Source: Thermoanaerobaculia bacterium (GTDB taxonomy: Bacteria; Acidobacteriota; Thermoanaerobaculia; Gp7-AA8). Taken from it: DNA of 64,000 nt. The notes under the pieces were generated by a model. That model was not told where the DNA came from and did no database searches. It worked only from the letters and a program-made list of their open reading frames with translations. A program made the position numbers and the translations under genes. The number at the start of each line of letters is the position of its first letter. Position 1 is the stretch's first letter. The stretch covers positions 5,257 to 69,256 of the forward strand of contig DATLXH010000128.1 of the NCBI GenBank assembly GCA_035576005.1, read 5' to 3'. Shown one piece after another: positions 1 through 64,000 of the stretch.

Positions 1-697
1 TTGCTCGGGTGACGCCGAGAGCCGTATGTGCAATCGCAAGAGAGCCCTGCCACGATGCGACTACGCCGCGCTGTAGGACATACGGAAGCCGATGCAACTG
101 AGTAAGCAGCCGCTCGACATCAGCAGCAATCTTCGCTGCGTGATCGTCGGCGACGACGCCGGGCTTCTCGCCGAGCAGCCACGGTGGCTCGGCCGCGAGC
201 GTCAGCTCGGCTCCATCTTCCACGTTAAAGACGTGCCATTGCATCAAGAAGACGCCGCCAAGGCGCTTTTGGTACGACCACGTCATCGTGGCGCGGTACG
301 ACCGGTCGTCGTAGCTGAACGTTGGCGATTTCCAGCCGTGCCGGCCTGCGTAGTTGTTTACGCCCGACCACTTTGATGCGATCGCGCTTGGTTTCTTGAT
401 GGGACCTTTTTGCACCGCTGCGTCCGGATTCGGTCCCAGCCGCTCCTCCGCGTCTGCCGACAGCGTGATCAGTGCACGGTCTGTCGCGCGGATCGCTGCA
501 GCAGCAGTGCGTGAAGCTTCGTTCCTGCACTCCTCGATAAGCGCGCAAAACAGTCGGTCGCCCGCCGCGTTCGGGCGCAGCAGTCCGTGCTGCTTGCGGT
601 ACATGTCGATGGCATTGCCAAGGACTGGAAGCAGCCAGTCAATCCGCTCATGCCGACTGATGTCGGCGCGGCTCTTTCCCTCTCGCTCTCTTGGCAT
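1..697 (-). CDS. hypothetical protein; 3' end runs off the left window edge (start ATG at 697, 232+ codons without stop)
   Basis: Stop-free minus-strand frame from the ATG (rc of cat at 695-697) to position 1, with GC-rich third positions. The plus-strand ORFs covering this region (92..376, 354..710) are short and in other frames. It was not in the ORF track because it is edge-truncated. Confidence 0.45.
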   Translation of the reverse strand, partial: MPREREGKSRADISRHERIDWLLPVLGNAIDMYRKQHGLLRPNAAGDRLFCALIEECRNEASRTAAAAIRATDRALITLSADAEERLGPNPDAAVQKGPIKKPSAIASKWSGVNNYAGRHGWKSPTFSYDDRSYRATMTWSYQKRLGGVFLMQWHVFNVEDGAELTLAAEPPWLLGEKPGVVADDHAAKIAADVERLLTQLHRLPYVLQRGVVASWQGSLAIAHTALGVTRA

Positions 698-967
698 GTT
701 CTCGATGTGACTGCGTGTCGCCCATGTGACGGTCACATGCGGCTCACATGGAAAGTGTGGCCACGTACCGGTCGACGCCCTCTCCCTGCCCGCCTAGTCT
801 CGCATTTATCGATTCTCGGTGCATCGAGGACGAGAGATCGGTACCAGAAGGAGGCGAGCAGCAAAAGTTTAACCCCCCGGCCGCACGAACGGTCAGGGGG
901 TTCGGAGGCAAGCGCCGCCGGCGCTTCACACATTCATCCCACAACCCTTTTGAAGTGGAGAGAAAAG

Positions 968-1309
968 ATGAACATGCTTCAGCGCGTTGGTAATGATGTA
1001 CCCGGTCAGGTTGAACCTGTCAAACCGAGACAGGTCTATCCCACCGGTGAGCCACTTTATGACGTCGACGACTTGGATGCGCGTGCCGACGCGAATCTCC
1101 GTCGCGGCAACGGAATCATCGACGAGATCGTCTACCCGCGTCTTGCCGCAAGGGGCGTATCGAAAGCCGATTACCACCGCGTGGTGATGGGCATGGTCAG
1201 GTCAATCCAGTGGTCCCGCGAGTTCGGCGGCCCCACCGCGAAGCTTCTTGGAGTCGTCCCCAGCGGTCTCAACGGAACTGCCGCCGAGCCGAAGGTGTGC
1301 AAGTGCTGA
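968..1309 (+). CDS. hypothetical small protein (113 aa)
   Basis: ATG at 968 preceded by a GGAGAGAAAAG RBS-like stretch. This is the protein-like C-terminal part of track ORF 587..1309. Its stop overlaps the next gene start. Confidence 0.4.
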   Translation: MNMLQRVGNDVPGQVEPVKPRQVYPTGEPLYDVDDLDARADANLRRGNGIIDEIVYPRLAARGVSKADYHRVVMGMVRSIQWSREFGGPTAKLLGVVPSGLNGTAAEPKVCKC

Positions 1310-2190
1310 CGCCGATCGATTATAGCCACTCTGTGGGTGCCGCCGGAGGGCGGCCCCCACTCCGCTCCCTGCTTCTTGCCCTGCTTCTACTCAGTGCATC
1401 GCTTGTTCTGGCCTGCGCGCCGAAAACCGCCGTCGGCGGGGCCGCTGCTATCCCAGGGGCGCAGGCGAGTAACGCGTTGCCAGCCAGCAACTCGCCGACA
1501 TCGCAGACGACGCTGTCGAGGCCGTGCGTCGGCTGGCCGAAGCGTGCGGCGATCCTCTTTGATCAGTCCTCATCGACCGGCCAGACCCGCACCGAGCATC
1601 CGGCTGTCCAACAGCTCGACCCACTGATCGATTGCTCCATCCGTTCTGGCGGAGAACTCATCGTCGGTTCGATCCGTGACACATCAAACGAGACGCTCAC
1701 GCGCCTGCTCGTCTCGCCCGGCCCGGTCCGGCCGACGCCCACGCCGACAACCAACAACGCGGTCCTCGACTACGACAGTGCAGCAGCCTTCGAAGCGGAA
1801 CTCGCAGCGTTCAACGTTCGTGAGGCTGCGTGGCAGGCTCGAGTGACGGTGAACGTTGCCCAATTTCGCAAGTTGACGGCCGAGTTGCTGGCGAGGCGGG
1901 CGGACGCAACGGCAACCGCGCTCGCCGAGGCCGTCACGCGAGCGTATGTAGCATTGGATGAACCCACCCCGTTTGCGTGGTTGGAGAACGCAGAGCGGGT
2001 GCTCGTGCTCGTGACCGACGGTGACCAGACCGCGAGCTCTCGCGTCGTTCCGATGCCGGCGCGACCCACCACCGTGTATGCCGTGAACGGTGACGGTCGT
2101 CGCGTCGATCTGCAGCACCTCAGCCCAATTCCCTTCGAGTCCTTTGATCGGGCGGTCGTCTCGCTCACCGGAGGACGCGATGATCAGTAA
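1303..2190 (+). CDS. von Willebrand factor A (vWA) domain lipoprotein
   Basis: GTG start with signal plus lipobox (LLLLSASLVLAC). It has the MIDAS motif DxSxS (FDQSSSTG) and a later LVLVTDGDQT motif typical of vWA domains. Confidence 0.6.
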   Translation: MLTPIDYSHSVGAAGGRPPLRSLLLALLLLSASLVLACAPKTAVGGAAAIPGAQASNALPASNSPTSQTTLSRPCVGWPKRAAILFDQSSSTGQTRTEHPAVQQLDPLIDCSIRSGGELIVGSIRDTSNETLTRLLVSPGPVRPTPTPTTNNAVLDYDSAAAFEAELAAFNVREAAWQARVTVNVAQFRKLTAELLARRADATATALAEAVTRAYVALDEPTPFAWLENAERVLVLVTDGDQTASSRVVPMPARPTTVYAVNGDGRRVDLQHLSPIPFESFDRAVVSLTGGRDDQ

Positions 2191-3085
2191 GGAGGCAATC
2201 TACGCCGCTCTGGTCACGCTGGCCCGGACGATTGTTCGTGCGGGGCGTGAGACGCTCGACTCGATCAGTCGCGCCGAGTCAGCGACGGACCGGCTCGAAC
2301 GATTCGTGCAGCTTCATGCTGCCAGCCTTGCGATGTGGGCCGAGAAGAAGTCGACCTTCATCGGCTTTCTGATCAAGCTCGCAGTCGCTTTCGCGACCGA
2401 CTTCGCGCTGCTCGAGCCGCTCGCCCGGGCGCTGGTCATCCGCATCATCCCTGGGGCCGAGATCGCGGCGACGGTCGCGGCGATCTTTGCGCCGATTCCG
2501 GTGATCGTCGCGGAGTGCTTCATCGCCGTGAAGTACGCGAAGGCGAAGGAGTGGGAGGGCCGCCTCGGCACCACGGCGCACTCCGGACGCTGGCTGGCCC
2601 TCGGGCTGATCGTCGCGGCCATCCCGGCCACGCTCGTGCTCGCGCTCGGAATGATGTCGACGGTCACTGCTGCTGCTCTCGGATGGGCGGCGCTGGCAGG
2701 CCGTCAGGCACTCAACATCGTGCTGGCGCTCGTGTCGGTAACGTTGCACGTGCTGGTCGTCTTCAGCGGGACGACGCCGAGCGATTTCGTAAAGGCGGTC
2801 GACGCGGTGATCGGAAAGATTCGCCGCCAGAAGATCGTCGACAACGCCTGGGAACTCGTGAGGGTGAAATACAACGCCACCCTCGCCCTCGCCTCCAGGT
2901 ACGAGAACGCGAGGACGGAGCACGACGGCGTGCACGGAGTGGTTGCCGTGTATCCCTTTCCCGAAAGCGTCCTGAAGCTCATCCGGCGGGAGTTGCCCAA
3001 TTTCGGGCGGCCGAGAAAAGGCAGCGACCTGCCCTTCATCCCGATCGACCCGGACGATGAGCCCGAGCAGCCGGTCTACCACTGA
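2180..3085 (+). CDS. polytopic membrane protein, hypothetical (cargo partner of the vWA lipoprotein)
   Basis: ATG at 2180 with a GGAGGA RBS at 2170-2175. It has 4-bp overlap coupling with the upstream gene and several hydrophobic helices. Confidence 0.5.
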   Translation: MISKEAIYAALVTLARTIVRAGRETLDSISRAESATDRLERFVQLHAASLAMWAEKKSTFIGFLIKLAVAFATDFALLEPLARALVIRIIPGAEIAATVAAIFAPIPVIVAECFIAVKYAKAKEWEGRLGTTAHSGRWLALGLIVAAIPATLVLALGMMSTVTAAALGWAALAGRQALNIVLALVSVTLHVLVVFSGTTPSDFVKAVDAVIGKIRRQKIVDNAWELVRVKYNATLALASRYENARTEHDGVHGVVAVYPFPESVLKLIRRELPNFGRPRKGSDLPFIPIDPDDEPEQPVYH

Positions 3086-3167
3086 GGCAGCTGGGGAGCG
3101 TGAACACTGCGCTCCCCAGCAGCTTCGACCTTCACTCCACGACAGGGAGAGCCCTGTCCTGCAGCGA

Positions 3168-3368
3168 ATGCCGAAGCGATCCCTGGAAGCGGATGCCCGC
3201 GCGGCACTTGAAGCGCGCAGAGCGGCACCGTTCGACGACGAGGAGTGGTCAGTGGCACGCGAGCGACTCTTGGAGTTCTTCGCGTTGCTTGGCCGCTGGG
3301 CCGACCGACATGCAAATGCCGAATCGATCGGCGACAATGCCTCGACGCCGGAGAGGAGATCGAATTGA
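3168..3368 (+). CDS. small hypothetical protein (67 aa) upstream of the recombinase; possible Xis/regulatory protein
   Basis: ATG at 3168. Its TGA overlaps the recombinase ATG (TGATG coupling). Basic and acidic helical composition. Confidence 0.3.
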   Translation: MPKRSLEADARAALEARRAAPFDDEEWSVARERLLEFFALLGRWADRHANAESIGDNASTPERRSN

Positions 3369-4996
3369 TGGCTGAGAACAAGGTCAATGCGGTGCTGTAC
3401 GTTCGCGTGAGCAGCCGAGAGCAGGCGATCGAGGGCTACTCCATCGAGGCGCAGCGCCGGTTTCTCGTGCAGCATGCGGCGGCCGCCGGATTCCAGATCG
3501 TCGCTGAGTTCAGCGATGAGGAGACCGCCAAAACCACCGGCCGGCCAGGCTTCGAAGCACTTTTGGCGTACATTCGCTCGCGTTCGGATGTGCGGACCAT
3601 CCTGGTCGAGAAAACGGACCGACTGCTGCGGAACTTTCGCGATTTCATCACGATCGATGAAGCAGAGATCGACGTCGTCTTCGCAAAAGAAGGCACCACC
3701 TTCGGTCCGAACAGCCACTCGTCGCAGCGATTTCTGCAGACGATCAAGGTCGGCATGGCCAGGCACTACATCGAGAACCTGAGCGAGGAAGTGAAGAAAG
3801 GTCTCCATGAGAAATGCCGCCTCGACGGTGCATGGCCCGCGCTCGCGCCGCTCGGGTATCGGAATGTCAGCGACGCATTCGGGATCGCTCCTGATCCGGT
3901 CAAAGCGCCGCTCGTGAAGCAGCTCTTCGAAGAGGCGGCGCGTGGCGACAGGAGTCATCGCACACTAGCGGCCTTCGCGTATGACATCGGTCTCCGGACG
4001 CGGGATGGTCATCGCATCGGGAAGAGCCATATCGCGAAGATCATCAGTAACCCGCTCTACGCTGGCCAGTTCTCGTGGGGCGGCAAACAGTACGAAGGTA
4101 AGTACGAGCCGCTGGTGACGACGACGCTGTTCCATCGGGTGCAGCACGCACTCTCCGCGAAGAGCAAGAGCAAGACACGAAAGTTCCTTTTTCCGCTTTC
4201 CGGTCTGCTTTCTTGCGGTGTCTGTGGCGGTCGCATGTCCGGCGACTTGAAGGTGAAAGTCACATCCAAAGCCCGCCATGAATTCGTGTACTACAGCTGC
4301 GGTGGCCGAATGGGGTGTCGCGAGTATTTCCCTGAGCGGATCTTCGAAACAAAGATCGTCTCGATCCTCGATTCTCTCAAACTCGACGGCGCTGTCTCGG
4401 CCTGGATCGGTGAAGAGTTGGCGCGGTGGTATGACACATCCACCGAGCAGGAACAGGTAGAAAAGGAACGGCGCGAGCGGCGAATCGGGCAGCTTCGGAC
4501 GCGGATGCGGAAGGCCTGGGAAGAGAAGGAAGAGGGGACGCTCGATGCCGGCAGCTACCGCTCGTTCGTCTCCGATTGGCAGGCGGAGATCGACGAGCTG
4601 CTCCGCTCGATGACGATGGCGCGGCCCACGGTCAGCCGAGGCGCATTTCTGCGGGCGGGTGCAGCGCCTCTCGAACTCCTGCAAGCTGCACCGGCTCTGT
4701 ACGTTACGCAATCCCGTGAGGAGAAGAACGCTCTCTGCAAAATCGTCTTCTCGAACCTCACTGTGGCGAAGGACGATGGCGAGGCAAGTCTCTCAGCCGA
4801 CTTGTGTTCGCCGTTCGACGCACTGGTCGGGATCGGCACGCTTCCACCCGGAAGTGGAGATTGGCTGGGGAGGAAGGATTCGAACCTTCGAATGTCGGCT
4901 CCAAAGGCCGATGCCTTACCACTTGGCGACTCCCCAACGAAGTGCAGAATGCACCGTCACGAATCGAAATTTCGGATGGGTGGCTACGCAGTGTAG
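3368..4996 (+). CDS. large serine recombinase (resolvase/invertase N-domain + recombinase domain + zinc ribbon); 3' ~45 codons are antisense of tRNA-Gln
   Basis: N-terminal VLYVRVSSREQ catalytic Ser motif, followed by recombinase-domain and CxxC...C zinc-ribbon segments. The frame has no stop until 4996 and therefore reads through 4862-4936 (tRNA antisense). The true C-terminus is uncertain. Confidence 0.85.
   Translation: MAENKVNAVLYVRVSSREQAIEGYSIEAQRRFLVQHAAAAGFQIVAEFSDEETAKTTGRPGFEALLAYIRSRSDVRTILVEKTDRLLRNFRDFITIDEAEIDVVFAKEGTTFGPNSHSSQRFLQTIKVGMARHYIENLSEEVKKGLHEKCRLDGAWPALAPLGYRNVSDAFGIAPDPVKAPLVKQLFEEAARGDRSHRTLAAFAYDIGLRTRDGHRIGKSHIAKIISNPLYAGQFSWGGKQYEGKYEPLVTTTLFHRVQHALSAKSKSKTRKFLFPLSGLLSCGVCGGRMSGDLKVKVTSKARHEFVYYSCGGRMGCREYFPERIFETKIVSILDSLKLDGAVSAWIGEELARWYDTSTEQEQVEKERRERRIGQLRTRMRKAWEEKEEGTLDAGSYRSFVSDWQAEIDELLRSMTMARPTVSRGAFLRAGAAPLELLQAAPALYVTQSREEKNALCKIVFSNLTVAKDDGEASLSADLCSPFDALVGIGTLPPGSGDWLGRKDSNLRMSAPKADALPLGDSPTKCRMHRHESKFRMGGYAV
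4862..4936 (-). tRNA. tRNA-Gln (anticodon TTG)
   Basis: rc = TGGGGAGTCGCCAAGTGGTAAGGCATCGGCCTTTGGAGCCGACATTCGAAGGTTCGAATCCTTCCTCCCCAGCCA. 7-bp acceptor stem, D-arm GCCAAGTGGTAAGGC (Gln-like), anticodon stem TCGGC/GCCGA with loop CTTTGGA (anticodon TTG), T-arm GAAGGTTCGAATCCTTC, encoded CCA. Confidence 0.85.
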
Positions 4997-5060
4997 ATGA
5001 GCGAAGTCCTGCAAGCCGCGAAACTGTAATCCCCCTCTCCCGGCGGGAGAGGGGCTAGGG

Positions 5061-5528
5061 GTGAGGGTCTCACACCCGAGGTACGATCGTAATGTGAACC
5101 ATGAACCGCTGAAACTACGTGAGCAAGCACGAGAGCTGCGAAGGCGAGAAACGTCCGCAGAGTCCGCGATGTGGAAGAACCTCCGACGTCGAGGTTTCCT
5201 CGGACTCAAGTTCAGAAGACAGCACGAAGTTGGCAGGTATATCGTTGATTTCTTCTGCGAGGAACTCAAGCTGGCGATCGAGCTTGATGGCGCGTCACAC
5301 TTCGAGCCTGCGGTGATTGAGCTTGATGCAAAACGAACTCGCGTTTTGCAGCAGTTCGGAATCACTGTAATCCGAATCGAGAACGAGGAGTTCTTAGTGA
5401 ACGGTGGGTTGGTGATGGAGAGGATTCGAGACATCGTCGTGCAGCTCAGCAGGGACCCTCACCCGCCGCTCGACGCGGCACCCTCTCCCGCGGGGAGAGG
5501 GGAGCGGCCAGAGCCGGGCTTCACCTGA
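5061..5528 (+). CDS. DUF559 (very-short-patch-repair-like endonuclease fold) domain protein
   Basis: WKNLRRRGFLGLKFRRQHEVGRYIVDFFC...ELDGASH...RTRVLQQFGITVIRIENEE is the typical DUF559 signature. GTG start at 5061, or internal ATG at 5166. Flanked by inverted REP-like palindromes. Confidence 0.65.
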   Translation: MRVSHPRYDRNVNHEPLKLREQARELRRRETSAESAMWKNLRRRGFLGLKFRRQHEVGRYIVDFFCEELKLAIELDGASHFEPAVIELDAKRTRVLQQFGITVIRIENEEFLVNGGLVMERIRDIVVQLSRDPHPPLDAAPSPAGRGERPEPGFT

Positions 5529-5540
5529 TCCGCGAGCGGG

Positions 5541-7511
5541 CTAGACCGCCTTCTCGAGTCTTGCGGTCACGCGCACCAGATCCTCGTGTGACCCGACCAG
5601 AATCAGCGTATCGCCTGCAACGATTCTCTCCTCCTGCGGTGGGGGAGAGATCGGCTTCCCGTCGCGAATGACTACCGGGACCGCAATATGGTCTTGCTCG
5701 AGCTGCAGCTCCGCGAACGTTTTCCCTTCCACGAAGCTGTCGGGCATCGCGAGAAATGTCTCCGACGTCCCCGCGCCCATAATCGCGGAGAGCCGTCTCC
5801 CTTCGCTCGTGCGACCTTCCGGATCACGAAGCATTCTGTACCCTTCGTCGCGAAGAATCCTCAGCTGAGCCGCGACGATGTTGCCTGGGAGTCTGAACAC
5901 TCGGAGAGCTCTGACAACGATCTCGATCGAAGTCTCGAACTCCTCGGGGATGACCTCATCAGCCCCGAGCGCCCGGAGCGCGTCGACTTCGGCGACGTAT
6001 CGAGTTCGCACGATGAGCCGGACGGTTGGACTGATGCCGCGCACGGTTTTCACGATTCGTCGCGTCCCATCAGAGTCTGAGATCGCAACGATGACGGCCA
6101 GAGCCCGCTCGACGCCCGCACTCGACAGACCGTCGGGATCCGCCCCGTCCGTCAGAATGACTTTACTTCCGGCTAGCCGCGCTGCCGCCGCCCGTTCCAC
6201 ATCTTCTTCGAGTACGACGTGAGGAATGCCCGTCTGTGAAAGCACGCGCGCGACATTCTGTCCGTTGAGACCATATCCGACGATCACGATATGGCTGCGC
6301 AGGTCATGGCCTTCATCCGTCTCCGTGGGCTCTTCTCGCGATCGAAATCGCTCGGAAAGAATCGTGCCGGCGGAGATCAGCAGAGGTGCGCCGGCCAGAG
6401 TGATGACGGCCGTCGAGATGAACAGCTGCTCCTCCCACGGACCCAGAATCCGGTACTCTTTCGCCGCCTGGGAAAGCAGAAATGAGAACTCGCCTACCGG
6501 AGCGATCGCAAAAGCAGCGCGAATCGACGTTCTCGGCAACGACGCAGACGACCTGATGGCAGGGTAGGCCGCGAGAACTTTAATGGCGACCGCCGCGAGT
6601 ACCGTCCCTATGACGAGCAGCGGATTCCCTGCGACGAATCGAGGATCCAGAAGCATCCCGATGGACGCGAAGAAGAGAGCGGAGAGGAAGTCACGAAACG
6701 GCCGGAGGATGGCGAAGATCTCATGGACGTAATCTGTCTCGGCGATCACAACGCCGGCCGCAAAAGCGCCGAGCGCTGCTGAAATGCCGAGCTGGTGTGT
6801 GAGGGCGATCGTGGCGACGATCAACACGATCGCGGCGGCCGTGAAACTCTCGCGAGTCCCGAGGCGCGCGATCAGCTCGAACAGCCTCGGGACGATAAAT
6901 CGCGCCACAGCGACGAGCACCACCACGCCGACGATGGCGAGGGTCACGCGTATGACCACCTGATCGAGGGGCGGAGCGCTGTCCGCTCCGATCGCAAAGG
7001 CGGGGACCAGCAGCATGAGAGGGATGACCGCAAAATCCTGAAAGATCGATACCCCGAGGAACTTTCGTGCGAAGGGTGCTCCCATCTCGTCCCGCGTTGC
7101 AAGAATGGGCAGGACCACGGCCGTCGAGCTCAGAGAGACCAGAAGTCCGTAGAAGACGCCGAGATGCAGCGGGATGTTGAGAAGCATCGACGCGCCAGTG
7201 ACGATCAGAACCGTAAAGATCATCTGAAGGCTGCCGGAGACCAGCGTGGTTCGCCCGAGGGCGCGGACACGCTCGAGAGGGATGTGAAGGCCTATGAAGA
7301 AGAGGATCAGTGCGACCCCGAGCTCTGCGATGGTCTCCACCTGGGCAGTGTCATCGATCCACGCAAGGGCATGCGGGCCGATCACCACTCCTGTCACGAG
7401 ATAGCTGAAGACCGCCGGCAGCTTGAGCCTTCTGGCCAGGAACTGGATCGGAAACGCCGCCGTCAAAATGATGGCGACATCAATAAGAAGGTGTTGGTCC
7501 TGCATCGTCAC
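5541..7511 (-). CDS. kefB: CPA2-family monovalent cation:proton antiporter (KefB/KefC-like K+ efflux) with RCK (TrkA-N/TrkA-C) domains
   Basis: Multi-TM N-half followed by HIVIVGYGLNGQNVARVL Rossmann (TrkA-N) and a C-terminal TrkA-C-like segment. Length 656 aa. Confidence 0.85.
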   Translation of the reverse strand: MTMQDQHLLIDVAIILTAAFPIQFLARRLKLPAVFSYLVTGVVIGPHALAWIDDTAQVETIAELGVALILFFIGLHIPLERVRALGRTTLVSGSLQMIFTVLIVTGASMLLNIPLHLGVFYGLLVSLSSTAVVLPILATRDEMGAPFARKFLGVSIFQDFAVIPLMLLVPAFAIGADSAPPLDQVVIRVTLAIVGVVVLVAVARFIVPRLFELIARLGTRESFTAAAIVLIVATIALTHQLGISAALGAFAAGVVIAETDYVHEIFAILRPFRDFLSALFFASIGMLLDPRFVAGNPLLVIGTVLAAVAIKVLAAYPAIRSSASLPRTSIRAAFAIAPVGEFSFLLSQAAKEYRILGPWEEQLFISTAVITLAGAPLLISAGTILSERFRSREEPTETDEGHDLRSHIVIVGYGLNGQNVARVLSQTGIPHVVLEEDVERAAAARLAGSKVILTDGADPDGLSSAGVERALAVIVAISDSDGTRRIVKTVRGISPTVRLIVRTRYVAEVDALRALGADEVIPEEFETSIEIVVRALRVFRLPGNIVAAQLRILRDEGYRMLRDPEGRTSEGRRLSAIMGAGTSETFLAMPDSFVEGKTFAELQLEQDHIAVPVVIRDGKPISPPPQEERIVAGDTLILVGSHEDLVRVTARLEKAV

Positions 7512-7620
7512 ACATTCTACAGTCGCGTTCCTTCAGGTCGGATTGGTCTCTCCCGCTAGCTAGCCCGCACTCGAGGACGCACCGTTGAGGTATCCTCGTC
7601 GCTCGATCGAGGAGGCTTTG

Positions 7621-9723
7621 ATGAAGCGTTTCAATTCGGCGGCGTTCGCTGCCATTCTGTTTGTCGCGAACGTAGTAGTCGCACAGCCGCATCCAGCGCC
7701 TCCCGTAGCGAAGCGCGTTCCGAAGTCCTCGACCATTCATGGTGAAACCCGAGTGGACGATTACGGCTGGCTACGCGACAAGGCGAATCCGGAAGTCATC
7801 GCGCATCTGGAATCGGAGAACGCCTACGCGAAGGCGATGCTCGGGAAGACCGCAGGTTTCGCGGACAACCTCTACGCCGAGATGCTCGGTCGCATCAAAC
7901 AGACGGACGTCAACGTCCCGTACCGAAAGGGCGCCTGGTATTACTACTCTCGCACGGTCGAGGGGAAGCAATACCCCGTCTACGCACGAAAAAAAACAAT
8001 GGATGGCGCCGAAGAGATCATGCTCGACGTCAACAAGCTGGCAGAGGGTCAGAAATTCATGAGTGTCGACGCGCTGGAGGTCAGCGATGACGGCAACCTG
8101 CTCGCGTATTCAACCGACAACACGGGTTATCGCCAGTACCGGCTGCAGGTGAAGGATCTCCGCACCGGAAAACTTTTACCCGATACGGCAGAGAAAACGG
8201 GGTCGGTCCTCTGGGCTGCCGACAACAAGACCATCTTCTACGCCGTCGAAAATGAAGCGAAGAGGCAATCCCGTTTCTACCGCCACACCCTCGGCTCTAC
8301 GGGTGCAGACACGCTTGTTTACGAAGAGCCGGACGAGTTGTACGACCTTTATGCGGAGCGCTCGCGAAGTGGCGACGTGATCTTCATCGTCTCGGACAGT
8401 AAAACCACCAATGAAGTACGTTTCCTGATGGCTGCTGATCCAACGGCTCAGCCACGTGTCATGGCGCCGCGAAAGAATGACCTCAAGTACTATCCCGAGC
8501 ATCGCGGAGATCGGTTCTATCTCCTGACGAACGATACAGGCATCAACTATCGCGTCGTGAGCGCGCCGGTTGCGGAACCGCAGCAGTCAAACTGGACAGA
8601 GGTCGTCGCGTACCGCAAGCCGGTAAAAATCGACTCCATCCATGGCTTCCGTGACCATCTCGTCCTGCGGGTGCGCGAGAACGGTCTGAGTCACATTGAA
8701 ATCCTCGACCTGCGTGACAAAAAAACCCATCGCGTCAGTTTTCCCGAGCCCGCCTATCTGGTTGTGGCTGGATCGAATGAAGAGTTCGACACGAACCGCT
8801 TCCGCTACGCCTATCAGTCACTGGTCACGCCGGGATCCACGTATGACTACGACATGGACGAGCGGAAGTCGACGCTGCTCAAGCGCACGGACGTCCTCGG
8901 CGGATTCGACCTGGCGAATTACAAATCCGAACGGATCTTTGCTACCGCGCAGGATGGCGTCAGGGTGCCCATCGCGCTGGTTTACAAAAAAGGTGTAAAT
9001 CCCCGCGGGCGTAACCCGCTGCTTCTTTACGCATACGGCTCATACGGCTCGTCAACCCCGGACAGCTTCTCGTCGAACCGGCTCGCCTTGCTCGACCGCG
9101 GCGTCATCTTCGCAATCGCACACATTCGCGGCGGCGGTGAGATGGGTAAGGAGTGGCACGAAGCCGGCCGGATGATGACCAAGAAGAACACCTTCAGCGA
9201 CTTCATTGCCGCGGCCAGCCATCTAGTGAAAGAAAAGTACACCGCACCAGACAAGCTGGCGGCAATGGGTGGGAGCGCAGGAGGGCTGCTCATGGGCGCG
9301 GTCGTTAACATGCGCCCCGATCTGTTCAAGGCAATCGTTGCTTACGTCCCGTTCGTCGACGTGATCAATACGATGCTCGACGCGAGCATCCCGCTCACAA
9401 CGCAGGAGTACATCGAGTGGGGCAATCCGAACGAAAAGGCCGCGTACGCTTACATGAAGAGCTACGACCCTTATTCGAATATCGCGAAGACAAAGTACCC
9501 GGCAATGCTGGTGCGGACGTCACTCAACGACAGCCAGGTCGGCTACTGGGAGGCGGCGAAGTGGGTGGCAAAGCTCCGAGCGACGAAGACGGACAGGAAT
9601 CCGATCCTGTTCCGCGTCAATCTCGGCGCCGGTCATGGCGGAGCATCAGGCCGCTACGACAAGCTCAGGGATGAGGCCGCTGATTACGCGTGGCTACTCT
9701 CGCAGCTGGGGATCGCGAAGTAA
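7621..9723 (+). CDS. ptrB: oligopeptidase B / S9 prolyl-oligopeptidase family serine protease, secreted
   Basis: ATG at 7621 after a GGAGG RBS, with an N-terminal signal peptide. Beta-propeller N-domain and C-terminal catalytic GGSAGGLL (GxSxG) plus His/Asp region (GAGHGG). Confidence 0.85.
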   Translation: MKRFNSAAFAAILFVANVVVAQPHPAPPVAKRVPKSSTIHGETRVDDYGWLRDKANPEVIAHLESENAYAKAMLGKTAGFADNLYAEMLGRIKQTDVNVPYRKGAWYYYSRTVEGKQYPVYARKKTMDGAEEIMLDVNKLAEGQKFMSVDALEVSDDGNLLAYSTDNTGYRQYRLQVKDLRTGKLLPDTAEKTGSVLWAADNKTIFYAVENEAKRQSRFYRHTLGSTGADTLVYEEPDELYDLYAERSRSGDVIFIVSDSKTTNEVRFLMAADPTAQPRVMAPRKNDLKYYPEHRGDRFYLLTNDTGINYRVVSAPVAEPQQSNWTEVVAYRKPVKIDSIHGFRDHLVLRVRENGLSHIEILDLRDKKTHRVSFPEPAYLVVAGSNEEFDTNRFRYAYQSLVTPGSTYDYDMDERKSTLLKRTDVLGGFDLANYKSERIFATAQDGVRVPIALVYKKGVNPRGRNPLLLYAYGSYGSSTPDSFSSNRLALLDRGVIFAIAHIRGGGEMGKEWHEAGRMMTKKNTFSDFIAAASHLVKEKYTAPDKLAAMGGSAGGLLMGAVVNMRPDLFKAIVAYVPFVDVINTMLDASIPLTTQEYIEWGNPNEKAAYAYMKSYDPYSNIAKTKYPAMLVRTSLNDSQVGYWEAAKWVAKLRATKTDRNPILFRVNLGAGHGGASGRYDKLRDEAADYAWLLSQLGIAK

Positions 9724-9748
9724 CGTCGACTATCGGGTCAAGCGCGGC

Positions 9749-9926
9749 ACTAGTGGAGTGTATTCGATGAATTGGTACCACCTGGCTTGGTCTCGCCGCC
9801 GTGAGCTTCGTTGCGACTCCTCAGCATAGTCACCACTATTCCTGCGTCGCCGCGCCTCGCCCACGTCGCCGATCCCATCGCCATCTGGTACCAATTCATC
9901 AAATACACTCCACTCGCCGACGAATG
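9749..9926. mobile_element. ~178-bp MITE-like element with ~30-bp terminal inverted repeats (GGAGTGTATTYGATGAATTGGTACCA)
   Basis: Left TIR 9755-9780 and right TIR 9897-9922 are reverse complements (28/30). They lie in the convergent intergenic gap between ptrB and kynU. Confidence 0.5.
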
Positions 9927-9939
9927 GAGTCGGGGATTA

Positions 9940-11148
9940 TCACGTCACGATCACGTCGCGGGATGACTGGCGCATCCACCTTCGGTTGCGAAGCACGTCA
10001 TCGAGAACTCCGAACGCTATCTCGATTTCCTCATCGGTCGTATAAAAGTGCGGTGAGAAGCGGACTCCGGAGTTCGGTCGATAGTCGCAGACCACGTCCT
10101 CCGCATTGAGCTCAGCGGCAACCTCCTTCGCGTGAGGGACTGCGAAAGAGATAGAGCCTCCACGCTGGTTGGGCGAGCGTGGTGTCCGGATCTCGAATCC
10201 TCGCTCGTCGGCGAGTGCGATGATTCTCTCAGTCTGGCGGAGTGATTTGTCTCGAATTGCTTTCATCCCGCCGGAGGCTGCCTGAGCGACGATTTTAGGA
10301 CCCTCTCTGGCTGCGTAGAGTGCCGGGATGGGAGGTGTGCCGAGAGCGAAGCGTAGCGCGTCGTCGCGATAGCGCATGGGCGGGGGTTCAAAACCGAACG
10401 GATTCGCGTGCGCCATCCAGCCTGTAAAGCTGGGCTCCAGGCGTGGTCTCAACTCCGGATTGACATAGAGGAAGGCACCTCCCGGACCACCACAAAGCCA
10501 TTTGAGCACGCCTCCCACAGCAATGGGAGCGTCCCACGCCGCCACGTCGATATCCACGATTCCCGCGGACTGAAAAACGTCGAGGACGAGTGTGGCGCCA
10601 ACCTCGCGGCAACGCGTCGCGATGGGAGCGACATCGATCATGAAAGAGGACTCGAAGAGTACGTGGGAGATCGGAACGATCTGCGTGCGCTCGTCAATGG
10701 CTTCGAGGAGTTTATCGAGGTCGAACCCGAGGCCGCTTCCATCATGTGGAACGTTGACAATCTCGGCTCCGAGTCTCTGCGCGAGGCGATCGTAGATGTA
10801 CCGGACTGACGGAAATTCTCCCTCGACCATGACCACGCGGTTTCGCGGGCCGCTGTAGTCGAACGCTGAGAGCACGACCGCCTCCGCGGTGGTCACGTTC
10901 GGGAGCATGACGATCGACCCGGGAGCCGCGCCGATGAGCGGAGCGATGATGTCACCGATCTCAATCGACATCATCCACCATTGATCCCCCCACGCCCGTA
11001 CGCCGCGCGTGGCCCACATCTCGGCGTACTCAGCGAGCGCGTCGCGCGTTGCTTCAGGCATCGCTCCCAGCGAGTGGGAGACCAGATACTTGCACTGCTG
11101 AAGAATCGGGAACTGCGGTCTGAATCGAAGCAGCGGATCGGCTTCCAT
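9940..11148 (-). CDS. kynU: kynureninase
   Basis: Start MEADPLLRFRPQFP with an AAGGAG RBS 5 nt upstream (ATG at 11148). Class-V aminotransferase fold residues are conserved through to the C-terminus. Confidence 0.85.
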   Translation of the reverse strand: MEADPLLRFRPQFPILQQCKYLVSHSLGAMPEATRDALAEYAEMWATRGVRAWGDQWWMMSIEIGDIIAPLIGAAPGSIVMLPNVTTAEAVVLSAFDYSGPRNRVVMVEGEFPSVRYIYDRLAQRLGAEIVNVPHDGSGLGFDLDKLLEAIDERTQIVPISHVLFESSFMIDVAPIATRCREVGATLVLDVFQSAGIVDIDVAAWDAPIAVGGVLKWLCGGPGGAFLYVNPELRPRLEPSFTGWMAHANPFGFEPPPMRYRDDALRFALGTPPIPALYAAREGPKIVAQAASGGMKAIRDKSLRQTERIIALADERGFEIRTPRSPNQRGGSISFAVPHAKEVAAELNAEDVVCDYRPNSGVRFSPHFYTTDEEIEIAFGVLDDVLRNRRWMRQSSRDVIVT

Positions 11149-11556
11149 AAGCTCCTTGGATACTATGAAGCCGCGTAGTCTACCGTCACCGCGTCGCTTC
11201 ACGGGCGTCAGAGGGATCTGACGGCTGTTCTGCACCCAGCGGGAGGCCGGTGCGGGAGAGGTCACCTTGGAACTTGGAATGACGACGTTTGGCGAAGTGA
11301 CTCCTTCTGCACATCAGCGTTGGAACGCTCCCTCACGATCGGGTTATGAAGGCAATCGAGTTGTTTGGAACCAGGGTCGCGGCGGTGGTTCGTCGTGAGA
11401 CCGCGGCACAGGTCGTTGCCGGCGCTTGAGAACAGGCCACGCTCTGGAGAAATCACTTTGTCTGCGCCGGGAAGCATCAGCCCGCACTTTTGCTCGCTCG
11501 ACGACGCTGCCGCGCCTCTCAGAAATAACCGGTTGGGCGCTCTGTTGCGCTCGGGA

Positions 11557-11980
11557 GATGCAGGATGGCCCGGCCTTCGACGACGTTTCACCTTCGCCCT
11601 CTCCGACCCGCATGGAAGTGCTTCGCCGAGGGTTGCGGCGTCGCTGCCCGAAATGTGGAGTGGGCTCTGTGTTTCGCCGTGGTCTCGAATTTAATCAGCG
11701 GTGTCCTGTGTGTAATCTTCTCCTGCAGCGCGACTACGGCGATACGTGGGTGTTCATGGTTCTGACCGACCGCATCCCGGTCGTCGTCGGCATCGTCCTG
11801 GTATTTTTCGGTTTCCAGACGACGACATGGCTGACGGGCACTGCTTTCCTTCTGGCTCTGGTGATCCCTCTGCTCGCAACAATGCGTGAACGTCAATCGC
11901 TTGCGCTCGCGCTTGATTATCTCGTTCGGGTCTACCTTCGCGATCCGACGGACGAGATCCACGGCGGCCGGGCTCGCTGA
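11557..11980 (+). CDS. DUF983 family membrane protein (zinc-ribbon + 2 TM)
   Basis: RRCPKCGVGSVFRRGLEFNQRCPVCNL zinc ribbon followed by two hydrophobic helices. The start is ambiguous (ATG at 11557 or 11611). Confidence 0.55.
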
Positions 11981-12081
11981 AAATATCCCAGCCTTACCAG
12001 TTTCAATGAAGTCCAGCTCCGGAGTTCTCAGGCGGAGAAGTACAGCGTTCCAATCGGCCGGTCTCGACCTTCGACTGTCAA

Positions 12082-12726
12082 TCAGCGATCTGATGAAGTC
12101 GTTGTCGCATCGGATGAGGAGAGCTCAGATCTGGCGGTCACGCAGATGCCGAGGTCCCGCAGTAAACCGTCGCGGAGGCCATAGACCCATCCGTGCACGG
12201 CCAACGACTGCCCGCGAGCCCATGCGTCCCGAACCACGGAGGTCTGGGCTACATTGCGCACCTGTTCGATCACGTTGAGCTCGCACAGACGGTCATGCTG
12301 CTGTTCTTCGGTGTCCAGGTCCTCGAGCTGTGCCTGGTGTTTGTAGCGGACGTCCTGGACGTGACGAAGCCAGTTGTCGATGAGTCCGAGCTTCTGATCG
12401 CGCAATGCTGCGAGTACGCCCCCACAGCCATAGTGGCCGCAAACAATAATGTGCTGGACGCCGAGGACATCAACTCCGAACTGAATCCCTGAGAGGCAAT
12501 TGAGATCTGTGTGCGCCACGACGTTGGCGACGTTGCGATGAACGAACATCTCGCCCGGCAGCAGTCCTACAATCTGATTCGCTGGAACTCGGCTGTCCGA
12601 GCAACCGATCCAGAGGTATTGAGGCGACTGTTGAGCCGCCAGACGTTGGAAAAAATCGGGATCCTGGCGGGTGGTTTCGGCGGCCCACGCGCGATTGTTC
12701 GCGAACAGCTGATTCAAAAAACGCAT
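12082..12726 (-). CDS. can: beta-class carbonic anhydrase
   Basis: WIGCSDSRVP ... HYGCGG zinc-ligand motifs (Cys-Asp-Arg and His-x-x-Cys). Length 214 aa. Confidence 0.85.
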   Translation of the reverse strand: MRFLNQLFANNRAWAAETTRQDPDFFQRLAAQQSPQYLWIGCSDSRVPANQIVGLLPGEMFVHRNVANVVAHTDLNCLSGIQFGVDVLGVQHIIVCGHYGCGGVLAALRDQKLGLIDNWLRHVQDVRYKHQAQLEDLDTEEQQHDRLCELNVIEQVRNVAQTSVVRDAWARGQSLAVHGWVYGLRDGLLRDLGICVTARSELSSSDATTTSSDR

Positions 12727-13009
12727 GTCGAGGTCTCACGGTTGGTCGGAAGGGTGGGCCGGAATCGATTATCGCACGCCCGCCACCGCGGCTCCTCGCG
12801 CCGTTCATGGCGCGCATTTCTCACAGCATTCCCGCTATTCACTGCCGCAGGCATTGTCATCCCTGTAGCGTCGAGCGAGGGATTTCGGAGGGGGCCTTAC
12901 GCTGTAAGTCATGATTCGGAACCGTTGTTCGTGCAAGAAGCCCCCGCCCGGACCCCTCGCTCTACGCTTCTGATGACACCGGTTCACTGTCTGACGTCGT
13001 TGAGCCGCG

Positions 13010-13185
13010 AAGCGGCGTATCCCTCTCCCCGGCGGGGAGAGGGAAGCGAGCGGAGCGAAGCAGGGAGAGGGGCGTGAAAGTCTCGTCAGTCCGTCGAAAA
13101 GGGCGAGGTCTTCGTATCTCTCGCGGCCCCTCTCCCGGTCGCGTACGCGACCACCCTCTCCCCGCCGGGGAGAGGGATTCGCCCC
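13010..13185. repeat. composite REP-like element (family R), bounded by 23-bp palindromes CCCTCTCCCCGGCGGGGAGAGGG
   Basis: It shares >85% identity, in inverse orientation, with 39205-39370, 54405-54600 and 55100-55265. Confidence 0.6.
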
Positions 13186-13377
13186 TCCCATGGCGCGAGT
13201 CCCGCCGGGTGTCATCACCTCTTCATCAGCGTTCCACGCTGTTGTCGCGCTCGGGATGACACTCTGTGTGTGTTAACAGAGGTCTGTGAGAATGCGGGCT
13301 CGCACCTGCAAGCTCCTGCATCAGACTCGTTTAACTGGCTAAGGGAGTTGGCGTGTTCAGCCAGACTGCCATCTGCC

Positions 13378-14337
13378 TTACTTCGATCGCGAGTTCCAGA
13401 TTGCGCGCGAGATCTCTGCGATGAGATGGTGGGCCTTGTCGCCGTCTGCCATGCCTCGGGTGAGAATCACCAGGACGTAATGACTGGCGTCCGATGGATA
13501 AACGATCGCGGCGTCATGGCTGATTTTCGTAATCGAGCCCGTCTTGTGCGCGACACGGATTCCGGCAGGAACGCCGGCCGGAATACCGGAGTTGAACTCC
13601 TGCGCTTCGAGAATGCGCAGCATGGCATCGCTCGCCTTCTGGGAAATGGCGCCTCGTTCGGCAATTCTTCGAAGGACGAGCATCAGGTCGTAGGCCGTGA
13701 CCACATTGTTCATTCCGGCGTGATACGCCTTGTCGTCTTCGACTCCGCGAAGAACCTTGATGTCATTGGCCCCGAGCTCTTTCATCAGCGTCATCACTCG
13801 GGGAGCGCCGATGAGATCGATGAGAACGTTCGTGGCGAGATTCGAGCTTCGTACGATCATGCGGCGCATGAGCTCCTCGAGTGGGAGTGTCGAACCGATG
13901 GATTCGTAGAGTGAGGGGTCGGAGTCCTCTTTCGGATCGAGTGAGTAGCGCGATCCATCGAGGATGCTGACGAAGTCGTTTTTGACCGGCACGCCCTGGT
14001 CAAGAGCCAATGCCCCGCGGTCGACGCTCTCCATCAACCCGAGCATGACGGGCACTTTCATCGTGCTGGCTGCGTGAAATACGATTCTTTCGTTCCGGAA
14101 GAAGCTCTGTCCGCTGGCAGAGTCGTGGTACGCCACTGCGACTTCGGCGCCGTTAGAGCGGGCCAGCTGTTCGATCTGCCGGGCGAGCGACACGGGTTGG
14201 CTGCTCGCGCATCCCACCAGAACAAAGGTGAGGGTCGTACAGAAAATCCAGCTGGCGACTCTGGTCCCGCGAAGGCTCCCGACTGCGCAATATGAGGCAG
14301 GGGCGGTTGCTTCGCCGCGTATTCCGTGTGAGGCCAT
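13378..14337 (-). CDS. class A beta-lactamase-family serine hydrolase lipoprotein
   Basis: Lipobox LVGCASS. S-x-x-K (STMKV), SxN (SSN) and KTG (HKTGS) motifs are present. Confidence 0.8.
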   Translation of the reverse strand: MASHGIRGEATAPASYCAVGSLRGTRVASWIFCTTLTFVLVGCASSQPVSLARQIEQLARSNGAEVAVAYHDSASGQSFFRNERIVFHAASTMKVPVMLGLMESVDRGALALDQGVPVKNDFVSILDGSRYSLDPKEDSDPSLYESIGSTLPLEELMRRMIVRSSNLATNVLIDLIGAPRVMTLMKELGANDIKVLRGVEDDKAYHAGMNNVVTAYDLMLVLRRIAERGAISQKASDAMLRILEAQEFNSGIPAGVPAGIRVAHKTGSITKISHDAAIVYPSDASHYVLVILTRGMADGDKAHHLIAEISRAIWNSRSK

Positions 14338-14481
14338 CCTGTTCTCCGTGTGCACTCGACGTGGACTGCTGCTCAAGTGACAAAAGAATCATACCGTTCG
14401 AGACCTGAATTATGACTGCGGGTGATCGAAACGATACCGTGGAAGAAAGAGCTTCGGGCGAGCGGGGGCAGGAGGCAATTG

Positions 14482-15327
14482 ATGATTCGATTTGTCATGC
14501 AGTCAGGCCTGGCACTTTTACTCGTATTGCTCGTTGGATCTCCGGTCCGTGCACAAGCTGAGAGCGCCGCATCCAATGTCGTCACGACGCGTGAGATGGA
14601 TCGAATCAACTGGATGGAATTTCGGGACGTGGTGCCGAGCCGGATTCAGACAGTTCTGCTGCCGACCGGAACGCTGGAGCCACATGGAGTGATCAATAAC
14701 GGAGCGGATAACACGGCACCCACGGCGATGGCGCATCAGATCGCGCCTCGGCTCAACGCGATGATCGCGCCGACGCTTTCTTACGGGATGACAGGAAGTC
14801 TCGAGGCGTATCCGGGAGCATTTCAGATCACCGAGGCAGCTTACAGGCCGTTCATCAAACAACTGCTGGAAGGGCTGGCGAAAAACGGCTTTAAGAACAT
14901 CATCATTCTCAACGGTCATGGGGGCGGACAGACGGCCGTGCTCACCGCGGTGGCCGCCGAGGTTGCTTCCGAGAAACGCGTCCGAACGCTGGTGATCAAC
15001 TGGTGGTCGTTCGCGTCCGATCTTACGAAAGAGGTCTTTGGCGAAGACGGGGGACACGCCGGCTGGAACGAGACTGCGTTCGTCCAGGCCGTTGACCGCA
15101 CGCTCGTCCATCCTGACAAATACAGCCCCGATCTCGCGACCGCTTACCCTGTCCCCGGAACCTGGTCTGCGGCGCCATTTCCCTCATCGATCGGTTTGTA
15201 TCAGGCCGGTCAGGGATATCCGAAATTCGACCAGAAGAAAGCAGACGAGTATTTTCGGAAAGTGAATGACAAGGTGGCTGCCCTTGTCACCGACACGATC
15301 GCCAGATGGAATCGTGCGGGACTGTGA
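14482..15327 (+). CDS. creatininase (creatinine amidohydrolase) family protein, secreted
   Basis: ATG after an AGGAGG RBS, with a signal peptide. LLPTGTLEPHG matches the creatininase family metal-binding motif. Confidence 0.75.
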   Translation: MIRFVMQSGLALLLVLLVGSPVRAQAESAASNVVTTREMDRINWMEFRDVVPSRIQTVLLPTGTLEPHGVINNGADNTAPTAMAHQIAPRLNAMIAPTLSYGMTGSLEAYPGAFQITEAAYRPFIKQLLEGLAKNGFKNIIILNGHGGGQTAVLTAVAAEVASEKRVRTLVINWWSFASDLTKEVFGEDGGHAGWNETAFVQAVDRTLVHPDKYSPDLATAYPVPGTWSAAPFPSSIGLYQAGQGYPKFDQKKADEYFRKVNDKVAALVTDTIARWNRAGL

Positions 15328-15344
15328 TTGATCCGGAAAAAATA

Positions 15345-15372
15345 AAGGCGGGACGTTCACGTCCCGCCTTTC
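15345..15372. terminator. bidirectional intrinsic terminator hairpin
   Basis: AAAGGCGGGACGTTCACGTCCCGCCTTT is a perfect 11-bp stem flanked by A/T runs. It sits between convergent genes. Confidence 0.6.
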
Positions 15373-15393
15373 TCAAGTCAGATCAGTTCCAAA

Positions 15394-15831
15394 TCAGTCG
15401 CGATCGCGACCTTTACCGGAGCGCGTCTCATTGCCCGACAGGACGCCGTCGCCGTTGCGGTCATGAACTCTGAAAGAGTTGTCATTTCCGCGCCACTCCG
15501 CACGGGTGATTCGCCCGTCGTTGTTCGCATCCATCCCGCGAAAGCGTGAGTTGTTGCGACCTTTCATTGTGTCGCGGCCATTCCTGGCTTCAGTCTGGGA
15601 TACCCGGCCGTCGCGGTTTGTGTCGAGTCGATCGAAATTACGATCGTTGCCCTTCCATTCATCCCTGTTCACGGAGCCGTCGTTGTTACGGTCGTGTTTG
15701 TCGAACTTCTCTGCGGCCTTCGCCTCTTTTTTCGCCTGTTTCCGAGCGTCATTCTTTTTCGCCATCGCAACGGGCGCTGAAGCGAGGAGGAGTGCTAGAG
15801 CTGCAGCAGTGCCAACCATTTTTGCGTTCAT
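15394..15831 (-). CDS. secreted EF-hand calcium-binding protein (4 EF-hand loops)
   Basis: ATG with an AAGGAGA RBS, signal peptide, and four DxDxDG-type loops (DRNNDGSVNRDE, DTNRDGRVSQTE, DANNDGRITRAE, DRNGDGVLSGNE). Confidence 0.75.
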   Translation of the reverse strand: MNAKMVGTAAALALLLASAPVAMAKKNDARKQAKKEAKAAEKFDKHDRNNDGSVNRDEWKGNDRNFDRLDTNRDGRVSQTEARNGRDTMKGRNNSRFRGMDANNDGRITRAEWRGNDNSFRVHDRNGDGVLSGNETRSGKGRDRD

Positions 15832-16043
15832 AGAGGTCTCCTTTCGTACGTCTTGTGTCATTGCGTCGATGGTGCCAGAAATTGTGTTGGGATAACTCAT
15901 TGATAAAAGGACGCTTACTGGAAACCCTGTGTTGCTGGACGCGCGAGAGTGCACTCCTGCGAGGTCAGGTCGTATCCAGCGGAGGAGCTTGATCTTTCCC
16001 CGAGGGGATGACCGAAGGATCTGCAAGATGACGGTGTCATTAG

Positions 16044-16326
16044 CCTTTTCTCACAGACCTTCGCCGCGAGGTGGCTGAGAGCGGCCTGGATGCGAGGCGC
16101 ACGACGGCTTCGCGACGAGAGCATAGCTGACACTGTGTTGAGAGCAACCGGGGCGGGTGTAGGGACGCAGGGCCTGCGTCCGGCACCCAGACATTCGCAT
16201 CAGGAATTCTGCATCCCGGCATGAACGCTCGTCCAAAGCGATGGCCGAGGACAATCTTCTCGGTCAGGGACAGGGTACCGGACGCACGCGGTGCGTCCCT
16301 ACGCTCGCATTCCGTGAGAAATGCGG
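16044..16326. mobile_element. MITE family B (~283 bp), related termini to family A
   Basis: Termini TTTCTCACAGACCTTCGCCGCGAG ... CGCATTCCGTGAGAAATGCGG. It is ~90% identical to 23404-23681. Confidence 0.6.
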
Positions 16327-16416
16327 ATAGCGTTTGACGTTGGGCAAGAGGTTGATGAGACACCGCGTGGAAGGCGAGGCCAGTCACGACCACTTCCATT
16401 CCGGTCCTATCGAGCA

Positions 16417-18153
16417 CTACCGGACTGCGCGTCTTCTCGCGCGGTTCGTGACGACGAACAAATACCCGTCGTTCTGCGTGTAGATGCGCCCGTCGTCGCC
16501 GATCGACAGAGGTGTGTATGCCGCTCCCAGCGCGAGCCTGAGAAAGATTCGTTGCCGCAGGGTACCGCCCTGGTTGATCGCGTAAAGATGGCCGTCTTCG
16601 CTGTTGGCATACACCACACCACGCCGATCGACCGCGATTGCATTGACACACCATTCGAACCCGTTCGGATGGTCCTCGCTGCACTGCACGACGCCGTTGT
16701 CGCCCCGTGCGCAACTTTTCGTCTCTTTGTTCTGATGCTTCCACTCCACTGCCAGTGAAGAGCTCAGCTGGGTGATGAAGTACGCTTCCGGATCGTTCGG
16801 AGTCACCGACGTTCGGTCGCGGGGACATTGCGTGTTGTCGAAACAGTACGACCCCACACCGTAACGGTTCTCCTTGATCACAATGGAGTACGTGCCATCG
16901 TGCTGATAGATGGCGGGAGTCAGGTCCCATCCAAACCCGTAGGCTCCGACGTAGCCTCCGTTCGGATTGAACATCATGAGATGGCCCTGCGCGTAGTTGT
17001 ATCGCGTGTAGGCGCCGTACAGGATCTTTCCATCGGGAGTGATGGTGGGCGAGGAACTGGAATTGTCGAGGACGCGCCCGGAGCCTGGCTGATTGTCCGA
17101 GGGGTCGACTCCCGTGATCGCGTCAATTCGACAGCCTCCTGGAGATCCATTCGGCGGAATACTGACGTTGCATCCGTCGGAGAAGCGGTTGCGAAGGCTC
17201 GCCGCCCACTTCGGCGTGAGGTTGGGATTGACCGCCACGAGATAGCCCCAGCGATCGTTCAGATGCGCGCGGCTGATCATATAAATCGTGCCGTCGGATC
17301 CGACCGCCGGTGCGACGTTGATTCCCGGTCGCTGCGCTCCGCAGCGTGACTCCGGAGCCACGGCATCGCGGCTGGGAGGGTGGGGAAGGGGAAGCGCGGA
17401 CGTGAATTGTGTCGCACACAGAGCGCTGGCCAGTGGTGCACCGGGTGTCAGCGACTGAAAGGTCGCTCTTGTCACGTTCCCATTCGAACCAACTTTCACC
17501 AGCCACGAGTTGGGCGGGTCGGTGGACCAGGGGGATTGACTGTTGAGCTGAATCGCCGTGTAGTAGACGTTGCCTGAGTCATCGAGCACCGGTGGCCCGG
17601 CGGTGAAGACCGAGGGATTCACCTCGCCGAAAGGATTGAAGCGCGTGATGAGCTTGCCGTCCTCCCGGCTGATCTTGTCAATCGAGCCGCCGAATGCGGG
17701 AGCCCAGACAGCCTCCCCGGTGATCGCCGTGTGATAGACAGGCTCCCACGAGGGGCCGGGGCTACCCCAGGGAACCGGCTTCCAATCCGTCGTGTAGGTC
17801 CAGCGGGTCACGAGGTGACCGCCGGTCCTTCGGAGGTTATGGACACTCCAGGTCTGCGTCTCCCGTGTCGTCGGGCCCGTGTAGGTGCCGCTCTTGATGA
17901 CGACGAAAGCATCACTGCCGTCTACGAGCGGGGCCTGGTAGTGAACGAGGAGGTTTCCGCCGGCGTTCGCCTCCTCCTGGTCGGCGAACGGATCGAGGAC
18001 AATTTCATTTTCAATCAGATCGAGTGAGCGGCCCGCGGCGGAGGAGTTGTTGTCGTGGCGTGGTCCGCGGCCCCACTGCGCCCATTGTGCAAACACGGGC
18101 TCGGTGATCAGCAGAGCAGTGAGTGATACGAGAAGGGGAAGGGAATTGGGCAT
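16417..18153 (-). CDS. secreted beta-propeller (PQQ-like repeat) protein
   Basis: Signal peptide and repeated G-x-hydrophobic-Y-A motifs (GHLYAINQGG, DGRIYTQNDGYLFVV). Length 578 aa. Confidence 0.65.
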   Translation of the reverse strand: MPNSLPLLVSLTALLITEPVFAQWAQWGRGPRHDNNSSAAGRSLDLIENEIVLDPFADQEEANAGGNLLVHYQAPLVDGSDAFVVIKSGTYTGPTTRETQTWSVHNLRRTGGHLVTRWTYTTDWKPVPWGSPGPSWEPVYHTAITGEAVWAPAFGGSIDKISREDGKLITRFNPFGEVNPSVFTAGPPVLDDSGNVYYTAIQLNSQSPWSTDPPNSWLVKVGSNGNVTRATFQSLTPGAPLASALCATQFTSALPLPHPPSRDAVAPESRCGAQRPGINVAPAVGSDGTIYMISRAHLNDRWGYLVAVNPNLTPKWAASLRNRFSDGCNVSIPPNGSPGGCRIDAITGVDPSDNQPGSGRVLDNSSSSPTITPDGKILYGAYTRYNYAQGHLMMFNPNGGYVGAYGFGWDLTPAIYQHDGTYSIVIKENRYGVGSYCFDNTQCPRDRTSVTPNDPEAYFITQLSSSLAVEWKHQNKETKSCARGDNGVVQCSEDHPNGFEWCVNAIAVDRRGVVYANSEDGHLYAINQGGTLRQRIFLRLALGAAYTPLSIGDDGRIYTQNDGYLFVVTNRARRRAVR

Positions 18154-18206
18154 GTGAAGATTCTAACCGTCGCGCTCTGCGTCTCGTTCCCGCGAGGGAG
18201 CGAGCC

Positions 18207-18689
18207 TCACCGCCGTATGACATTCCGCGCGTCCGCGGAGAATGGTATGTCGATCACCCCGATGATCGTCCTGTAGTGCGCATTTCCCCGAATCGTGTAA
18301 CGGCTGTCCCCACCTCGGAAGCGGTCAGCGATCTCACCAACCAGCTCGCGCAGCTCATCCCCGCTCGCACGCGCAGTCAGCTGCAGCGTGCCGGAGCCGC
18401 GCGCCGGAAGATCGATTTTCTCGGTCGAGCGGCCGCGCATCACTCTTCGATCGTTGACCAGTAGCTCGAAGTCGATCCCTTCCAGTTTGACTCGAATGTC
18501 GTTCTCGTTGCGAACCCGGAGCGTCGCGTCAGCCTCGACGATCGAGGCAGAAACGGGAATGGCAAATGAGAAATGCGGCCTGATCTCGTCCACCTCGTAA
18601 GAGAACTTCTCGGGGTCAATGTCCTGTAGCGAGCTACGGCAGGCCAGGGAAACGAGAAGGAGCAGCGGGAAGAGCATTCGTCTTCGCAT
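18207..18689 (-). CDS. LEA_2/WHy-like small lipoprotein
   Basis: Lipobox LLLLVSLAC and a ~150-aa beta-rich body. Placement is by similarity to bacterial LEA14-like lipoproteins only. Confidence 0.5.
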   Translation of the reverse strand: MRRRMLFPLLLLVSLACRSSLQDIDPEKFSYEVDEIRPHFSFAIPVSASIVEADATLRVRNENDIRVKLEGIDFELLVNDRRVMRGRSTEKIDLPARGSGTLQLTARASGDELRELVGEIADRFRGGDSRYTIRGNAHYRTIIGVIDIPFSADARNVIRR

Positions 18690-18779
18690 GGCCGTCTTTT
18701 TTGCAACGCCGGGGCCAGAGGGCGCGACGTCCAACGAAGCGATGCTGGAGACGCCAGCATGTCCTCGCGAACCTGTTGC

Positions 18780-18897
18780 GAAGCTTTGGAGTGCGGCAGC
18801 CGCAGCTGCCGCTCTCTGCGTCGAACGCGCGCGATTGAAAAATCCTCTCCACGTGACTCAGAAAGCGGCAGCTGCGGCTGCCGCACTCCAAAGGCTT
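18780..18897. other. long stem-loop (34-bp arms, ~49-nt loop) in the intergenic region
   Basis: GAAGCTTTGGAGTGCGGCAGCCGCAGCTGCCGCT ... AGCGGCAGCTGCGGCTGCCGCACTCCAAAGGCTTC. Confidence 0.45.
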
Positions 18898-18929
18898 CGC
18901 CCGGCTACAATGAAGAGAAGATTGCTCCG

Positions 18930-19727
18930 TTACTTCGCGTGGACCTGAGCCGCACTAGCGGCGTAGATGCGGAGGGTCTTCGGGTCCTGCAGGAATGCTG
19001 CAACGCCGAGGTTGTCGGTCATCCACGCCTTATCGAGATTGAATGTTGTCGAGCCGTTGTTGCTCGAGCCCGGAGCAAGCGACGAGACCTTCGTCAGTTT
19101 CCTGACGACAAAATCATTGCGCAGCTTCCGTCCCGAGTTCTCACCCTTCCGGACGTCTGTGATGACGCTGTTCTCGAAGAGCGCCACCATGAGGTCGAGA
19201 GCAGTGGAATTGATTGTCGTATCGGCACGAGCATCGAGATCGACATGCAGTGTGGTCGCACGGTCAGCTGGGTTTGTCACTCTGAATCTGATCTGAGCTG
19301 CGGGGGTAACTCGAAGAGCTGCGTCGATCTGCTTTCTGATGACTGCCGAATCGGAGCCGACTCCCTGCGTGGTGCCATTCACGACCAGCTGCGGTGTGTA
19401 GACCTGGCTCGAGCGAAAGACCTGCGCGTAGCTGTTCTGCCGGCGCGACCAATCGGCAGAGGAGAACGGATCGGACCAGCCCAGGCGGTTCCAATAGTCG
19501 ACGTGAAAGGCCAGGGGGAGCACCTTGCCGCGCAGGCTCCGATCTGAGCCAAGCGCCGTGAGCAGCTTGTCTGCCGATGGGCAGCTCGAACATCCCTGGG
19601 AGGTGAAAAGCTCGAGTACCACCACGGGAGCAGACGTAGCCCCTCGATCGGCAGCGGAGGCATTGGATGTCGTGGAAAGCGTCATGGCAGTGAGCCAGAG
19701 GAGAGTGATCCGTTTCAAGGTCATCAT
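18930..19727 (-). CDS. DUF1223 family secreted thioredoxin-fold protein
   Basis: Signal peptide and the ELFTSQGCSSCP CxxC motif characteristic of DUF1223. Confidence 0.75.
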   Translation of the reverse strand: MMTLKRITLLWLTAMTLSTTSNASAADRGATSAPVVVLELFTSQGCSSCPSADKLLTALGSDRSLRGKVLPLAFHVDYWNRLGWSDPFSSADWSRRQNSYAQVFRSSQVYTPQLVVNGTTQGVGSDSAVIRKQIDAALRVTPAAQIRFRVTNPADRATTLHVDLDARADTTINSTALDLMVALFENSVITDVRKGENSGRKLRNDFVVRKLTKVSSLAPGSSNNGSTTFNLDKAWMTDNLGVAAFLQDPKTLRIYAASAAQVHAK

Positions 19728-19756
19728 GCTACTTAGACGCGACTCGCTCACGATCG

Positions 19757-20644
19757 TCACACCCCAGCTTGTTCCAGCGGGTGCTGAATGAGCTGCAGAA
19801 AGTTGCCGACGAGGAAGGGATCGTGAAATGTTCCGGCGCGAGCTTTCAGGATCTGCATCGCAGCTTTCTGATTTTGTGATTTCTGATAGGGGCGGTTCGT
19901 GGAGATGGCGTCGTAAGTATCCGCGAGCGATGTCATCTGACTCGCGAAGTTCGGCCGGCGCGGTCGCGTGAGAACCGGGTAGCTCGGCACTCCGTCATAG
20001 CGCAGATGATGTTCGTAGGCGACCAGGATTGCGAGGGGGTTTGTCGCCTCCATACCGGCCAGGTGCCAGGCCCCCAGCTCGGCATGACCTGTCATGATTT
20101 TCCACTCCTCATCGTTCAAACGGCCATTCTTGTTGAGCACTTCGAGCGGCACGTTCAACTTTCCGATGTCATGTACGAGCGCGGCGAGTCCGAACTGCGC
20201 CAGCTGGTCTCCCGAGATGCCGAAACTTCTCGCCTGAGCGAGTACGAGAAGCGAGACGTTGATCGAATGAACGAACGTATATTCGTCGTGTTCCTTGAGA
20301 GGAGCCAGAGGCAGGACCTCCCGGGTTGAGCGCGAGAGCGAATCGATCAGGCTCCAGATCATCTCCTGCATCGGCCCCAGCCCACCCGCCCCTTCACGTC
20401 GTATTCTGACGAATGCCTCGCGGACCGAATCCACTTTCGAAGCAGTCAGAGGAGTATGAGGATTGTGGTCGACGCGTTCCGGCGACTCCTCGTCCAATGT
20501 TCCCGCTTCAATGCGGCCGACCACGACATTCGCGCTCGCGCGCGGCTTGCCCTCGCCAATGAAGGACTGGACGAGCTCGTCCGACTCCTCGAGCGTGATC
20601 CCGCTGCTGAGTGTCAGGCGTTCCACCCCTTTTCGTTTCAGCAC
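19757..20644 (-). CDS. HD-GYP domain c-di-GMP phosphodiesterase (coordinates give the GTG-initiated core; a conserved in-frame N-terminal extension reaches ~20893 with no canonical start)
   Basis: HD motif (ALVHDIGK) and HHLRYDGVPSYP (GYP-like). The upstream in-frame stretch, without ATG/GTG/TTG, is homologous to the N-terminus of the neighbouring HEAT-repeat protein. Confidence 0.75.
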   Translation of the reverse strand: MLKRKGVERLTLSSGITLEESDELVQSFIGEGKPRASANVVVGRIEAGTLDEESPERVDHNPHTPLTASKVDSVREAFVRIRREGAGGLGPMQEMIWSLIDSLSRSTREVLPLAPLKEHDEYTFVHSINVSLLVLAQARSFGISGDQLAQFGLAALVHDIGKLNVPLEVLNKNGRLNDEEWKIMTGHAELGAWHLAGMEATNPLAILVAYEHHLRYDGVPSYPVLTRPRRPNFASQMTSLADTYDAISTNRPYQKSQNQKAAMQILKARAGTFHDPFLVGNFLQLIQHPLEQAGV

Positions 20645-20900
20645 CTGAACGAAATGTTGCTGGTTGAGGCTTCCTTTCCGCAGCGGCTGCTGGTCCGCTA
20701 CGAGATCGTCCCCAACGAGGAGGAACGTGATTGCATCGCCCCCGCGCTGCGTGGTGAGGGCCTTGAGCGCTTGACGAATCCTCTCAGCCGCTTCGACCGA
20801 CCGAGGGTGACTCGCTCCGTACAGAGCCCGAAGGTTGATCGCTCGTGAGACGGCGTGAACGACGCCTTCGATCAGTAACGTGGTCTGGCTGGTATCCGGC

Positions 20901-23195
20901 TCAGGCAGGAGTGACCCCTCTCATCGTTTCGTCTCCTCGCAAAGCCGGCTCTTTGCCGGAGCGTGTTAGATGCATGCTGATTTTGCGGATCTCGGGATCC
21001 CGCGACTTCAACCCCCGGCTCACGATCTCGGCACGAGCCGATGGAGGGTACCCCTCGAGCGACTTGTAGGCCGCCCGGCTTTCATGAATCGAGACCGGCA
21101 GGAATCGCTTTTGAAAAAATTGGTCCAGTCGTTCCAGTGCAGTGGCATCTCCCAATTCGCCGAGGGCCTTGAGCGCCTTGATGCGAAGGGAGCGACGGCG
21201 CCCGAACAAATCCGACCGGTCGAGAATCTGCAGCAGAGGCTCGACCGCTTCGCGGATGCCGTAGCTCCCGACCAGTACCACGGCCGCCTCGGCAAGCTTC
21301 GGATCGGGATCATTGATCGCCTTCCTGAGCAGCTCATGCGGCACCTCGGGATCGAAGGCGAGGAGGCTCTTGATCGCCTCGAACCTCACCCGGAGATCGG
21401 TATGGTGGGCGCACCGGCGGACCTCAGTCATCGACGAGCGGTCGCCTACGTTGCGAAGCAGGACGATCATGTTCCGAATCACGAACCAGCGATCGTCACT
21501 CAGAAGACGCGTAGCCTCGGGGACGATGATGCTGCCGAGCGACGAGACGAGATTGTAAAGTTTTCGCCTCCGCGAGCGGTTCTCTTCTGCGGCAAGAGCC
21601 AGGAGGAACCTCTGTGAAGCGACGCCGCCGAGGGCTTTTACGAGCTTGTCGAGAGAAGCTTGAGCGGCGCTTCCAGGTGTCTGGCTTTCCAGTAGTCCCG
21701 TAATCGCCTCCTCGGTGACAAGCTCTCCGAAGAACTGTGTGAGCTCTTCGTTTTGAGGCGCGCTTGTGGCGAGGGTCGATCCGAAATCCTGTAGCGAGCG
21801 CACGAGCTCCAAAGCCTGATCGATCTGGCCGTTGCTCAGGTAGAAGTGAAAAACGTCGTGGAGCTGACCGAGGGGACCTGCGAGAGCGAGTCGTGCCCCG
21901 TGTCGTGAGATCAGTTCGAGCAGTGTCGATGAGACGTTGTCCGTAGCGCTTCCTGGCGTGACAGTATCGAGGCGACGTGACAGCTCTTCCCTCGAGTACT
22001 CCGTCTGCTGAGCGACTTCGGGAAAACGGAGGGCGATCTCGCCGAGCAGAGTCTGATGATCCTCGGGGTTGAAGCGGTCGATGTCCTCGTCCCGCAAGAG
22101 CACCATCAGCTCGGCAGCCAGCGAAGAAGATTCCTCGTCTCTCGCCCGCTCGGCTGGGTGATCTTTGCTGATGACGGACAGTGCCCGTGCGAGACGGAGC
22201 GCATGCGAGGAGAGCGTCGAGCCCTCGGCACGGACCTGTCGCATTGCTTTGAGCACGATGTCGGGAGGCATCGAGTTACAGAGGACCTGGAGCGCCTGCC
22301 CGGCGGCTTCGTCGGAAGTGAGCGCTCGCATGGCAGCGGTGAGGACCGTTTCTCTCATCTCCTCCGGAAGAGCGCGTAAAAGTTCGGCCACCTGTTGAGC
22401 AGCAACCTTGCGCGAACCGCCGTCGCTCCGCGTCAGATAGCTGCTCACTGCTGCGGCAACGGATGAAGCCAGGTTTCCCGCTTGAGACTGGCGGCCGGTC
22501 ACCATGAATCCGCCGATTTCGTCGAAGGGTGAGTCCGACCATTCACCGCGGTCGTCGGCTACGTCTGCCACCGATGGCGCGCTATCGCTAACCTGAGCCT
22601 GCAGCAGCTCAGCTACCAGTTGAGAGATCTCTCCGGGACCCTGCGTCGTGAGTCGATGCGCGCCCTCCTGCGACAGACGTTTTCCCGTCAGCAGTGCCTG
22701 AATGAGTGCATCCCGGAGCGAGGCCGGCCGATCCGGAGGTAGTGATTGCTCCAGACCTTCAGTGGCTCGTATCGCCGAGTAGTCGACGGGTTGGAGTCCG
22801 ATCTGACGAACACCGGCGGATGTCATCTCATCCCAGAACGGAATTCGAGCTCGAGCGGGGTCGGATCCAAGCGCTCTCAAAAAAATATCCAGCTCTTCTG
22901 CGGTGACGGCTCTTCCGATCCGCAGGAGCGCGACGTCTCGCATATAAAGAGCCTGGGCGAATTTCTGAGCCTGGTCGAAATCGAGTCTCTGATCATTGAA
23001 AATGAGGCCATCGCGGCTGACCCCGACCACCAGGTCGCCGATGCTGCCGGTCAGCTTGCCCAGGCGCCCCAGGACCGTCTCGATGGCCCCATCGAGAGCC
23101 GGATGCCCTTTCGGATACGCGCCGAGCTTTTTCCACGCGATCGCGAGACCTCGGACTACGTCTGACAGCAGCACGATCACCGACTGATCAGGCAT
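20901..23195 (-). CDS. HEAT/PBS-lyase-repeat protein with an N-terminal domain paralogous to the HD-GYP N-domain
   Basis: 764 aa. The C-terminal third has HEAT-like repeats (DLRVRFEAIKSLL, DPDPKLAEAAVVLVG, LRIKALKALGELGD). The N-terminal MPDQSVIVLL...HPALD...LT aligns with EPDTSQTTLL...HPRSV...LT of the HD-GYP extension. Confidence 0.65.
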   Translation of the reverse strand: MPDQSVIVLLSDVVRGLAIAWKKLGAYPKGHPALDGAIETVLGRLGKLTGSIGDLVVGVSRDGLIFNDQRLDFDQAQKFAQALYMRDVALLRIGRAVTAEELDIFLRALGSDPARARIPFWDEMTSAGVRQIGLQPVDYSAIRATEGLEQSLPPDRPASLRDALIQALLTGKRLSQEGAHRLTTQGPGEISQLVAELLQAQVSDSAPSVADVADDRGEWSDSPFDEIGGFMVTGRQSQAGNLASSVAAAVSSYLTRSDGGSRKVAAQQVAELLRALPEEMRETVLTAAMRALTSDEAAGQALQVLCNSMPPDIVLKAMRQVRAEGSTLSSHALRLARALSVISKDHPAERARDEESSSLAAELMVLLRDEDIDRFNPEDHQTLLGEIALRFPEVAQQTEYSREELSRRLDTVTPGSATDNVSSTLLELISRHGARLALAGPLGQLHDVFHFYLSNGQIDQALELVRSLQDFGSTLATSAPQNEELTQFFGELVTEEAITGLLESQTPGSAAQASLDKLVKALGGVASQRFLLALAAEENRSRRRKLYNLVSSLGSIIVPEATRLLSDDRWFVIRNMIVLLRNVGDRSSMTEVRRCAHHTDLRVRFEAIKSLLAFDPEVPHELLRKAINDPDPKLAEAAVVLVGSYGIREAVEPLLQILDRSDLFGRRRSLRIKALKALGELGDATALERLDQFFQKRFLPVSIHESRAAYKSLEGYPPSARAEIVSRGLKSRDPEIRKISMHLTRSGKEPALRGDETMRGVTPA

Positions 23196-23289
23196 CGAGA
23201 GAGATTCTAGCCCGCATTCAACGCCTTTGATCGCCCACTTTAACGAGTATGCGTGAATCGCCCTTTGCTCGACGGTTGCTGCACTGTTT

Positions 23290-23681
23290 GAACTTTCTCA
23301 CAGACTTCGCCGCGAAGCCGCGTGACAGACGAGAGTTCTGTCTGACATACGCGTGAGGACTGACACTCCTGTGGTGTCACGCGACACTCTCGTTGGTCGT
23401 CCTGGGGCGACCTTCGCCGCGAGATGGCCGAGAGCGGCCTGGAAGCGAGGCGCACGACGGTTTCGCGACGAGAGCATAGTTGCCACTGTGTCGAGAGCAA
23501 CCGGGGCGGGTGTAGGGACGCAGGGCCTGCGTCCGGCACCCAGACATTCGCATCAGGAATTCTGCATCCGGGCATGAAACCCTCGTCCAAAGCGATGGCC
23601 GACGACAATCTTCCCGGTCAGGGACAGGGTGCCGGACGCACGTTGTGCGTCCCTGCGCTCGCATTCTGTGAGAAATGCGGG
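23290..23681. mobile_element. MITE family B copy 2, carrying a nested ~92-bp insertion (23313-23403) flanked by an 11-bp duplication CTTCGCCGCGA
   Basis: 23404-23681 aligns to 16065-16326. The left terminus TTTCTCACAGACTTCGCCGCGAAG sits at 23293 and is separated from the body by an insert containing a GACAGAC...GTCTGTC hairpin. Confidence 0.5.
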
Positions 23682-23743
23682 TTAAGCTGGGCCCAGGCTC
23701 GCGCTGAGCTGGTAAAAGACAGTGCGGATCAGGGAACACGACC

Positions 23744-24352
23744 ATGGACAAGCTCGACGCGGTGGGGTGCAGAATCATTGGCTCATTGATCGAAAAGCAG
23801 CTCACCACTCCCGACAACTACCCCCTCACCCTCAATGCTCTGGTCGCAGCCTGCAACCAGAAAACGAATCGCGAGCCTGTCACTGAGCTGGGAGAGGATG
23901 AAGTCTCTCGCGCTCTCGATCGACTGCAGCAACGCTCGCTTGCATGGCGAGTGCTCGGAGGACGATCGGTACGCTGGGACCATAACGCTGACAAACGATG
24001 GCTTCTGACGCCGGAAACGAAGGCGCTGATCGCCCTTCTGCTGCTTCGCGGCCCTCAAACCTCGGGCGAGCTGCGGAGCCGGAGCGATCGAATGTTTCTC
24101 TTTGAATCGATCGACGATGTGGAAAGCGCGCTGCGTGCGCTCTCTGGCCGTGACGAGCCGCTCGTGGCGTCAATTCCCCGTCGGGCCGGTCAAAAAGAGG
24201 ATCGTTGGATATCGCTGGCGGGCGACATCCCGCCGGACGACAAACCGGCCCGAGCCTCGGAGGCGATGGAAGTTCGACTCGCTCGCCTCGAGGCGCTGGT
24301 TGGGCGGATGGAAGCTGAGCTGGCCGAGCTCAAATTGAAACTGGGCGAGTGA
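23744..24352 (+). CDS. yceH: YceH/DUF480 (UPF0502) family protein
   Basis: PLTLNALVAACNQKTNREPV...SE..V matches the DUF480 signature. Coiled-coil C-terminus. Confidence 0.8.
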   Translation: MDKLDAVGCRIIGSLIEKQLTTPDNYPLTLNALVAACNQKTNREPVTELGEDEVSRALDRLQQRSLAWRVLGGRSVRWDHNADKRWLLTPETKALIALLLLRGPQTSGELRSRSDRMFLFESIDDVESALRALSGRDEPLVASIPRRAGQKEDRWISLAGDIPPDDKPARASEAMEVRLARLEALVGRMEAELAELKLKLGE

Positions 24353-24357
24353 GCTAG

Positions 24358-24527
24358 CTCGCATTTCCTTCGGACCTTCGCGCGAAGCGACCGATAGCGG
24401 CCTGTCTGAATCGCTGCACAACGCTTAGCTCCTCGACATAGTGTCGACTATGTCTTCGTCGCAAAACCGTCGTGGTATCCAGGCCACTCTCCGCCGCCTC
24501 ACAACGAAGGTCGGTGAGAGGTGCGGG
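24358..24527. mobile_element. degenerate MITE family A copy
   Basis: Central CTCGACATAGTGTCGACTATG core and GGTCGGTGAGAGGTGCGGG right terminus, with diverged left terminus. Confidence 0.4.
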
Positions 24528-24535
24528 CTAGAGGC

Positions 24536-24934
24536 TCAGGCGTGGCGCATGTGCCGCTCGACCGAGCCATAAAAATCGCTGGCTCCGAACGGTTTCGGCA
24601 TCACTCCGCACGAGCGACCTTCCAGATCGCTGAGCCGGTCTTCGCCAGCGGCGCTGATTACGAGAACGTGACCCTGAAGACACTGCATCTCGCTGTCGAT
24701 GAAGTCCAGCACGTCCCATCCCGACTTCCTCGGCATCATCAGGTCAAGAACGACAAGATCGAAATTGGAGCTGCCATTCTCGGACGTTTCGCTCTGGAGT
24801 ATCGCGATTGCATCCTCGCCGTCAACTGCTTCGGTGGTCTTGTAGCCTCTCCGCCTCAAAAGGGTGGCGATAAGATTTCGAAGCGTCGGATCATCGTCAG
24901 CAACGAGAACGTTCAGAGTGTTAGGACTTGTCAT
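24536..24934 (-). CDS. single-domain response regulator (CheY-like receiver)
   Basis: VLVADDDP...D (phospho-acceptor in LVVLDLMMP)...K receiver signature. Length 132 aa. Confidence 0.8.
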   Translation of the reverse strand: MTSPNTLNVLVADDDPTLRNLIATLLRRRGYKTTEAVDGEDAIAILQSETSENGSSNFDLVVLDLMMPRKSGWDVLDFIDSEMQCLQGHVLVISAAGEDRLSDLEGRSCGVMPKPFGASDFYGSVERHMRHA

Positions 24935-25055
24935 GTGTCATCCCGCGTCAAGTGACGCTCGACGCTTCTGTGCAAGGGAAGTGCACAGTTTCACAGGCCC
25001 CGACCTCGTGCTGTCGGCTCAAGCCGGAGTTTCCCTCGAACGGAGAAACTTATTA

Positions 25056-25230
25056 CCCGCATTTCTCACAGACCTTTGTCGTGAGACGGCGGAGAGTGGC
25101 TTGGATGCGAGGCGCACGGCGAGTTTGCGACGAAGGCATAGTCGACACTATGTCAAGGAGCGAAATTGCCGTGCAACGAAGCAGACAGGCCGCTATCCGT
25201 CGTCTCGCGGCGAAGGTCTGCTTCGGGCGG
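25056..25230. mobile_element. MITE family A copy (right terminus degenerate)
   Basis: CCCGCATTTCTCACAGACCTTTGTCGTGAGACGGCGGAGAGTGGCTTGGATGCGAGGCGCACGGCG... is identical to other copies. Confidence 0.55.
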
Positions 25231-25287
25231 CCTGAACCGGACAGACCCGCCGCGAAGCGAAGGGTCTGTCCCATGAATCGTCAGTCC

Positions 25288-26124
25288 TCAGGGCTTTGTC
25301 GCAGGTGCCGTCGTAGTAGTCGGAGGGCGACGACGAAAGAGACTGCGCATCCGCTGGCGTGCGGTAGGTTTCGCCGGTGCAGTTGCTGTCGAGTTCGTGA
25401 CGGCTACGCTGCCATCCGCTCTCTGACTGATCGAGACGCCTCCGCTCCCGCCGGACGTGGCGACCTCGCCTGCTGCAGTGTTTGATGATGTCGTGCTGCT
25501 CGAAACGGAGCTGGTAGCCGCTGCAGCTCCAGCGGGCGGTGGAACAGCCGCTCGCGTCGGTGACGCGATCGTCACGGGTCGTTCAGCACGGGTGGCCGGA
25601 ACCGAGCTTCCTGCCGCATTGGAACGAGGCGACGAGCCGGACGTCGGCGCGAGATCTACGCTCACGGCTGGGGTCGTGGAGATCGTGTTGCTGCCTCCCG
25701 CCACCCTGGCCTGCACGCCAGTCGAATCGGTAATAGGCGTTGCTCCTACAGTGGGCTCGGACGGAACGACCGCGCCAGCAGGATTGATGACGGTCCCCGT
25801 AACGGACGAACTGACATTGGACGTAGGAGCCACGGTAAGTCCCGTGGTGCCGGCGACAGTTGTCGTCCCGGGCTGCGAGACCGACCCTCCCGTAGCGGGG
25901 CTGGTGGTACCGAGATACCTCGTCTCGTCCGTATAGCCGGTTGCTGCAGGCGCCGGGGCCGGGGTCGAAGGAACCGTTGCAGCAACCGTAGTCGGTCCCG
26001 ACGCGGCAGGGACTTGTGCAGTTCTCACCGCGTCCTGGCTAGTCGCGCAGGAGGTCAGTGCAAGTGTTCCGACGAGTAATGCGGGAGCAATGGAACGTTT
26101 CACTGCAGCGGCTGTGCGATCCAT
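25288..26124 (-). CDS. Thr/Ser/Ala/Pro-rich low-complexity lipoprotein
   Basis: Lipobox LALTSC followed by ~250 aa of low-complexity TSPA-rich sequence. Confidence 0.55.
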   Translation of the reverse strand: MDRTAAAVKRSIAPALLVGTLALTSCATSQDAVRTAQVPAASGPTTVAATVPSTPAPAPAATGYTDETRYLGTTSPATGGSVSQPGTTTVAGTTGLTVAPTSNVSSSVTGTVINPAGAVVPSEPTVGATPITDSTGVQARVAGGSNTISTTPAVSVDLAPTSGSSPRSNAAGSSVPATRAERPVTIASPTRAAVPPPAGAAAATSSVSSSTTSSNTAAGEVATSGGSGGVSISQRADGSVAVTNSTATAPAKPTARQRMRSLFRRRPPTTTTAPATKP

Positions 26125-26260
26125 GAGGATCCTCCTGGGGTTGATTAGCTTTCACTTAGAGCAACATATGTGCCCTCAGACTCCGGGCAGCGTCCCCGGC
26201 CGATTCATCGACACCGGACGTGAGCACGCCTCCTTGCTGAGACACCCAGTGTCAAATCCT

Positions 26261-27469
26261 TCAGACCTCGGCAGCCTCCTCGACGACTCTCAAGACCTTC
26301 GCAACCTCGCTCTGGAGTGTCAGCGAGCCGGCCCGTCGCAACAGCTCTCTCCGCTGCCGGGATCGAAGCTCATGGTCGCCCGCCAGCCGCACGATCTCGT
26401 CCGCGAAATGGCTCGGCGAGTCAGGGGGAACGAGCGTTGCCATTTCCCCGCTCAGCAGCTCCCGCATCGCGGGAAGCGCTGTCGCAACAATTGGTACGCC
26501 GAGTGAGAGGTACTCGAAGGTCTTGCGCGGGATGACCATACGATTCATTGCTGTGTCGAGTGACGGAATCACCGCCAGATCGGCTCGTGTCAATTCCGCC
26601 GGGACCTCTTCGTACGGAACCCAGCCTCGGATCTGAACCTGCTGCCCCCAGGACGATTCGGCAACGCGACTTCGGATCTCAGGCATCGCGCGACCTGTCC
26701 CGATAAGCAAAAACTCCGCGCGAATCCTGCTGCAAACCGACGCGAACACTTCCAGAAACTCGAGTACGCCGTCGCGCCGGTCGATACCTCCATGAAAGAC
26801 GATGCGAAACGGTTCCGCAGCATCACGAACCGGAGGTTCGATCTCAGCTCGAAAGCGCCGAGCGTCTGCTGCGTCATAAGACACTGACGCCGTAACCCTA
26901 TAGCGTTCCTCCAGGTAGTCGCGCATCGCCGCAGTCAAAACGATTACGCTGCCCGCCTCCCGGAGAAACTTCTTTTGATACCAGGGCCCCAGCAACGCAG
27001 CAGCCGACCGGAGGAGACCGGTTTCGAAGGGATAGATCTCGAGCAGATCAACTTCCCAGAGATCGGCGATCAGCGGCGTTCCAACCCTGGATCTACCCTT
27101 CGAGTGCCTGGCAGGGCGCCGTGCCAGGCGCCTCGCCAGCGGAGCGCTGCCGAGGCGATGAGCGTATATGACATCGTAAGTCGAGCGAAGTTGCGGCTCG
27201 AGAGCGAGCGCGCGATACGCGAAGCGGAGATGCTGTTGCATCTTCATCTTCGAAAAACGATCGATCGCGGGCGTTGGAAAGAGCGTCACTGCTGGTCCGA
27301 GATCGAGATCAGTCGCCGGAGCTACCAGATCAATTTCGTGACCTGCGGCCGCAAGAACCTGGAGGATCGCATGGCCACGAAGATTACTTCCCGACAGGGG
27401 AAAGAGCGATTCGGCATGGATGAAGACGATCCTCACCCGACGCCTTCCGGCACCTTCGCTCCGTGCCAC
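26261..27469 (-). CDS. GT4-family glycosyltransferase
   Basis: C-terminal IPSLDT...PRKTFEYLSLGVPIVAT (the E-x7-E region of GT-B retaining glycosyltransferases). Confidence 0.8.
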   Translation of the reverse strand: MARSEGAGRRRVRIVFIHAESLFPLSGSNLRGHAILQVLAAAGHEIDLVAPATDLDLGPAVTLFPTPAIDRFSKMKMQQHLRFAYRALALEPQLRSTYDVIYAHRLGSAPLARRLARRPARHSKGRSRVGTPLIADLWEVDLLEIYPFETGLLRSAAALLGPWYQKKFLREAGSVIVLTAAMRDYLEERYRVTASVSYDAADARRFRAEIEPPVRDAAEPFRIVFHGGIDRRDGVLEFLEVFASVCSRIRAEFLLIGTGRAMPEIRSRVAESSWGQQVQIRGWVPYEEVPAELTRADLAVIPSLDTAMNRMVIPRKTFEYLSLGVPIVATALPAMRELLSGEMATLVPPDSPSHFADEIVRLAGDHELRSRQRRELLRRAGSLTLQSEVAKVLRVVEEAAEV

Positions 27470-27588
27470 GAACGCGGCAGGATCTCGAGCTGCGTTCCCG
27501 CGGAAAGCGCACTCACAGACGCACCTGCGGGCACCCGGTACACGCCTTGCTAAGGAAGGTGTGAGTATAGAAAGAAGGAGGAAATTGC

Positions 27589-27888
27589 ATGAATCGTAAA
27601 GTCATTCTCTCGCTGCTAGCCCTCGTTATGGTGTTCTCGGTTGCCTGTAAGTCGCTCAATCAGATGACACCCAGTGGCATGGACGACGGAGCCATTGAAC
27701 TGGAAGTGCGTGCAAAGATTGGTGAGGACGTATCCAACAAGGCCCTCGACGTAGGTGTTTCATCCAAGGATGGAGTCGTTACCCTTTCAGGTACGGCGAA
27801 TTCTGAGGATCAGAAACGGAAGATCGGCGAAGCTGCCAACGACGTCAAAGGCGTCAAGGCAGTCATCAATAATCTTCGTGTGAATTAA
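27589..27888 (+). CDS. BON-domain lipoprotein (OsmY-like)
   Basis: AAGGAGG RBS, lipobox VFSVAC, and a single BON domain (GVVTLSGTANSEDQKRKIGEAANDVKGVKAVINNLRV). Confidence 0.8.
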   Translation: MNRKVILSLLALVMVFSVACKSLNQMTPSGMDDGAIELEVRAKIGEDVSNKALDVGVSSKDGVVTLSGTANSEDQKRKIGEAANDVKGVKAVINNLRVN

Positions 27889-27907
27889 GTTCAACCGCAT
27901 TGATTTT

Positions 27908-27939
27908 TGAAAAGAGGCGGCCGAAAGGCCGCCTCTTTT
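27908..27939 (+). terminator. intrinsic terminator
   Basis: GAAAAGAGGCGGCCGAAAGGCCGCCTCTTTTC perfect hairpin plus T-run. Confidence 0.65.
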
Positions 27940-27942
27940 CGT

Positions 27943-28052
27943 GTAGGACAGACACTTGTGTGTCTTTCGTTCTTTTCGAATAGGACAGACACTCTTGCTG
28001 TCTCCGTGGAAAATGCAGGGGTCCCGTGACAGACAAGAGTGTCTGTCCTACA
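27943..28052. repeat. hairpin repeat family C (three units of the GACAGACA..TGTCTGTC hairpin; outer units TGTAGGACAGACAC / GTGACAGACAAGAGTGTCTGTCCTACA)
   Basis: Imperfect palindrome with three GACAGAC.../GTCTGTC hairpin units. The same 27-nt unit occurs at 33615, 35581 and 63427. Confidence 0.55.
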
Positions 28053-28812
28053 ACGAATTCGCGATCCGGTTGGCAATGAGCCGGTATCCTTCTTCACCCG
28101 GATGGAACCGATCGAGACTCAGCCGGCTCGAATGAGAAAAAAGATCTGACGTCTGCACCACGGTCAGATCGGCATCCCCTTCGAATCGCCTGACCAGCTC
28201 GCCGTTCCATCGATTGACAAACCGGCTCACGAGCTTTCCGTAATCAGAGCCCGTGAATGGATTGTAGAGTCCGACGAGAAAAATCCGGGCTGCGGGATTT
28301 GCTGTCCGGATTCTTCCGACGACTTCAACCACACTATCGAGCACTCGACCGATCACTGCATCCGGGTTCGCTGGTGGATTCGATCTCGTTTCGGCATCGC
28401 CGAACAGGTCGTTGCCGCCAATCGACACAACGACCACGTTGGCATCCCCGATCAACTTCTGAACGTTCCGGCTGTCCAGCAGCTTGAGCAGGTCCCTGGT
28501 TCGCGCTCCATTGACCGCGACGTTCACCATTGGCGACCGTTTTCGTTTCATCCGACCCAACTCTGCGTCGAGGTTGCCGCCGATGCCGAGGCCGCTGACA
28601 TCGCCGGTACCTCGAGCGAGCGAATCGCCAAGAATCATCATCCGAAGCTCGTCCTGCTTTACCGCAGGAGTCGGCGAGGCGGCAAATCGAGCGCCATCCG
28701 AAAGGGGAACGCCGAGATCTCCTCTTGCGAACGCGACCAGGCCATAGCCAAAAAGGACGATCCCCGCGAGCGTCGCTGCAGTCGGAAGATACCAGTGAAG
28801 GATTCGGCGCAT
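28048..28812 (-). CDS. SGNH/GDSL-family hydrolase, membrane-anchored
   Basis: GDSLARG (block I), GGNDL (block III) and DRFHPGEEGY (block V, DxxH). Confidence 0.75.
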   Translation of the reverse strand: MRRILHWYLPTAATLAGIVLFGYGLVAFARGDLGVPLSDGARFAASPTPAVKQDELRMMILGDSLARGTGDVSGLGIGGNLDAELGRMKRKRSPMVNVAVNGARTRDLLKLLDSRNVQKLIGDANVVVVSIGGNDLFGDAETRSNPPANPDAVIGRVLDSVVEVVGRIRTANPAARIFLVGLYNPFTGSDYGKLVSRFVNRWNGELVRRFEGDADLTVVQTSDLFSHSSRLSLDRFHPGEEGYRLIANRIANSL

Positions 28813-28904
28813 GGTTCGCTGTGCAACTGAGTCGGCGGACAACCTCTTCCACTCTTCGCGCGTATTGAGTGGTAGCGTCTGTGCAGTCCGCGATTCCTGT
28901 CGAC

Positions 28905-29813
28905 ATGGAACCAACCCTTGTAGCCTCCAATCTCACGAAGACGATCGCCGGGAAGGTCATCGTCGATTCGCTCTCGTTCGAGACCTTCCCCGGAGAAGTC
29001 TTCGGCTTTCTCGGTCCGAATGGCGCGGGAAAGACCACGACGATCAGAATGCTCGTCGGACTGATCCGCCCCACCAGCGGTTCGGTCACGATCTGCGGGC
29101 ACGACGTGCGTCGCGAATTTGAGAAGGCGATGCGCTGCATCGGCTGCATGGTCGAGACTCCCGACCTCTATAAGTTCATGACGGGCCGCGAGAATCTCGA
29201 GCATTTCTCGCGCATGCTCGGGAAGGTGAATCGTGAACAGATCGAGCACGTGGCCGGTCTCGTGTCACTGGCACACAGGCTCGATCATCGAGTCGGAACG
29301 TATTCACTCGGAATGCGTCAGAGACTTGGAATTGCGCAGGCACTTCTTGGCAGTCCTCGGGTTCTAATACTCGACGAGCCGGCGAACGGACTGGATCCTG
29401 CTGGCATCCGTGAGATCCGCGGGTTGCTTCGTAGTCTTGCGTCGGAAGGGATGAGCATCCTGGTCTCGAGCCATCTGCTCGCGGAGATCGAGCTCATGTG
29501 CGATCGGGTTGCGATCATTCACAAGGGAAAGATGGTGACGAGCGGAAAGGTGTCCGAGCTCATCTCGTCGACCCGCTCGCTCGAGATCAGGGTCGATGAT
29601 CCCGCGCGAGCGGCGGACATTGCGAAGAGTCATGGCTACTCCCCTTCCGTGGACGAAGACACTCTTCGTTTCGCAATCGACGAGTCGCTTGCGCCGCCAC
29701 TGATTGCAGCTCTGGTGGAGAATGGAGTCGCGGTTTTTCACGCGACCGCGGAGCTTCAAACACTCGAAGAGATGTTCATCGAGGCAACGGGAGGCGAGTC
29801 GGTCGCGACGTGA
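28905..29813 (+). CDS. ABC transporter ATP-binding protein (ABC-2/bacitracin-export type)
   Basis: Walker A GPNGAGKTT, Q-loop, signature LSLGMRQRL, Walker B ILILDEP, H-loop. Confidence 0.85.
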   Translation: MEPTLVASNLTKTIAGKVIVDSLSFETFPGEVFGFLGPNGAGKTTTIRMLVGLIRPTSGSVTICGHDVRREFEKAMRCIGCMVETPDLYKFMTGRENLEHFSRMLGKVNREQIEHVAGLVSLAHRLDHRVGTYSLGMRQRLGIAQALLGSPRVLILDEPANGLDPAGIREIRGLLRSLASEGMSILVSSHLLAEIELMCDRVAIIHKGKMVTSGKVSELISSTRSLEIRVDDPARAADIAKSHGYSPSVDEDTLRFAIDESLAPPLIAALVENGVAVFHATAELQTLEEMFIEATGGESVAT

Positions 29814-29814
29814 G

Positions 29815-30792
29815 ATGACATTCAACCGGCTCGTCGAGAACGAGACTCTCAAGATGATTCGCAGGAAGCGGTTCATGATCGTCATCGGGATCATGATCGC
29901 AATCCTCGCGATGATCGCTTACTCACAGTACCGGCAACTGAACCAGCGGAAATCGCGGAACTGGCGGGTCGATACACAGCAGCGGATCGCGAACTATCAG
30001 AACATGGTGCGTCGCGGACGAATCGCCCCGACGTGGGCGCGATCTCTCCGGGCCGAGATCGCGAGGCTGCAGTTCTACATCGACAACGACATTGATCCGG
30101 AGCGACCGACTGCGCCTTTCTTTGCACGGAACTTCGCGAATGCTGCTGGCTTTCTTCTACTCCCCCTTCTGGTGGCCATCCTTGGAAGCGATATCGTTTC
30201 AGCCGAGACCGCCGAGGGCACAGACAAGCTGCTACTGACGAGGCCGGTCCGTCGTTGGAAAATCCTCGGCGCAAAACTCGTCACGCTGTATGGGTTCGCG
30301 ACGCTGACGCTTCTTTGCGGTGGCCTGCTCGCGTACCTGATCTCCGCGATCGTTCTGGAACCCGGCGGGTGGAACGCTCCGACGTTCAGCGGATTTCAGC
30401 TCTCTGCGCGCGGCGTGGACCTCGAAGGGGTTCGAGAACTGCCTCTCTGGAAAGACGCGCTCGTTGCCTACGGCCTGAGCTGGATTGCGATGATTTCGGT
30501 CGCCTCGATCTCCGTGATGCTTTCCGTCATGTTCCGCTCGAGCGCCGCATCGATCGGCACCATGCTGGCCGCCCTGATCGGCGGCACGATCCTCTCGCGC
30601 GTGAGCCCCGACTGGACTGCAGCAAAGTATCTCTTCGTAACCGCACTTCCCATCGCCAGCTATTACAGTGGCGAGGCGCCGCCATACGACGGAATGACGA
30701 TCGAATTCTGCATTGCCCTGCTCATGCTGTGGGGGGTGACTGCAGTGGCAGTAGCATTCGTGACGTTCACCGCGAGGGATACCTTTGGATAG
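29815..30792 (+). CDS. ABC-2 family transporter permease
   Basis: Starts 2 nt after the ATPase stop. It has 6 predicted TM segments and an ABC-2 type architecture. Confidence 0.7.
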   Translation: MTFNRLVENETLKMIRRKRFMIVIGIMIAILAMIAYSQYRQLNQRKSRNWRVDTQQRIANYQNMVRRGRIAPTWARSLRAEIARLQFYIDNDIDPERPTAPFFARNFANAAGFLLLPLLVAILGSDIVSAETAEGTDKLLLTRPVRRWKILGAKLVTLYGFATLTLLCGGLLAYLISAIVLEPGGWNAPTFSGFQLSARGVDLEGVRELPLWKDALVAYGLSWIAMISVASISVMLSVMFRSSAASIGTMLAALIGGTILSRVSPDWTAAKYLFVTALPIASYYSGEAPPYDGMTIEFCIALLMLWGVTAVAVAFVTFTARDTFG

Positions 30793-30856
30793 ACGATCAG
30801 ACTACCTGCAAACGATTCCCGTCGGAGCGCGTTCGGCCAGCGCGGCTATCGTTGTC

Positions 30857-31387
30857 ATGTTCATGGCGCTAACTTTCGGATGCAGCAAAAAACTCGAGGG
30901 GCCGCCCGTCGACACGCGCGAGACAATCGCCATGATGTATGTGACAGCGCCCACCCTCGAGATTCGGGGTCGCGCTTCCGGCGACTCGCCTCTTGTCGCC
31001 ACGTACAAGCAGGGCGAGACAGTCTCAGTGGTTGCTGTCGCCGGGCAGTGGGCCGAAGTCCGGACGGGAAGCGCGACAGGATGGGCATTACAGGACGGCC
31101 TCAGCCGGAACAAAAGAGAAACGGCTCTTCCCGACAATACGACCGTGCGCTTCGTCAAAGCTCCGATGGCTGTTGCATCCTCAGCCCGCGCCTCGGGCGA
31201 GATCGTTCTGGAGGCGTTCGTCAACAGCGGCGGATCTGTCGTGTCAGTTAAGACCGTCGAAAACACAACGGGCTCACTCGATCTGGAGCGTCGCAACCGC
31301 GACGAGCTCACAGGCGCGATCTTCGAGCCAATGATCGTCGATGGAAAGCCTCAGACGTTCATCTACACGCATCGCGCCACGTATTGA
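30857..31387 (+). CDS. lipoprotein with SH3b-like and TonB-C-like segments
   Basis: Lipobox LTFGCS. SH3b-like GQWAEVRTGSATGWALQDGL. The C-terminal ~90 aa resemble a TonB_C fold. Start is uncertain. Confidence 0.45.
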   Translation: MFMALTFGCSKKLEGPPVDTRETIAMMYVTAPTLEIRGRASGDSPLVATYKQGETVSVVAVAGQWAEVRTGSATGWALQDGLSRNKRETALPDNTTVRFVKAPMAVASSARASGEIVLEAFVNSGGSVVSVKTVENTTGSLDLERRNRDELTGAIFEPMIVDGKPQTFIYTHRATY

Positions 31388-31391
31388 TTAA

Positions 31392-31569
31392 CCCGCATTT
31401 CTCACAGACCTTTGTCGTGAGACGGCGGAGAGTGGCCTGGATGCGAGGCGCACGGCGATTTTGCGACGAAGGCATAGTCGACACTATGTCAAGGAGCGAA
31501 ATTGCCGTGCAACGAAGCAGACAGGCCGCTATCCGTCGTCTCACGACAAAGGTCTGTGAGAAATGCGGG
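31392..31569. mobile_element. MITE family A (178 bp; whole element is an imperfect palindrome)
   Basis: CCCGCATTTCTCACAGACCTTTGTCGTGAGACGG...GTCGACACTATGTC...CCGTCGTCTCACGACAAAGGTCTGTGAGAAATGCGGG. Flanked by TTAA...TAG. Confidence 0.65.
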
Positions 31570-31598
31570 CTAGCTCCTTCCCCGCGCCTGCAGCGCAG

Positions 31599-32279
31599 TC
31601 ATGGTCTGAACGTATAACTGTATTGAACGAAGAGCCGGTCACCTCGCTGATTCGCTCCGCTTCCAACATCGAAGTTCTCGTGGTCATAACCAGGTGTGAT
31701 GACTGAGCGACTTTGACCGACGCGGATCGGAAGCGCGACCTGAATACGGATTCCTGTGGCGTCGCCCGAGGTATCGACGAGTCCCTCGCTCACATCCGCT
31801 GTCCCGCGATAGTAGAGAGCCGATACCTCGACGCCGACTCTGCGCGGATGCTTGTGATAGCGAATTCCGGCGAAAGGCAGCGTCTGCTCGACTTTGAAGA
31901 GCGACTCCGTGGCGAAGAAGTACTGGACGACTTCGATTCTGTCGTCGCGAACACCGCCGACTACCTCAACAACCGGCGAGACCGAATAACCTGCGTAGAG
32001 CTCTTTCCATGTTCGCTTGTACTCGCTGCCGCTGCCGAAGAAAAACGATTCCGTCGAACTGTCGCCGTCCGTAAAGTTTCCTCCAAACCTCCATCGGCCT
32101 GTCTGATAGTCCACCGAAGCGGAGGCCAGAAACGCGACGTGTGACTCGTCCACGACCCTCCCCGCACTGTCACTGTTCTCGCGTGTGACTCGTCCTGAGA
32201 GAGAGAACTGGGCCTCCGCCACGGCGGGGAGGAGCGAAGCTACAGCGATGATTCCTGCAAGGATGATGGGCTTGATCAT
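31599..32279 (-). CDS. outer-membrane beta-barrel protein, hypothetical
   Basis: Signal peptide, alternating amphipathic beta strands, and an aromatic-rich C-terminus (YSYTFRP). Confidence 0.55.
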   Translation of the reverse strand: MIKPIILAGIIAVASLLPAVAEAQFSLSGRVTRENSDSAGRVVDESHVAFLASASVDYQTGRWRFGGNFTDGDSSTESFFFGSGSEYKRTWKELYAGYSVSPVVEVVGGVRDDRIEVVQYFFATESLFKVEQTLPFAGIRYHKHPRRVGVEVSALYYRGTADVSEGLVDTSGDATGIRIQVALPIRVGQSRSVITPGYDHENFDVGSGANQRGDRLFVQYSYTFRP

Positions 32280-32439
32280 GAGCGATCCTTTCGTTGCGAA
32301 GTTCCGCCCACCATGAAGTGATCGAGTGCGCGAGTCCTCAGGAATCTATTGGATTTTCATGAATGCGTCTCGTTCCACCTTGCCGCGCCACAGAGATCGG
32401 CCCTGCGTGCGCCCGAAACGTTCTCCTTCGCCTTGTTAA

Positions 32440-32618
32440 CCCGCATTTCTCACAGACCTTCGCCGTGAGACGACGGACAGCGGCCTGTCTGCTTCGTTGC
32501 ACGGGCAATTTCGCTCCTTGACATAGTGTCGACTATGCCTTCGTCGCAAAATCGCCGAGCGCCTCGCATCCAAGCCACTCTCCGCCGTCTCACGACAAAG
32601 GTCTGTGAGAAATGCGGG
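32440..32618. mobile_element. MITE family A (inverse orientation)
   Basis: The same 179-bp element, flanked by GTTAA...TAAG. Confidence 0.65.
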
Positions 32619-32715
32619 CTAAGGAAAGAAACCTGTTCGATCGCGTTGACGTCCTTCTCGCGATCCGGCAACATCCGCCCTCGGTTTCCTGTCGCTGCCA
32701 CAAAAAGGAGAGCAA

Positions 32716-33239
32716 TGAACGAAGAGGCCCGGCCATGGAACGCGAGGAAAATCCTCACGGATCTCTGCGAAAAGGACCGACGGATCGAAGTCCTGACCGC
32801 TTTCTGGAAAAATGGCGACCAACAGACGAGAGCGGTCACCGCGTCGCTGCTCGCGACAGCACTTCGGTTTCGCCAGGAGTCCATCCGTAAGGCTTCGCCG
32901 GCAAAGAAGGCCGAGCTTCTGGCTTCGAGGATGACTCAGCCGGAGCTCGAGGAGGCACTCGAGGTTGCGCTGATGGTCTACCACACGACAAAAGCGAAAG
33001 CCCTGATGTCGAGCCTCCTGGATCACTGGGAGATCCCGCACGTAGAGGGATCGATCGAAGCCGACGATTACAAAGCTCCTTCCCTCCAGCAGGTTCGCGA
33101 CGCTGTATCAGCCGTTCGGGATGAGTTTCCGCAGGCCGATATCGTGCTGTACCTTGCTACCGCCGGACTTTTGATGGGTGCTTCACAACCACCATGGCGC
33201 GAGGCGACGTGGCCAGTGGTGGATGAACTGGTCGGATAG
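32716..33239 (+). CDS. hypothetical protein (174 aa)
   Basis: ATG at 32716 after an AAAAAGGAGAG RBS. The track ORF 32526..33239 starts inside the MITE, so the true start is taken after it. Confidence 0.55.
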
Positions 33240-33260
33240 AATCGTGAATCCGGAGGTCCG

Positions 33261-33527
33261 ATGACTGACGAGAAGAGAGACGACGCAGCAGGGCAGAACG
33301 AGACTCCGTCACGCGAACGCCAGTCCGCGTCTGAGGTTGGAGTCACCGGTGGCGCGAAGAAGAGCCAGATTCAGCAGATTGCCGAAGGAAGCTCTGTGAC
33401 GCGTCGGCGATACGGAATCAAGTCGCAGCCCTTCGGGCCCCAGCCGGCGACCACGACTCCCAACGCGGCGAAGCTGTCGAGTGTGGCCAGTTCATCGCCC
33501 GAGAAATTCAACGGGGGGCGGGACTAG
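33261..33527 (+). CDS. small Gly/Ser-rich hypothetical protein (88 aa)
   Basis: GGAGG RBS 6 nt upstream of ATG. Low complexity, so uncertain. Confidence 0.3.
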   Translation: MTDEKRDDAAGQNETPSRERQSASEVGVTGGAKKSQIQQIAEGSSVTRRRYGIKSQPFGPQPATTTPNAAKLSSVASSSPEKFNGGRD

Positions 33528-33614
33528 CAGGCCCCTCGTGTAGCGCAGGCGTCTCGCCTGCCTTGTGTCCCGTCCATCCGGATCTTTCCACACCTCGAAG
33601 GCAGGCAGGCGGAT

Positions 33615-33687
33615 GTAGGACAGACACTCTTGTCTGTCGCGCGTCGAAGCCGTTTCGATCATGCCTGGCAGACAAGAGTGTCTGTCC
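33615..33687. repeat. hairpin repeat family C (two inverted units)
   Basis: TGTAGGACAGACACTCTTGTCTGTC ... GACAAGAGTGTCTGTCCCAC. Confidence 0.5.
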
Positions 33688-33716
33688 CACTCTGCGCTAC
33701 ACGAGAACCATCGCGT

Positions 33717-34487
33717 TCAGACTCGCGGAAACAGAAACCTCAGCACATCGCCCGCCCGCGTCCCCCACGCTCGCTCGTTGTGGGATCCCCCCTCCACCTC
33801 GTGGTAGACGAGATCGGTTCCAGACACCCACCCTCTGGTGGTGAGCGCGTCTCGAAGCAGCCGAGCGTCCGAGATCCCTTCCGCACTCTCGGTCGTTCCC
33901 ATGTCGAGCCAGATGTCCAGCGGGAGTCTTGCCGGTAATTGCGCGACCTGCTGCACGATGACGCGATCGTGCCACCACACCGAGGGCGAGAGCACCGCGA
34001 CCTTCGAGAACACGTCGCTGTGACTGAGGGCGACATAAAGGGCCACAAGCGCACCTAGCGACGATCCGCCGATGGCATGATTCTCACGCTGTGGCAATGT
34101 CCGGTACCGGAGATCAATCATCGGTTTGAGCTCCTCTACCAGCATCCGCCCATAGCGATCCGCCCTGCCGCTCCCACGAAAGGCGTGATGGCTGGTCGGG
34201 GTGTACTCATGGATCCTCTTTTCACCTGTGTTGTCGATGCCGACGATGATCACGGGCTTGATGGCTCCCGCGGCAATGAGCGTGTCGGCAGTGGCCCCGA
34301 GTTTCCAGTCGACCCCTCCAAAGGCCGTCCTCGACTCGAACAGGTTCTGACCATCGTTCATGTAGAGCACCGGATATCGCTGCTTCTTCCGCCCGTCATA
34401 TCCGGGAGGAAGGTAGACCCGGATGGCGCGGTCAGTGGAGAGAATGTGAGACCGGAATCGGGAAAGCACCTGAAGTCGAGGAGACAT
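33717..34487 (-). CDS. alpha/beta-hydrolase esterase (enterochelin/putative esterase family)
   Basis: GGSSLGA nucleophile elbow (GxSxG), PVLYMNDGQNLF and His near the C-terminus. Confidence 0.75.
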   Translation of the reverse strand: MSPRLQVLSRFRSHILSTDRAIRVYLPPGYDGRKKQRYPVLYMNDGQNLFESRTAFGGVDWKLGATADTLIAAGAIKPVIIVGIDNTGEKRIHEYTPTSHHAFRGSGRADRYGRMLVEELKPMIDLRYRTLPQRENHAIGGSSLGALVALYVALSHSDVFSKVAVLSPSVWWHDRVIVQQVAQLPARLPLDIWLDMGTTESAEGISDARLLRDALTTRGWVSGTDLVYHEVEGGSHNERAWGTRAGDVLRFLFPRV

Positions 34488-34619
34488 GAAGGGAGCGCAT
34501 TGTAAGGGTTGCAGATCGGCGGTTGAAGACGGCATCAGCGAATCCAGCTTTGCGTTTGCATGTCGCCCGCGTGGACCACGACGGAATCCCGGGCGGACGC
34601 TTCAACGTTCCGCGATTGA

Positions 34620-35546
34620 ATGTCACCCAATCTGAAACGGGTCAAGATCGGCCTCGAGCTGACCTCAAAGTGCAACCTGCGGTGCGGGATGTGTCCGCTT
34701 CCAGTCCTGCGCCGCCCATACGAAGACATGGAGTGGCATCTCGTCGAAAAGGCTGAACGCGAGATCCATGGTCTCGGTCTCAAGCTCAAATGGCTTCATG
34801 AGATGGGCGAGCCGCTGCTCTATCCGCGGATCGACGATGCCATCCGCCTTTTCCCCGAAGCAAGCCTCTCGACGAACGGATTGCTGCTGACGGAAGCGAT
34901 GGGCGCGAGGTTGCTCAATGCGAACCTCAAACGGATCCGTATCTGCGTCGACTCACTCAATCCTGCGGTCTACCCCCTCGTCAGAACGGGCGGGGATCTC
35001 GACAAGCTGATCGACCTGACCAAGAGCTTTCTCGGGCAGGCGGCAGGACATCCGATCCGAATCGAAATTCAGCGGATGCGCTCGCGCCTGACTGTCGATG
35101 AATCAGCCGATGATTTTCGGAAGTTCTTCGACACCCGGTCGTTCAAGAATGCCCGGATCATCGAGAAGACCTGCGAGCCTCTCGATGTGAACGAAGAGAC
35201 GGACCTGCATGGAAAGTTTTTCGGTTGCGTCCAAGGCAGCTTCTTCACGTGGATCATCATCTTCGCTGATGGCCGGGTGACGCATTGCTGCTACGACGCG
35301 CACGGCGACCAGGTGATGGGCGACTTGAAAACCGAGCCACTGCTCGACATCGTCAATGGAGACCGCTTTGCTTCGATGAGCGACGCCTTCGCCCGGAATG
35401 ACCTCTCGGCGTTGCCCCGCTGCGCCGAATGTTTCAAGCACGGCGGGGACTCGTCAGCCCTCAACAGCGTCCTGGCGCGGGTTCAGAACCTTCCTGATTT
35501 TGCCAAGGACGTGGTCCGCAAGGTGATTGACGTTCGGTACCGGTAG
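34620..35546 (+). CDS. radical SAM enzyme with C-terminal SPASM/twitch-like Cys cluster
   Basis: CNLRCGMC (CxxxCxxC) near the N-terminus and a C-terminal CCYDAHGD...LPRCAEC cysteine cluster. Confidence 0.8.
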   Translation: MSPNLKRVKIGLELTSKCNLRCGMCPLPVLRRPYEDMEWHLVEKAEREIHGLGLKLKWLHEMGEPLLYPRIDDAIRLFPEASLSTNGLLLTEAMGARLLNANLKRIRICVDSLNPAVYPLVRTGGDLDKLIDLTKSFLGQAAGHPIRIEIQRMRSRLTVDESADDFRKFFDTRSFKNARIIEKTCEPLDVNEETDLHGKFFGCVQGSFFTWIIIFADGRVTHCCYDAHGDQVMGDLKTEPLLDIVNGDRFASMSDAFARNDLSALPRCAECFKHGGDSSALNSVLARVQNLPDFAKDVVRKVIDVRYR

Positions 35547-35577
35547 AGCGCATTTCAACGAACACCCCAGCGTGTTT

Positions 35578-35643
35578 CGCGTGACAGACAAGAGTGTCTG
35601 TCCTACATGCGCGTGTACGACAGACACTCTTGTCTGTCACGCG
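35578..35643. repeat. hairpin repeat family C (two inverted 27-nt units)
   Basis: GTGACAGACAAGAGTGTCTGTCCTACATGCGCGTGTACGACAGACACTCTTGTCTGTCACGCG. Confidence 0.55.
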
Positions 35644-35755
35644 ATAAGCTTGCAGAATCGCGCTCGCCCCCGCTCGGATGACACGGAATCGGTTCAGCGA
35701 TTGCAATCGTCCGGCAATCGACATGCGCACTACGGGACCAGGAGTCTTTCAGGTT

Positions 35756-37477
35756 ATGAATCGTCCCGTCACTTCCACGAACCCCGGACCAATCCACCGG
35801 CAACTGCTTCTTCTCCTCGCCCTCCTACTCTCGACTCCGTCGCTCTTCGCCGAGTGGCGTGAGGTCGCCACGGGCGTCACTTTCCAGGACTTCAGTCCCA
35901 ACCCTCCCATCACCTATCACGTTGCAAGAATCCGTCTCGGGTCTGAGGGAATCCGCGTGATCGCGACTCGTGAAAATCAGCGAGGCTCCACCGTCACGAA
36001 GTTCGCGACCGCAACCAAAGCGCTCGTTGCAATCAACGGCGATTACTTCGACCAGAAAATGGTTCCCGTGGGTCCCACTGTCAGTCCATGCGGCCCATGG
36101 ACGCAGAAAGTCGCGCAAACGAAAAGAAACCAGGCCCTACTGGTAGTTGGCAAGGGACGGGCTGAGATCTACCCCTTTGCCGACATCCCATCGGAACTTC
36201 CGACGTGGTCGGGAAGCGCGATCTCCGGGTGGCCGATGCTTGTGAACGACTGTCGCGCCCTGACCGCCAGTGAGCTTCCGGGAAGCGACGCGTTCACTCG
36301 CTCGCCGCATGCCAGAACAGCTGTCGGAATCAGCAAAGACAAAAAGACTCTCTACCTTGTCGTTGTCGACGGAAGGAAGAATGAGTCCGCTGGAGTCACG
36401 CTCGCCGCTCTCGGAGAATTCATGGAGGAGGAGCTTGGAGTCTGTACCGCACTCAACATGGACGGGGGCGGGTCCTCCACGATGGCTGTGGATGGGAAGC
36501 TGGCCTCCAAACCGACCAGTGGCAGCGAACGGGTAGTCGCGAATCACCTCGCCGTCGTTCGGACGAAGAACCTGGCGTCATGCCTCGACCCTGCTATCGA
36601 TCCCGGTACCACTCTGAGAATGGCCTCGGCCGACCTGTGGCGCGACATGGACGAGATCTTCGGAAGGACAGGGGTTCCCAGTTCAGGAGATCTATACAAA
36701 GTGACCTTTCCGCGGAGCGATCTTGAATGGAACGTTTCGACTCTCGAAGACGACTCCGAGCGCGAGCGCGCGCTTGCGCTCGTTTCCACGGTCGTATTCA
36801 AGCGCTCCGGAGACAGCGTCTTGTTCGCGGGCGATCTTCTTCTCAGAGACGATGAAGTCAGCCAGGTCACTGCCGCACTACGCGCAGGCGACATTCGTCA
36901 GATCAACGTTCACAACCATCTTCTCAGGCAGACTCCACAGCCCGTCTACCTGCACATCGCTGGAGAGGGATCGCCATCAACAGTCGCTCACACCATTCGG
37001 AAAGCACTCGATCAGACGGGCACCCCCAGCCGCACTTCGACGGCCGCGACGACTCAGGCCAACTGGCCCGCCGGATCCATCGCTCTCATCGAACAAGTCC
37101 TCGGGCGAAGCGGCCAGGCTTCGGGACGCGTCGAACAATTTTCGATCGCCCGGAACGAAAAGATCACTCTGCGGGGGTTGACAGTGCCCCCACTGCTGGG
37201 TGCCTCCAGCTTGATCAACTTCCAACCGATGCCGGATCAGCAAAGCATCGTAACTGGCGAGTTGCTCCTGACAGAGGCCGAGATCGGGCCGGTGACCAGA
37301 GAGCTCGAAAGAGGGGGGTTCGAGGTCGCGGAATCTCACGAGCGCCTCGGTGACGAGCAGCCTCGACTCTTCGCGCTTCACCTCTGGAGTTACAGCGATT
37401 CCGCAACGCAGGCAGCGACGCTACGAGCCGCAATCGACCGGACGAATCACGTGAGAGTCAGACAGCCGGCGGAGTAG
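35756..37477 (+). CDS. secreted phosphodiester glycosidase family (DUF2233/NAGPA-like) protein with C-terminal extension
   Basis: Signal peptide. ALVAINGDYFD ... AVGISKDKKTLYLVVVDGR ... LNMDGGGSSTM is the DUF2233 core. Confidence 0.65.
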   Translation: MNRPVTSTNPGPIHRQLLLLLALLLSTPSLFAEWREVATGVTFQDFSPNPPITYHVARIRLGSEGIRVIATRENQRGSTVTKFATATKALVAINGDYFDQKMVPVGPTVSPCGPWTQKVAQTKRNQALLVVGKGRAEIYPFADIPSELPTWSGSAISGWPMLVNDCRALTASELPGSDAFTRSPHARTAVGISKDKKTLYLVVVDGRKNESAGVTLAALGEFMEEELGVCTALNMDGGGSSTMAVDGKLASKPTSGSERVVANHLAVVRTKNLASCLDPAIDPGTTLRMASADLWRDMDEIFGRTGVPSSGDLYKVTFPRSDLEWNVSTLEDDSERERALALVSTVVFKRSGDSVLFAGDLLLRDDEVSQVTAALRAGDIRQINVHNHLLRQTPQPVYLHIAGEGSPSTVAHTIRKALDQTGTPSRTSTAATTQANWPAGSIALIEQVLGRSGQASGRVEQFSIARNEKITLRGLTVPPLLGASSLINFQPMPDQQSIVTGELLLTEAEIGPVTRELERGGFEVAESHERLGDEQPRLFALHLWSYSDSATQAATLRAAIDRTNHVRVRQPAE

Positions 37478-37489
37478 CAGGTAACCCGC

Positions 37490-37990
37490 TCATCGGTCAG
37501 GGGGGATGGCATCGATGACCTGAAGAAATCCAGTCAGGCCGACTCGATCGAGCTCTTTTCGAGGGGCATTCTGATACGCGATGATCGAGCGGGATTGCAC
37601 GAGGAACTTGATTCCATCCCAGAAACGATCGCCATCGCGGGCAGAGAGAGAGCGAAGCTCCAGTGCGGTCTGCGGACTCATACCCAATAGAAGAGGAACG
37701 TCGCGAAACAACACCAGATGAGTCTTTGCGACCTCAATCCCGTCGCGGGTCCGTGTAAAGACGAGGCCGGTCGAGTCATCCGGGCTGGACACGATCGCGA
37801 ATCGCGCTGTCTCGCCGAGAGGGCCGAAGAGATCGGGATTCTGGTCGGCCCAGCGTTGCCAGGCAGCAGCCTCAACGAGCGGTCCGGTATAGGCAAAGCC
37901 GAGAATGAATCTCGGAAGCCTCTGTGGTGCATTAAAGGTCGAGACGAGGATGACGAGAAGCATCATGGCCGGCAGGATCCTGGCCTTCAT
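37490..37990 (-). CDS. hypothetical secreted protein
   Basis: Signal peptide and a 166-aa ORF, convergent with the upstream gene. Confidence 0.5.
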   Translation of the reverse strand: MKARILPAMMLLVILVSTFNAPQRLPRFILGFAYTGPLVEAAAWQRWADQNPDLFGPLGETARFAIVSSPDDSTGLVFTRTRDGIEVAKTHLVLFRDVPLLLGMSPQTALELRSLSARDGDRFWDGIKFLVQSRSIIAYQNAPRKELDRVGLTGFLQVIDAIPPDR

Positions 37991-38043
37991 TCACCGGTCC
38001 CGCTCATCTTGACAAAGGTAGCACGCTGACGCATAACAGACTC

Positions 38044-38355
38044 ATGAGAAGACGACTCGGGGTCACACTGCTGCTGGCTGTCGCAATCACGAGCGCGGCG
38101 CTCGCGGAAAAGCCCAAACCGATGGAGTGTGACGCCTGGTCCTGCGGCGAAAAATGCGCTCCAGCGAAATATGAAGCGGGGCGCAGTTACTGGATGCCGC
38201 CCTGGCTCCTGGCCAATCCCCTTTACGGAGCGGCAATCCTCGAGAGCGCTGCTGTTGGAGGACTGCTGCTGATCGGCGGCATCGCCAGACGCAAGCGGAT
38301 CGCAGAGCCCGCGTTCACTGGCACCGACCGGCTATCGGGAGAAGTCATTCCTTGA
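38044..38355 (+). CDS. hypothetical small secreted/membrane protein
   Basis: Signal peptide, Cys-rich N-terminal part (CDAWSCGEKC) and a C-terminal TM helix. Confidence 0.4.
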   Translation: MRRRLGVTLLLAVAITSAALAEKPKPMECDAWSCGEKCAPAKYEAGRSYWMPPWLLANPLYGAAILESAAVGGLLLIGGIARRKRIAEPAFTGTDRLSGEVIP

Positions 38356-38789
38356 AACGACTGGCTCCTTTCGGTCTGATCCTGACCCTGCTTTCTGCCG
38401 TAGCGCTGTCAGTTCATTCGGAGACAGCTCCGGCAAAAGAGGGGAAACAGGTCGTGTGCGCCCTGTGCGGGGACTACACCTTCGACGTGAAACACGCAGT
38501 AACCGGGAAGTACAAAGGGAAGCACATTCATCTTTGCAGTCTCAAGGAGCTCAAGCTGCTCGAGGCAAAACCCGATCAGTATGTATGGGCGATCGATGTC
38601 GTCAGCGGTCAGAGGGTCCACAAGCTCGATACACCCTTCACGGCGGACCGCCGGGTGAACGTCCGGAAAGTCAAAGAGAAGAACAGACGGGAAATCTGGC
38701 CGCGGAGATTCTTCTTCGAGTCGCAGAAGAACCGTGATGAGTTTCTGCGCAATCCGGCCAGATACCTGAAAGAACCATACGACGTTTAG
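38352..38789 (+). CDS. TRASH/YHS-like metal-binding domain protein, secreted
   Basis: ATGA overlap coupling with the upstream gene. VVCALCGDYTF resembles a TRASH/YHS CxxCG motif. Confidence 0.45.
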   Translation: MKRLAPFGLILTLLSAVALSVHSETAPAKEGKQVVCALCGDYTFDVKHAVTGKYKGKHIHLCSLKELKLLEAKPDQYVWAIDVVSGQRVHKLDTPFTADRRVNVRKVKEKNRREIWPRRFFFESQKNRDEFLRNPARYLKEPYDV

Positions 38790-38809
38790 TTACTGCCACG
38801 GAGTGAGTG

Positions 38810-39160
38810 TCATTCGAAGGGACTCTCCCCGCGAAACAGCTTTCTGAGCGCATCGCGCAGCGCCGAACCCTTTGCCGTGAGCCGGTACTCAGATCGCGGC
38901 GGATCGACGGAGATAACCTTCCGCACCACGAGCCGTACATCCTCGAGCTCCTGCAGCCGGGCCGCGAGCGTCGATGAAGACAGACCACCGAGCTGCGACT
39001 GAATTTCGTTGAAATGGACCCGCTCCCTGGCGGCGATCACATTCAGGACCTGCAACGCATGACGGCGTCCAACCGCAAACACGAGCGGTTCCAATGCACA
39101 GAAACACGAGCCGATCTCGTCGTCGAGTTCGATGCATCCACAATCCCGGGCCACATGCAA
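38810..39160 (-). CDS. HxlR-family winged-helix transcriptional regulator
   Basis: VLNVIAARERVHFNEIQSQLGGLSSSTLAARLQELEDVRLVVRKV...PPRSEYRLTAKG is HxlR-type wHTH. Confidence 0.75.
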   Translation of the reverse strand: MHVARDCGCIELDDEIGSCFCALEPLVFAVGRRHALQVLNVIAARERVHFNEIQSQLGGLSSSTLAARLQELEDVRLVVRKVISVDPPRSEYRLTAKGSALRDALRKLFRGESPFE

Positions 39161-39204
39161 AGACTAACGTAAGTTGCCTACGATGCGCGACGACCCGAAG
39201 GCCC

Positions 39205-39370
39205 GAATCCCTCTCCCCGGCGGGGAGAGGGTGGTCGCGTCAGCGACCGGGAGAGGGGCCGCGAGAGATACGATGACCGCGCGTTTTAATGGAATCGCGA
39301 GACTCTCACGCCCCTCTCCCTGCTTCGCTTCGCTCGCTTCCCTCTCCCCGCCGGGGAGAGGGAACGCCGC
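39205..39370. repeat. composite REP-like element (family R)
   Basis: CCCTCTCCCCGGCGGGGAGAGGGTGGTCGCGTCAGCGACCGGGAGAGGGGCCGCGAGAGATACGA...CCCTCTCCCCGCCGGGGAGAGGGA. Confidence 0.6.
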
Positions 39371-39485
39371 TTCGCGGCTCACTCACGCGGGCTTCGAAAT
39401 GTCGAAGTGCGTTTGACATCGGGGGCGGAAGGCGAGAGATTGCAATGAGCGGCGCCGGCCCGGACGCCGCCAGGAGCGCGAGCCT

Positions 39486-40811
39486 ATGACGACGAGTCCC
39501 ACCACACAGCCCGGCGGTTATGGAGTCGAGCTCAACGACAACCCTCGGATGGGTGCAGCTCCGCTCGAGAAAGTCTACGCATTCTGGCTCGCCGGAATGA
39601 GCTGCGACGGCTGCTCCATCGCTGTTACGGGCGCCAGCGATCCGCCAGTCGAAGATCTACTGTTGGGAAGGATTCCCGGACTGCCGCGGGTGATCCTGTA
39701 TCACCCCGTTCTCTCCGCCGAAGCCGGCGACGAGTTCATCGCGAACTTTGATCTCGCCGCCGAGGGAAAGCTCGATGCCCCGTACGTCATCATTCTCGAG
39801 GGCTCGGCCACTGATGATTCGCTGCTCAAAGGCGATGGTTACTGGGTCGGACTGGGAGCGCGCGACGTTGGCGGAACTGACGGAAAAAAAGTCATCTCGG
39901 TCATGGAATGGATCGATCGACTGGCTCCCGGCGCTGCAGCCATGATTGCCATCGGCACCTGTGCGACCTGGGGCGGAATTCCGTCAGCAGTAGGGAACCC
40001 TACCGGTGCCATGGGTCTGATGGATTACCTGGGGAAGGACTATGTCAGCGCCTTCGGCCTGCCGGTCATCAACATTCCTGGTTGTGCTCCAGTCGGCGAC
40101 AACTTCACCGAAGTCGTGGCCATGGTTCTTCAATTCCTGCAGGGAACCGGGCCTCTTCCGGAGTTCGATCAGCTCGGCCGCCCGGCCTGGCAGTTTCGCG
40201 ATACCGTACACAACCGCTGCGTTCGGGGTGGCTATTACGAAGAAGGGATCTTCGCCAAGGAGTACGGCGATCCTGAGTGCCTCGTCGAGGTCGGATGCTG
40301 GGGCCCTGTCGTGCAATGCAACATCGTCGAGCGCGGTGCCATCCGCCATCACGGCGGCTGCATGAATCAGGGAGGCATCTGCATCGGCTGCACGATGCCC
40401 GGATTCCCCGACAAGTTCACACCCTTTTACACCGCACCACCGGGATCGTTCTTTTCAGCCGCGACAGCGACTACAACCGGCAAGATCGTGCGTTTCCTGC
40501 GCAGCTTTACGAAAAGCTCAGGCAACCGTTCCGTTCTATGGGACAAGCAGAATTCGATGCCGAGTGGATGGGCCATGCAGGCCCGTCCTGAGGGCTACCT
40601 CGAACAGTTCGTTCATCACTTCTATCGCAAACGCCAACTGTCGAGCTCCCTCGAGCCAGGACGAACGATTCCGGAGACACAGTTTCGTGATGGGTACGAG
40701 GTTCCCAGGATGGCCGAGCAGAAAGAGGTCGGCCACGGGGACATGCCCGTGATCTCAGGCCAGGAGCGACGACGAGCGAAGCTCGCGCGTGACGCTGCCG
40801 GGCTCCCGTAG
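39486..40811 (+). CDS. [NiFe]-hydrogenase small subunit, no Tat signal (group 1h/5-like, HhyS-type) with long C-terminal extension
   Basis: CxxC...GTCATWGG, CPV, and distal cluster Cys pattern (CxxGC...C). No RRxF twin-arginine motif at the N-terminus. Confidence 0.9.
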   Translation: MTTSPTTQPGGYGVELNDNPRMGAAPLEKVYAFWLAGMSCDGCSIAVTGASDPPVEDLLLGRIPGLPRVILYHPVLSAEAGDEFIANFDLAAEGKLDAPYVIILEGSATDDSLLKGDGYWVGLGARDVGGTDGKKVISVMEWIDRLAPGAAAMIAIGTCATWGGIPSAVGNPTGAMGLMDYLGKDYVSAFGLPVINIPGCAPVGDNFTEVVAMVLQFLQGTGPLPEFDQLGRPAWQFRDTVHNRCVRGGYYEEGIFAKEYGDPECLVEVGCWGPVVQCNIVERGAIRHHGGCMNQGGICIGCTMPGFPDKFTPFYTAPPGSFFSAATATTTGKIVRFLRSFTKSSGNRSVLWDKQNSMPSGWAMQARPEGYLEQFVHHFYRKRQLSSSLEPGRTIPETQFRDGYEVPRMAEQKEVGHGDMPVISGQERRRAKLARDAAGLP

Positions 40812-40944
40812 CAGGTATGCGACTCATGATGAACTCGACAGGGGAGCGACACTGTCGGACCGGTTTCCCCGCACTGACGAGAATCTCTTCATTCAAACAA
40901 ACGGCGTTCTCTCTGCCACACCTCAGCTCCGAAGGAGCAGCTAG

Positions 40945-42804
40945 ATGTGCTTCAAGAATCTTCCAATTGAATTCGATGCCGCCGGTCGCGCTTCGCTGAT
41001 CGGCGGCGCTAAAGATCCGTTCGCGTATCAGCGGAAAGACATTTCCCGCGACGAGATTCGCAAGCTAATGGAGCAGAACGGTTTCGTTAAATCCATGGAC
41101 TTCGATCCTGTCACGCGCATCGCGGGAGCCCTGGCCTTTCATACGACCGTCGATCTCAAGCAGCGAAAGGTCCTCGAGGCAGCATCCATGGCCACGTTGT
41201 TCCGCGGCTACGAGGTCATCCTCAAAGGTCGTGACCCTCGCGATGCAATCTTCATCAGCAGCAGAGCGTGCGGGGTCTGCGGCGGCGTGCATGCCACCTG
41301 CGCATCACTGGCGCTGGAGATGGCCTTCGGAATCAAGCCTCCCCCGCTCGGGATCGTCATCCGGAACCTGGCCCTGAGCATGGAGTTCGTCTGGGACAAC
41401 ATCATGCATCTCTTCATGCTGGCCGGGCCGGACTACTCCGAGGAGATCATCAAGCGCACCGACCGCTGGCTCTGGGATCGGGCCACTCAGACGTCCACGA
41501 AGTTCGAGCACATCCACGGCTACAAGAATGTGGGCGCGATGCTGACCGATCTCAATCCACTGAGCGGAAAGCTCTACCTCCATGGACTCGAATTGACGCG
41601 AGTCGCTCGTGAGGGCTACGTCACGTTGATGAGCAAGTATCCCCATCCTGAGACGATCGTTCCGGGAGGAGTGAGTCACAACGTTACGGTGCAGAGCTTC
41701 AACATCTTCCGCAACCGGCTCATGAAGATGTTCGACTTTGCCAAGACGGCCATCGGAATCTGGGAAGAGATCACGAACTTTTTCTATGAAGCGAACCCCG
41801 AGTACAAGAAGGTCGGTACCCGCCCTCTGAACTTCGCCGACACAGGAATCTGGGACGATCCCTTTGCTTACGACGGAACGTACGAGAATTGCGACGATTG
41901 GGGAGAGCGCCGCTGGGCCACTCCCGGGGTCATCATCGACGGAAAACAGGTCACCACGAAACTTCGCCAGATCAACCTCGGGATCGAAGAGTTCATCGAG
42001 CACTCTTTCTACGAGCCATGGACCGGTCACCCTCACAAGACCGATCCCTCAGGCTCGCCACTCAGCCCTAACCATCCGTGGAACAAGGAGACCAAACCGA
42101 AACCAGAAGGGACGAACTGGCGAGAAAAGTACAGCTGGTCCACCGCTCCTCGCTGGGACCGCGTCGCTGTCGAGACCGGTACCTTCATTCGCATGTGGAA
42201 CACCGTGCTGGCCGGAAAGCTCCCTCATCAACGCTTCCTCGAGCTAACCGAGAACAGCATGCGCATCACCATTCCGGCCTTTGAGAAACCGGAAATGATC
42301 GCTGAGTGGAAGATTCCGGATCAGTGGAATGCCTTCGAGCGCAACCTCAGTCGCGCTTACGCAGTGGCCTACAACGCAGCGGTCGCTTACGACAACTGGC
42401 TCATCGGGATGGATCTGCTCAAAAAGGGAGACTCTCGAGTTTCCACGCCGTTCGAGGTCCCGAAAACGAACCGGCTCGGTGTTGGTTTCTGGGGTGCAGG
42501 ACGAGGCTGGCTCACACATCACATCGAGATCGACAAAGGCGCGATCGTCAACTACCAGATCATCACACCGTCAACACTCATGGCCTCACCGATGGATCCG
42601 TGGGGTAGTCCCGGCCCTTACGAGGAAGCGGTCCTGGCCACCCCCATTCTCGAGCAGTTCGAGAAGCCGGAGGACTTCAAAGGAATCGACATCCTTCGCA
42701 CGATCCGCAGTTTCGATCCCTGTATGCCATGCACTACGCACATCTACGCGGGGGATCAGGTTGTCACCCAGGACGTAAATACGTGTGCGTGCGGAGTGGA
42801 GTGA
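40945..42804 (+). CDS. [NiFe]-hydrogenase large subunit
   Basis: GAAGGAG RBS. L1 motif RACGVCGGVH near the N-terminus and L2 motif DPCMPCTTH at the C-terminus. Confidence 0.9.
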   Translation: MCFKNLPIEFDAAGRASLIGGAKDPFAYQRKDISRDEIRKLMEQNGFVKSMDFDPVTRIAGALAFHTTVDLKQRKVLEAASMATLFRGYEVILKGRDPRDAIFISSRACGVCGGVHATCASLALEMAFGIKPPPLGIVIRNLALSMEFVWDNIMHLFMLAGPDYSEEIIKRTDRWLWDRATQTSTKFEHIHGYKNVGAMLTDLNPLSGKLYLHGLELTRVAREGYVTLMSKYPHPETIVPGGVSHNVTVQSFNIFRNRLMKMFDFAKTAIGIWEEITNFFYEANPEYKKVGTRPLNFADTGIWDDPFAYDGTYENCDDWGERRWATPGVIIDGKQVTTKLRQINLGIEEFIEHSFYEPWTGHPHKTDPSGSPLSPNHPWNKETKPKPEGTNWREKYSWSTAPRWDRVAVETGTFIRMWNTVLAGKLPHQRFLELTENSMRITIPAFEKPEMIAEWKIPDQWNAFERNLSRAYAVAYNAAVAYDNWLIGMDLLKKGDSRVSTPFEVPKTNRLGVGFWGAGRGWLTHHIEIDKGAIVNYQIITPSTLMASPMDPWGSPGPYEEAVLATPILEQFEKPEDFKGIDILRTIRSFDPCMPCTTHIYAGDQVVTQDVNTCACGVE

Positions 42805-42848
42805 TCGGAGCCCGGGATTTCCGCTCCTTCACCTGAGCTGGCAGAACC

Positions 42849-43430
42849 ATGCGAATTCTCATCGCCGGCGTCGGCTATTCGAACCTGAGCGACATGTCGC
42901 TCGGTCCGCTGCTCATTGAGATCCTAACTCAGCGCGCATGGCCTGAGGGCGTGGAGATTGACGACCTCAGTTATGGTCCGGTCTTCATTTGTCACAGCCT
43001 CGGCGAGCGCCCCGCATATGACCGGATCGTTCTGATCGGCGCCGTGTCGCGGGAAGAGGCTCCTGGAACCATCCGGCGCTTTCGCTGGGCCCATGAGCTC
43101 CCCTCCACTGACGAGATTCAGGCCCGTGTCGTGGAGGCTGCCACGGGCGTCACCAGTCTGGAGAATCTGCTGGTGGTCTCCACATACTTCAAGAGGCTTC
43201 CTGCTGATGTCGTGGTGCTCGAAATCGAACCTTTCGTCGATACGTTCGGCGCTGCGCTCAGCGACGATCTGAACGCTCTTCTGCCAGCGTTCATCGAGGA
43301 GTTGACGCGAGTCTGGTCCAGCCCCGACCCGCTCCCTTTGCTCGAGACCTATCGATTCATCATCGCCAATCCCGCGGACAGGCCGACGGGTTGGATCATC
43401 CGCGAAGCAGACTGGGGAGGATCGAATTGA
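42849..43430 (+). CDS. hydrogenase maturation protease-family protein (HyaD/HupD-like, divergent)
   Basis: MRILIAGVGYSNLSD...GP N-terminus of the family, but it lacks the canonical DDG motif. Confidence 0.65.
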   Translation: MRILIAGVGYSNLSDMSLGPLLIEILTQRAWPEGVEIDDLSYGPVFICHSLGERPAYDRIVLIGAVSREEAPGTIRRFRWAHELPSTDEIQARVVEAATGVTSLENLLVVSTYFKRLPADVVVLEIEPFVDTFGAALSDDLNALLPAFIEELTRVWSSPDPLPLLETYRFIIANPADRPTGWIIREADWGGSN

Positions 43431-43456
43431 GAGTTTTTTGGGAACTCTCCATCGTT

Positions 43457-43690
43457 CGCGTGCTCCCCTCTCCCCGGCGGAGATCGTCTCAAAAGGCCAA
43501 GATGAAAAGCCGAACGGAGAACGCAGAACGAAGAATGAAGAATTTAGAAAGAAAAAAGCGAAAAAAGACTGAAAAAACTCGGAATCCCCCGCTTTGTTTT
43601 CTTCATTCTTCATTCTTCATTCTGCGTTCTGCGTTCGGTTTCTCAAATCTTACTTTTGAGACGATCCCCGCGGGGAGAGGGGAAACCAAA
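43457..43690. mobile_element. AT-rich ~230-bp inverted-repeat element inserted into a REP-like 23-bp palindrome
   Basis: Arms AGATCGTCTCAAAAGGCCAAGATGAAAAGCCGAACGGAGAACGCAGAACGAAGAATGAAGAAT ... ATTCTTCATTCTGCGTTCTGCGTTCGG..CTTTTGAGACGATC. Flanks are CCCCTCTCCCCGGCGG | CCCGCGGGGAGAGGGG. Confidence 0.5.
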
Positions 43691-43740
43691 ACCACTGAGG
43701 CGACTTCCTGTTTCGCAGGAATCCGCCTAGGATCACAGCC

Positions 43741-44514
43741 ATGAAAATCGCAATTGCCGGAAAGGGTGGATCGGGTAAGACCACGATCGGCGGAACGCTG
43801 GCGCGACTGCTCGCGCGTGGCGGCCTGTCTGACGTACTGGCCATCGACGCAGACTCCAATCCAAATCTCGCGCTCACGCTCGGTCTTTCGAGAGAAGCAT
43901 CACAGCAGCTCCGCCCGTTGACGCGCGACATTCTCAAACGGGTGACCGGCGAAGATGGAGAGCAGAGAACGGTGCTCGCAAAGACCCCCGCAGCGGTTGT
44001 GGATGAATACGGAGTGCAGACGCCCGATGGAGTCATGCTCCTGCTCATGGGACGCGTCGAGCACGCCGGCGCCGGCTGAATGTGCGGAGCCCACGCTGCC
44101 GTGCGCAGCCTACTGACTGAAATGATCGCAGAGAACGACCGTCCGACAATCGTGGACATCGAAGCGGGTCTCGAGCATCTGAGCCGGGGAACTGCACGCA
44201 GCGTCGACACGATGCTGGTGATCTTCGAGCCGTACTTCAAATCGATGGAGACGGGCGCACGCATGACGGCGCTGGCTCGGGAGCTGGGAATCCCCCGGGT
44301 CCTTGGAGTTGCCAATAAAGTGACCCCGGCAGATGAGAAAGACCTTGCCGCCTTCTGTCTTTCCCGGGACATGGAGCTGGCGGCGACAATTCCCCGTGAC
44401 GAAGTGATGGCCACGGCTGATCGAAACGGCTCCGGGCCACTGGACGTGAGTAGCAGCAGCCCCGCCATCGACGCGATCGGAAAGCTCGCGGAGCGCTTGA
44501 AAGCTGATGGCTGA
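43741..44514 (+). CDS. cooC: CooC-family (MinD/ParA-type) nickel-insertion ATPase interrupted by an in-frame TGA at codon 113 (first Cys position of the CxC Ni-binding motif). Selenocysteine candidate or pseudogene; the track splits it into 43741..44079 and 44080..44514.
   Basis: Deviant Walker A KGGSGKTT. Downstream DIEAGLEHLSRGT is the CooC hallmark. The sequence reads ...EHAGAG-TGA-ATG-TGC..., i.e. G-[U/*]-M-C. The second half has no RBS of its own. Confidence 0.6.
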
Positions 44515-44517
44515 CGG

Positions 44518-44997
44518 ATGAGGACACTCGTTGCAGGCTTCGGAAACATTCTTCTCGGCGACGACGGGTTCGGCGTCGAGGTGGTCCGACGCCTCGAGCG
44601 CGAAGGGAAGCTCCCTGAGAACACTGAGCTCATCGATGTAGGAATCGGTGGTTTCGATTTCGTTCTCCGCCTCATGGACGGATACGACCGGGTGGTTGTC
44701 GTCGATGCCGTGCGCCGCCGTGAAAGGCCCGGCACCCTCCATGTTTTTCGCCCTGCTCCGACGGACGTCGTCCTCGAGACAGGAGAACGTCTCGACCCGC
44801 ACTTTGCGGAACCGGCGCGAGCGATGATCATGGCCCGTCAGATGTCGTGCCTTCCTGACGACGTCACCGTGGTCGGATGCGAAGTACTGAGTTGCGATCT
44901 GGGCGTCGGCCTCAGCGAGCCCGTGGAAGCTGCAGTCCGGGAAGCGATGGACAGGGTCAAGTCTCTGACCCGCATTTTTCACGGAGCTTTGTCGTGA
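44518..44997 (+). CDS. [NiFe]-hydrogenase maturation endopeptidase (HupD/HoxW/HycI family); 3' end fused into a MITE
   Basis: GNILLGDDGFG (GNxxxxDDGxG) motif. The last ~9 codons are encoded by MITE-A sequence from 44969. Confidence 0.75.
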   Translation: MRTLVAGFGNILLGDDGFGVEVVRRLEREGKLPENTELIDVGIGGFDFVLRLMDGYDRVVVVDAVRRRERPGTLHVFRPAPTDVVLETGERLDPHFAEPARAMIMARQMSCLPDDVTVVGCEVLSCDLGVGLSEPVEAAVREAMDRVKSLTRIFHGALS

Positions 44998-45146
44998 GAC
45001 GGCGGAGAGTGGCTTGGATGCGAGGCGCACGGCGATTTTGCGACGAAGGCATAGTCGACACTATGTCGAGGAGCGAAATTGGCGTGCAACGAAGCAGACA
45101 GGCCGCTATCCGTCGTATCACGGCGAAGGTCTGTGAGAAATGCGGG
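44969..45146. mobile_element. MITE family A copy inserted at the 3' end of the hydrogenase protease gene
   Basis: CCCGCATTTTTCACGGAGCTTTGTCGTGAGACGGCGGAGAGTGGCTTGG ... GAAGGTCTGTGAGAAATGCGGG, followed by TTAATAA. Confidence 0.65.
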
Positions 45147-45165
45147 TTAATAACGGAGCACGCCC

Positions 45166-45972
45166 ATGCAATTTGAAGAGCTCGAAGAATTGATGACCCG
45201 CCTCGAGTCCACCACTGACAACAGCGAGCGACAGCAGATCTACGGGATCGTCGGTCCAATTCTCGATTTTCATCGCCAGGCCTTCGCTCGCGTAGTGGAG
45301 ATTCTCGAGGAGGAAGGGGCACGCCACCTGCTGGACCGCATCGTGCGCGATCCGTTGCTGGAGAGCCTGCTGCGTGGTTACGAGCTCATAGAACTGGGAT
45401 TGGATCAGCGTGTTCTGGCAGCGCTGGAGATCGCCCGCCCGATGCTCAAGATGCACGGAGGAGATGTCTCGCTCGTAAAGATGCGAGGGAAGGTCGCCGA
45501 GCTCGAGCTCACTGGATCGTGCCAGGGCTGCGCGGCCTCCATGACCACTCTGCGCAACCTCATCGAGAAAAATCTCTACCAGCAGGTGCCGGAGCTCCGA
45601 GGAATCGAGGTGGCAGGTCTGACCGCGGCAGGCGCGAGCTCCCAGACCTGGCTTCCGCTCGTGCATCTGTACGAGGTGCGGGACGGGGAATGGCTCAAGG
45701 TTCAGCTCTTCGACGACCAGCTTCTGGTCTGCTCGATGGACGAACATCCTTTTGTATTCGAGAATCGTTGTCCCGCGGGAGGCGAGCCGCTCGACACAGC
45801 GGCTTTCGGGTACCTCTCCATCGGTTGCGTCGAGCACGGCCATCAGTTCGATCTTCGTACCGGCCTGAGCGCCGTCAATCCCGCGTTGCGCCTGCGGATC
45901 TACCCTGCCATCATCGATGATGCCGTCGTCAGGATCGCGTATGAGCCAAACAACGTTCCAGTTGCAGGATGA
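45166..45972 (+). CDS. NifU-like Fe-S assembly domain fused to a Rieske-like [2Fe-2S] domain (hydrogenase-associated)
   Basis: GGDVSLVKMRGKVAELELTGSCQGCAASMTTL (NifU C-terminal-type CxxC) and a C-terminal CPAGG...CVEHGH Rieske-like ligand pattern. Confidence 0.65.
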   Translation: MQFEELEELMTRLESTTDNSERQQIYGIVGPILDFHRQAFARVVEILEEEGARHLLDRIVRDPLLESLLRGYELIELGLDQRVLAALEIARPMLKMHGGDVSLVKMRGKVAELELTGSCQGCAASMTTLRNLIEKNLYQQVPELRGIEVAGLTAAGASSQTWLPLVHLYEVRDGEWLKVQLFDDQLLVCSMDEHPFVFENRCPAGGEPLDTAAFGYLSIGCVEHGHQFDLRTGLSAVNPALRLRIYPAIIDDAVVRIAYEPNNVPVAG

Positions 45973-46294
45973 CATCCTCCAGATGCTGTACTGGATGCGG
46001 GGCGAGCATCTGGGCGACGACGTGTCGAGCGAGCAGCTGAATCAGTTCCTGAAGGTTGACGAGCCACTGCTCGCCGCTTCGATCGAACGACTGGTCGATC
46101 GCAGTCTCCTCGAGAGAGTTGGAGATGCCAGACTACGGCTGACAGCCGTCGGCATCGAAGAGGGGAAGAAACGGTTCCTCGAAGAGTTCTCCACCTATCT
46201 CGGAAAGGAGTCGCACATCGCGTGCAGCGATCCCGAATGCGACTGCAGCAGCGCCGACTGGGTTGGAGCGTGCCGCTCGAGCACGTCGGTTTAG
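45941..46294 (+). CDS. small hydrogenase-associated protein with C-terminal Cys cluster (CSDPECDC...C)
   Basis: ATG overlapping the upstream stop (ATGA). Predicted helical N-terminus, and a Cys-rich tail. Confidence 0.45.
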   Translation: MSQTTFQLQDDILQMLYWMRGEHLGDDVSSEQLNQFLKVDEPLLAASIERLVDRSLLERVGDARLRLTAVGIEEGKKRFLEEFSTYLGKESHIACSDPECDCSSADWVGACRSSTSV

Positions 46295-46359
46295 CAGTCT
46301 AGACACATGGGAAGCTGAAGTTTGAAACCAGCAGGGCTGCAGGCCCGGGAATCGTCGTA

Positions 46360-46557
46360 GCCCCAGCCTTACGGGCTTGTTGCCTAACTTCACAGAGGAG
46401 CGTTCGTCATCCTGAGGAGCGCTTTTGCGACGAAGGATCTCAAAATGCGACGCTGTGAAAATCAATGAGTTACGTATTTTGAGATCCTTCGCTTTCGCTC
46501 AGGATGACGAATCGCTGGTGAGAGTGGAGTTAGGCAACACGCCCGTAAGGCTGGGGC
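46360..46557. mobile_element. ~200-bp lower-GC palindromic element (MITE-like) with ~85-bp arms
   Basis: GCCCCAGCCTTACGGGCTTGTTGCCTAACTTCAC...CGTCATCCTGAGGAGCGC...GAAGGATCTCAAAAT || ATTTTGAGATCCTTCGCTTTCGCTCAGGATGACGA...GTTAGGCAACACGCCCGTAAGGCTGGGGC. Confidence 0.5.
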
Positions 46558-46799
46558 GTTAGTTGACCTAGAGCACGGTGAGCCCCGCAAGGGGCGGCAT
46601 CGATGCCGCCGCTTCGCGGCTCCGTGGAATTCTCGTACAGTCACACCCCACCCTCACGGGTGGGGCTAAACGATATCGCCGCTTCGCGGCTGGGAGGACG
46701 CACCAGTTCATCACCTCTTCACCAGCCGTTCCCGGCTGTTCTCCCGCTACAGGGATGACACGCTCGCGGGTTGATAGAAGGGTTGTGAGAAAATGCCGC

Positions 46800-47648
46800 T
46801 TAACTCGACGGCGCGGCGAAGAGGGATGGATCGAGCGGCACGTTGAACTTGACGTCCTCATACCGGGTCTCGGACGTCTTCTTTCCAATCTTTCCCTTCG
46901 CATCGGCTTGGTATCCGGTGCGAAGCATCGGAAAGCGGATCCCGTCGATCACAGTTTCTTCGGAGTACTCCGTGTAGCTGTACTTACCCGCCTCGTACTC
47001 CAGGTGATTGGCTACCAGCCGACCGTCGCCGGCAAACATGTATGTCCAGGTGTGGAGTCCGCCCGCGTCGCCGGCTCCCTTGTCATAGGTCACGCGAACT
47101 TTGTCGACTTTGGTGCCATCGGCCAACGTCTCGCTGCCTGCGCTGGCGAGGTTCGCCCCACGATCGGTGAGCTTGAAGGGCATCGAAACGACATAGTGCG
47201 ATCCGAAGGTGGCATTCCTGGCGCCGTTCTTCTCGCTGACACCCGTTGCCACCACCCCATCCGCGACCCTCCATGCTTCCCATCCATGGTTGATCAGCAC
47301 GATCTTCCTGCCATCGTCTTCCCACGTGATCCGCATCTTCGGTCCTGGCCGCAGCACGTACTGATGGGTCTGCACCCGGGTGCTTTCCACGGTGCCATCC
47401 TCGCGGAACTTCGTCGTGGTCTTACGAAAAGATAGAGAGTGTTTTGAGCTCCACTCCTTCCATCCGCCGGCGTAGTCAATCCCACGCTGGACAACCTGTC
47501 CTGCTCCATCCTTCGAAAGACGCTCGATCGGGGAGGCCTCCGCCGGTTCACTGGCAGGAGGTTGGGAAACTGTTTCGACAGGGGCCTTCTGGCAGGCCGC
47601 CAGTACGAGAAGGAGCGCGGCTGCTGAGAGTCGTTTCATCGTCTTCAA
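46800..47648 (-). CDS. hypothetical lipoprotein (opposite strand, inside the hydrogenase cluster)
   Basis: Lipobox LLLVLAAC. Length 282 aa. Confidence 0.55.
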   Translation of the reverse strand: MKTMKRLSAAALLLVLAACQKAPVETVSQPPASEPAEASPIERLSKDGAGQVVQRGIDYAGGWKEWSSKHSLSFRKTTTKFREDGTVESTRVQTHQYVLRPGPKMRITWEDDGRKIVLINHGWEAWRVADGVVATGVSEKNGARNATFGSHYVVSMPFKLTDRGANLASAGSETLADGTKVDKVRVTYDKGAGDAGGLHTWTYMFAGDGRLVANHLEYEAGKYSYTEYSEETVIDGIRFPMLRTGYQADAKGKIGKKTSETRYEDVKFNVPLDPSLFAAPSS

Positions 47649-47753
47649 ATGATACCGTAAACCTCCCGGCCACCGACCTCAGCCGCTTCGAAAAGTCGAA
47701 GCTGAGTTGACATCAAGACCCCCTTCGGAAGAAATTGTGGCAGGAGAACATCA

Positions 47754-48041
47754 ATGGATAGCATGACTCTCTGGCAAATCTCCTGGGCAATCGGAGCATT
47801 GGTTGTCGTCATCGTTGCCGTGCTTCTCCTGCTCATCCTCGCAGCTGCCCGACGCATCGATAACCGGGCCAAAGAAATCTGGCAGGCGGGAAAGGAGATC
47901 GCTTCCAATACGGTCTCCATCTGGATGTTGCAGAAAACCAATGTCGTCGCCGGTGAGATCCTCGGTGTTGCGCAGGGGATTGCTGCCGGCGCCGGGGCAA
48001 TAGACGCCAAGCTGGCAGGCCTGGCCGGGAGCAAGAAGTAA
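47754..48041 (+). CDS. small single-pass membrane protein, paralog 1 of a tandem array of four
   Basis: N-terminal TM helix plus an amphipathic Ala/Ile/Gly-rich C-terminal region. Stop and start overlap the next paralog (TAATG). Confidence 0.5.
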   Translation: MDSMTLWQISWAIGALVVVIVAVLLLLILAAARRIDNRAKEIWQAGKEIASNTVSIWMLQKTNVVAGEILGVAQGIAAGAGAIDAKLAGLAGSKK

Positions 48042-48331
48042 TGCGACCGGTTCTGCTGGCCACCCTCATCTATCTCGGGATTCTGGTGGCCGTGCTCGCT
48101 GTGGGTCTGATCATGATCGCCTGGCGGCTATGGGCCACAGGCACGGCACTGGCCGCGATTCGCGACGAGCTGGCTTCCGTTAGGGACGACACTTCACCGC
48201 TGGCGTCCCACATCGGGGCGATCAATGGCGCGCTCTCGCAGTTAGGGGGCGGTCTGGCATCGGTACTGGCACGGCTCGGACGCGCCAACAGCGCGCTGGG
48301 CCGGATCATTGGGAAATCCAAGGTAGCCTGA
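48041..48331 (+). CDS. small single-pass membrane protein, paralog 2
   Basis: Same architecture. TSPLASHIGAINGALSQLGGGL aligns with TTPLTSAIPGVAGNLTSIGEGL of paralog 4. Confidence 0.5.
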   Translation: MRPVLLATLIYLGILVAVLAVGLIMIAWRLWATGTALAAIRDELASVRDDTSPLASHIGAINGALSQLGGGLASVLARLGRANSALGRIIGKSKVA

Positions 48332-48338
48332 GGACGAG

Positions 48339-48635
48339 ATGCCCCTATCCGTCCACATCATCTGGTGGATCACCCTGGCCCTGGCGCTGGGGATCACGGT
48401 CCTTGCCACGGCGTACCTCATTCTCGTCGTTCGGGAGTGTGGACAGATTATGGAACTTGCACGACGAACCATTCCATCGGCACAGCTGATTGCCCGAAAC
48501 ACGAAGGCCATCGCCAGTCTCACGGCGGTCCTCGACCTTGCACCGACACTGCTCAAAGTAGCGGGGAACATCGACCGCGAGTCGGAGACGATTGCTTCCA
48601 CCATCGAATCCGTCGCGCCACGAGCGTCCGCATGA
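48339..48635 (+). CDS. small single-pass membrane protein, paralog 3
   Basis: Same architecture. ATGA overlap with paralog 4. Confidence 0.5.
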   Translation: MPLSVHIIWWITLALALGITVLATAYLILVVRECGQIMELARRTIPSAQLIARNTKAIASLTAVLDLAPTLLKVAGNIDRESETIASTIESVAPRASA

Positions 48636-48925
48636 TTCTCTGGACCGTTCTCAGCTGCGTCCTTTTTCTAACGCTCCTGGCGTTCCTTACCTGGGCGCTC
48701 AACAAAATCCTTCATGCCCTTCAGGCCATCCGCAGCAGCCTCGAGAAAATTGCCATGGGCGTCAAAGCCATCAGCGTCGAGACCACGCCACTCACCAGCG
48801 CGATTCCGGGAGTAGCCGGCAACCTCACCAGCATTGGAGAAGGCCTGGTGATCGTCGAGAAACATCTCACTGGCAGCGCCGCCAGTCTTCCGGGTGCTGC
48901 TCGTGCACTCGGGCTCCTTCCGTGA
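48632..48925 (+). CDS. small single-pass membrane protein, paralog 4
   Basis: Same architecture. Its stop overlaps the hypF GTG start. Confidence 0.5.
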   Translation: MILWTVLSCVLFLTLLAFLTWALNKILHALQAIRSSLEKIAMGVKAISVETTPLTSAIPGVAGNLTSIGEGLVIVEKHLTGSAASLPGAARALGLLP

Positions 48926-51315
48926 CCTCGGGCGGCCACGCTCTCGTCGCCGAACAGACTTCGGCAAGGAGCGGCCTGCGTGTCCGCGGAGTCGTGCAGG
49001 GAGTCGGTTTCCGTCCTTTTGTCTACCGGCTGGCGCGCCAGTATGGGATGTCCGGATTCGTTCGCAACGATTCGGGGGGCGTCTGGATAGAAATCGAAGG
49101 CAGGCACGCGATACTCGCCGAGTTTCCTGATCTGCTCCGTCGCCAGGCTCCCGCGGCCGCTGTCATTCAAGCGATCGAAAGCTTTCCACTTCCCCTGAAG
49201 TTCGACGGCAATTTTTCGGTCATTGAGAGTGCAGCCACGCCCGGGAATCGCGCTCGCATTCCCTGCGATCTCGCTACCTGCAGCTACTGCCTCCAGGAGC
49301 TCTTCGACCCGATGAATCGACGGTATCTCTACCCCTTCATTAACTGCACTGCCTGCGGTCCCCGCTTTTCGATTGTTCGCGATACGCCGTACGACCGAGC
49401 TCGGACGACCATGGACGCCTTTTCCCTATGCGCTGCCTGCCTGGATGAATACCAGAGCCCGGCTGATCGTCGATTCCATGCGGAACCAAACGCCTGCGCC
49501 GTTTGCGGTCCCAGGCTTCAGTTCGTTTCTTCCAGGCCGGAAGAAAATACGCCGCTCTCCGACTCAACAAACAGGGAAGCGCTTGCGCGCGCCGTTGCCT
49601 TGCTCCAGAAGGGCTTGATCGTGGCCATCAAAGGTCTGGGAGGGTTTCATCTCGCCGTTGACGCCACCAACGACGTTGCTGTGCGGAGACTCCGCGATCG
49701 TAAGCAAAGACCTCACAAACCATTCGCCGTGATGGCGCGCGACGCAATCATGGCCTCTACGATCGCTGAGGTTGGTGAAAGTGAAGCCAGGCTACTGACG
49801 TCCGTGCAACGTCCGATCGTCCTGCTCCCAGCGAGAAAGTCGGCTCTTCCGAACTCCATAGCGCCGGCCAGCGACGAGATCGGAGTCATGCTTCCCTACA
49901 CGCCGCTTCATCATCTGTTGCTCGATGCCCTGCCGCTTCTGGTCATGACCAGCGGAAATCGTGCAGATGAGCCGATCGTCATCGACAACGACGTAGCGAT
50001 CGAGCAGCTCTCCGGAATCGCCGACGCCTTCCTCCTGCATGATCGAGAGATTCATGCACGAGTGGACGATTCCGTCACTCGGGTCGCGAACGGGACTCGC
50101 AGAATGCTTCGACGCTCCCGTGGGTTTGTGCCCGATCCGATCGAGCTTCAGCTTCCGGTTCGCCACGCAGCCGAGAGGCAGGGGCAACCATTCCCTTCCG
50201 ACAACGAGGACAACGTACCTTCAGCAGGCCCGACCCCTTCGATTCTGGCGGTGGGCGCGGAGCTCAAAAACACGCTATGCATCACGCGTGGCAGCGAGGC
50301 TTTCCTGTCCCAGCACATCGGAGACCTGGAGTCGCCGGAGTCTCTCGAGTTCTTCAAGGAAACCACCACCCGCCTTTCCCGCCTTCTATCCGTGACGCCC
50401 GCCGTCGTCGCCCACGACCTTCATCCCGATTACGCATCGACACGATGGGCACTGGCCAGCGGACTGCGACGAATCCCGGTGCAGCATCATCACGCTCACA
50501 TCGCCTCCTGTCTGGCTGAGAATGGGAGGAGCGAGCGCGTGATCGGCGTGGCCTTCGATGGCACCGGCTGCGGTCCGGCGGGCGAGTTATGGGGCGGGGA
50601 GTTCCTTCTCGCTGACGCCAGAAATTCAGAGCGGGTCGGCCACCTCCGCCCCCTAGGACTGATTGGCGGAACGGCCGCGATTCGAGAGCCGTGGCGCCTC
50701 GCAGTCGCAGCACTCGATGATGCCGGGGAGGAAACGGACATCCTGAGAGACATCGATCCGTACCGACGTGAAATGGTGTTGTCCATGAGCCGTAAAGGAA
50801 TTCGAACTGTCCGATCGACGAGCGCTGGCCGCTGGTTCGACGCCGTTGCCGCTCTTTGCGCAGTGCGTGAAGAGATTACCTACGAAGCGCAGGCAGCGAT
50901 CGAGCTCGAGGCACTTGCGTCACGTGATGACGTCGAGCCATACAGTTTCACGCTCACAGAAGATGCAGTCTTCGAGGTCGACCTCCGTCCTGCCATTCGC
51001 GAAATCGTCGGCGACCTCCGGGCGGGACTCGCTACAGCCATCATCTCGTCGCGTTTTCATCAGACTATGGCGAGCTTGATTTCCGCTGGGGCAGTCGCTG
51101 CGCGCAGCAGAGGAGGTCCGGCCATCATCGCGCTCTCTGGAGGCTGCTTTCAAAATCGGCTTCTCAGTGAACGGGCACGGACGCTTCTCGAAAGAGACGG
51201 CTTCGAGGTTCTCCAGCATCGCCACGTTCCCGCCAACGATGGCGGGATTGCACTCGGTCAGGCGTTCGTGGCGGCGCACTTGCTGGCTTCCGAGACAGGG
51301 TACGATGCGAGTTAG
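48922..51315 (+). CDS. hypF: [NiFe]-hydrogenase maturation carbamoyltransferase HypF
   Basis: Acylphosphatase domain (VRGVVQGVGFRPFVYRLA), two CxxC-x18-CxxC zinc fingers, and YrdC-like and Kae1/YgjD-like C-terminal domains. Confidence 0.9.
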   Translation: MTSGGHALVAEQTSARSGLRVRGVVQGVGFRPFVYRLARQYGMSGFVRNDSGGVWIEIEGRHAILAEFPDLLRRQAPAAAVIQAIESFPLPLKFDGNFSVIESAATPGNRARIPCDLATCSYCLQELFDPMNRRYLYPFINCTACGPRFSIVRDTPYDRARTTMDAFSLCAACLDEYQSPADRRFHAEPNACAVCGPRLQFVSSRPEENTPLSDSTNREALARAVALLQKGLIVAIKGLGGFHLAVDATNDVAVRRLRDRKQRPHKPFAVMARDAIMASTIAEVGESEARLLTSVQRPIVLLPARKSALPNSIAPASDEIGVMLPYTPLHHLLLDALPLLVMTSGNRADEPIVIDNDVAIEQLSGIADAFLLHDREIHARVDDSVTRVANGTRRMLRRSRGFVPDPIELQLPVRHAAERQGQPFPSDNEDNVPSAGPTPSILAVGAELKNTLCITRGSEAFLSQHIGDLESPESLEFFKETTTRLSRLLSVTPAVVAHDLHPDYASTRWALASGLRRIPVQHHHAHIASCLAENGRSERVIGVAFDGTGCGPAGELWGGEFLLADARNSERVGHLRPLGLIGGTAAIREPWRLAVAALDDAGEETDILRDIDPYRREMVLSMSRKGIRTVRSTSAGRWFDAVAALCAVREEITYEAQAAIELEALASRDDVEPYSFTLTEDAVFEVDLRPAIREIVGDLRAGLATAIISSRFHQTMASLISAGAVAARSRGGPAIIALSGGCFQNRLLSERARTLLERDGFEVLQHRHVPANDGGIALGQAFVAAHLLASETGYDAS

Positions 51316-51332
51316 CGGGCTAGGGGGAAACC

Positions 51333-51623
51333 ATGTGTCTCGGTATACCAGGTGAGATTCTCGAGTTACGAGTCGAGAAAGGATTGCCATTCGGCAAAGT
51401 GAAGTTCGGCGGCATCACCCGGTCCGTCTGCCTGGCCTACGTGCCTGAGGCCTCCGTAGGCGAGTTCGTGGTCGTTCACGTCGGCTTTGCCATCTCCATC
51501 ATCGACGCCGAGGAGGCAGCGCAGGCATACAAAATCCTCGAAGAGATCGGTCAGATCGGAGAGCTCACCGCGGACCTTCCACCCGACATCCTCGCCAACC
51601 TTCCTTCCAGCAAAGTCCAATGA
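51333..51623 (+). CDS. hypC: hydrogenase assembly chaperone HypC/HupF
   Basis: N-terminal MCLGIPGEI signature. Confidence 0.9.
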
Positions 51624-52726
51624 AATACCTCGACGAATACCGCGATAGTGCGGTGGCTGCCGCCCTGGTCCGTGAGATCAAAACCGTGGCCACGCGCCCG
51701 TGGGTACTCATGGAAGTCTGCGGCGGACAGACGCATTCGATCGTCCGCTACGGCATCGATCGCATGCTTCCCACCTCGGTCGAGCTCGTTCACGGACCAG
51801 GCTGTCCCGTCTGCGTCACGTCCCTCGAGACAATCGATCGCGCTCATGCAATCGCCAGCCGTCCCGACGTCATTTTCACGTCCTTCGGCGACATGCTCCG
51901 AGTTCCCGGATCGCGTGGTGATCTGCTGGCGCTCAAGAGTCGTGGAGCTGACGTCCGCGTGGTCTACTCTCCGCTGGACGCCGTCCGAATTGCGCGCGAC
52001 AACCCTACCCGGCAGGTCGTGTTCTTCGGCATTGGATTCGAAACCACGGCGCCAGCAAATGCCATGGCGGTTTTCAGCGCCAAGAAGGAAGGGCTGAAGA
52101 ATTTCTCGATGCTCGTTTCTCACGTGCTGGTGCCACCGGCCATGGCATCGATCCTCCAGGCTCCGGGCAATCGCGTGGAAGGCTTCCTCGGGCCCGGTCA
52201 TGTCTGCTCGATCATGGGGACCAGAGAGTACGAGTCGTTGTCGGCCCGGTTCAAAGTACCGATCGTGATCACTGGTTTCGAGCCGATCGATCTGCTCGAG
52301 GGCATCCTCATGACGGTAAGACAGCTGGAAAGTGGACAGGCAACCGTCGAGAATCAGTACGCGCGCGCAGTGAGTGCGGAAGGGAATCTCCCCGCACAAA
52401 AAATCCTGTTTGAGGTCTTCGAGATCACCGATAGAAAGTGGCGCGGTGTCGGCTCCATCCCCAAGTCCGGATACAAGCTCCGCTACGAATACCGGGAGCA
52501 CGACGCTGCGAAACTTTTCGAGGTCGAGGATATCGAGACGGCCGAGCCGGAGGTCTGCATCAGCGGACTCATTCTTCGCGGCCTCAAAAAGCCGCACGAC
52601 TGTCCGGCCTTCGGGAAAGAGTGCCGGCCCGAGCATCCCATCGGAGCGACGATGGTTTCGGCTGAAGGCTCCTGCGCCGCCTACCTCCAGTATGGACGGT
52701 ATCCAGAAGCACACGAGTCGGTATGA
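51620..52726 (+). CDS. hypD: hydrogenase maturation factor HypD
   Basis: [13 protein letters not shown] and FEPID-type conserved motifs. ATGA overlap with hypC. Confidence 0.9.
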
Positions 52727-53331
52727 CTGGTACCCATGAGCGCGTCGACCTTCGTGATGCCATCCTTCGGAAAGCAGGAGAAAGCGCGGAGCTGAAGACA
52801 CGGTTCTTCGAGGAGAACGCGGATCTTCTCATCCGTTGCGTGGAACGGCTCGCCGAATCGTTTCGCTCCGGAGGTCGGCTGCTTGTCATGGGCAACGGAG
52901 GATCGGCTTGTGACGCGCAGCATGTGGCCATCGAGTTTCAGCATCCCATCATCGAGAAGCGCAAACCGCTGCCTGCCATGGCCCTCACTGTCGACACCGC
53001 CGCACTCACCGCCATCGGAAATGACGGCGACTTCGCGCGCGTGTTCGTCGAACAACTGGACATGCTGGGCCGCACCGGCGATGCAATTCTCGGGATCTCT
53101 TCCTCAGGTGCATCGGCAAACGTGAATCGTGCGTTGAAGCGAGGACGCGAGATGGGTCTCGTCACCATCGGCTTCTCGGGACGGGACGGCGGCCGGATGC
53201 CCGAGCTATGCGACTTCTGTTTCACTGTCCCCAGCTGGTCGATCCACCGCATCCAGGAAGTGCACACGACGCTGCTGCATCTTCTGTGGGACCTTGTCCA
53301 CGTCTCTATGGGAGAGGACGATGTCCTCTGA
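52723..53331 (+). CDS. SIS-domain protein (GmhA-like sugar-phosphate isomerase fold) embedded in the hyp operon
   Basis: [15 protein letters not shown] and [16 protein letters not shown] motifs. Coupled by overlap to hypD and hypE. Confidence 0.8.
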
Positions 53332-54385
53332 TTCCGGTAGCTCCACTCCCTTCTCCGACTGTCCACTCCCTTTCCGCGACACGTCCCAGATCCTGCTCGG
53401 ACACGGAAGCGGCGGGAAGCTCACCGGAGAACTGATCGAGAAGCTTCTGTTGCCAGCATTCAACAATGACGTTCTGTCTCAGCTCGACGATCAGGCGATT
53501 CTAACCATCGGCGACTCACGCATCGCCTTCACGACCGACAGCTATGTCGTCACCCCGATCTTTTTCCGGGGCGGCGACATCGGCTCACTGGCGGTGAACG
53601 GCACAATCAATGACCTGGCCATGGGTGGGGCGGTGCCAAAGTTCCTCTCTCTCGCGCTGATTCTCGAAGAAGGTCTTGCCATGGGGGATCTCGAGCGCGT
53701 CGTGGCCTCAATACGCGATGCTTCGCGAGCTGCCGGTGTGGCGATTGTTACGGGCGACACGAAAGTCGTGGGACGCGGCAGCGGTGACAAAATCTTCATC
53801 AATACCGCCGGGATCGGCATCGTCCCCGAGGGCGTTACTCTTTCGTCGAAGCAGGTCAGGCCGGGTGATGACATCCTGCTCTCCGGTCCGATCGGCGATC
53901 ACGGAATTGCGATCCTTTCTCAACGCGAAGGGCTCGAGTTCGACGGAGAGATTGCAAGCGACACTGCTCCGCTTCACACGCTCGTGGCCGCTATGCTCAA
54001 AGCGTCGTCGTCGATCCATGCGATGCGTGATCCCACACGCGGCGGTCTGGCAGCGACACTCGTGGAGATCGCGACACGGCAACACCTCGGCATGGAAATC
54101 GACGAACCATCCATCCCTGTGCGAGAAGTCGTCCGCGGTGCGTGCGAGATTCTCGGACTCGACCCGATGTTCGTGGCGAACGAAGGGAAGCTCGTCGCCT
54201 TCGTACCACCGGAGAGCACCGATGACGTCCTGCGCGCCATGCGCGAACATCCTCTGGGTAGAGACGCCGTGCGGATCGGTGGCGTTATCAAAGATTCGTC
54301 CGGGCGCGTTCGCCTCCGCACCCCGATTGGTGGCTATCGGCTACTCGACCTTCCCTTTGGGGAGCTTCTCCCACGAATCTGCTGA
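53321..54385 (+). CDS. hypE: hydrogenase maturation factor HypE
   Basis: PurM-like fold and the C-terminal PRIC motif. Confidence 0.9.
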   Translation: MSSDSGSSTPFSDCPLPFRDTSQILLGHGSGGKLTGELIEKLLLPAFNNDVLSQLDDQAILTIGDSRIAFTTDSYVVTPIFFRGGDIGSLAVNGTINDLAMGGAVPKFLSLALILEEGLAMGDLERVVASIRDASRAAGVAIVTGDTKVVGRGSGDKIFINTAGIGIVPEGVTLSSKQVRPGDDILLSGPIGDHGIAILSQREGLEFDGEIASDTAPLHTLVAAMLKASSSIHAMRDPTRGGLAATLVEIATRQHLGMEIDEPSIPVREVVRGACEILGLDPMFVANEGKLVAFVPPESTDDVLRAMREHPLGRDAVRIGGVIKDSSGRVRLRTPIGGYRLLDLPFGELLPRIC

Positions 54386-54404
54386 GACGCGACACGCAGA
54401 CTAA

Positions 54405-54600
54405 ACCCTCTCCCCGGCGGGGAGAGGGTGGTCGCGTAAGCGACCGGGAGAGGGGCCGCGAAAGATACGATGGCCTCAACTATCGCGAAACCCCTGCTCA
54501 ACACGGCCCTTATCGTGTCGACCCTGACCGCATGAATTGCGAGACTTTCGCGCCCCTCTCCCTGCTTTCGCTTCGCTCGCTTCCCTCTCCCCGCCGGGGC
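54405..54600. repeat. composite REP-like element (family R), right terminal palindrome truncated by an insertion
   Basis: CCCTCTCCCCGGCGGGGAGAGGGTGGTCGCGTAAGCGACCGGGAGAGGGGCCGCGAAAGATACGA...CCCTCTCCCCGCCGGGG|. Confidence 0.6.
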
Positions 54601-55113
54601 ATATGCGCTAACTTTACCTCGCGGGGTCGCAGGCCCCCGGTCCCTCAGAGGGTAGCCGGTGGTGCGAGCGTTAGCGAGTGACCACCGGGATGCGTCGGCG
54701 AAAGACAGTTCGACCCCGGATGGGGTCGCGTAGTTCTCACCAGAGATAGCGCTCGTCGTACTCGACATTGTGCTCTTCGAGAAACTCCGTGTACTTCCCC
54801 TGGAACGTTCTCCCGCGGTGATGTTTCTCCTGTTCCCGAACGGACTTTCGAACTGACGGTACGGCTGATTTGCTCACCGAGAACGCCACTCAGCGTCGAT
54901 GAAGGGAACACGGTCCTTCGTGCTAAGCACGATGGGAATGGGAAGGCTGCTATGTGTCGACGGCATCGCAAGATCCTACGCGGCCCCTCCGGGGTCGAAT
55001 GACTTCCGCGAATCCATAGACCCGGTGGTCACTCGCTAACGCTCGCACCACCGGCTACCCTATGAGGGACCGGGGCCTAGATCCGCGAGGTAAAGTTAGC
55101 GCGTATGCCCCAG
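54598..55113. mobile_element. ~515-bp non-coding element with ~93-bp terminal inverted repeats, inserted into the shared palindrome of two tandem REP-like elements
   Basis: Left TIR GGGGCATATGCGCTAACTTTACCTCGCGGGGTCGCAGGCCCCCGGTCCCTCAGAGGGTAGCCGGTGGTGCGAGCGTTAGCGAGTGACCACCGG. Its reverse complement is at 55020-55113 (~92% identity). No convincing ORF inside. Confidence 0.55.
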
Positions 55114-55265
55114 CGGGGAGAGGGTGGTCGCGTAAGCGACCGGCAGGAGGGGCCGCGAGAGATACGAAGACCTCGCCTTTTCCGACGGACTGGCGAGACT
55201 TTCACGCCCCTCTCCCTGCTTCGCTTCGCTCGCATCCCTCTCCCCGCCGGGGAGAGGGATGCGCC
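55100..55265. repeat. composite REP-like element (family R), left terminal palindrome truncated
   Basis: |AGCGGGGAGAGGGTGGTCGCGTAAGCGACC...CCCTCTCCCCGCCGGGGAGAGGGATGCGCCGCTTCGCGGCTC. Confidence 0.6.
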
Positions 55266-55353
55266 GCTTCGCGGCTCAACCATGTCAGTCAGTGAACCGA
55301 TTTCTGCTTCGACTGTCGGAATGCTTTCGGTACGAGCGCGTTCTCATTGACGC

Positions 55354-55710
55354 ATGCTGAGTCTCCTTCGGTCGATCCTCATCCTCACGGCGATTCTTTC
55401 GATAAGCCCTGCGGCGCACGCAGCGGATCGTCAGGTCCTCGTGTTCGACATCAAAGGGATGCATTGCTCGGGATGTGCGTCCGGGATCAAAGCGATGCTC
55501 GTGCGAGTGCAGGGAGTTACGAAAGCGGAAGTGAGCTACGAGGAAACACGCGCGCGCGTGGAGTACGATCCCGCCAGAACGACTTCGGCGACGATCATCG
55601 ACACCGTCGAGAAGATGGGTTACAAAGTCAGGCCGCGAAAAGTAGTCAGGCAATCTGAGCGGCAAGGTGCACGAAGTAAGCACCTGCGCCGATCAACGCC
55701 AGTCCGCTGA
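55354..55710 (+). CDS. periplasmic heavy-metal-associated (HMA) domain protein (MerP/CopZ-like)
   Basis: Signal peptide, and GMHCSGCASGIK (GMxCxxC) in a betaalphabetabetaalphabeta-length domain. The 3' end overlaps the convergent membrane-protein gene. Confidence 0.75.
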   Translation: MLSLLRSILILTAILSISPAAHAADRQVLVFDIKGMHCSGCASGIKAMLVRVQGVTKAEVSYEETRARVEYDPARTTSATIIDTVEKMGYKVRPRKVVRQSERQGARSKHLRRSTPVR

Positions 55711-56345
55711 ACACCTCCGCCGCGCGCCGTCCCCGCTCGACTCGCGCAATCCATCCGGCAACGCGACCCGCAAACAAGCCGGTCAGTAGAAACGGCAGGC
55801 CACGTCCAATGCCGTATGAGAGCGACAGAACAGCCCCGTAAAGCGGCTTCCCGACCGCCGCAGCGATGGTGAGCAGAAGCATCAGTGGTCCCGCCGAAGT
55901 CGTGAGGGTGGCCACGGTGTAGGAAAGGCCGTAGACGAATGCGCCTCCGATCCCTCCGCGTTTCTCCACCTTCGGGTTCGAGAAACGACGTCGCAACAGA
56001 GGGGCGGATAGCGCGATGAGCCCGGCTACGATCGACAATATCGCCGTTGCCAGAGCGAAACCTGCGCTCCATCGCACGAGCAGACGGCCGAAGTAGGCCG
56101 CGGCCGTGCCGAGCACGAGCAGGCTGAGGGTGACGCCGGCGAAGAACGACGCGGCCAGTATCAGGCCGCCTCGACGCGATTTCTCCGCCTGGCCATGTTC
56201 ATACGCACCGATGTAACCGATCATCCCCACACCTGCGGGGAAGGTGCAGGGTCACGTGGTGGTGGACAGCACCCCTCCGATCAATGCAGACAGAAGGGCG
56301 ATGATCGGTTGATGCTGGATGGCTGAGGAGACACGCTCCAGGAAT
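55646..56345 (-). CDS. DsbD_2/CcdA-like polytopic membrane protein with an in-frame TGA immediately before a conserved Pro-Cys (…GGVLSTTT-TGA-PCTFPAG…). Selenocysteine candidate or pseudogene; the track lists only 55646..56230.
   Basis: The frame from TTG (56343) or a later start is stop-free except for the single TGA at 56245-56247. The upstream 33 codons encode a TM helix homologous to the CcdA TM1 LxxGLLSFLSPC region. The rest of the protein has no Cys. Confidence 0.5.
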
Positions 56346-56508
56346 TCAAATGGATTCAATTCTCATATCTCGACAACGGTGATTGGTCCACCGCTTCGAG
56401 AGCCTCCTCGATCTGGTTGGAACTGGACGCGCAAGGCCCGGCACCGCGAACGTCGACGGAACACTCACGAGTAACCGGGCTGACTGTGCAGCCCGGTACT
56501 CGTTACCG

Positions 56509-56652
56509 TTACGTCTTGACCATGTCGCGCCCGCAGCAGCAGCGTGGCGACTTGTCGCCGTTGCAGCTTTCCGGAGCACCCTTCGTAACTTCAATCTCAC
56601 ACCCACAGTTCGCGTCGGGACATTTGAAGCGCTCGCCTTTCTTGAATGGCAT
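56509..56652 (-). CDS. 47-aa cysteine-rich peptide (7 Cys): MPFKKGERFKCPDANCGCEIEVTKGAPESCNGDKSPRCCCGRDMVKT
   Basis: Strong AAAAAGGAGAG RBS 7 nt upstream of ATG (56652). Lies between merR and the CcdA-like gene on the same strand. Below the 60-aa ORF-track cutoff. Confidence 0.55.
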   Translation of the reverse strand: MPFKKGERFKCPDANCGCEIEVTKGAPESCNGDKSPRCCCGRDMVKT

Positions 56653-56696
56653 GACGTTCTCTCCTTTTTCGATGCGACATCCGTCGCAACTGTCTT

Positions 56697-57137
56697 CTAC
56701 AACTCAGACCGTACCGCGGTTCCTATTCCCGAAGGCTCCGGAACTTCCTCGATGGCGTCGAGAATCGGACAGGCGCTCGTGGGACCTTCACCGGTGCACG
56801 CGAGCGTGATCTCGACCAGAGCAGCGCGCATGGCGTGCAACGATGCAATCTTCCCGTCAATGTGCGCAAGCTTCAATTCCGCCTCGCTCTTCACCTCAGC
56901 ACAACCCCTTGCCGGATCGAGTCTCAATTCGAGTAACTGTTTGATCTCGGCGAGTGAAAATCCGAGCTCCTGAGCCCGGCGGACGAAACGGATCCGCCGC
57001 GTCGCATCCTCATCGTAGTGACGAAATCCTGATAACGGACGTCCCGGACGAGTAAGCAGTTTCTTGCGCTCATAGAAGCGAATCGTCTCTACGCCGACAC
57101 CAGAGGCGGCGGCGAGCTCGCCGATCGTCATTGACAT
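56697..57137 (-). CDS. merR: MerR-family metal-responsive transcriptional regulator
   Basis: N-terminal HTH (MTIGELAAASGVGVETIRFYERKKLL), coiled-coil, and C-terminal metal-binding Cys pair (ACTGEGPTSAC). Confidence 0.85.
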   Translation of the reverse strand: MSMTIGELAAASGVGVETIRFYERKKLLTRPGRPLSGFRHYDEDATRRIRFVRRAQELGFSLAEIKQLLELRLDPARGCAEVKSEAELKLAHIDGKIASLHAMRAALVEITLACTGEGPTSACPILDAIEEVPEPSGIGTAVRSEL

Positions 57138-57144
57138 CGGGAAA

Positions 57145-57175
57145 GGATATCGTCTGTACTATGGTACGGAGTCAA
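57145..57175 (-). promoter_or_regulatory. MerR-type promoter: -35 TTGACT, 19-bp spacer containing dyad CCGTACCATAGTACAG, -10-like ATATCC. Nearly identical to the Tn21 merOP dyad TCCGTACATGAGTACGGA.
   Basis: rc of 57145-57175 = TTGACTCCGTACCATAGTACAGACGATATCC. It ends ~7 nt before the merR ATG, giving a leaderless or near-leaderless transcript. Confidence 0.55.
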
Positions 57176-57281
57176 ATATCGCAATGATGTGGCTGCCACC
57201 ATTGAGCTGGGTTCCGGCTTCACGTCCTGCCGACACATCCACGAAAAGGCCTTCCTTGGGTCCGGGAGCCTGCAGCCGCCG

Positions 57282-58391
57282 ATGAAACGAGCTGCAGCAA
57301 CTCTTCTCTTCTCAATCCTGTTTCGTTGCGACAGCGTAGGACCGGCCTCACCGGCATCGGTGCCGGCTACGACTGTGCCCTCGGCGACGACGACCGCGGC
57401 GACCGCGGCGACGACGACGAAAGTCCGCGGTATGAACTTCGCCCACTCCCTGGGGCGTCGCTCGGGCGGAGGGCGCGGCTATGGTTCTGAGGCGTCTTTG
57501 CAGTCGCTGCGTTCGCTCCGTTCGCTCCACGTCGATTCGATTGCCATCACCCCTTTCGGATTTCAGCGCCGACCCGACGACACTCGCATCATCTGGGTCG
57601 GTGAGGGAGATGGCGGCCGCTGGATCGATGAGACGGACGACTCTCTGCGCGCTGTGATAACCCAGGCACACCAGCTCGGCCTTCGCGTGCTGCTCAAACC
57701 ACACCTGTGGCTTCGCCCACCCGACTGGCCCGGCTCAATCGATCATGCCACCGAAGCAGAGTGGGCACTCTGGTTCGCAGAGTACGGGAAGTTCATCCTT
57801 CACTACGCCCGCCTCGCCGAGTCCATGCAAGTGGAGATGCTCTCGATTGGCAACGAGCTCACAAAATCCACATCGCACGAACAGCCCTGGCGCGATTTGA
57901 TCGCACAGATTCGCGCGGCTTATCGCGGAAAGCTGACGTATGGCGCCAATATGAATGAAGTCTTCGACGTTCCCTTCTGGGATGCCGTCGACGTCATCGG
58001 AGTCAGCGCTTACTTTCCTCTAAACGCGAGAAAGAACCCAACGACGGACGAGATTGCAATCGGCTGGACTCCGATCGTGGCCCGACTGTCACGACTGTCC
58101 AGGAGAACGAATCGACCTGTGCTCTTCACCGAGCTTGGTTACACCAGCCGCGACTACGCGACTGCTGAGCCCTGGAAGGAGGAGGGCGGAGAGCTCAACC
58201 TTCAACTACAGGCGGAGGCGTACCAGGCATTTTTCCAGGCCGTCTGGCCGCAACCCTGGTTTGCCGGGGTCTACTTCTGGAAGTGGGAGTCTCACCTCAA
58301 CCACTCGACCAGCACCGATGTCAGCTTCGCCATCGAGCACAAGCCGGCCGAGGCAGTCGTACGGAAGCACTTCGATCTAAAAGTGAAGTGA
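57282..58391 (+). CDS. secreted TIM-barrel glycoside hydrolase (GH5/GH113-like)
   Basis: Signal peptide with Thr/Ala linker. Catalytic-type GNELT (acid/base Glu) and FTELGYTS (nucleophile Glu) motifs. Confidence 0.6.
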   Translation: MKRAAATLLFSILFRCDSVGPASPASVPATTVPSATTTAATAATTTKVRGMNFAHSLGRRSGGGRGYGSEASLQSLRSLRSLHVDSIAITPFGFQRRPDDTRIIWVGEGDGGRWIDETDDSLRAVITQAHQLGLRVLLKPHLWLRPPDWPGSIDHATEAEWALWFAEYGKFILHYARLAESMQVEMLSIGNELTKSTSHEQPWRDLIAQIRAAYRGKLTYGANMNEVFDVPFWDAVDVIGVSAYFPLNARKNPTTDEIAIGWTPIVARLSRLSRRTNRPVLFTELGYTSRDYATAEPWKEEGGELNLQLQAEAYQAFFQAVWPQPWFAGVYFWKWESHLNHSTSTDVSFAIEHKPAEAVVRKHFDLKVK

Positions 58392-58528
58392 CATTGGGCC
58401 GTGCTAACCAACGCCATTTTTCTTCGTCCAACTGGGAACTTTTCTTTCTCGCAGTCGTAACAGTTCTGTGTCAGCCGTTCTCATAAGGATTCGAACCGCT
58501 GTAGGATGGGTCACCCCAGAGGCCAACC

Positions 58529-59068
58529 ATGAAACGGATTCTGCTACTCGCCTTGATTGTCGTTGCTACGACGCCGACGACCCACGCGCTGAGAATTGAT
58601 CCCGCTCCCGATCCGGCGGCAGGTGGAGGGAGCAGCAGCCGTCGGTTGAGCCCCGCGGACTTCAAGCTGAATATGGTCGTGACGCAGGCGAGCGGAGATC
58701 TCGACCGCTGGCTGGCGACAGAACCGGGCGGGAACCGTCGAAGCAGGCCTCGGGAGTTTCGGGCCAATCAGAAGGGAAGCGTTCATCTGGTTCTCACCGA
58801 CTTCAAGATCGCTCAGTTCGAAGCAATGGGACTAACCGCTGAAGTTCAGCTCTACGGTCCGGACGGCAAGCTGTTGTACCGTCCCCCTGACCTTGCGCGC
58901 TCTGCGTGGGGCCGCCCACGAAGGGGCTACATGGCACTCGTTCCCGAGGTCACGTTCGCGTTTGATCAGGCGGACAAGGCAGGAATCTATACGTACCGCG
59001 CGACCGTCACCGACACCAATAAGACGACCATCGCCCGCGCCGAAGAGAAGATCATCTTTCTCAACTGA
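58529..59068 (+). CDS. hypothetical secreted protein
   Basis: Signal peptide and a 179-aa ORF, followed by a palindromic hairpin. Confidence 0.55.
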   Translation: MKRILLLALIVVATTPTTHALRIDPAPDPAAGGGSSSRRLSPADFKLNMVVTQASGDLDRWLATEPGGNRRSRPREFRANQKGSVHLVLTDFKIAQFEAMGLTAEVQLYGPDGKLLYRPPDLARSAWGRPRRGYMALVPEVTFAFDQADKAGIYTYRATVTDTNKTTIARAEEKIIFLN

Positions 59069-59104
59069 ATTGTGGCCGGACATTCCAATGTCCGGCGGAT
59101 CAGC

Positions 59105-59282
59105 CCCGCATTTCTCACAGACCTTCGCCGCGAGACGACGAATAGCGGCCTGTCTGCTTCGTTGCACGGCAATTTCGCTCCTTGAGATAGTGTCGACTAT
59201 GCCTTCGTCGCAAAATCGCCGTGCGCCTCGCATCCAAGCCACTCTCCGCCGTCTCACGACAAAGGTCTGTGAGAAATGCGGG
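59105..59282. mobile_element. MITE family A copy (inverse orientation) inserted inside a palindromic hairpin
   Basis: Flanks TGTGGCCGGACATTCCAATGTCCGGC (59072-59097) and GCCGGACATTGGAATGTCTGGCCACA (59313-59338) are inverted copies. Confidence 0.65.
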
Positions 59283-59566
59283 CTAGTGGTGGTGCGCTGC
59301 GTGGCATCCCAGGGAAGCCGGACATTGGAATGTCTGGCCACAATTCAGTTGATGGGTTAGGCGTGTCGATTCCAGCGGTTGCAGCGCAGCGTCGACGTTC
59401 TCCGGTGGCTTGGAGGTTGCGGCCGCACGCCGTGCGGCCCTACCCCAACGCTTCAAGGGCGACCCGAAAGGATTCAACCTGATAATCTCGCGTCGCAAAA
59501 ACCGTTGACCGTTCGCCCCGTATACCCTCCTGCCTCAAAGCTTTCGCAAGGAGAAGGACCAATCAG

Positions 59567-60814
59567 ATGAAACGACGAACAAAGATCATCATTGCCACCG
59601 TGGCGTTGTTGCTGGTCGCAGCAATCGCGTTTGGAGTCGTGAAAAAACGGGGGAAGAAGGGCGTTGAGGTCACGACTGCGAAAGTCGAGCGCGCCGACCT
59701 GTCGAGCAAAGTCACGGCGAACGGGAAGATCGAGGCACAACGCAAGGTCGATCTCTCCGCCAACGTCATGGGCCAGATCACCAATCTCGCGGTTCGAGAA
59801 GGCGACGTCGTAGCGAAGGGAGACTTCCTCCTGCAGATCGACAAGACTCAACTTGCGGCATCTGCAGCCGGTGCAGAAGCCTCGGTGCGAGCGCTTTTCC
59901 ACGATCGTGGAGCGGCACGGGCGAATGCCGCCGAGGCCTCCCGAAACTATGAGCGGGCCCAGAAAAGCTACGCCGAGAAACTGATCCCACTCGCGGAGCT
60001 CGAGCGTTCGCGCTCTGCCCTCGAGAGTGCTAGAGCAAGCGCGTCCGCGCTCGAGGGAAGAATTGAACAGGGCCGCGCCAGCGTGGCGGGGGCACGCGAC
60101 ACGCTTTCAAAAACGACGATCAAGGCACCAATGGGAGGGATCGTTACCGCCCTCCCGGTTGAGGAAGGTGAAGTCGCCGTGATCGGGACGATGAACAATC
60201 CCGGCACCATCCTCATGACAATCTCCGACATGAGCGTAGTCGAGGCCGTGATGGATGTGGACGAGACCGACATCCCGAACGTTAAAGTCGGCCAGGCGGC
60301 GACGGTGACCGTCGATGCCTATCCGAACAAGACATTTCAGGGGAAGGTTACGGAGGTCGCATCGAGTCCACGCGATCGAGGGGCCGCAGCCGGAAGCGAG
60401 GCCATCAACTTCGAAGTGAAGATCCAGATCCAGGATCCCCCTGCTGCCATCCGTCCCGGATTCTCCTGCTCGGCAGAGATCCTGACCGGTACGAGACCGA
60501 AGGCCACCTCAGTGCCGATCCAGGCATTGATCGTTCGAGAGAAGGAAATCAAGGGAAAGCCTGCGGGCACCAAGCCCGAGGAAGAAGAAGGGGTCTACCT
60601 TTTCGACGCCAAAACCGGTATCGCCAAATTCCGGACGATCACCACCGGTCTAACAGGTGAAAGCTCGACTGAAGTCGTCACCGGAATCAAGGAAGGTGAC
60701 GAGATCATCACCGGGCCGTTCAAGGCATTGCGCGAGATCAAAGACGGCGACAAAGTCCGAATCGCGAAAGAGAAGGATGGCAAGGGAAAGGAAGAGGACA
60801 AGGCGGGTAAGTAG
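59567..60814 (+). CDS. efflux transporter periplasmic adaptor subunit (HlyD/MacA-type membrane fusion protein)
   Basis: N-terminal TM anchor, coiled-coil hairpin, lipoyl and beta-barrel segments (TIKAPMGGIVT..., VTVDAYPNKTFQGKVTEV). Confidence 0.85.
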   Translation: MKRRTKIIIATVALLLVAAIAFGVVKKRGKKGVEVTTAKVERADLSSKVTANGKIEAQRKVDLSANVMGQITNLAVREGDVVAKGDFLLQIDKTQLAASAAGAEASVRALFHDRGAARANAAEASRNYERAQKSYAEKLIPLAELERSRSALESARASASALEGRIEQGRASVAGARDTLSKTTIKAPMGGIVTALPVEEGEVAVIGTMNNPGTILMTISDMSVVEAVMDVDETDIPNVKVGQAATVTVDAYPNKTFQGKVTEVASSPRDRGAAAGSEAINFEVKIQIQDPPAAIRPGFSCSAEILTGTRPKATSVPIQALIVREKEIKGKPAGTKPEEEEGVYLFDAKTGIAKFRTITTGLTGESSTEVVTGIKEGDEIITGPFKALREIKDGDKVRIAKEKDGKGKEEDKAGK

Positions 60815-60870
60815 CGTCGAATCATTGACGCTGATTGCACAAACAGATCCGCGCCAGGGGAAGAAAGACG

Positions 60871-62082
60871 ATGGAAGTAATCCGTACCGCGATGACAGCA
60901 CTCCGGACCCACAAGCTCCGAAGCTTCCTCACACTCCTGGGAGTGATCATCGGGGTGATGACGGTCATCTCGGTCATCTCCGTCATCGCCGGGCTCAATC
61001 AATACATTGCAGAAAAGGTCTTCCAGCTCAACCCCGATGTTTTCATCGTCACTCAGTTCGGGATCATCACGAGTCGGGAGGAGTTTCTGGCAGCTGTACG
61101 GCGAAAGACCCTGTCCATGGCTGACGTGCGGGCGGTAGAGAGTCGATGCGAAACGTGTGGAAGCATCGGAGTCTCGGTTTCCGGAAGACGTGAGGTCAAG
61201 AGTGGAAACAAGAAGATTCGGGGCGTTCAAACATTCGGCAGTACAGCGAATGTCGCCGAGATCAACAACCTGGACCTCGAGGCCGGCCGGTTCCTAACCT
61301 CCAGTGAGGATGATCATGCGGCCCTGGTGGCAATCATCGGTTCGGACGTGCGCGAAGAGCTCTTCGGAAAACTCGACCCGATCGGCCGGAAGATCGTCGT
61401 GTCAGGCAAGCCACTCAAGATCATCGGCCTTCTGGCCAAGCAGGGGTCGGTGCTGGGAAGGAGCCAGGACCTTCAGATGTACATGCCTCTGTCGACCTTT
61501 CGAAAGAACTTCGGGACGAGGCGCAGCCTCGACATCTTCATCCGCCCCCGAAACGGAATCGCGGCTCTCGAATCGTGCAAGGACGAAGTTCGCGTCATCC
61601 TGAGAAGCCGGCGTCACACACCCTTCCGGAGCGACGATCCGTTCGCGATGGTGACCGCTCAGGCACTCCAGAATGTCTGGAAGAATATCTCCGCGGGAGC
61701 TTTCGCTCTGATGACCTTCATTTCCGGCATTTCGCTCGTGGTCGGAGGGATCGTCATCACGAACATCATGCTCGTGTCCGTGATCGAGAGGACCCGCGAG
61801 ATCGGGATCAGACGAGCGATCGGCGCCAGACAGCGGGACATCCAGCTGCAGTTCCTGGTGGAGGCGATTCTGCTCTCATTTTTCGGTGGGCTGATCGGAG
61901 TCATCCTCGGTGTCTCGATCAGTAAAGCGATCGCCATGCTCTTTCCGCTGCCGACGCTCGTTACTCCGGGACTGATTGCCGCAGGTCTGGGCGTGGCGAT
62001 CCTGACAGGGGCCACTGCCGGATTCTTCCCCGCGCTTCGTGCCGCGAAGCTGGCCCCAGTCGAGGCGCTTCGTTATGAGTAA
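60871..62082 (+). CDS. ABC transporter permease, FtsX/MacB-type (4 TM with large periplasmic domain)
   Basis: MacB-like periplasmic domain between TM1 and TM2. C-terminal FtsX motif ...ERTREIGIRRAIGA.. Confidence 0.8.
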   Translation: MEVIRTAMTALRTHKLRSFLTLLGVIIGVMTVISVISVIAGLNQYIAEKVFQLNPDVFIVTQFGIITSREEFLAAVRRKTLSMADVRAVESRCETCGSIGVSVSGRREVKSGNKKIRGVQTFGSTANVAEINNLDLEAGRFLTSSEDDHAALVAIIGSDVREELFGKLDPIGRKIVVSGKPLKIIGLLAKQGSVLGRSQDLQMYMPLSTFRKNFGTRRSLDIFIRPRNGIAALESCKDEVRVILRSRRHTPFRSDDPFAMVTAQALQNVWKNISAGAFALMTFISGISLVVGGIVITNIMLVSVIERTREIGIRRAIGARQRDIQLQFLVEAILLSFFGGLIGVILGVSISKAIAMLFPLPTLVTPGLIAAGLGVAILTGATAGFFPALRAAKLAPVEALRYE

Positions 62083-63391
62083 AGCTGCAGCGATCCCTCT
62101 TGGTGACTCGCGAAGTTTTCTGCGGGCGTGGCTGGCCGGCCTCCGCGAGAACACGAGATTCGCATCGACCGCCCTTCTCGCTCACAAATTGAGGACCGTG
62201 CTGACGATTCTCGGGATCGTCATCGGAATCACGACTGTCATCGCCATGGTCTCGATCATCGAGGGCTTCAATAACAACGTCATCGCCAATTTCCAGGCGT
62301 TCGGTGCCACGCTCGTGCAGTTTCAGAAGATGGATCCTCGATTCGGGCCGGGTGGCCACAACAACGACGAGGCTCAGCGACTGCGCAAAGAGCTCACCGT
62401 CGAGGACGCAGAAGCGATCAAGAAGCTTTCCCCTTCCATGAAGGCGGTTTCACCGGAACGCTACTGGTTTACCGGAGGCGGGGGCGGCGCGCCCGACGTG
62501 AAGTACGACGGGATCGAAGCGACGCCCGATACGATCGTCGGCGTCACCGAGGACTATCAGGTCGCGAACAATCACTTTGTCGGAACGGGACGATTCTTCA
62601 CCGACGCGGACGTCCGTCATTCCTTCGATGCCGTGGTTCTCGGCGCAGGGATCTCCGACACGCTTTTTCCCCATCGCGATCCCCTGGGGAAACGTGTGAC
62701 GATCTACGGGCGGCGATACGTGGTGATTGGAATCATGGAAGCACAGGGTGAGACCTTCTTCGAATCGACTGACTCGCACGTCTATCTGCCGATCACGACT
62801 TTTGATTCGCGATTCCCGTGGATTAAACGTGACCGCGGCGTGAACATCGCCACTGTGCCCAGGCGTCCCGAATGGGTTGGAAAAATCACAGAAGAAGGGA
62901 CTGTCGTGCTGCGCGCGCGGCGCAAGGTCCCATTCAATAAGCCGAATGACTTCGGTCTGATGACGCCCGACAAGCTGATCGGAAACTTCAAGGCCATCAC
63001 CGGCGGCATCACCCTGGCCATGGTGTTCATTTCTTCGATTGCGCTGCTGGTAGGGGGCGTCGGTGTGATGAACATCATGCTCGTCTCGGTGACAGAGCGA
63101 ACTCGCGAGATCGGAATTCGAAAAGCGATCGGAGCGGTGAGGCGTGACATCGTGACGCAGTTCCTCACCGAGGCGATGGCTCTCGCAGCGGTGGGTGGCG
63201 TGATTGGAATCCTTCTCGGACTGGCGATCGCGCTTCTGGTGAGAACTGTCAGTCCGCTGGCGACCTCTACTCCATTATGGTCCGTCGCTGCAGGCCTGAT
63301 CGTTTCGGTCTCGATTGGCCTTTTTTTCGGAATCTATCCGGCATACAAGGCCGCCTCGCTCGACCCGATCGAAGCATTGCGCTACGAGTAG
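62075..63391 (+). CDS. second ABC transporter permease, FtsX/MacB-type (paralog)
   Basis: Same architecture (ERTREIGIRKAIGA). Its start overlaps the upstream stop. Confidence 0.8.
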   Translation: MSKAAAIPLGDSRSFLRAWLAGLRENTRFASTALLAHKLRTVLTILGIVIGITTVIAMVSIIEGFNNNVIANFQAFGATLVQFQKMDPRFGPGGHNNDEAQRLRKELTVEDAEAIKKLSPSMKAVSPERYWFTGGGGGAPDVKYDGIEATPDTIVGVTEDYQVANNHFVGTGRFFTDADVRHSFDAVVLGAGISDTLFPHRDPLGKRVTIYGRRYVVIGIMEAQGETFFESTDSHVYLPITTFDSRFPWIKRDRGVNIATVPRRPEWVGKITEEGTVVLRARRKVPFNKPNDFGLMTPDKLIGNFKAITGGITLAMVFISSIALLVGGVGVMNIMLVSVTERTREIGIRKAIGAVRRDIVTQFLTEAMALAAVGGVIGILLGLAIALLVRTVSPLATSTPLWSVAAGLIVSVSIGLFFGIYPAYKAASLDPIEALRYE

Positions 63392-63426
63392 AGCCTGGCG
63401 GCAGTGCATTCGGAATCCGGCATTCC

Positions 63427-63454
63427 GCGTGACAGACAAGAGTGTCTGTCCTAC
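63427..63454. repeat. single unit of hairpin repeat family C
   Basis: GTGACAGACAAGAGTGTCTGTCCTACA. Confidence 0.5.
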
Positions 63455-63462
63455 ATTGACCC

Positions 63463-63948
63463 TCAGGACTCGGAAGGCGGGTTTATTTTTCGATATCCGC
63501 TGCGAAAGTAGAGGAGGGGCTCGCCATCCCGCATCTCTGCGGCCGTTACCTCTCCGACAAAAATCGAATGGTCGCCGCCAGGCAGGGTATCCCTCAGCTG
63601 GCATTCGATGTTAGCCAGCGCACCATCGATGAGGGGTAAACCGAGCTCCCCCTCGTGGATGGGGAGATCGACGAACTTGTCTTCCGCTTTTGTCGCAAAG
63701 CGGTTCGAGATTGCCGTCTGATCCTCAGCCAGGATGTTGACTGCAAACTTTCCCGCCGCAACGATCGCATCGTGAGATTTGACGCTTTTCTCGACGCACA
63801 CGAGGATCAGCGGAGGGCGGAGAGAAAGCGAGGCGAAAGAAGCGACAGTCAAGCCGTTTCGCTCCCGTCCCGTCTGCGTGGTTACCACGGTGACGCCGCA
63901 GGCGAAATGGCCCATCGCCTGGCGGAATGCAGCTTCGTCAATCGGCAT
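63463..63948 (-). CDS. flavin reductase-like (NAD(P)H:flavin oxidoreductase, RutF/HpaC family) protein
   Basis: FRQAMGHFACGVTVVTT...NGLTVASF..SLSLRPPLI is the flavin_reduct domain signature. Confidence 0.8.
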   Translation of the reverse strand: MPIDEAAFRQAMGHFACGVTVVTTQTGRERNGLTVASFASLSLRPPLILVCVEKSVKSHDAIVAAGKFAVNILAEDQTAISNRFATKAEDKFVDLPIHEGELGLPLIDGALANIECQLRDTLPGGDHSIFVGEVTAAEMRDGEPLLYFRSGYRKINPPSES

Positions 63949-64000
63949 AGATGTCTCCTTCACGCATTTCTATCACAGCGGGAGGCAGGGAGGTGGAGGT

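Follow-up and report, generated by a model that had tools for sequence, protein, structure and literature searches.

Positions 1 to ~4865 of the window, the 64,000 nt stretch of a Thermoanaerobaculia bacterium contig analysed here, very probably form the right-hand end of a mobile element, 7.9 kb or more in length, which was integrated at the extreme 3′ end of a tRNA-Gln(UUG) gene by its own large serine recombinase (LSR). By its sequence, this recombinase belongs to a large, barely described, phylum-spanning group of integrases that land at the ends of tRNA genes. The original prediction had already proposed the tip of an integrated element, which we can support, and had called the arrangement classic, which is true only of tyrosine integrases; the serine-family enzymes have been stated as not known to target tRNA genes (PMC4383910) and as preferring protein-coding genes (PMC13626063).

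ARAGORN found a single tRNA within the window, tRNA-Gln(ttg) at 4862-4936 on the minus strand, and the plus-strand ORF with an ATG at 3368 meets its first stop at 4994-4996 (Table 1). The overlap of this tRNA with the 3′ end of the recombinase gene (3368-4996), as originally proposed, was recovered with ARAGORN, Rfam and Pfam, and the frame indeed stays open until 60 nt past the tRNA 5′ end. The statement that the last ~45 codons are antisense to the tRNA held for 25 of the last 44 (W499-V542); the other 19 and the stop are the 5′ flank of the tRNA. The encoded protein matches Resolvase (PF00239, E = 4.8e-23, residues 8-149), Recombinase (PF07508, E = 1.7e-14) and Zn_ribbon_recom (PF13408, E = 2.4e-6, score 28.3 versus a cut-off of 25.3). 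R13 and S15 (in YVRVSS), Q19, D84-R85 and R88 are invariant across the family alignment and present in the window recombinase, as are the zinc-ribbon cysteines C283, C286 and C311, while C317 is conserved in at least 90% of the sequences. The AlphaFold model is a confident LSR fold whose coiled-coil extends to residue ~490; helices 341-389 and 394-417 (pLDDT ~90-97) would form a long coiled-coil insert in the zinc-ribbon domain. Judged by its catalytic, Recombinase and four-Cys zinc-ribbon features, the protein is a large serine recombinase, with at most 25% identity to any recombinase of sequenced phages.

Table 1 Features at the left end of the window, with the evidence on which each assignment is based.
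Position	Strand	Feature	Basis
1-736	minus	Gene without assigned function, 5′ part (~245 codons), truncated by the window edge; element cargo	Complete gene of 499 aa in L001
968-1309	plus	113-aa ORF, no assigned function	Gene call L001 3973-4314
1303-2190	plus	295-aa putative lipoprotein, possibly vWA-like; heads the four-gene overlapping operon closed by the recombinase	Translation motifs
2180-3085	plus	301-aa hydrophobic, multi-pass membrane protein, no assigned function	Several hydrophobic stretches in the translation
3168-3368	plus	Small conserved ORF, ~66 aa from M at 3168 (frame open from 3057)	Translationally coupled to the recombinase
3368-4867	plus	Element-encoded part of the LSR, residues 1-500 (ends ...SGDWL)	Pfam, alignment, AlphaFold
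4837-4860		Inferred element-side half-site (P arm) of the hybrid att site, within the recombinase CDS	LSR site size (PMC3783163)
4861-4867		Crossover-containing interval TTGGCTG (antisense of tRNA positions 71-76 plus one base)	Bracketed by comparison
4862-4936	minus	tRNA-Gln(UUG), anticodon ttg; intact host gene, integration target	ARAGORN; Rfam, 67.2 bits
4868-4996	plus	Host-encoded recombinase tail, residues 501-542 plus stop: tRNA antisense, then tRNA 5′ flank	tblastn versus L130
4880-4885		T-loop/T-stem motif TCGAAC, +19 from the tRNA 3′ end; inferred recognition motif of the host half-site	Family spacing

The insertion is best seen against a closely related metagenome contig, L130, which has an identical tRNA-Gln and the same right flank and lacks the recombinase. 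The two sequences are 86% identical over the tRNA and its 5′ flank and 93% identical over the DUF559 region. On the 3′ side of the tRNA, to its left, L130 has the housekeeping genes nuoA/E/F together with threonine aldolase in the place of the recombinase. The homology begins at base 4861 of the window; therefore, all sequence to the left of this base is an insertion, of at least 7.9 kb, and given an empty site in a relative at 86-93% flank identity, the insertion would be evolutionarily recent. A tblastn search of L130 with the window recombinase returned residues 499-542 only (84% identity), which is the tRNA region. The tRNA-Gln is regenerated exactly at the integrated site.

The visible 7.9 kb of the element consist of the left part of the window and 3 kb added by the Logan contig L001 (L001 coordinate = window + 3005), in which the complete 499-aa version of the gene at the window edge is called at 2242-3741. 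This gene has no Pfam or PADLOC match and no homologue in the related island L126, and neither the 113-aa ORF nor the 301-aa hydrophobic protein has a family match in Pfam or PADLOC; an orthologue of the latter keeps its position in L126 (42% identity). All upstream ORFs were as the original prediction listed them, with the exception of the vWA-MIDAS label of the 295-aa protein, for which the Pfam matches are sub-threshold (VWA E = 0.044, 14.4 bits versus a cut-off of 23.8; VWA_2 E = 0.093). Its translation contains VLVLVTDGDQT and DQSSS and, read by eye, the lipobox LVLAC; for a vWA identity these motifs are only suggestive. Its L126 orthologue (46% identity, VWA_2 E = 0.074) has the same place upstream of the recombinase. 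The small ORF, without a family match, overlaps with its stop the recombinase start (TGATG at 3366-3370). It is conserved in six loci. In L002, L125, L126 and two unintegrated phages (L133, L134), a homologue directly precedes the recombinase and overlaps its start; these homologues have the common motif LEAxARAxxExxRxxPFxDxEWxxAKxxLLxFxALLxxW. Excision by LSRs requires a directionality factor. Speculatively, the small ORF may be a candidate accessory or directionality factor of the integrase.

The GC content of positions 1-4000 is slightly higher (0.62-0.65) than elsewhere in the window (0.57-0.62), a difference in line with the original prediction. The far end of the element, and with it its own attL and attP, was not seen within the window or the additional 3 kb of L001, where TGGC followed by TTGAAC at +24 (L001 93-121) is a weak candidate, with ~0.1-0.4 such matches expected by chance. 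In the visible 7.9 kb there are no phage or conjugation genes and no second resolvase-domain gene, and neither an excised copy of the window element nor evidence that it is currently active was found. These results would also suit a fixed, decayed remnant, in which the recombinase is inactive and its extension into the tRNA a neutral relic, and some family members are clearly decayed (an internal stop in L034, a stop before the tRNA in L031, a 108-nt integrase fragment in Legionella). We regard a remnant as rather unlikely here, because the window ORF is intact, with all family-invariant residues and a confident predicted fold, the four-gene operon has kept its overlapping stops and starts, and the insertion appears recent by comparison with L130.

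The arrangement at the right-hand end is shared by a whole family. In genomes of many phyla, 80 homologous loci were compared, and in 72 of them a tRNA on the opposite strand overlaps the recombinase 3′ end. Such an adjacency is far beyond chance. The tRNAs concerned are those for Asn, Gln, Asp, Met, His, Pro, Ala or Ser, and some viral relatives adjoin tmRNA genes (L097, L100). The recombinase frame stops inside the tRNA in 54 loci and past it in 16. Of 120 metagenome homologues, 64 have a W-x3-5-(D/G)SN tail. In host range the lineage spans Acidobacteriota, Proteobacteria, Myxococcota, Bdellovibrionota, Planctomycetota, Ignavibacteria, gut-type low-GC phages and Legionella. For an island of 12.4 kb in Legionella adelaidensis both junctions were seen; the left one shares TGGCTCCCC and is then P′-like. 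A tyrosine recombinase is also present in this island, adjoining the serine recombinase.

The position of the junction can be narrowed by pairwise comparisons. L097 matches L098 at 99% identity over 8.2 kb, and their integrases are identical in 485 of 485 residues, yet L097 sits at a tmRNA and L098 at a tRNA-Leu; their identity stops at the last bases of the RNA gene (...AAACTGG), leaving TGG as the only common core. The window and L125/L126, which are located at tRNA-Asn, have only TGGCTG in common past the junction, and the shared core of the Legionella island is at most 9 nt. The interval containing the crossover is thus limited on the left by the start of the L130 homology at 4861 and on the right by the end of the L125/L126 identity after TGGCTG. 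LSRs have short att sites of 40-50 bp with a 2-bp crossover. On the element side, GGAAGTGGAGAT beside TGG is conserved in L125 and L126, the closest relatives, though these sit at a different tRNA; residues 492-498, encoded by this putative P arm, are predicted to be disordered (AlphaFold). No conserved motif was found in the left half-site on the host side, i.e. in the DNA 3′ of the tRNA.

On the other side of the junction lies the T-loop motif TCGAAC, whose start is +19 in 72 of 80 integrated loci and +16 where the gene does not encode CCA. In all of the ~20 attP-like junctions examined, TCGAAC lies exactly 5 bp farther out (P′ arm +24/+21 versus tRNA +19/+16). Among these forms, the integrase of the unintegrated phage contigs L133-L135 is flanked left and right by phage genes, with TCGAAC at +24. 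In phage relatives that are not integrated, the last ~25 codons of the integrase ORF contain the whole attP. Seventeen further viral junctions have the same shift of 5 bp in two different reading frames; therefore, the constraint acts on the DNA. In a structural model of the LI integrase, the motif of the zinc-ribbon domain is 5 bp nearer to the centre in attB than in attP (PMC3783163), and the offset of TCGAAC seen in our sequences fits this model.

These comparisons also bear on a crossover within the T-loop, as inferred for the ssrA islands of Dehalococcoides, by which ~20 nt of the tRNA 3′ end would be carried in and a 20-bp repeat would lie at the far end. We consider this improbable here: identical integrases at tmRNA and tRNA-Leu share only TGG past the junction, near-identical element ends are found at tRNA-Gln(CUG) and tRNA-Gln(UUG) genes with differing acceptor and T stems (L066, L058, L010), and the attP forms have no tRNA-length 3′ end, since their T-loop motif is displaced by 5 bp. 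Furthermore, a 22-nt repeat of the tRNA segment (up to 4 mismatches) is absent from all 83 loci, L001 included. With a shared core of at most ~7 nt in the subfamily, a missing long tRNA repeat would not refute integration, and the lack of an upstream copy of the tRNA 3′ end, put forward with the original prediction as grounds for rejecting it, is not a valid test.

Alignments of homologues with the window recombinase end at about residue 500, and on this evidence residues 501-542 are host-encoded. AlphaFold assigns this tail a pLDDT of 27-41, i.e. it is predicted to be disordered. Tail length varies in the family from 1 to more than 150 residues, and the integrase shared by L097 and L098 has acquired two unrelated tails from its two RNA genes. 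A third, conserved type of tail, W-L-x-x-L-D-D-x-R-T...AA, characterizes the unintegrated phage forms. Both observations support the original suggestion that integration sets the C-terminus of the recombinase, and the excised form would end differently from the integrated one. Superficially, the tail could be taken for a real, selected protein domain that overlaps the tRNA by coincidence: W499, encoded by TGG (antisense of CCA), does not vary in the family, and W-L-G-x-x-D-S-N looks conserved in alignments. This is highly improbable, as the apparent conservation tracks tRNA identity and not recombinase phylogeny, the tail matches the empty-site contig L130 that has no recombinase, and its length and sequence vary as described with a pLDDT below 50. 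Consequently for annotation, the conserved-looking C-terminal W-L-G-x-x-D-S-N of hundreds of database proteins should be read as tRNA antisense and not as protein.

It is hardly credible that the element was brought in by another enzyme, for example a tyrosine integrase encoded farther upstream, with the serine recombinase being a resolvase or carried as cargo. In favour of this, the Legionella island has a tyrosine recombinase beside the serine recombinase, and the window element is incomplete. Against it, the serine recombinase has the same orientation and, to the exact nucleotide, the same position with respect to the tRNA end in ~90 loci from many phyla, unintegrated phages have the tRNA-mimicking site inside the serine recombinase gene, and no tyrosine recombinase is encoded in the visible 7.9 kb or in L125/L126.

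For integration by the serine recombinase itself, a likely course is the following. Recombinase dimers would bind attP and the tRNA end, with the acceptor/T-arm read as the host half-site. The T-loop motif would probably be contacted by the zinc-ribbon domain, and strand exchange would take place at a 2-bp crossover near tRNA positions 71-73 (window 4865-4867), as spacing and analogy suggest for both steps. With the crossover there, the element would supply the last few tRNA nucleotides only and the flanking repeat would be just a few bp long. After integration, the ORF runs into the tRNA antisense and gains 42 host-encoded residues, predicted to be disordered; the native tail would be replaced by arbitrary tRNA antisense because attP lies inside the integrase gene. 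Convergent transcription of the tRNA may, speculatively, dampen integrase expression. Taken together, it is possible, and we propose it only tentatively, that this undescribed, phylum-spanning lineage uses the acceptor/T-arm end of tRNA or tmRNA as one half-site with the crossover in the last few nucleotides, that the phage arm mimics a tRNA with 5 bp inserted, and that the swap of the native tail for tRNA antisense may serve as a sensor of the integration state that alters integrase activity or directionality.

Phage A118 of Listeria targets the protein-coding gene comK. Its LI integrase resembles the enzyme described here in family, domain order and the 5-bp offset between attB and attP (Rutherford et al. 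2013, PMC3783163), whereas the enzyme here is directed at a universal part of tRNAs, the T-arm and acceptor end, and has attP within its own ORF. The DsiB islands at ssrA of Dehalococcoides, for which a crossover in the T-loop and a 20-bp repeat were published and which occur in tandem arrays (McMurdie et al. 2011, PMC3146451), are similar in the ~540-aa serine recombinase at the island edge, adjoining the end of a tRNA-like gene (tmRNA in DsiB), and in the att repeat embedded in the recombinase gene; likewise, L097 and L100 are located at tmRNA. Unlike in DsiB, the core here has 3-9 nt at the extreme 3′ end, and the partner is a 66-aa non-recombinase ORF instead of a second small serine recombinase, DsiA. 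An att site inside the integrase gene and C-termini that differ between integrated and excised forms are also reported for the rumA ICEs of streptococci and the Myxococcus phage Mx8 (Ambroset et al. 2016, PMC4701971), and the integrated form of the Mx8 integrase is reported to be less active (Magrini et al. 1999, cited in PMC4701971). The rumA ICEs target a protein-coding gene, and Mx8 has a tyrosine integrase. In the element described here, the replacement tail is tRNA antisense. With the classical tRNA islands of tyrosine integrases (Islander, PMC4383910) the element shares an integrase at the edge, adjoining an intact, restored tRNA, and a cargo of unknown or defence-type genes. The Islander-type islands carry a long tRNA fragment (often 17-45+ nt) with a detectable displaced copy (PMC4383910), unlike the few nucleotides duplicated here; in place of a tyrosine integrase with a displaced tRNA fragment we find a serine-family enzyme and no 22-nt fragment in the 83 loci.

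For the insertion of large DNA into genomes, serine integrases are the principal tools. The natural targets of these enzymes are taken to be mostly protein-coding genes, with tRNA genes regarded as left to tyrosine integrases. Island finders based on tRNA repeats must miss islands of the type presented here, since the duplication amounts to only a few bases. The family provides dozens of matched attP/attB pairs for studying how the zinc-ribbon and recombinase domains read DNA, with the 5-bp rule visible in the raw sequence, and, as T-arms are universal, it offers candidate enzymes with native sites in nearly any organism.

The only tRNA that ARAGORN detected in the 64-kb window was tRNA-Gln(ttg), in agreement with Rfam, and the plus-strand reading frame that starts with the ATG at 3368 runs through it to its first stop at 4994-4996. 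Because Pfam finds Resolvase, Recombinase and Zn_ribbon_recom domains in this order, the product is a large serine recombinase (LSR). Codon 499 (TGG, 4862-4864) corresponds to the CCA end of tRNA-Gln read in antisense, codons 499-523 are tRNA-Gln antisense and codons 524-542 read the 5′ flank of the tRNA. The overlap seen in the sequence alone was thus confirmed, and its interpretation as an integrated element is supported. The list of upstream genes held as well, all lying on the plus strand apart from the truncated first gene; the last four genes before the tRNA, including the LSR, overlap one another. In the original prediction one of these products was a vWA lipoprotein, and this vWA label received sub-threshold matches only. 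Co-occurrence of the lipoprotein and the membrane protein with the recombinase, proposed as a check, was found in L126, a contig with one of the closest LSR relatives, where both orthologues (46% and 42% identity, respectively) occupy the same positions.

Features of the window and of related contigs (window coordinates unless a contig is named)
Feature	Position	Strand	Remarks
Lipoprotein ORF	1303-2190	+	overlaps next gene
Membrane protein ORF	2180-3085	+	overlaps both neighbours
Small ORF	3057/3168-3368	+	TGATG stop/start overlap with LSR
LSR gene	3368-4996	+	3′ end overlaps tRNA-Gln
tRNA-Gln(UUG)	4862-4936	-	ARAGORN, Rfam
Palindrome copies	5032-5054, 5480-5502		second inside 3′ end of ORF 5061-5528; none expected by chance
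DUF559 / REase_MTES_1575-like ORF	5061-5528		just past tRNA
Interspersed repeats, first list	25055-25220, 31388-31569, 32436-32624, 45100-45150, 59105-59282		
Interspersed repeats, second list	28028-28052, 33613-33639, 35583-35608, 59070-59095, 63431-63462		
Acido-Lenti-1 RNA	46646-46691	+	Rfam, 47 bits (gathering score, 37)
Weak far-junction candidate	L001 93-121 (window ~-2912)		
Reverse transcriptase	L001 424-2184 (window ~-2581 to -821)		586 aa
Second family member	L126 2732-4285		
Left island junction, Legionella adelaidensis	L128 35396-35503 (NZ_LR134433.1)		108-nt duplicate

Public metagenome contigs were scanned with the 3′ 54 nt of the window tRNA-Gln as query, and four contigs matched. 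One of them, L130 from a close relative, carries a tRNA-Gln identical to that of the window, with 86% identity over the tRNA and its 5′ flank and 93% over the DUF559 region, and has nuoA, nuoE, nuoF and a threonine aldolase gene on the 3′ side of the tRNA. It contains no recombinase; in tblastn, the window LSR matched it at residues 499-542, the tRNA region, alone. Homology between the two starts at window base 4861, and no part of the L130 left flank was found in the window or in L001, the 8-kb Logan contig from SRR7741809 that extends the window by 3 kb to the left. Therefore, the insertion is at least 7.87 kb long and the tRNA is the host's, which bears out the proposed element tip at tRNA-Gln. 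GC content of positions 1-4000 slightly exceeds that of the remaining window. A search for the window's far junction through the L130 threonine aldolase yielded no orthologue above 71% identity. The DUF559 gene is bracketed by copies of a 22-nt palindrome (CCCTCTCCCGGCGGGAGAGGGG), and no database record was found for its protein. Sequence related to this palindrome is present at the left end of L001, both ends of which stop in the repeat, and the repeat probably explains these assembly breaks.

The exact LSR protein occurs in L001 only, and its best match in the genome collection reaches 43% identity; the closest relatives come from Thermoanaerobaculia and Holophagales MAGs, which, taken with the Acido-Lenti-1 RNA of the window, is indicative of an acidobacterial host. 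In an alignment of 26 sequences, relatives with 38-67% identity align to about residue 500, with W499 invariant, followed by an apparent W-L-G-x-x-D-S-N that is the antisense of the CCA, discriminator, acceptor stem and T-arm. We then scanned one genome per species and took the 80 best loci (33-43% identity), which belong to Acidobacteriota, many Alphaproteobacteria, Myxococcota, Bdellovibrionota, Planctomycetota, Ignavibacteria, an actinomycete MAG and others. A minus-strand tRNA overlaps the LSR 3′ end in 72 of them (Asn 28, Gln(CUG) 23, Gln(UUG) 8, Asp 4, Met 3, His 2, Pro 2, Ala 1 and Ser 1). The LSR stop is within the tRNA in 54 loci and, like that of the window, past it in 16. Of the 120 metagenome homologues, 64 have a tRNA-antisense tail and ~35 more stop 1-4 codons past the W, and viral contigs add tmRNA, tRNA-Leu, tRNA-Asp and tRNA-Ala as targets. 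Full-length identity to relatives in sequenced phages and plasmids did not exceed 25%; the same search returned a Legionella adelaidensis relative (25% identity) that overlaps tRNA-Asn. In many members, a GC-rich hairpin with flanking A/T runs lies in the variable C-terminal linker of the integrase, 15-45 nt ahead of the tRNA 3′ end (e.g., L027, L068, L004, L049, L065 and L073; AAAAGGCCGTCT...AGACGGCCTTTTT). On the tRNA strand it would form a terminator after the tRNA, substituting for one displaced by the insertion; the window has a weak 5-bp hairpin only at this position.

Four independent sequence comparisons place the element boundary in the last few nt of the RNA gene. L097 and L098 come from a single metagenome, match at 99% over 8.2 kb and encode integrases that agree in 485/485 residues, with L097 adjoining a tmRNA gene and L098 a tRNA-Leu gene; their DNA identity stops at ...CATAAACTGG, past which the integrase tails are unrelated. 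The window shares GA(A/G)GAT-TGGCTG with L125 and L126 (67% and 53% LSR identity), which adjoin tRNA-Asn, and beyond it each follows its own tRNA. Near-identical element ends in L066, L058 and L010 meet tRNA-Gln(CUG) or tRNA-Gln(UUG) genes with differing stems. The complete Legionella record contains another junction 12.4 kb upstream of the first, at which 108 nt duplicated from the integrase 3′ end lead through TGGCTCCCC into unrelated sequence. Together with the empty site, these comparisons bracket the window crossover to 4861-4867. The direct repeat of the tRNA-Gln 3′ end that had been expected upstream was absent from L001. Searches for 22-mer repeats of tRNA 3′ ends (≤4 mismatches) found none in 83 loci, as the boundary lies in the last few nt of the RNA gene; exact repeats of ≥12 nt within 10 kb upstream in 72 loci, and inverted copies of the element-side arm sought as a far-end marker, gave chance-level matches only. 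A dyad-symmetry search for the crossover in attP-like sites returned noise-level scores in AT-rich DNA. Genes on the Legionella island include a helicase/methylase pair, AbiEi/AbiEii and a tyrosine recombinase besides the serine recombinase. Its left junction is not naive host DNA: the 108-nt duplicate corresponds to the last 36 integrase codons (92% at the amino-acid level), and further left there is another AbiEii gene, which suggests serial integrations at an already occupied site (P-O-B′), followed by decay.

The phage form of the site was visible in three relatives (40-44% identity) on contigs L133-L135, where phage genes flank the integrase on both sides (terminase in L133; DnaB, endolysin and tail fibre in L134; lysozyme and tail genes in L135). 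Their ORFs continue ~21 codons beyond TGGCTG (W-L-x-x-L-D-D-x-R-T...AA*), so attP lies wholly within the integrase gene. The DNA reads TGGCTG(G/A)CC, 14 nt, TCGAAC, with this T-loop/T-stem motif at +24. In 72 of the 80 integrated loci the motif lies at +19 from the encoded CCA, or at +16 where CCA is unencoded. The Legionella left junction and another 17 viral junctions of attP-like form have it at +24 or +21, in every case shifted outward by 5 bp. The shift is found in two reading frames, TGG codon in the high-GC group and AAT-GGN-GG in the low-GC group, so the constraint acts on the DNA; the L118 attP resembles a tRNA-Asp with a 5-nt insertion ahead of CGAAC. A crystal-structure-based model of the Listeria integrase LI positions the zinc-ribbon-domain motif 5 bp further inward in attB than in attP (PMC3783163), the same inward shift as in our tRNA/attP pairs. 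By analogy with LI, the zinc-ribbon domain would read the T-loop motif of the tRNA end and crossover would occur ~13-14 bp from this motif, at tRNA positions 71-73 (window 4865-4867), within the 4861-4867 bracket. L126 holds another family member, 5.7 kb upstream of the 53%-identical relative of the window LSR and beside a Replic_Relax gene; it is not located at a tRNA, and its tail looks attP-like (...LWWRIVDNVRNYF...; DNA TGGTGGAGG...TTAGGAAC) despite the chromosomal context. A simple tandem array fails to explain it because its core, TGGTGG, differs from the TGGCTG at the neighbouring tRNA-Asn.

All upstream flanks were searched for far junctions with the core plus the T-loop motif at +24, a pattern that recovers the known Legionella junction. 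A match in L020 was ambiguous and was rejected, as the intervening genes look host-type. In L001, TGGCCTCTTCAACCATGAAGAAGTTGAAC, 92 nt from the contig end and beside a host-type palindromic repeat, combines TGGC with a TTGAAC behind it at +24 and is similar to phage P′ arms (GATGATGTTCGAAC). With ~0.1-0.4 such matches expected by chance, it is a weak, unproven candidate, and the stretch could alternatively just code for MKKLNE. Were it the far junction, the element would measure ~7.8 kb and the excised-form integrase would end in ...GDWPLQP*.

Among the genes of the inserted block, the small ORF at the integrase start has homologues in L002, L125, L126 and the phages L133 and L134 and is therefore a family-wide partner of the integrase; that it acts as a directionality or regulatory factor is speculation. 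No PADLOC defence-system model matched the window cargo genes, and the sole cargo match in PADLOC and Pfam was a reverse transcriptase outside the window, in the same inserted block as the LSR. It has a ~290-aa N-terminal extension and best matches generic/CRISPR-associated-type reverse transcriptases (2e-57) and the reverse transcriptase part of RT-Cas1 fusions, with DRT classes matching more weakly; reverse transcriptases are close to the integrase in several viral relatives too. Elsewhere, the window contains two short interspersed repeat families (~45-51 nt and ~25-27 nt), often as inverted pairs, which it has in common with L130 (2520-2570 and 930-1069) and which resemble REP- or MITE-type elements of the lineage.

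The predicted LSR structure is a confident standard fold with coiled-coil for residues 1 to ~490, and residues 492-497 and 501-542 have pLDDT <50, so both the tail and the linker that encodes att are predicted to lack structure. Tails range from 1 to >150 residues in the family. That integration sets the recombinase C-terminus, as had been proposed, is borne out by the unrelated tails of the same integrase in L097 and L098; on integration, the phage-form tail would be swapped for tRNA antisense. Precedents for integrase forms that differ upon integration are Mx8, a tyrosine integrase with a reportedly less active integrated form, and the serine integrases of rumA-targeting streptococcal ICEs, with differing C-termini (PMC4701971). 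Dozens of deposited "recombinase family protein" entries (P0002-P0120) end in tRNA-antisense peptides (...DSNPDSAVQSRLSYH, ...DSNLRPPD, ...WWS). Such tails mimic a conserved C-terminal motif and can thereby produce false homology between recombinases that are unrelated; they can even match contigs holding only the tRNA.

According to the Islander paper, no serine-family integrase was known to target a tRNA gene (PMC4383910); a 2026 survey still found that serine-integrase proviruses favour coding sequences (PMC13626063), and a large LSR discovery paper leaves tRNA unmentioned (PMC10083194). A few tycheposons do have LSRs. The nearest precedent is the Dehalococcoides recombinase DsiB at the tmRNA gene, which likewise has its att repeat embedded in the recombinase gene and an RNA-gene target; however, the repeat of DsiB islands measures 20 bp and their crossover is inferred to lie in the T-loop (PMC3146451), whereas crossover in the window clade would be at the extreme 3′ end. 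In one open-access library we found no account of this clade, of extreme-3′-end crossover or of a tRNA-mimicking P′ arm. The window locus is one member of a widespread variant of serine-integrase elements, a variant that appears largely undescribed.

Follow-up and report, generated by a model that had tools for sequence, protein, structure and literature searches.

How does a gene whose 5' end holds no ATG, GTG or TTG come to be translated? This question is raised by a gene pair of an uncultured Thermoanaerobaculia bacterium (Acidobacteriota), whose metagenome-assembled genome (assembly GCA_035576005.1) provided the 64,000-nt stretch analysed here (contig DATLXH010000128.1, positions 5,257-69,256), referred to as the window. 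The locus occupies window positions 19,757-23,195, with all genes on the minus strand. The gene of a HEAT-repeat protein comes first (20901-23195, 764 aa, from ATG 23195 to TGA 20903-20901 in the list of open reading frames), directly followed by the gene of an HD-GYP protein, and the two form a conserved two-gene module of Thermoanaerobaculia. The HD-GYP frame, +1 relative to that of HEAT, runs open from 20920 as far as the stop TGA 19759-19757 and overlaps the last six HEAT codons and the HEAT stop, an overlap of 20 nt. The first canonical start in the list of open reading frames is GTG 20644 (20642-20644), and inspection of all codons from 20920 to 20645 confirmed the initial annotation in that no ATG, GTG or TTG precedes it. 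Two details of that annotation had to be corrected: the open codons above the GTG number 92 instead of 83, and the in-frame TGA that closes the frame upstream (20923-20921, at the same position in the orthologue L001) is located 18 nt before the HEAT stop, without overlapping it.

Three options had been put forward early on, namely a non-canonical CTG start, a +1 frameshift at the HEAT stop, and a recent loss of the start codon. The explanation preferred here, to which we assign a probability of roughly 0.6 as a whole, is that of a translationally coupled module with a remodelled junction, in which the second gene would use a near-cognate start, most probably CTG 20908. The proposed full-length gene (19757-20908, stop TGA 19759-19757) then comprises 383 codons on translation.

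Selection on the stretch upstream of the first canonical start

Of the 741 homologues of the HD-GYP protein, the best 120 have 359-397 residues, N-terminal domain included. More than 100 orthologues, of 360-397 aa and covering 93-98% of the proposed full-length product, carry the stretch that is start-less here. An 82%-identical orthologue, L001, likewise has no canonical start, and L001, L002 and L164 are all devoid of ATG, GTG and TTG up to codon 16; the start-less state is carried by two independent lineages only. Between the window and L001 (Nei-Gojobori), the 76 codons from ATC 20872 to GTG 20644 gave dN/dS 0.069 at dS 1.13, as compared to 0.045 for the HD domain and 0.05-0.11 along the whole proposed gene; neither lineage has a stop or an indel within these 76 codons. 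The claim that the stretch is under selection as protein is thus borne out. The 12 codons further upstream, from CTG 20908 to ATC 20872, are weakly constrained (dN/dS 0.43, over 12 codons only); this 36-nt tail is free of indels and stops between the two lineages at dS ~1 or more. Because the start-less state is common to two lineages separated by dS ~1 or more, a recent loss of the start codon had to be rejected. The start-less gene is accordingly predicted, from its sequence, still to yield a full-length protein.

The NCBI pipeline selected the next GTG (20626-20624) as the start, resulting in a product of 289 aa (P0002). With GTG 20644 and 20626 being the first canonical starts, and a modest SD-like score of -5.6 at the latter, one might take one of them as correct (289-295 aa) and the upstream similarity as a decaying relic. 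This is very improbable in view of the dN/dS value quoted above for the 76 upstream codons and their freedom from stops and indels. Furthermore, GTG 20644 is situated within helix H81-92 of a domain predicted with confidence (pLDDT ~93) and is therefore not the real start. Were the upstream similarity a relic, orthologues starting at the GTG with a decayed upstream region would be expected; instead, the orthologues all carry the N-terminal domain, the exceptions among those listed being P0002 itself and P0001, which was truncated by the gene caller. The NCBI call of 289 aa is truncated, with ~94 residues missing.

A sequencing or assembly error could also have removed a start codon or offset the frame, as the source is a metagenome-assembled genome and a G homopolymer is found in the overlap. 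Such an error is hardly credible: an independent Logan assembly of SRR7741809 agrees with the window at every one of the 606 nt that align across the junction, and the junction of the sister lineage L001 is identical and start-less in three unrelated samples (ENA, Logan, JGI).

A domain common to both proteins

A ~125-aa N-terminal domain (N-domain) is present in both proteins, at residues ~1-136 of the HEAT protein (22788-23195; hhalign and AlphaFold2) and, counted from CTG 20908, at residues 6-131 of the HD-GYP protein (20516-20893; AlphaFold2). Pairwise, the two resemble each other only weakly (117 aa aligned at 30% identity, E = 8e-4), with an alignment that continues straight across GTG 20644. 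Comparison of the profiles by hhalign gave a probability of 97% (E = 1.1e-10) and, in a second run, 95% (E = 2.5e-8), while reversed or column-shuffled controls had P >= 0.09. The two N-domains are homologous, and the proposal that the proteins share a paralogous domain was correct. For both, AlphaFold2 predicted the topology ααβββαβαβ, in the HEAT protein as H4-26, H32-52, E55-60, E63-66, E69-71, H74-85, E88-93, H99-110 and E132-136 (pLDDT ~84-93 over residues 11-110), in the HD-GYP protein as H6-29, H35-55, E59-65, E68-71, E74-76, H81-92, E97-101, H106-117 and E128-131 (pLDDT 85-97 over residues 11-130). Tyr 30 and His 34, part of a Y-x3-H-P loop motif, are invariant in both families.

The N-domain had been described as uncharacterised, and it has indeed no sequence match in Pfam, NCBIfam or the PDB sequences; it matches 6,057 clusters of proteins grouped at 50% identity, and is also found in fusions of the type GGDEF-AAA_16-(two tandem N-domains)-HEAT. 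The remainder of the HEAT protein, for which the orthologue alignment (A3) had 36 members, is predicted by AlphaFold2 as an all-helical solenoid with repeats at ~235-746 (pLDDT mostly 83-97); Pfam HEAT_2 was matched in two stretches (E = 1.1e-10). Residues 751-764 have pLDDT <50.

The HD-GYP catalytic domain (19817-20287) was assigned by Pfam (HD_5 at E = 6.4e-14 and HD at E = 1.8e-8, each passing its curated cut-off), by a profile match to PmGH (4MCW, E = 1.8e-33), and by Foldseek, with matches to 4mcw, 4r8z, 9rbz and 3tm8. It has the HD-superfamily fold with its metal-binding His and Asp residues, H214, H246-D247, H275, H300-H301, D305 and D330 being invariant in 46 sequences. The motifs of HD-GYP enzymes have been defined as HHExxDGxGYP and, for binding of c-di-GMP, KPG and RxxK (10.1101/2021.11.05.467447). 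In the window the first reads EHHLRYDGVPSYP, with Y310-P311 invariant, Gly replaced and one extra residue, such that the loop DGVPSYP is one residue longer than DGxGYP; KPG is KNG, in place of NKPGKL in most orthologues, and RxxK is present as RPYQK. The protein is a predicted c-di-GMP phosphodiesterase. It resembles PmGH (GAF-HD-GYP, 4MCW), Bd1817 (DUF3391-HD-GYP, 3TM8) and RpfG (REC-HD-GYP) in its catalytic C-terminal domain and in its layout, with a ~130-aa N-terminal domain, a helical linker and HD-GYP. In the Pfam search, the N-domain matched neither REC (PF00072), GAF families nor DUF3391 (PF11871), and its order ααβββαβαβ is unlike that of the DUF3391 of Bd1817, in which two long helices come after four β-strands (10.1101/2021.11.05.467447). 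Unlike in these three enzymes, the N-domain here also occurs in the HEAT partner, which has a gene of its own that is translationally coupled.

Geometry of the gene junction

In 69 of 73 loci the HEAT gene lies directly upstream of HD-GYP, the other four having <150 nt of upstream sequence. Among 55 distinct orthologous loci, 51 (93%) have the HD-GYP start between -8 and +12 nt relative to the HEAT stop, ATGA and TGATG overlaps are common, as in translationally coupled gene pairs, and 42% of the orthologous starts have an SD-like duplex of <= -6 kcal/mol, versus 14% of background positions. This conserved geometry, with starts that overlap the upstream stop or lie a few nt away from it, indicates that translational coupling of HEAT and HD-GYP, as read from the gene arrangement, is ancestral. 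The window conforms to it with CTG 20908 (20906-20908), at -8: CTGCCTGA and the HEAT stop have an overlap of 8 nt, and L106 has ATGGCTGA at its junction, with the same -8 geometry.

Choice of the start codon

Since a canonical start is absent and the stretch is under strong purifying selection, a near-cognate start is likely. Genes of this kind are known in bacteria, and infC and pcnB start at AUU. The HD-GYP gene is similar to these in that no ATG, GTG or TTG is available while the protein is conserved, and in that both lineages have kept the near-cognate codon; unlike infC, no autoregulatory logic of the infC/IF3 kind is apparent. CTG 20908 is retained in L001, L002 and L164 within an invariant block of 14 nt (20897-20910). 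Six nt upstream of it lies the SD-like purine/G run GAGAGGGG (20915-20922), and L001 carries GAGGGGG 7 nt upstream of its CTG. The duplex energy is -6.6 kcal/mol for the window and -9.2 for L001, whereas background positions average -2.9, values of such strength occurring at 3-14% of random positions (~14% reach -6.6). One should recall that the run is inside the HEAT coding sequence (Arg-Gly) and may therefore be conserved for coding. On conservation, geometry and SD energy, the non-canonical CTG start is the best supported of the three original options, and HD-GYP probably initiates at CTG 20908.

A second pair of near-cognate codons, CTG 20875-20873 and ATC 20872-20870 (20870-20875), became apparent from the alignment of orthologue junctions. 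The position of ATC 20872 is an ATG start in 47 of 58 distinct junctions; the remaining ones have a canonical start at this position or up to two codons upstream (16 in L003), and the L001 type is the only one without. In L099 and L100, ATG-ATC-GAG takes the place of the CTG-ATC-GAA of the window. As an aside, the comparison of ATC with the ancestral ATG across orthologues is more informative than the earlier observation of a GAG where the paralog has ATG. Initiation at ATC 20872 or the adjacent CTG 20875, with the 28-31 nt after the HEAT stop as an untranslated spacer, would result in M-E-G-V-V..., the commonest N-terminus among orthologues, and would agree with the weak constraint on the 12 codons upstream. 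In E. coli, AUC and CUG are about equal as starts, both initiating at ~1-2% of AUG, and bacterial genes with annotated CTG, ATT, ATC or ATA starts exist (10.1101/063800). We nevertheless regard this position as unlikely. No SD-like sequence precedes it (duplex energies of +0.4 kcal/mol here and -2.5 in L001), it lies 25-28 nt past the HEAT stop and thus outside the range of 93% of the orthologues, and the 36-nt tail has acquired neither indel nor stop between the two lineages. Along these lines, helix 1 of the AlphaFold2 model begins at residue 6, upstream of ATC 20872, and the outgroup L003/L165 (63% identical) starts with ATG on a similar Pro/Thr/Ser-rich N-terminal extension, an equivalent that L003 translates. 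Conservation cannot pick the codon, because CTG 20908, CTG 20875 and ATC 20872 are all kept in both lineages.

An improbable alternative: programmed frameshifting

A +1 frameshift within the 20-nt overlap, for example by tRNA-Gly on A GGG G (20918-20915), would fuse HEAT to HD-GYP in a polypeptide of ~1,140 aa, so that no HD-GYP start codon would be needed. The HD-GYP frame is indeed +1 to HEAT and open from 20920, just before the G-run; G-run and overlap are conserved in L001, the HEAT C-terminal extension reaching into the HD-GYP frame arose in the same lineage, and the disordered HEAT tail together with the HD-GYP N-tail could serve as a flexible linker. The resulting polypeptide would have ~126 kDa, with the junction peptide ...DETMRGSLLPEPDTSQ....

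The prototype is prfB (RF2), whose +1 frameshift depends on an SD-like element 3 nt from the slip site and a slippery codon of the CUU-U type. The window shares with it the +1 offset of the frames, a 0-frame UGA and a G-rich SD-like element upstream, but has no such slippery codon at the stop and the wrong SD spacing, and neither the slippery P-site codon, nor a pause codon, nor an SD element ~3 nt upstream was found. The frameshift at ...GCC TGA G suggested originally is mechanistically poor, because within CCU GCC UGA G the GCC cannot re-pair on CCU. The upstream G-run is the only conceivable +1 slip site, but it is 8 nt from the GCC codon (3 nt in prfB), the codon following it is ordinary (GUC in the window, AAC in L001) and provides no pause signal, the slip in L001 would take GGG to GGA, and the overlap has no stable or conserved RNA structure (z-scores -0.8 to +0.9). 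Furthermore, all 55 other orthologous loci carry separate genes, each with its own start, such that the fusion is not conserved in the family, and the best 120 of the 741 homologues include no fused HEAT-HD-GYP orthologue. Frameshifting is thus improbable; if it occurred, both free HEAT and a HEAT-HD-GYP fusion would be made at a ratio set by the frameshift efficiency, and the c-di-GMP signalling module would contain a switch based on recoding.

Proposed course of events

Returning to near-cognate initiation at CTG 20908, it can be rationalized as follows. The ancestral HD-GYP gene would have started with ATG within a few nt of the HEAT stop, translationally coupled to it. In the lineage of the window and its 82%-identical relative the junction was presumably remodelled: HEAT would have acquired a disordered tail of ~20 aa, and the ancestral ATG would have become ATC, with no ATG, GTG or TTG remaining upstream of the N-domain. 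The near-cognate codon at which initiator tRNA would now begin is most probably CTG 20908, which would preserve the layout of the family, with SD-like purine run, start, and overlap with the HEAT stop in CTGCCTGA; with this layout kept, ribosomes terminating on HEAT could re-initiate there. As the CTG overlaps the upstream stop, HD-GYP may depend on re-initiation instead of de novo initiation; in contrast to the usual termination-reinitiation pairs, the restart codon would be CTG and not ATG, GTG or TTG. The product would be MPEPDTSQTT-LLIEGVV..., of 383 aa. A weak start codon would lower the ratio of enzyme to scaffold, and such a low-expression setting is plausible here, as in other genes with near-cognate starts. 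The two homologous N-domains may pair as a heterodimer, tethering the HEAT scaffold to the phosphodiesterase; the GGDEF-AAA_16-HEAT fusions with their tandem N-domains are in keeping with such pairing and with a role in c-di-GMP signalling.

Implications

A natural gene without ATG, GTG or TTG has persisted for a long time (dS ~1 or more), and start-less genes of this type may help to examine near-cognate initiation and termination-reinitiation in non-model organisms. Standard gene callers shorten the HD-GYP gene (NCBI to 289 aa, others to 365 aa) or miss it entirely, so that surveys of domains would fail to count the N-domain in the start-less lineage. Present on both partners and in tandem inside GGDEF-AAA-HEAT fusions, this undescribed domain of c-di-GMP signalling is a candidate interaction or sensor module, which may link a scaffold to the enzymes that make and break c-di-GMP.

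Gene Pair and Catalytic Domain

The gene of the HEAT-repeat protein (764 aa, minus strand, ATG 23195 to TGA 20903-20901; assigned from the ORF list and Pfam HEAT_2, E = 1.1e-10) is followed on the same strand by the frame of a predicted HD-GYP-type c-di-GMP phosphodiesterase, which lies +1 relative to the HEAT frame, is open from 20920 to the stop at 19759-19757, and overlaps the last six HEAT codons as well as the HEAT stop. The HD-GYP frame is matched by Pfam HD_5 (E = 6.4e-14) and, at the profile level, by the PmGH structure 4MCW (E = 1.8e-33). Its GYP signature (19970-20010, residues about 299-311) reads EHHLRYDGVPSYP; compared with the canonical HHExxDGxGYP it is longer by one residue, and the Gly preceding Tyr-Pro is substituted. 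The KPG motif, found as NKPGKL in most orthologues, is KNG in this protein, and the RxxK motif is retained as RPYQK.

Codon reading agrees with the initial annotation that ATG, GTG and TTG are absent from the stretch preceding GTG 20644. This stretch comprises 92 codons from the in-frame TGA 20923-20921, and not the 83 counted previously; the closing TGA, formerly taken to overlap the HEAT stop, is located 18 nt upstream of it. In the NCBI annotation of the source, a Thermoanaerobaculia MAG, the HD-GYP protein (P0002) starts at GTG 20626 and has 289 aa.

On the downstream side, the HD-GYP stop overlaps GTG 19760-19758, the first codon of a DUF1223 ORF (18930..19760, minus strand), whose start is uncertain because a signal-peptide-like MMTLKRITLLWL is encountered ~30 nt after this GTG. 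Between the DUF1223 gene and a LEA_2-like gene (18207..18734, minus strand) lies an inverted repeat (18784-18822/18855-18893; 39 nt, 95% complementary, 32-nt loop) with a microRNA-precursor-like Rfam score under the gathering threshold and with arms found nowhere else in the window. An Rfam search over 18000-26000 returned neither a c-di-GMP riboswitch nor any other family, and the promoter and terminator scan gave nothing above chance. The gene order GDSL lipase, REC, DUF480, HEAT, HD-GYP, DUF1223, LEA_2 is common to the window, its closest relative L001, and locus L164.

A Shared N-Terminal Domain

The homology of the start-less stretch to the HEAT N-terminus, proposed earlier from the sequence, is borne out at several levels. 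BLASTP aligns the two N-termini over 117 aa (30% identity, E = 8e-4) across GTG 20644, and hhalign of the two N-domain profiles yields a probability of 97% (E = 1.1e-10, 110 columns), or 95% (E = 2.5e-8) when the alignments are those built by the tool itself. A compositional artefact was rejected by reversed and eight column-shuffled controls (P >= 0.09). AlphaFold2 predicts the same order of helices (H) and strands (E) in both proteins, namely H6-29, H35-55, E59-65, E68-71, E74-76, H81-92, E97-101, H106-117 and E128-131 in HD-GYP (pLDDT 85-97 for residues 11-130), and H4-26, H32-52, E55-60, E63-66, E69-71, H74-85, E88-93, H99-110 and E132-136 in HEAT. The loop joining helices 1 and 2 carries a Y-x3-H-P motif whose Tyr 30 and His 34 do not vary in the joint alignment.

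Coding Capacity of the Start-Less Stretch

With the extended HD-GYP protein as query, 741 homologues were retrieved. Among the top 120, all but P0002 are 359-397 aa long, align to 92-98% of the query including the N-terminal stretch, and do not present the stretch as a relic upstream of the GTG. The closest orthologue (P0001 at locus L001, 82% identity) has the same architecture as the window, ...GAGGGGG-N7-CTG CCT GAG CCG..., with the same upstream in-frame TGA and the same HEAT stop; its first canonical start, chosen by the gene caller, is a GTG 15 codons past the CTG and within helix 1. Three unrelated data sets agree on the L001 junction (ENA ERZ27252426, Logan SRR6263202, JGI 3300012680), and that of the window recurs with 100% identity in an independent Logan assembly (SRR7741809), so that sequencing or assembly error is ruled out for both.

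Between the window and L001 no indels and no stops were found, and Nei-Gojobori dN/dS amounts to 0.069 (dS 1.13) for the 76 codons from ATC 20872 to GTG 20644, to 0.11 for the 112 codons of the remaining N-region and linker, and to 0.045 for the 180 codons of the HD domain; the 12 codons from CTG 20908 to ATC 20872 gave 0.43. The stretch is thus under selection as protein, as first supposed, and these values indicate that it has long been translated in both lineages. Consequently, the two readings in which the stretch is a relic or has lost its start codon only recently are both rejected, the former being contradicted directly by the dN/dS of 0.069 and the intact frames. Genome and metagenome scans revealed no relatives nearer than L001 (82%) and L003 (63%), and the start-less conservation therefore rests on two lineages. 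The HD-GYP protein is full length (~383 aa) and mis-annotated as 289 aa. On the Logan contig the gene caller placed no HD-GYP gene downstream of HEAT, just a 127-aa antisense ORF; the lost start codon conceals the gene from standard pipelines.

Starts and Coupling in Orthologous Loci

Genome and metagenome scans gathered 163 related loci, 73 of which contain an orthologue with a complete N-terminus (>=40% identity). In 69 of these, HEAT lies directly upstream of HD-GYP; for the remaining four, <150 nt of upstream sequence is available. The alignment of orthologues that the initial annotation had suggested for locating the initiating codon covers 58 distinct junctions: opposite ATC 20872 stands ATG in 47, TTG in one and GTG in one, and seven further junctions place a canonical start 1-2 codons upstream, for example ATG-ATC-GAG (L099, L100) or GTG-ATC (L085). 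In L003/L165, the outgroup with 63% identity, this position is ATC and an ATG stands 16 codons before it; a canonical start is missing in the window and the L001 type alone.

Measured from the HEAT stop, HD-GYP begins at -8 to +12 nt in 51 of the 55 distinct loci, most commonly at +2, -4 (ATGA), -1 (TGATG) and +3. A Shine-Dalgarno (SD)-like duplex of <= -6 kcal/mol precedes 42% of the orthologue starts; in the window, 14% of coding positions taken at random reach this strength. Judged from this spacing and enrichment, tight translational coupling of the pair is ancestral. The HEAT/HD-GYP spacer of the outgroup (L003:4583-4680, L165:2432-2560) carries tandem heptamers GAGTACC, four in L003 and five in L165, with the reverse complement GGTACTC, x4 or x5, about 40 nt further on, such that a long hairpin would form; the differing copy numbers belong to two strain variants from one sample. 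In distant loci (L025, L027, L028, L036; ~30% identity, two of them from Nitrospirota MAGs) a HEAT-like gene with the N-domain adjoins the N-domain/HD-GYP gene upstream, and tblastn of other distant loci (Vicinamibacterales, Gemmatimonadota) did not detect a HEAT partner.

Probable Initiation at a Near-Cognate Codon

Initiation at a near-cognate codon is the favored explanation, with a probability of roughly 70%. Three candidates, CTG 20908, CTG 20875 and ATC 20872, are kept in both lineages, and CTG 20908 is tentatively preferred, at somewhat below even odds. It alone is preceded by an SD-like element, GAGAGGGG at a spacing of 6 nt in the window and GAGGGGG at 7 nt in L001, with duplex energies of -6.6 and -9.2 kcal/mol, respectively, compared with ~0 at CTG 20875 and ATC 20872. 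This codon is contained in a 14-nt invariant block, and its overlap with the HEAT stop, CTGCCTGA, has the -8 geometry seen in ATGGCTGA of orthologous locus L106. The product would start MPEPDTSQTT, resembling the Pro/Thr/Ser-rich extension that is ATG-initiated in L003, and the predicted helix 1 begins at residue 6, upstream of ATC 20872. On the other hand, CTG 20875 and ATC 20872 occupy the usual start position of the orthologue family, and the tail upstream of them is under weak constraint (dN/dS 0.43, 12 codons); a start at this ancestral position is rather unlikely.

A +1 frameshift within 20904-20920, by which ribosomes would leave the HEAT frame for that of HD-GYP, is improbable. In the window a slip of tRNA-Gly on A GGG G is conceivable, but in L001 the slip is poorer (GGG to GGA), a pause codon at the G-run is missing in both, and every other orthologue pair consists of separate genes. 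At the stop site initially proposed for the shift (CCU GCC UGA G) the P-site tRNA is unable to re-pair and the G-run lies at a distance of 8 nt, unlike the situation in prfB. Folding of the junction RNA gave no outstanding structure (z-scores -0.8 to +0.9), and a frameshift-stimulating RNA structure was accordingly rejected. If the fusion were true, a product of ~126 kDa bearing the peptide GDETMRGSLLPEPDTSQ would result. Read-through or recoding of the TGA cannot join HEAT and HD-GYP since their frames differ, and transcriptional slippage would need a longer G-run than the 4-5 present. Overall, the HD-GYP protein is made without a canonical start, most likely from CTG 20908 in coupling to HEAT termination. 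CUG and AUC initiate at ~1-2% of the AUG rate in E. coli (10.1101/063800), a rate that re-initiation after HEAT termination could raise. Such a naturally conserved near-cognate start would be new as a variant of known phenomena.

Distribution and Possible Role of the N-Domain

The description of the N-domain as uncharacterized holds, with no match in Pfam, NCBIfam or PDB sequences, and it is distinct from REC, GAF and DUF3391, the catalogued N-terminal partners of HD-GYP (10.1101/2021.11.05.467447). The HEAT N-domain alone found no match at E <= 1e-3 in a large protein database; with the joint profile, 6,057 cluster representatives passed E <= 1e-3, and 1,356 of them also passed E <= 1e-10. 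TPR-rich proteins among the top matches (P0163 and similar) were discarded as repeat-driven false positives. Three architectures emerged. In the first two, the N-domain is joined to HD-GYP in proteins of about 370-470 aa or to HEAT in proteins of about 700-900 aa; the third combines GGDEF diguanylate cyclase and AAA_16 ATPase with two tandem N-domains and C-terminal HEAT (P0288, 1386 aa; P0300, 1417 aa), and so ties the N-domain to a c-di-GMP synthase as well. The HEAT/HD-GYP pair is also present in some Nitrospirota loci. The copies in P0288 span about 666-800 and 822-960, and the His of Y-x3-H-P is lost from those of both fusions.

[quoted passage not shown] The pair represents a new case of an HD-GYP enzyme whose undescribed accessory domain recurs in its operon partner.

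Follow-up and report, generated by a model that had tools for sequence, protein, structure and literature searches.

The window analysed here, a 64-kb stretch of DNA from an Acidobacteriota bacterium, carries a [NiFe]-hydrogenase locus and raises the question of which hydrogenase class is encoded and how its active site receives nickel. The earlier note had described a group 1h/5-like locus with unusual accessory content, and all the genes and motifs it listed are indeed present, at the positions it gave. We read the region, with a probability of about 75%, as an operon-like, self-contained set of genes for an uptake [NiFe]-hydrogenase of group 1l (Hyl-type) with CooC-type nickel insertion. 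The nearest relatives of the locus are Thermoanaerobaculia MAGs. The gene identities and family placements, which are direct observations, are as follows.

39486-40811, plus strand: HylS, [NiFe]-hydrogenase small subunit, 441 aa; Pfam PF01058 (Oxidored_q6) and PF14720 (NiFe_hyd_SSU_C)
40945-42804, plus strand: HylL, [NiFe]-hydrogenase large subunit, 619 aa; PF00374
42849-43430, plus strand: dead HybD/HupD-like protein (pseudo-endopeptidase); TIGR00072, 52 bits
43741-44514, plus strand: CooC-type P-loop ATPase, most likely one 257-aa selenoprotein through TGA readthrough; Pfam CbiA, match to CooC1 3KJE
44518-44997, plus strand: HupD/HybD-type maturation endopeptidase, HycI-family; PF01750, 71 bits, and TIGR00072, 129 bits
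45166-45972, plus strand: HylE, NifU-like domain (CxxC) and Rieske-fold domain; PF01106 and PF00355
45941-46294, plus strand: winged-helix protein with Cys tail, 117 aa; ORF 45917-46294, likely start 45941
46800-47648, minus strand: lipoprotein with lipobox LAAC; ORF and signal sequence
47754-48041, plus strand: HylTM homolog 1, single N-terminal TM helix, KD19 maximum 3.37
48041-48331, plus strand: HylTM homolog 2, KD19 maximum 2.88
48339-48635, plus strand: HylTM homolog 3, KD19 maximum 2.55
48632-48925, plus strand: HylTM homolog 4, KD19 maximum 2.54; weak DUF948 match
48922-51315, plus strand: HypF carbamoyltransferase; five HypF Pfam domains
51333-51623, plus strand: HypC chaperone; PF01455, 82 bits
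51620-52726, plus strand: HypD; PF01924, 505 bits
52723-53331, plus strand: GmhA-like SIS-domain protein; PF13580, NCBIfam gmhA score below cutoffs
53321-54385, plus strand: HypE, ending in PRIC; AIRS and AIRS_C

No RR is found within the first 80 residues of HylS, and an in-frame stop codon 23 codons upstream of its ATG makes a cryptic Tat signal impossible. The small subunit is thus Tat-less, as had been claimed, a group 1a-1f enzyme whose signal peptide was overlooked is excluded, and the enzyme is predicted to face the cytoplasm. The claimed C-terminal extension of about 100 aa is also present: with 441 aa versus 351 aa, HylS reaches in the alignment about 85 residues past the point where the C. 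necator 1h protein ends, as do the small subunits of the related loci L016 and L017. Its proximal-cluster motif SCDGCS provides four Cys and recurs in L015-L017, whereas two 1h small subunits have CDGDS. In HylL, the expected RxCGVC...DPCMPCTTH ligand motifs take the form RACGVCGGVH (L1) and DPCMPCTTH (L2), the latter followed by a 20-residue C-terminal tail, and the signature RACGVCGG[VA]H / DPCM[PSA]C[TA][TV]H is common to the large subunits of this family.

For both subunits, the nearest solved structure is by far that of the group 1h enzyme of C. necator (HofKG, PDB 5AA5), with 367 bits between HylS and 5AA5_A (next match about 145 bits) and 462 bits between HylL and 5AA5_C (next about 170 bits). 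The likeness to group 1h, which also includes M. smegmatis Hhy, extends to the Tat-less, cytoplasm-facing arrangement, the NifU-type HhyE/HylE, the GmhA-like SIS gene, and adjoining hypCDEF and endopeptidase genes. NifU-type and SIS genes are shared with 1h loci, the latter being standard there too (PMC5900883), and the SIS protein is 50% identical to that encoded in the C. necator 1h locus. Moreover, a contig bearing a close relative is labelled 'Group 1h' in Table S7 of Ortiz et al. The locus could on these grounds encode a high-affinity hydrogenase of canonical group 1h/5 (Hhy-type) along with lineage-specific accessory genes, but we regard this as very unlikely. The labelled contig also encodes a true 1h enzyme, which may account for the label. 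HylL shares only 39.6% identity with the 1h enzyme of C. necator and 40-43% with actinobacterial (Streptomyces/Mycobacterium) 1h enzymes, whereas 1h enzymes share about 76% across phyla (PMC5900883), and these identity values suggest a separation from 1h. The 1h signatures L1 TSRICGICGDNH and L2 SFDPCLPCGVH are absent from HylL, which has SSRACGVCGGVH and SFDPCMPCTTH, with the cores RACGVCGGVH/DPCMPCTTH in place of RICGICGDNH/DPCLPCGVH. The Asp of the 1h proximal cluster is replaced by Cys, and the small-subunit tail and HylTM genes, which 1h lacks, are both found here. Conversely, the 1h-specific DUF5947, DUF6084 and ~476-aa proteins gave no tblastn match with C. necator queries in the window and L001-L013, and the hypA-hypB and hoxN genes encoded in the C. 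necator 1h locus have no adjacent counterparts. The 'group 1h/5-like' description is supported by the Tat-less small subunit and the closest solved relative, whereas the L1/L2 motifs, the CDGC motif and the 39-43% identity depart from the defining features of 1h/5.

Rather than canonical group 1h/5, the sequence features fit the sister lineage group 1l (Hyl), a class of air-tolerant, H2-consuming enzymes which was defined by Ortiz et al. 2020/2021 (bioRxiv 10.1101/2020.08.06.239558) and as of 2026 is biochemically still 'uncharacterized' (PMC13554262). A small-subunit tail of about 100 aa, tandem membrane paralogs and a Rieske-type protein are hallmarks of this group (Ortiz et al., Suppl. Note 1). 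The locus shares with it the Tat-less small subunit with its C-terminal extension, the all-Cys proximal cluster, the ~40% identity to 1h, families of ~90-100-aa single-pass membrane proteins, the NifU/Rieske-type HylE, HupD, and nearby CbiA-type and SIS genes. HylL is 77-85% identical to the large subunits of acidobacterial MAG loci and 57-59% identical to those of L016 and L017, in which the small subunit gene, five ORFs for single-pass proteins of 87-110 aa and the large subunit gene follow each other; one interposed ORF ends in CPGCPAC and matches the description of HylTM4 (Ortiz et al., Suppl. Note 1).

In the window, the gene order is rearranged compared to this type arrangement. Five genes HylTM1-5 between hylS and hylL are common but not universal in 1l (Ortiz et al.); here, four HylTM homologs, ~96-aa single-pass membrane paralogs, are encoded at 47754-48925, 3' of both structural genes and downstream of the accessory genes, and sister loci place them upstream of hylS. 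Homologs 1-3 each have one best match among the interposed ORFs: homolog 1 the second ORF of L016 and L017 (46-49% identity), homolog 2 the fifth ORF of L016/L017 (29-37%, with 30% to TM4), and homolog 3 the fourth ORF of L016 (34%). Homolog 4 matches the third and fifth ORFs of L017 about equally (~32%, the fifth scoring better) and may be the ortholog of either. Among the four, there is neither an ortholog of the first interposed ORF nor a protein with the tri-Cys tail.

The count of four instead of five HylTM genes, none of them between the structural genes, would also suit an unnamed lineage, sister to 1h and 1l, whose shared architecture merely resembles 1l. The large-subunit family is deep internally (46-62% identity between branches), and our placement relies on published features, identities and loci with the hallmark order rather than on a tree, with the type HylL of H. 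roseosalivarius outside the direct comparison. Nevertheless, we consider such a separate lineage unlikely. L005, L006, L008 and L009 have four TM genes directly upstream of the small subunit gene, L016 and L017 have the exact published 1l order, and every published 1l feature open to testing appears to be present in the sequence. The MGR_bin6 contig (L010), which stems from the 1l-defining study, is not in the 1h section of the accessible part of its table, and that study assigns all its group 1 sequences to either 1h or 1l (Ortiz et al.).

Assignment to group 1l also changes the view of the accessory genes. They are as the earlier note had listed them, but most are not unusual: the dead protease homolog, the CooC-type ATPase, HupD, HylE, the winged-helix Cys-tail protein, the lipoprotein and the SIS protein recur in related 1l-type loci, and the synteny protA, CooC, protB, HylE, Cys-tail protein, HylTM, hypFCD-SIS-E is retained in L001-L009. 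The dead protease homolog exceeds the TIGR00072 cutoff of 47.45 bits. In an alignment with 1CFZ, all three HybD metal ligands are changed (E16 to M, D62 to G, H93 to R), which bears out its description as a DDG-less homolog. Its gene lies directly 3' of the large subunit gene in L001-L009, L011, L016, L017 and 11 metagenome loci, with a weaker match of 30% identity in L015, and the protein is likely a large-subunit chaperone. The second, canonical endopeptidase retains the equivalents of D16, D62 and H93 and thus an intact metal site. HylE is a NifU-Rieske fusion as proposed; its suggested role as electron acceptor is less certain. Aligned with its orthologs and 1h HhyE, it has an incomplete Rieske ligand set (C-P-A-G ... 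C-V-E-H, without the first-motif His), and the NifU CxxC is lost in the sub-clade L005, L006 and L009, and both aspects make a function as electron carrier uncertain. In M. smegmatis, H2 oxidation needs HhyE/HucE (PMC6883350). The lipoprotein has no Pfam, NCBIfam or PDB match; it is conserved beside this hydrogenase type, with homologs of 52-55% identity in L001, L005, L009 and L017 and of 37% in L039. The order hypF-hypC-hypD-SIS-hypE is confirmed, with refined starts: HypF most likely begins with a GTG at 48922 that overlaps the TM4 stop codon, and HypE with an ATG at 53321 preceded by a Shine-Dalgarno sequence.

The most novel element of the locus is the CooC-type ATPase, a probable selenoprotein. 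Its best PDB match is CooC1 of C. hydrogenoformans (3KJE; E 1.3e-35, residues 1-230 of 257 aligned with 1-228 of 254), the ATP-dependent nickel insertase of Ni,Fe-CODH, with which it shares the MinD-type fold, the deviant Walker A motif (GKGGxGKT, here GKGGSGKT) and a CxC at the same position. Within the motif HAGAG-U-M-C-GA-H, U113-M-C115 lines up with the CxC nickel site of CooC1, Cys112-Tyr-Cys114, and G112, C/U113, C115, H118 and R122 are invariant in 12 homologs. Unlike CooC1, the ATPase subfamily is linked to hydrogenase genes, and of the window ORFs scanned with Pfam, none was a CODH gene. CODH-linked CooC proteins have G-C-x-C-P-x-N, whereas the motif here is G-(C/U)-x-C-x-x-H-A-x-V-R, with Sec replacing the first Cys in roughly half of the sampled subfamily members.

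The codon in question and a nearby RNA element are located as follows.

44077-44079, plus strand: in-frame TGA, read as selenocysteine; same position in 23 loci, Cys in 20 homologs
44095-44109, plus strand: SECIS-like hairpin GCUGC-CGUGC-GCAGC, starting 15 nt after the UGA

The TGA takes the place of the first Cys codon of the CxC nickel site. This Sec/Cys pair is directly visible in the alignments: 23 loci have TGA at the same codon and 20 subfamily homologs have TGT or TGC, and both codons occur within near-identical sequence contexts. The hairpin, likewise directly observed, has a 5-bp stem, a CGUGC/GGUCC loop and a G in the apical loop. Compensatory changes were detected in four of its five pairs (RNAalifold), and 91.8% of hairpin cells are paired, compared to 77.6% in shuffles (reached by 0 of 500) and 14-50% in slid controls. 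Of 22 Sec forms, 19 make all five pairs, and none of the 20 Cys forms does (p = 3e-7). By itself, the hairpin of the window is no more stable than shuffles (z = 0), and the evidence is thus comparative. From the conserved TGA, the Cys homologs and the covarying hairpin restricted to TGA forms, selenocysteine is most likely.

That the TGA is a real stop codon, which would mean a pseudogene or two separate polypeptides from a split gene, is extremely improbable. It is true that an ATG directly follows the TGA in the window, that gene callers split the ATPase gene, and that selA, selB, selD and tRNA-Sec were not found within the 64 kb. However, the TGA is kept between loci down to a protein identity of ~50%, the two halves remaining conserved and in frame, and a Cys is aligned with it in the homologs. 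The subsequent codon is ATG, CTG, CTT, CTC, GCT, GCG or AAC, the last three of which are not start codons, so that reinitiation cannot be general; and the covarying hairpin is found in the TGA forms alone. In the accessible part of a 2026 selenoproteome review, a keyword search gave no mention of a CooC-type selenoprotein family.

How, then, is nickel inserted? The absence of hypA and hypB from the window, noted before, holds in tblastn searches with C. necator and E. coli queries (the latter approximate), which gave no match in the window; tblastn gave none in the 96 related loci either (L001-L013 and L015-L097; L014 is the 1h comparator and query source and is not counted among the 96). Pfam matches to HypA, HypB/CobW, a nickel permease or Sel genes were also absent from the window ORFs scanned, namely non-overlapping ORFs of at least 70 aa and the locus genes. 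The published 1l descriptions that we compared are silent on nickel insertion and on the absence of HypA/HypB. Direct inspection showed that the linkage of the ATPase subfamily to this hydrogenase type is conserved across phyla, as the genes adjoin in Acidobacteriota, Ca. Entotheonella, an actinomycete MAG, Verrucomicrobiota and a haloarchaeon, as well as on a soil-metagenome contig and in 11 further metagenome loci with HylL. This linkage, together with the lack of hypA/hypB in the related loci examined, strengthens the earlier idea that the ATPase replaces HypB without proving it, and we infer that the locus-encoded ATPase inserts nickel instead of HypA/HypB. It matches CbiA/MinD/CooC and not the G3E, CobW/UreG-type GTPase domain of HypB, and could thus be a functional analog rather than a homolog.

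A precedent for a MinD-superfamily ATPase in nickel insertion into [NiFe]-hydrogenases is reportedly Tk-mmHypB of Thermococcales, a Mrp/MinD-type, non-GTPase replacement of HypB that is said to partner with HypA. HypA is absent at the present locus, we know of no CxC site or Sec in Tk-mmHypB, and this protein was not among the significant PDB sequence matches of the ATPase. To our knowledge, no experiment ties any CooC-type protein to hydrogenase maturation.

The protein with the Cys tail could be connected to the same process. It has no Pfam or NCBIfam match. Residues 1-86 form a confident wHTH in the AF2 model, with MarR/DtxR/MntR as best Foldseek matches (E about 1e-3), and the C-terminus carries the predicted metal-binding tail H-x2-C-x4-C-x-C-x8-C, in which H92, C95, C100, C102 and C111 are invariant. 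Its gene adjoins the ATPase gene in L005, L008, L009, L011 and L016, and the two share one short contig in L022, L026, L030, L032 and L046. The protein may act as a regulator that senses Ni, or it may partner the ATPase as a chaperone.

A DNA-binding fold of the MarR/DtxR type suits a regulator, and MinD/Mrp-type ATPases are also known to deliver FeS clusters. It is therefore possible, although doubtful, that HypA and HypB encoded elsewhere in the genome insert the nickel, and that the ATPase and the Cys-tail protein serve in FeS delivery to the small subunit, in regulation or in the maturation of another nickel enzyme; the searches covered 64 kb here and, in the relatives, no more than 10 kb to each side of the matched gene. 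On the other hand, the nearest characterised homolog is the nickel insertase CooC1, the CxC nickel site is invariant, and GCxCxxH, as opposed to the CODH-linked GCxCPxN, tracks this hydrogenase type. In addition, hypA/hypB occur in none of the hydrogenase-linked loci, whereas 1h loci do have hypAB adjacent. We thus favor nickel insertion by the CooC-type ATPase.

With this assignment, the maturation and operation of the enzyme can be outlined. HypC, HypD, HypE and HypF would assemble the Fe(CN)2CO moiety, and a dimer of the CooC-type ATPase, with an interface metal site of Sec-x-Cys and the invariant His, would insert nickel, possibly assisted by the winged-helix/Cys-tail protein. The ligand-less protease paralog would probably act as chaperone of the large subunit, and the intact endopeptidase would cut off the 20-residue tail of HylL after His599. 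Judged from the missing Tat signal, HylL/HylS would oxidize H2 on the cytoplasmic side, and the electrons would travel along the three FeS clusters in HylS, of which the proximal one has all-Cys ligands. Following published 1l models, HylS's C-terminal extension and the four HylTM proteins may tether the enzyme to the membrane, where the quinone pool would receive the electrons, possibly via HylE. A high H2 affinity of the Hyl enzyme is presumed, and by analogy with what is expected of group 1l, the bacterium may possibly oxidize H2 aerobically, perhaps even at atmospheric levels.

Of the 18 genes in the hydrogenase locus at window positions 39486-54385, 17 are encoded on the + strand and only the lipoprotein gene on the - strand. 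By Pfam, the small subunit (HylS, 441 aa) and the large subunit (HylL, 619 aa) are clear [NiFe]-hydrogenase subunits. As the earlier note had claimed, the small subunit carries no twin-arginine signal. No such motif occurs within its first 80 residues, and the reading frame is closed by a stop located 23 codons ahead of the ATG, so that a hidden Tat signal is excluded. The large subunit has the claimed ligand motifs RACGVCGGVH and DPCMPCTTH, the latter followed by a 20-residue tail, and an identical large subunit is also encoded on a contig of 4.3 kb from the assembly of run SRR7741809. The accessory genes that had been named were all present as described.

Accessory genes of the hydrogenase locus (window positions, strand)
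42849-43430, +, HybD-like protein with all three metal ligands replaced (dead protease)
43741-44514, +, CooC-like ATPase, gene interrupted by TGA at 44077
+, endopeptidase (HupD), intact
+, NifU-Rieske fusion (HylE)
45941-46294, +, small protein with a Cys-rich tail (Cys-tail protein, 117 aa)
46800-47648, -, lipoprotein on the opposite strand
47754-48925, +, four ~96-aa proteins with one N-terminal transmembrane helix in each (HylTM homologs TM1-TM4)
+, HypF, HypC, HypD, SIS protein, and HypE

The lipoprotein had no match in Pfam, NCBIfam, or PDB. HypA and HypB, which had been reported as absent, were detected nowhere in the 64-kb window by tblastn and Pfam scans, the latter covering the non-overlapping ORFs of at least 70 aa in the window plus the locus genes.

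Long, imperfect palindromes occupy intergenic gaps of the locus (39208-39363, 43473-43675, 44968-45147, and 46360-46557), with arms of 24-83 nt, a complementarity of 78-100%, and the motif CCCTCTCCCCGGCGGGGAGAGGG in several of them. As the 310-bp gap between dead protease and ATPase is missing in two related loci (L001 and L002), where the genes nearly abut, the element looks inserted (REP/MITE-like). Just upstream of the hydrogenase (38044-39160) are genes for a small membrane or secreted protein, a YHS-domain protein, and a divergent HxlR-type regulator, and no link to the hydrogenase was seen for them. Elsewhere in the window, a large serine recombinase ORF (3245-4996, +; Resolvase, Recombinase, and Zn ribbon) extends into an oppositely oriented tRNA-Gln gene (4862-4936, -) and is followed by a DUF559 endonuclease-like gene. 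This region might represent the border of an integrated element.

Among solved structures, the C. necator group 1h enzyme (5AA5) is the top relative of both subunits, with 462 bits for the large and 367 bits for the small subunit. Periplasmic group 1 enzymes reached ~170 and ~145 bits, respectively, and group 2a (Huc) was ruled out with 104 bits versus 462 for 1h. As 5AA5 scored far over both, the enzyme belongs to the 1h side of the family, and to this extent the proposed group 1h/5-like assignment stood. It is not a canonical 1h enzyme, given the large-subunit identity of 39.6% to C. necator 1h and 40-43% to Streptomyces and Mycobacterium 1h and the absence of several 1h features. Canonical 1h enzymes share ~76% identity across different phyla (PMC5900883). 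In contrast to 1h, the window enzyme lacks the L1/L2 signatures, and its proximal cluster motif is CDGC instead of CDGD, which means that the Asp ligand is missing. Compared with the C. necator 1h locus, the window lacks the three 1h-specific conserved genes as well as hypA, hypB, and hoxN; a GmhA-like SIS gene is common to the window locus and 1h loci. A tblastn search of plasmids, which supplied a 1h comparator, returned only 1h and more distant enzymes.

According to Ortiz et al. (bioRxiv 10.1101/2020.08.06.239558), group 1l is a sister lineage to 1h with less than 40% identity to it, a C-terminal extension of ~100 aa and a four-Cys proximal cluster in the small subunit, and gene clusters that include a Rieske-type HylE and HupD. 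It also has a set of five small proteins with a single membrane pass (HylTM1-5), often encoded between hylS and hylL; one of them ends in a tri-Cys tail. The window shares the identity, the small-subunit extension, the four-Cys cluster, and HylE/HupD. Two further loci, L016 (soil) and L017 (Chthoniobacterales), were reached through the genomic contexts of Cys-form ATPase homologs and have the published 1l order of small subunit, five single-pass ORFs of 87-110 aa, and large subunit; one interposed ORF in L016 has CPGCPAC as its C-terminal end. Their large subunits are 57-59% identical to that of the window over the full length. TM1, TM2, and TM3 matched best with the second, fifth, and fourth interposed ORFs, respectively, and TM4 about equally with the third and fifth (~32% identity). 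The signature RACGVCGG[VA]H / DPCM[PSA]C[TA][TV]H was common to all family members examined, which have 38-43% identity to 1h. In view of the shared 1l features, the likeness to L016 and L017, and the common signature, we file the locus under group 1l, in a rearranged form, as a probable placement by published features and by comparison with hallmark-order loci. The four HylTM genes lie downstream in the window and in L001, and immediately upstream of hylS in the related loci L005, L006, L008, and L009.

In Table S7 of Ortiz et al., one contig with a close relative of the large subunit bears the label 'Group 1h', and this contig also encodes a canonical 1h enzyme. The contig of L010, which comes from a MAG of that study, is not among the 1h rows examined there, and every group 1 sequence of the study is described as either 1h or 1l (10.1101/2020.08.06.239558), which indirectly supports 1l. 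The hydrogenase adds a new member to a class that is known and was defined recently, and it has a variant gene order.

In the actinobacterial loci, another hydrogenase from this family is encoded in tandem with the first (L011, 6322-7977; L010, 531-2249). Its large subunit (RACGVCGGAH) stops exactly at the His of DPCM[SA]CATH and has no C-terminal tail, so that endopeptidase processing would not be needed. The same hydrogenase type was also found in the haloarchaeon Natrinema salifodinae (L015, GCA_900110455.1, 2304-5794), with a 50% identical large subunit, CDGC in the small subunit, a Cys-form ATPase, the Cys-tail protein, HupD, and hypCDEF. One acidic 98-aa ORF without a TM helix lies between its subunit genes and replaces the TM proteins.

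A scan of genome contigs with the large subunit gave 13 related loci, with large-subunit identities of 77-85% in Thermoanaerobaculia and other Acidobacteriota MAGs, 79% in Ca. Entotheonella, and 58% in Solirubrobacterales and an actinomycete MAG. Dead protease, ATPase, HupD, HylE, Cys-tail protein, HylTM, hypFCD-SIS-hypE, and lipoprotein recurred in these loci, mostly in the same order. Dead protease, HupD, Cys-tail protein, and ATPase are present too in L016, L017, and 11 metagenome loci with the same large-subunit type; in the haloarchaeal locus, which has the latter three, the dead-protease match is weaker (30% identity). The accessory genes, which had been regarded as unusual, are thus the regular content of this family. 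The legend of Figure S5 of Ortiz et al. lists 'CbiA', 'SIS', and 'PadR' among the neighborhood genes, and the 'CbiA' entry indicates that the ATPase was seen earlier, apparently without discussion.

HylE counterparts of 1h and 2a are needed for H2 oxidation in M. smegmatis (PMC6883350). In the window, HylE has kept the NifU CxxC, and its Rieske-fold domain has only C...C-x-x-H. Orthologs of one acidobacterial sub-clade have neither the NifU CxxC nor the first Rieske ligand pair (L005, 12902-13732; L006, 6475-7272; L009, 12972-13724), which makes cluster binding questionable in these proteins. With such incomplete ligands and the CxxC loss in the sub-clade, the domain names overstate how secure a role as electron carrier is.

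With the TGA read through, the ATPase has 257 aa. Among solved structures, its top homolog is CooC1, the nickel insertase of CODH (3KJE, E 1.3e-35); NCBIfam gave only generic MinD/ParA-type matches. In the alignment, the TGA codon falls on Cys112 and the next Cys on Cys114 of CooC1, the CxC nickel site. TGA was present at the same codon in 8/8 related genome loci holding the ATPase gene, and the actinobacterial homolog has TGT. When metagenomes were scanned with an ATPase family alignment, the matches separated a hydrogenase-linked group (HAGxG-[C/U]-x-C-x-x-H-A-x-V-R) from classical CooC (G-C-x-C-P-x-N). The hydrogenase-linked subfamily has TGA in 23 loci and TGT/TGC in 20, in near-identical contexts such as AHPQHAGTG*LCGMH and AHPQHAGTGCLCGMH. 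The codon after the TGA is often no start codon (GCT, GCG, AAC), and this speaks against two separate gene halves.

Fifteen nucleotides after the UGA is a hairpin with a stem of 5 bp and a pentaloop that includes a G. Across 22 distinct Sec forms, compensatory changes were found in 4/5 pairs, including synonymous third positions of the Arg codon that change together with the first position of a variable codon. Pairing amounted to 91.8% of cells versus 77.6% in shuffles (0/500 reached 91.8%) and to only 14-50% when the partner was slid. In the same register, all five pairs formed in 19/22 Sec forms versus 0/20 Cys forms (Mann-Whitney p = 3e-7), which ties the structure to the UGA, as a bacterial SECIS should be. 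The signal came from comparative analysis only, as single-sequence folding downstream of the TGA gave none (z = 0). As judged from the genes, the Sec/Cys pair and the SECIS-like hairpin indicate that the CooC-type ATPase is most likely a selenoprotein.

No Sec machinery is encoded in the window, and a window-wide search for further ORFs split by TGA, in which both flanks have a coding-like GC3, gave none with convincing flanking translations. A YHS selenoprotein family exists; the YHS-domain ORF at 38352-38789 was considered as a second selenoprotein and rejected, as it ends in TAG and scores far under the cutoff. In a 2026 review of prokaryotic selenoprotein families, a keyword check gave no CooC, CbiA, MinD, ParA, P-loop, or NTPase, and 'ATPase' only as a cation-transporting ATPase. 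Keyword searches of the literature gave no relevant report of a CooC/MinD-type protein with Sec or of hydrogenase maturation that depends on CooC. Multiple ATPase copies also occur: L011 has four (499-1242, +; 2549, -; 3313, -; 4861-4106, -) with CxC, CMG, CMCC, or no Cys as motifs, and a 2.8-kb metagenome contig (L037) has a Sec and a Cys copy side by side (729 and 2377).

Residues 1-86 of the Cys-tail protein were modeled by AF2 as a confident winged helix, using a shallow alignment (11 close homologs from a word-indexed search) and leaving the tail outside the model. The closest folds are MarR/DtxR/MntR DNA-binding domains, with weak similarity (E ~1e-3, TM ~0.5). The tail contains an invariant H-x2-C-x4-C-x-C-x8-C. 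Its gene directly adjoins the ATPase gene in L005, L008, L009, L011, and L016, and both are on one short contig in L022, L026, L030, L032, and L046. The protein might act either as a regulator that senses nickel or as a HypA-like partner.

We propose, from the window and the fetched loci rather than from whole genomes, that the ATPase would insert nickel independently of HypA/HypB. The proposal is made because the ATPase is homologous to a nickel insertase, because its linkage to this type of hydrogenase is strict in several bacterial phyla and in a haloarchaeon, and because tblastn found no hypA or hypB in the window or the other 96 fetched loci tested (L001-L013, L015-L097), whereas L014, the 1h comparator from which the queries were taken, has hypAB adjacent. 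In the corresponding model, the Fe(CN)2CO unit would be made by HypCDEF and the tail would be cleaved by HupD once nickel is inserted, as in established Hyp biochemistry. The ligand-less protease paralog might hold the unprocessed large subunit, while a dimer of the CooC-type ATPase would deliver nickel in place of HypA/HypB from a (Sec/Cys)2(Cys)2 site at its interface, with the invariant His nearby. Judging from the missing Tat signal and from the charges flanking the HylTM helices, which follow the positive-inside pattern, the enzyme would face the cytoplasm, and the soluble parts of HylTM would be cytoplasmic. Following published AlphaFold models of 1l (PMC13554262), the small-subunit tail and the HylTM helices may tether the dimer to the membrane, with the distal cluster near the quinone pool. 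Our overall reading, which we hold tentatively at a probability of roughly 0.4, is that group 1l is matured by HypA/HypB-independent nickel insertion through a dedicated CooC-type ATPase, probably together with the winged-helix/Cys-tail protein, with a Sec nickel site in many lineages.

In the literature reached, a maturation set with no nearby HypA/HypB, a Sec CooC-type ATPase, a dead protease, and a Cys-tailed winged-helix protein is undescribed. Group 1l enzymes reportedly outnumber all other hydrogenases in Antarctic desert soils and are also common in the ocean and in soils elsewhere. To our knowledge, no group 1l member has been purified, and nickel acquisition by 1l is undescribed. The set makes nickel insertion in group 1l directly testable, with the CooC-type ATPase, the Cys-tailed winged-helix protein, and the dead protease paralog as the parts list in place of HypA/HypB. 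As standard gene callers halve the ATPase gene at the in-frame TGA in many MAGs, annotation pipelines under-report it, and heterologous expression of 1l hydrogenases may fail without the ATPase plus selenium or a Cys variant. The Sec/Cys alternation at the nickel site is a natural experiment on the contribution of selenium to metal handling. If the overall reading is true, the ATPase would be the first selenoprotein metallochaperone, as far as the literature shows, and would represent a selenoprotein family of aerobic soil bacteria that has not been described.
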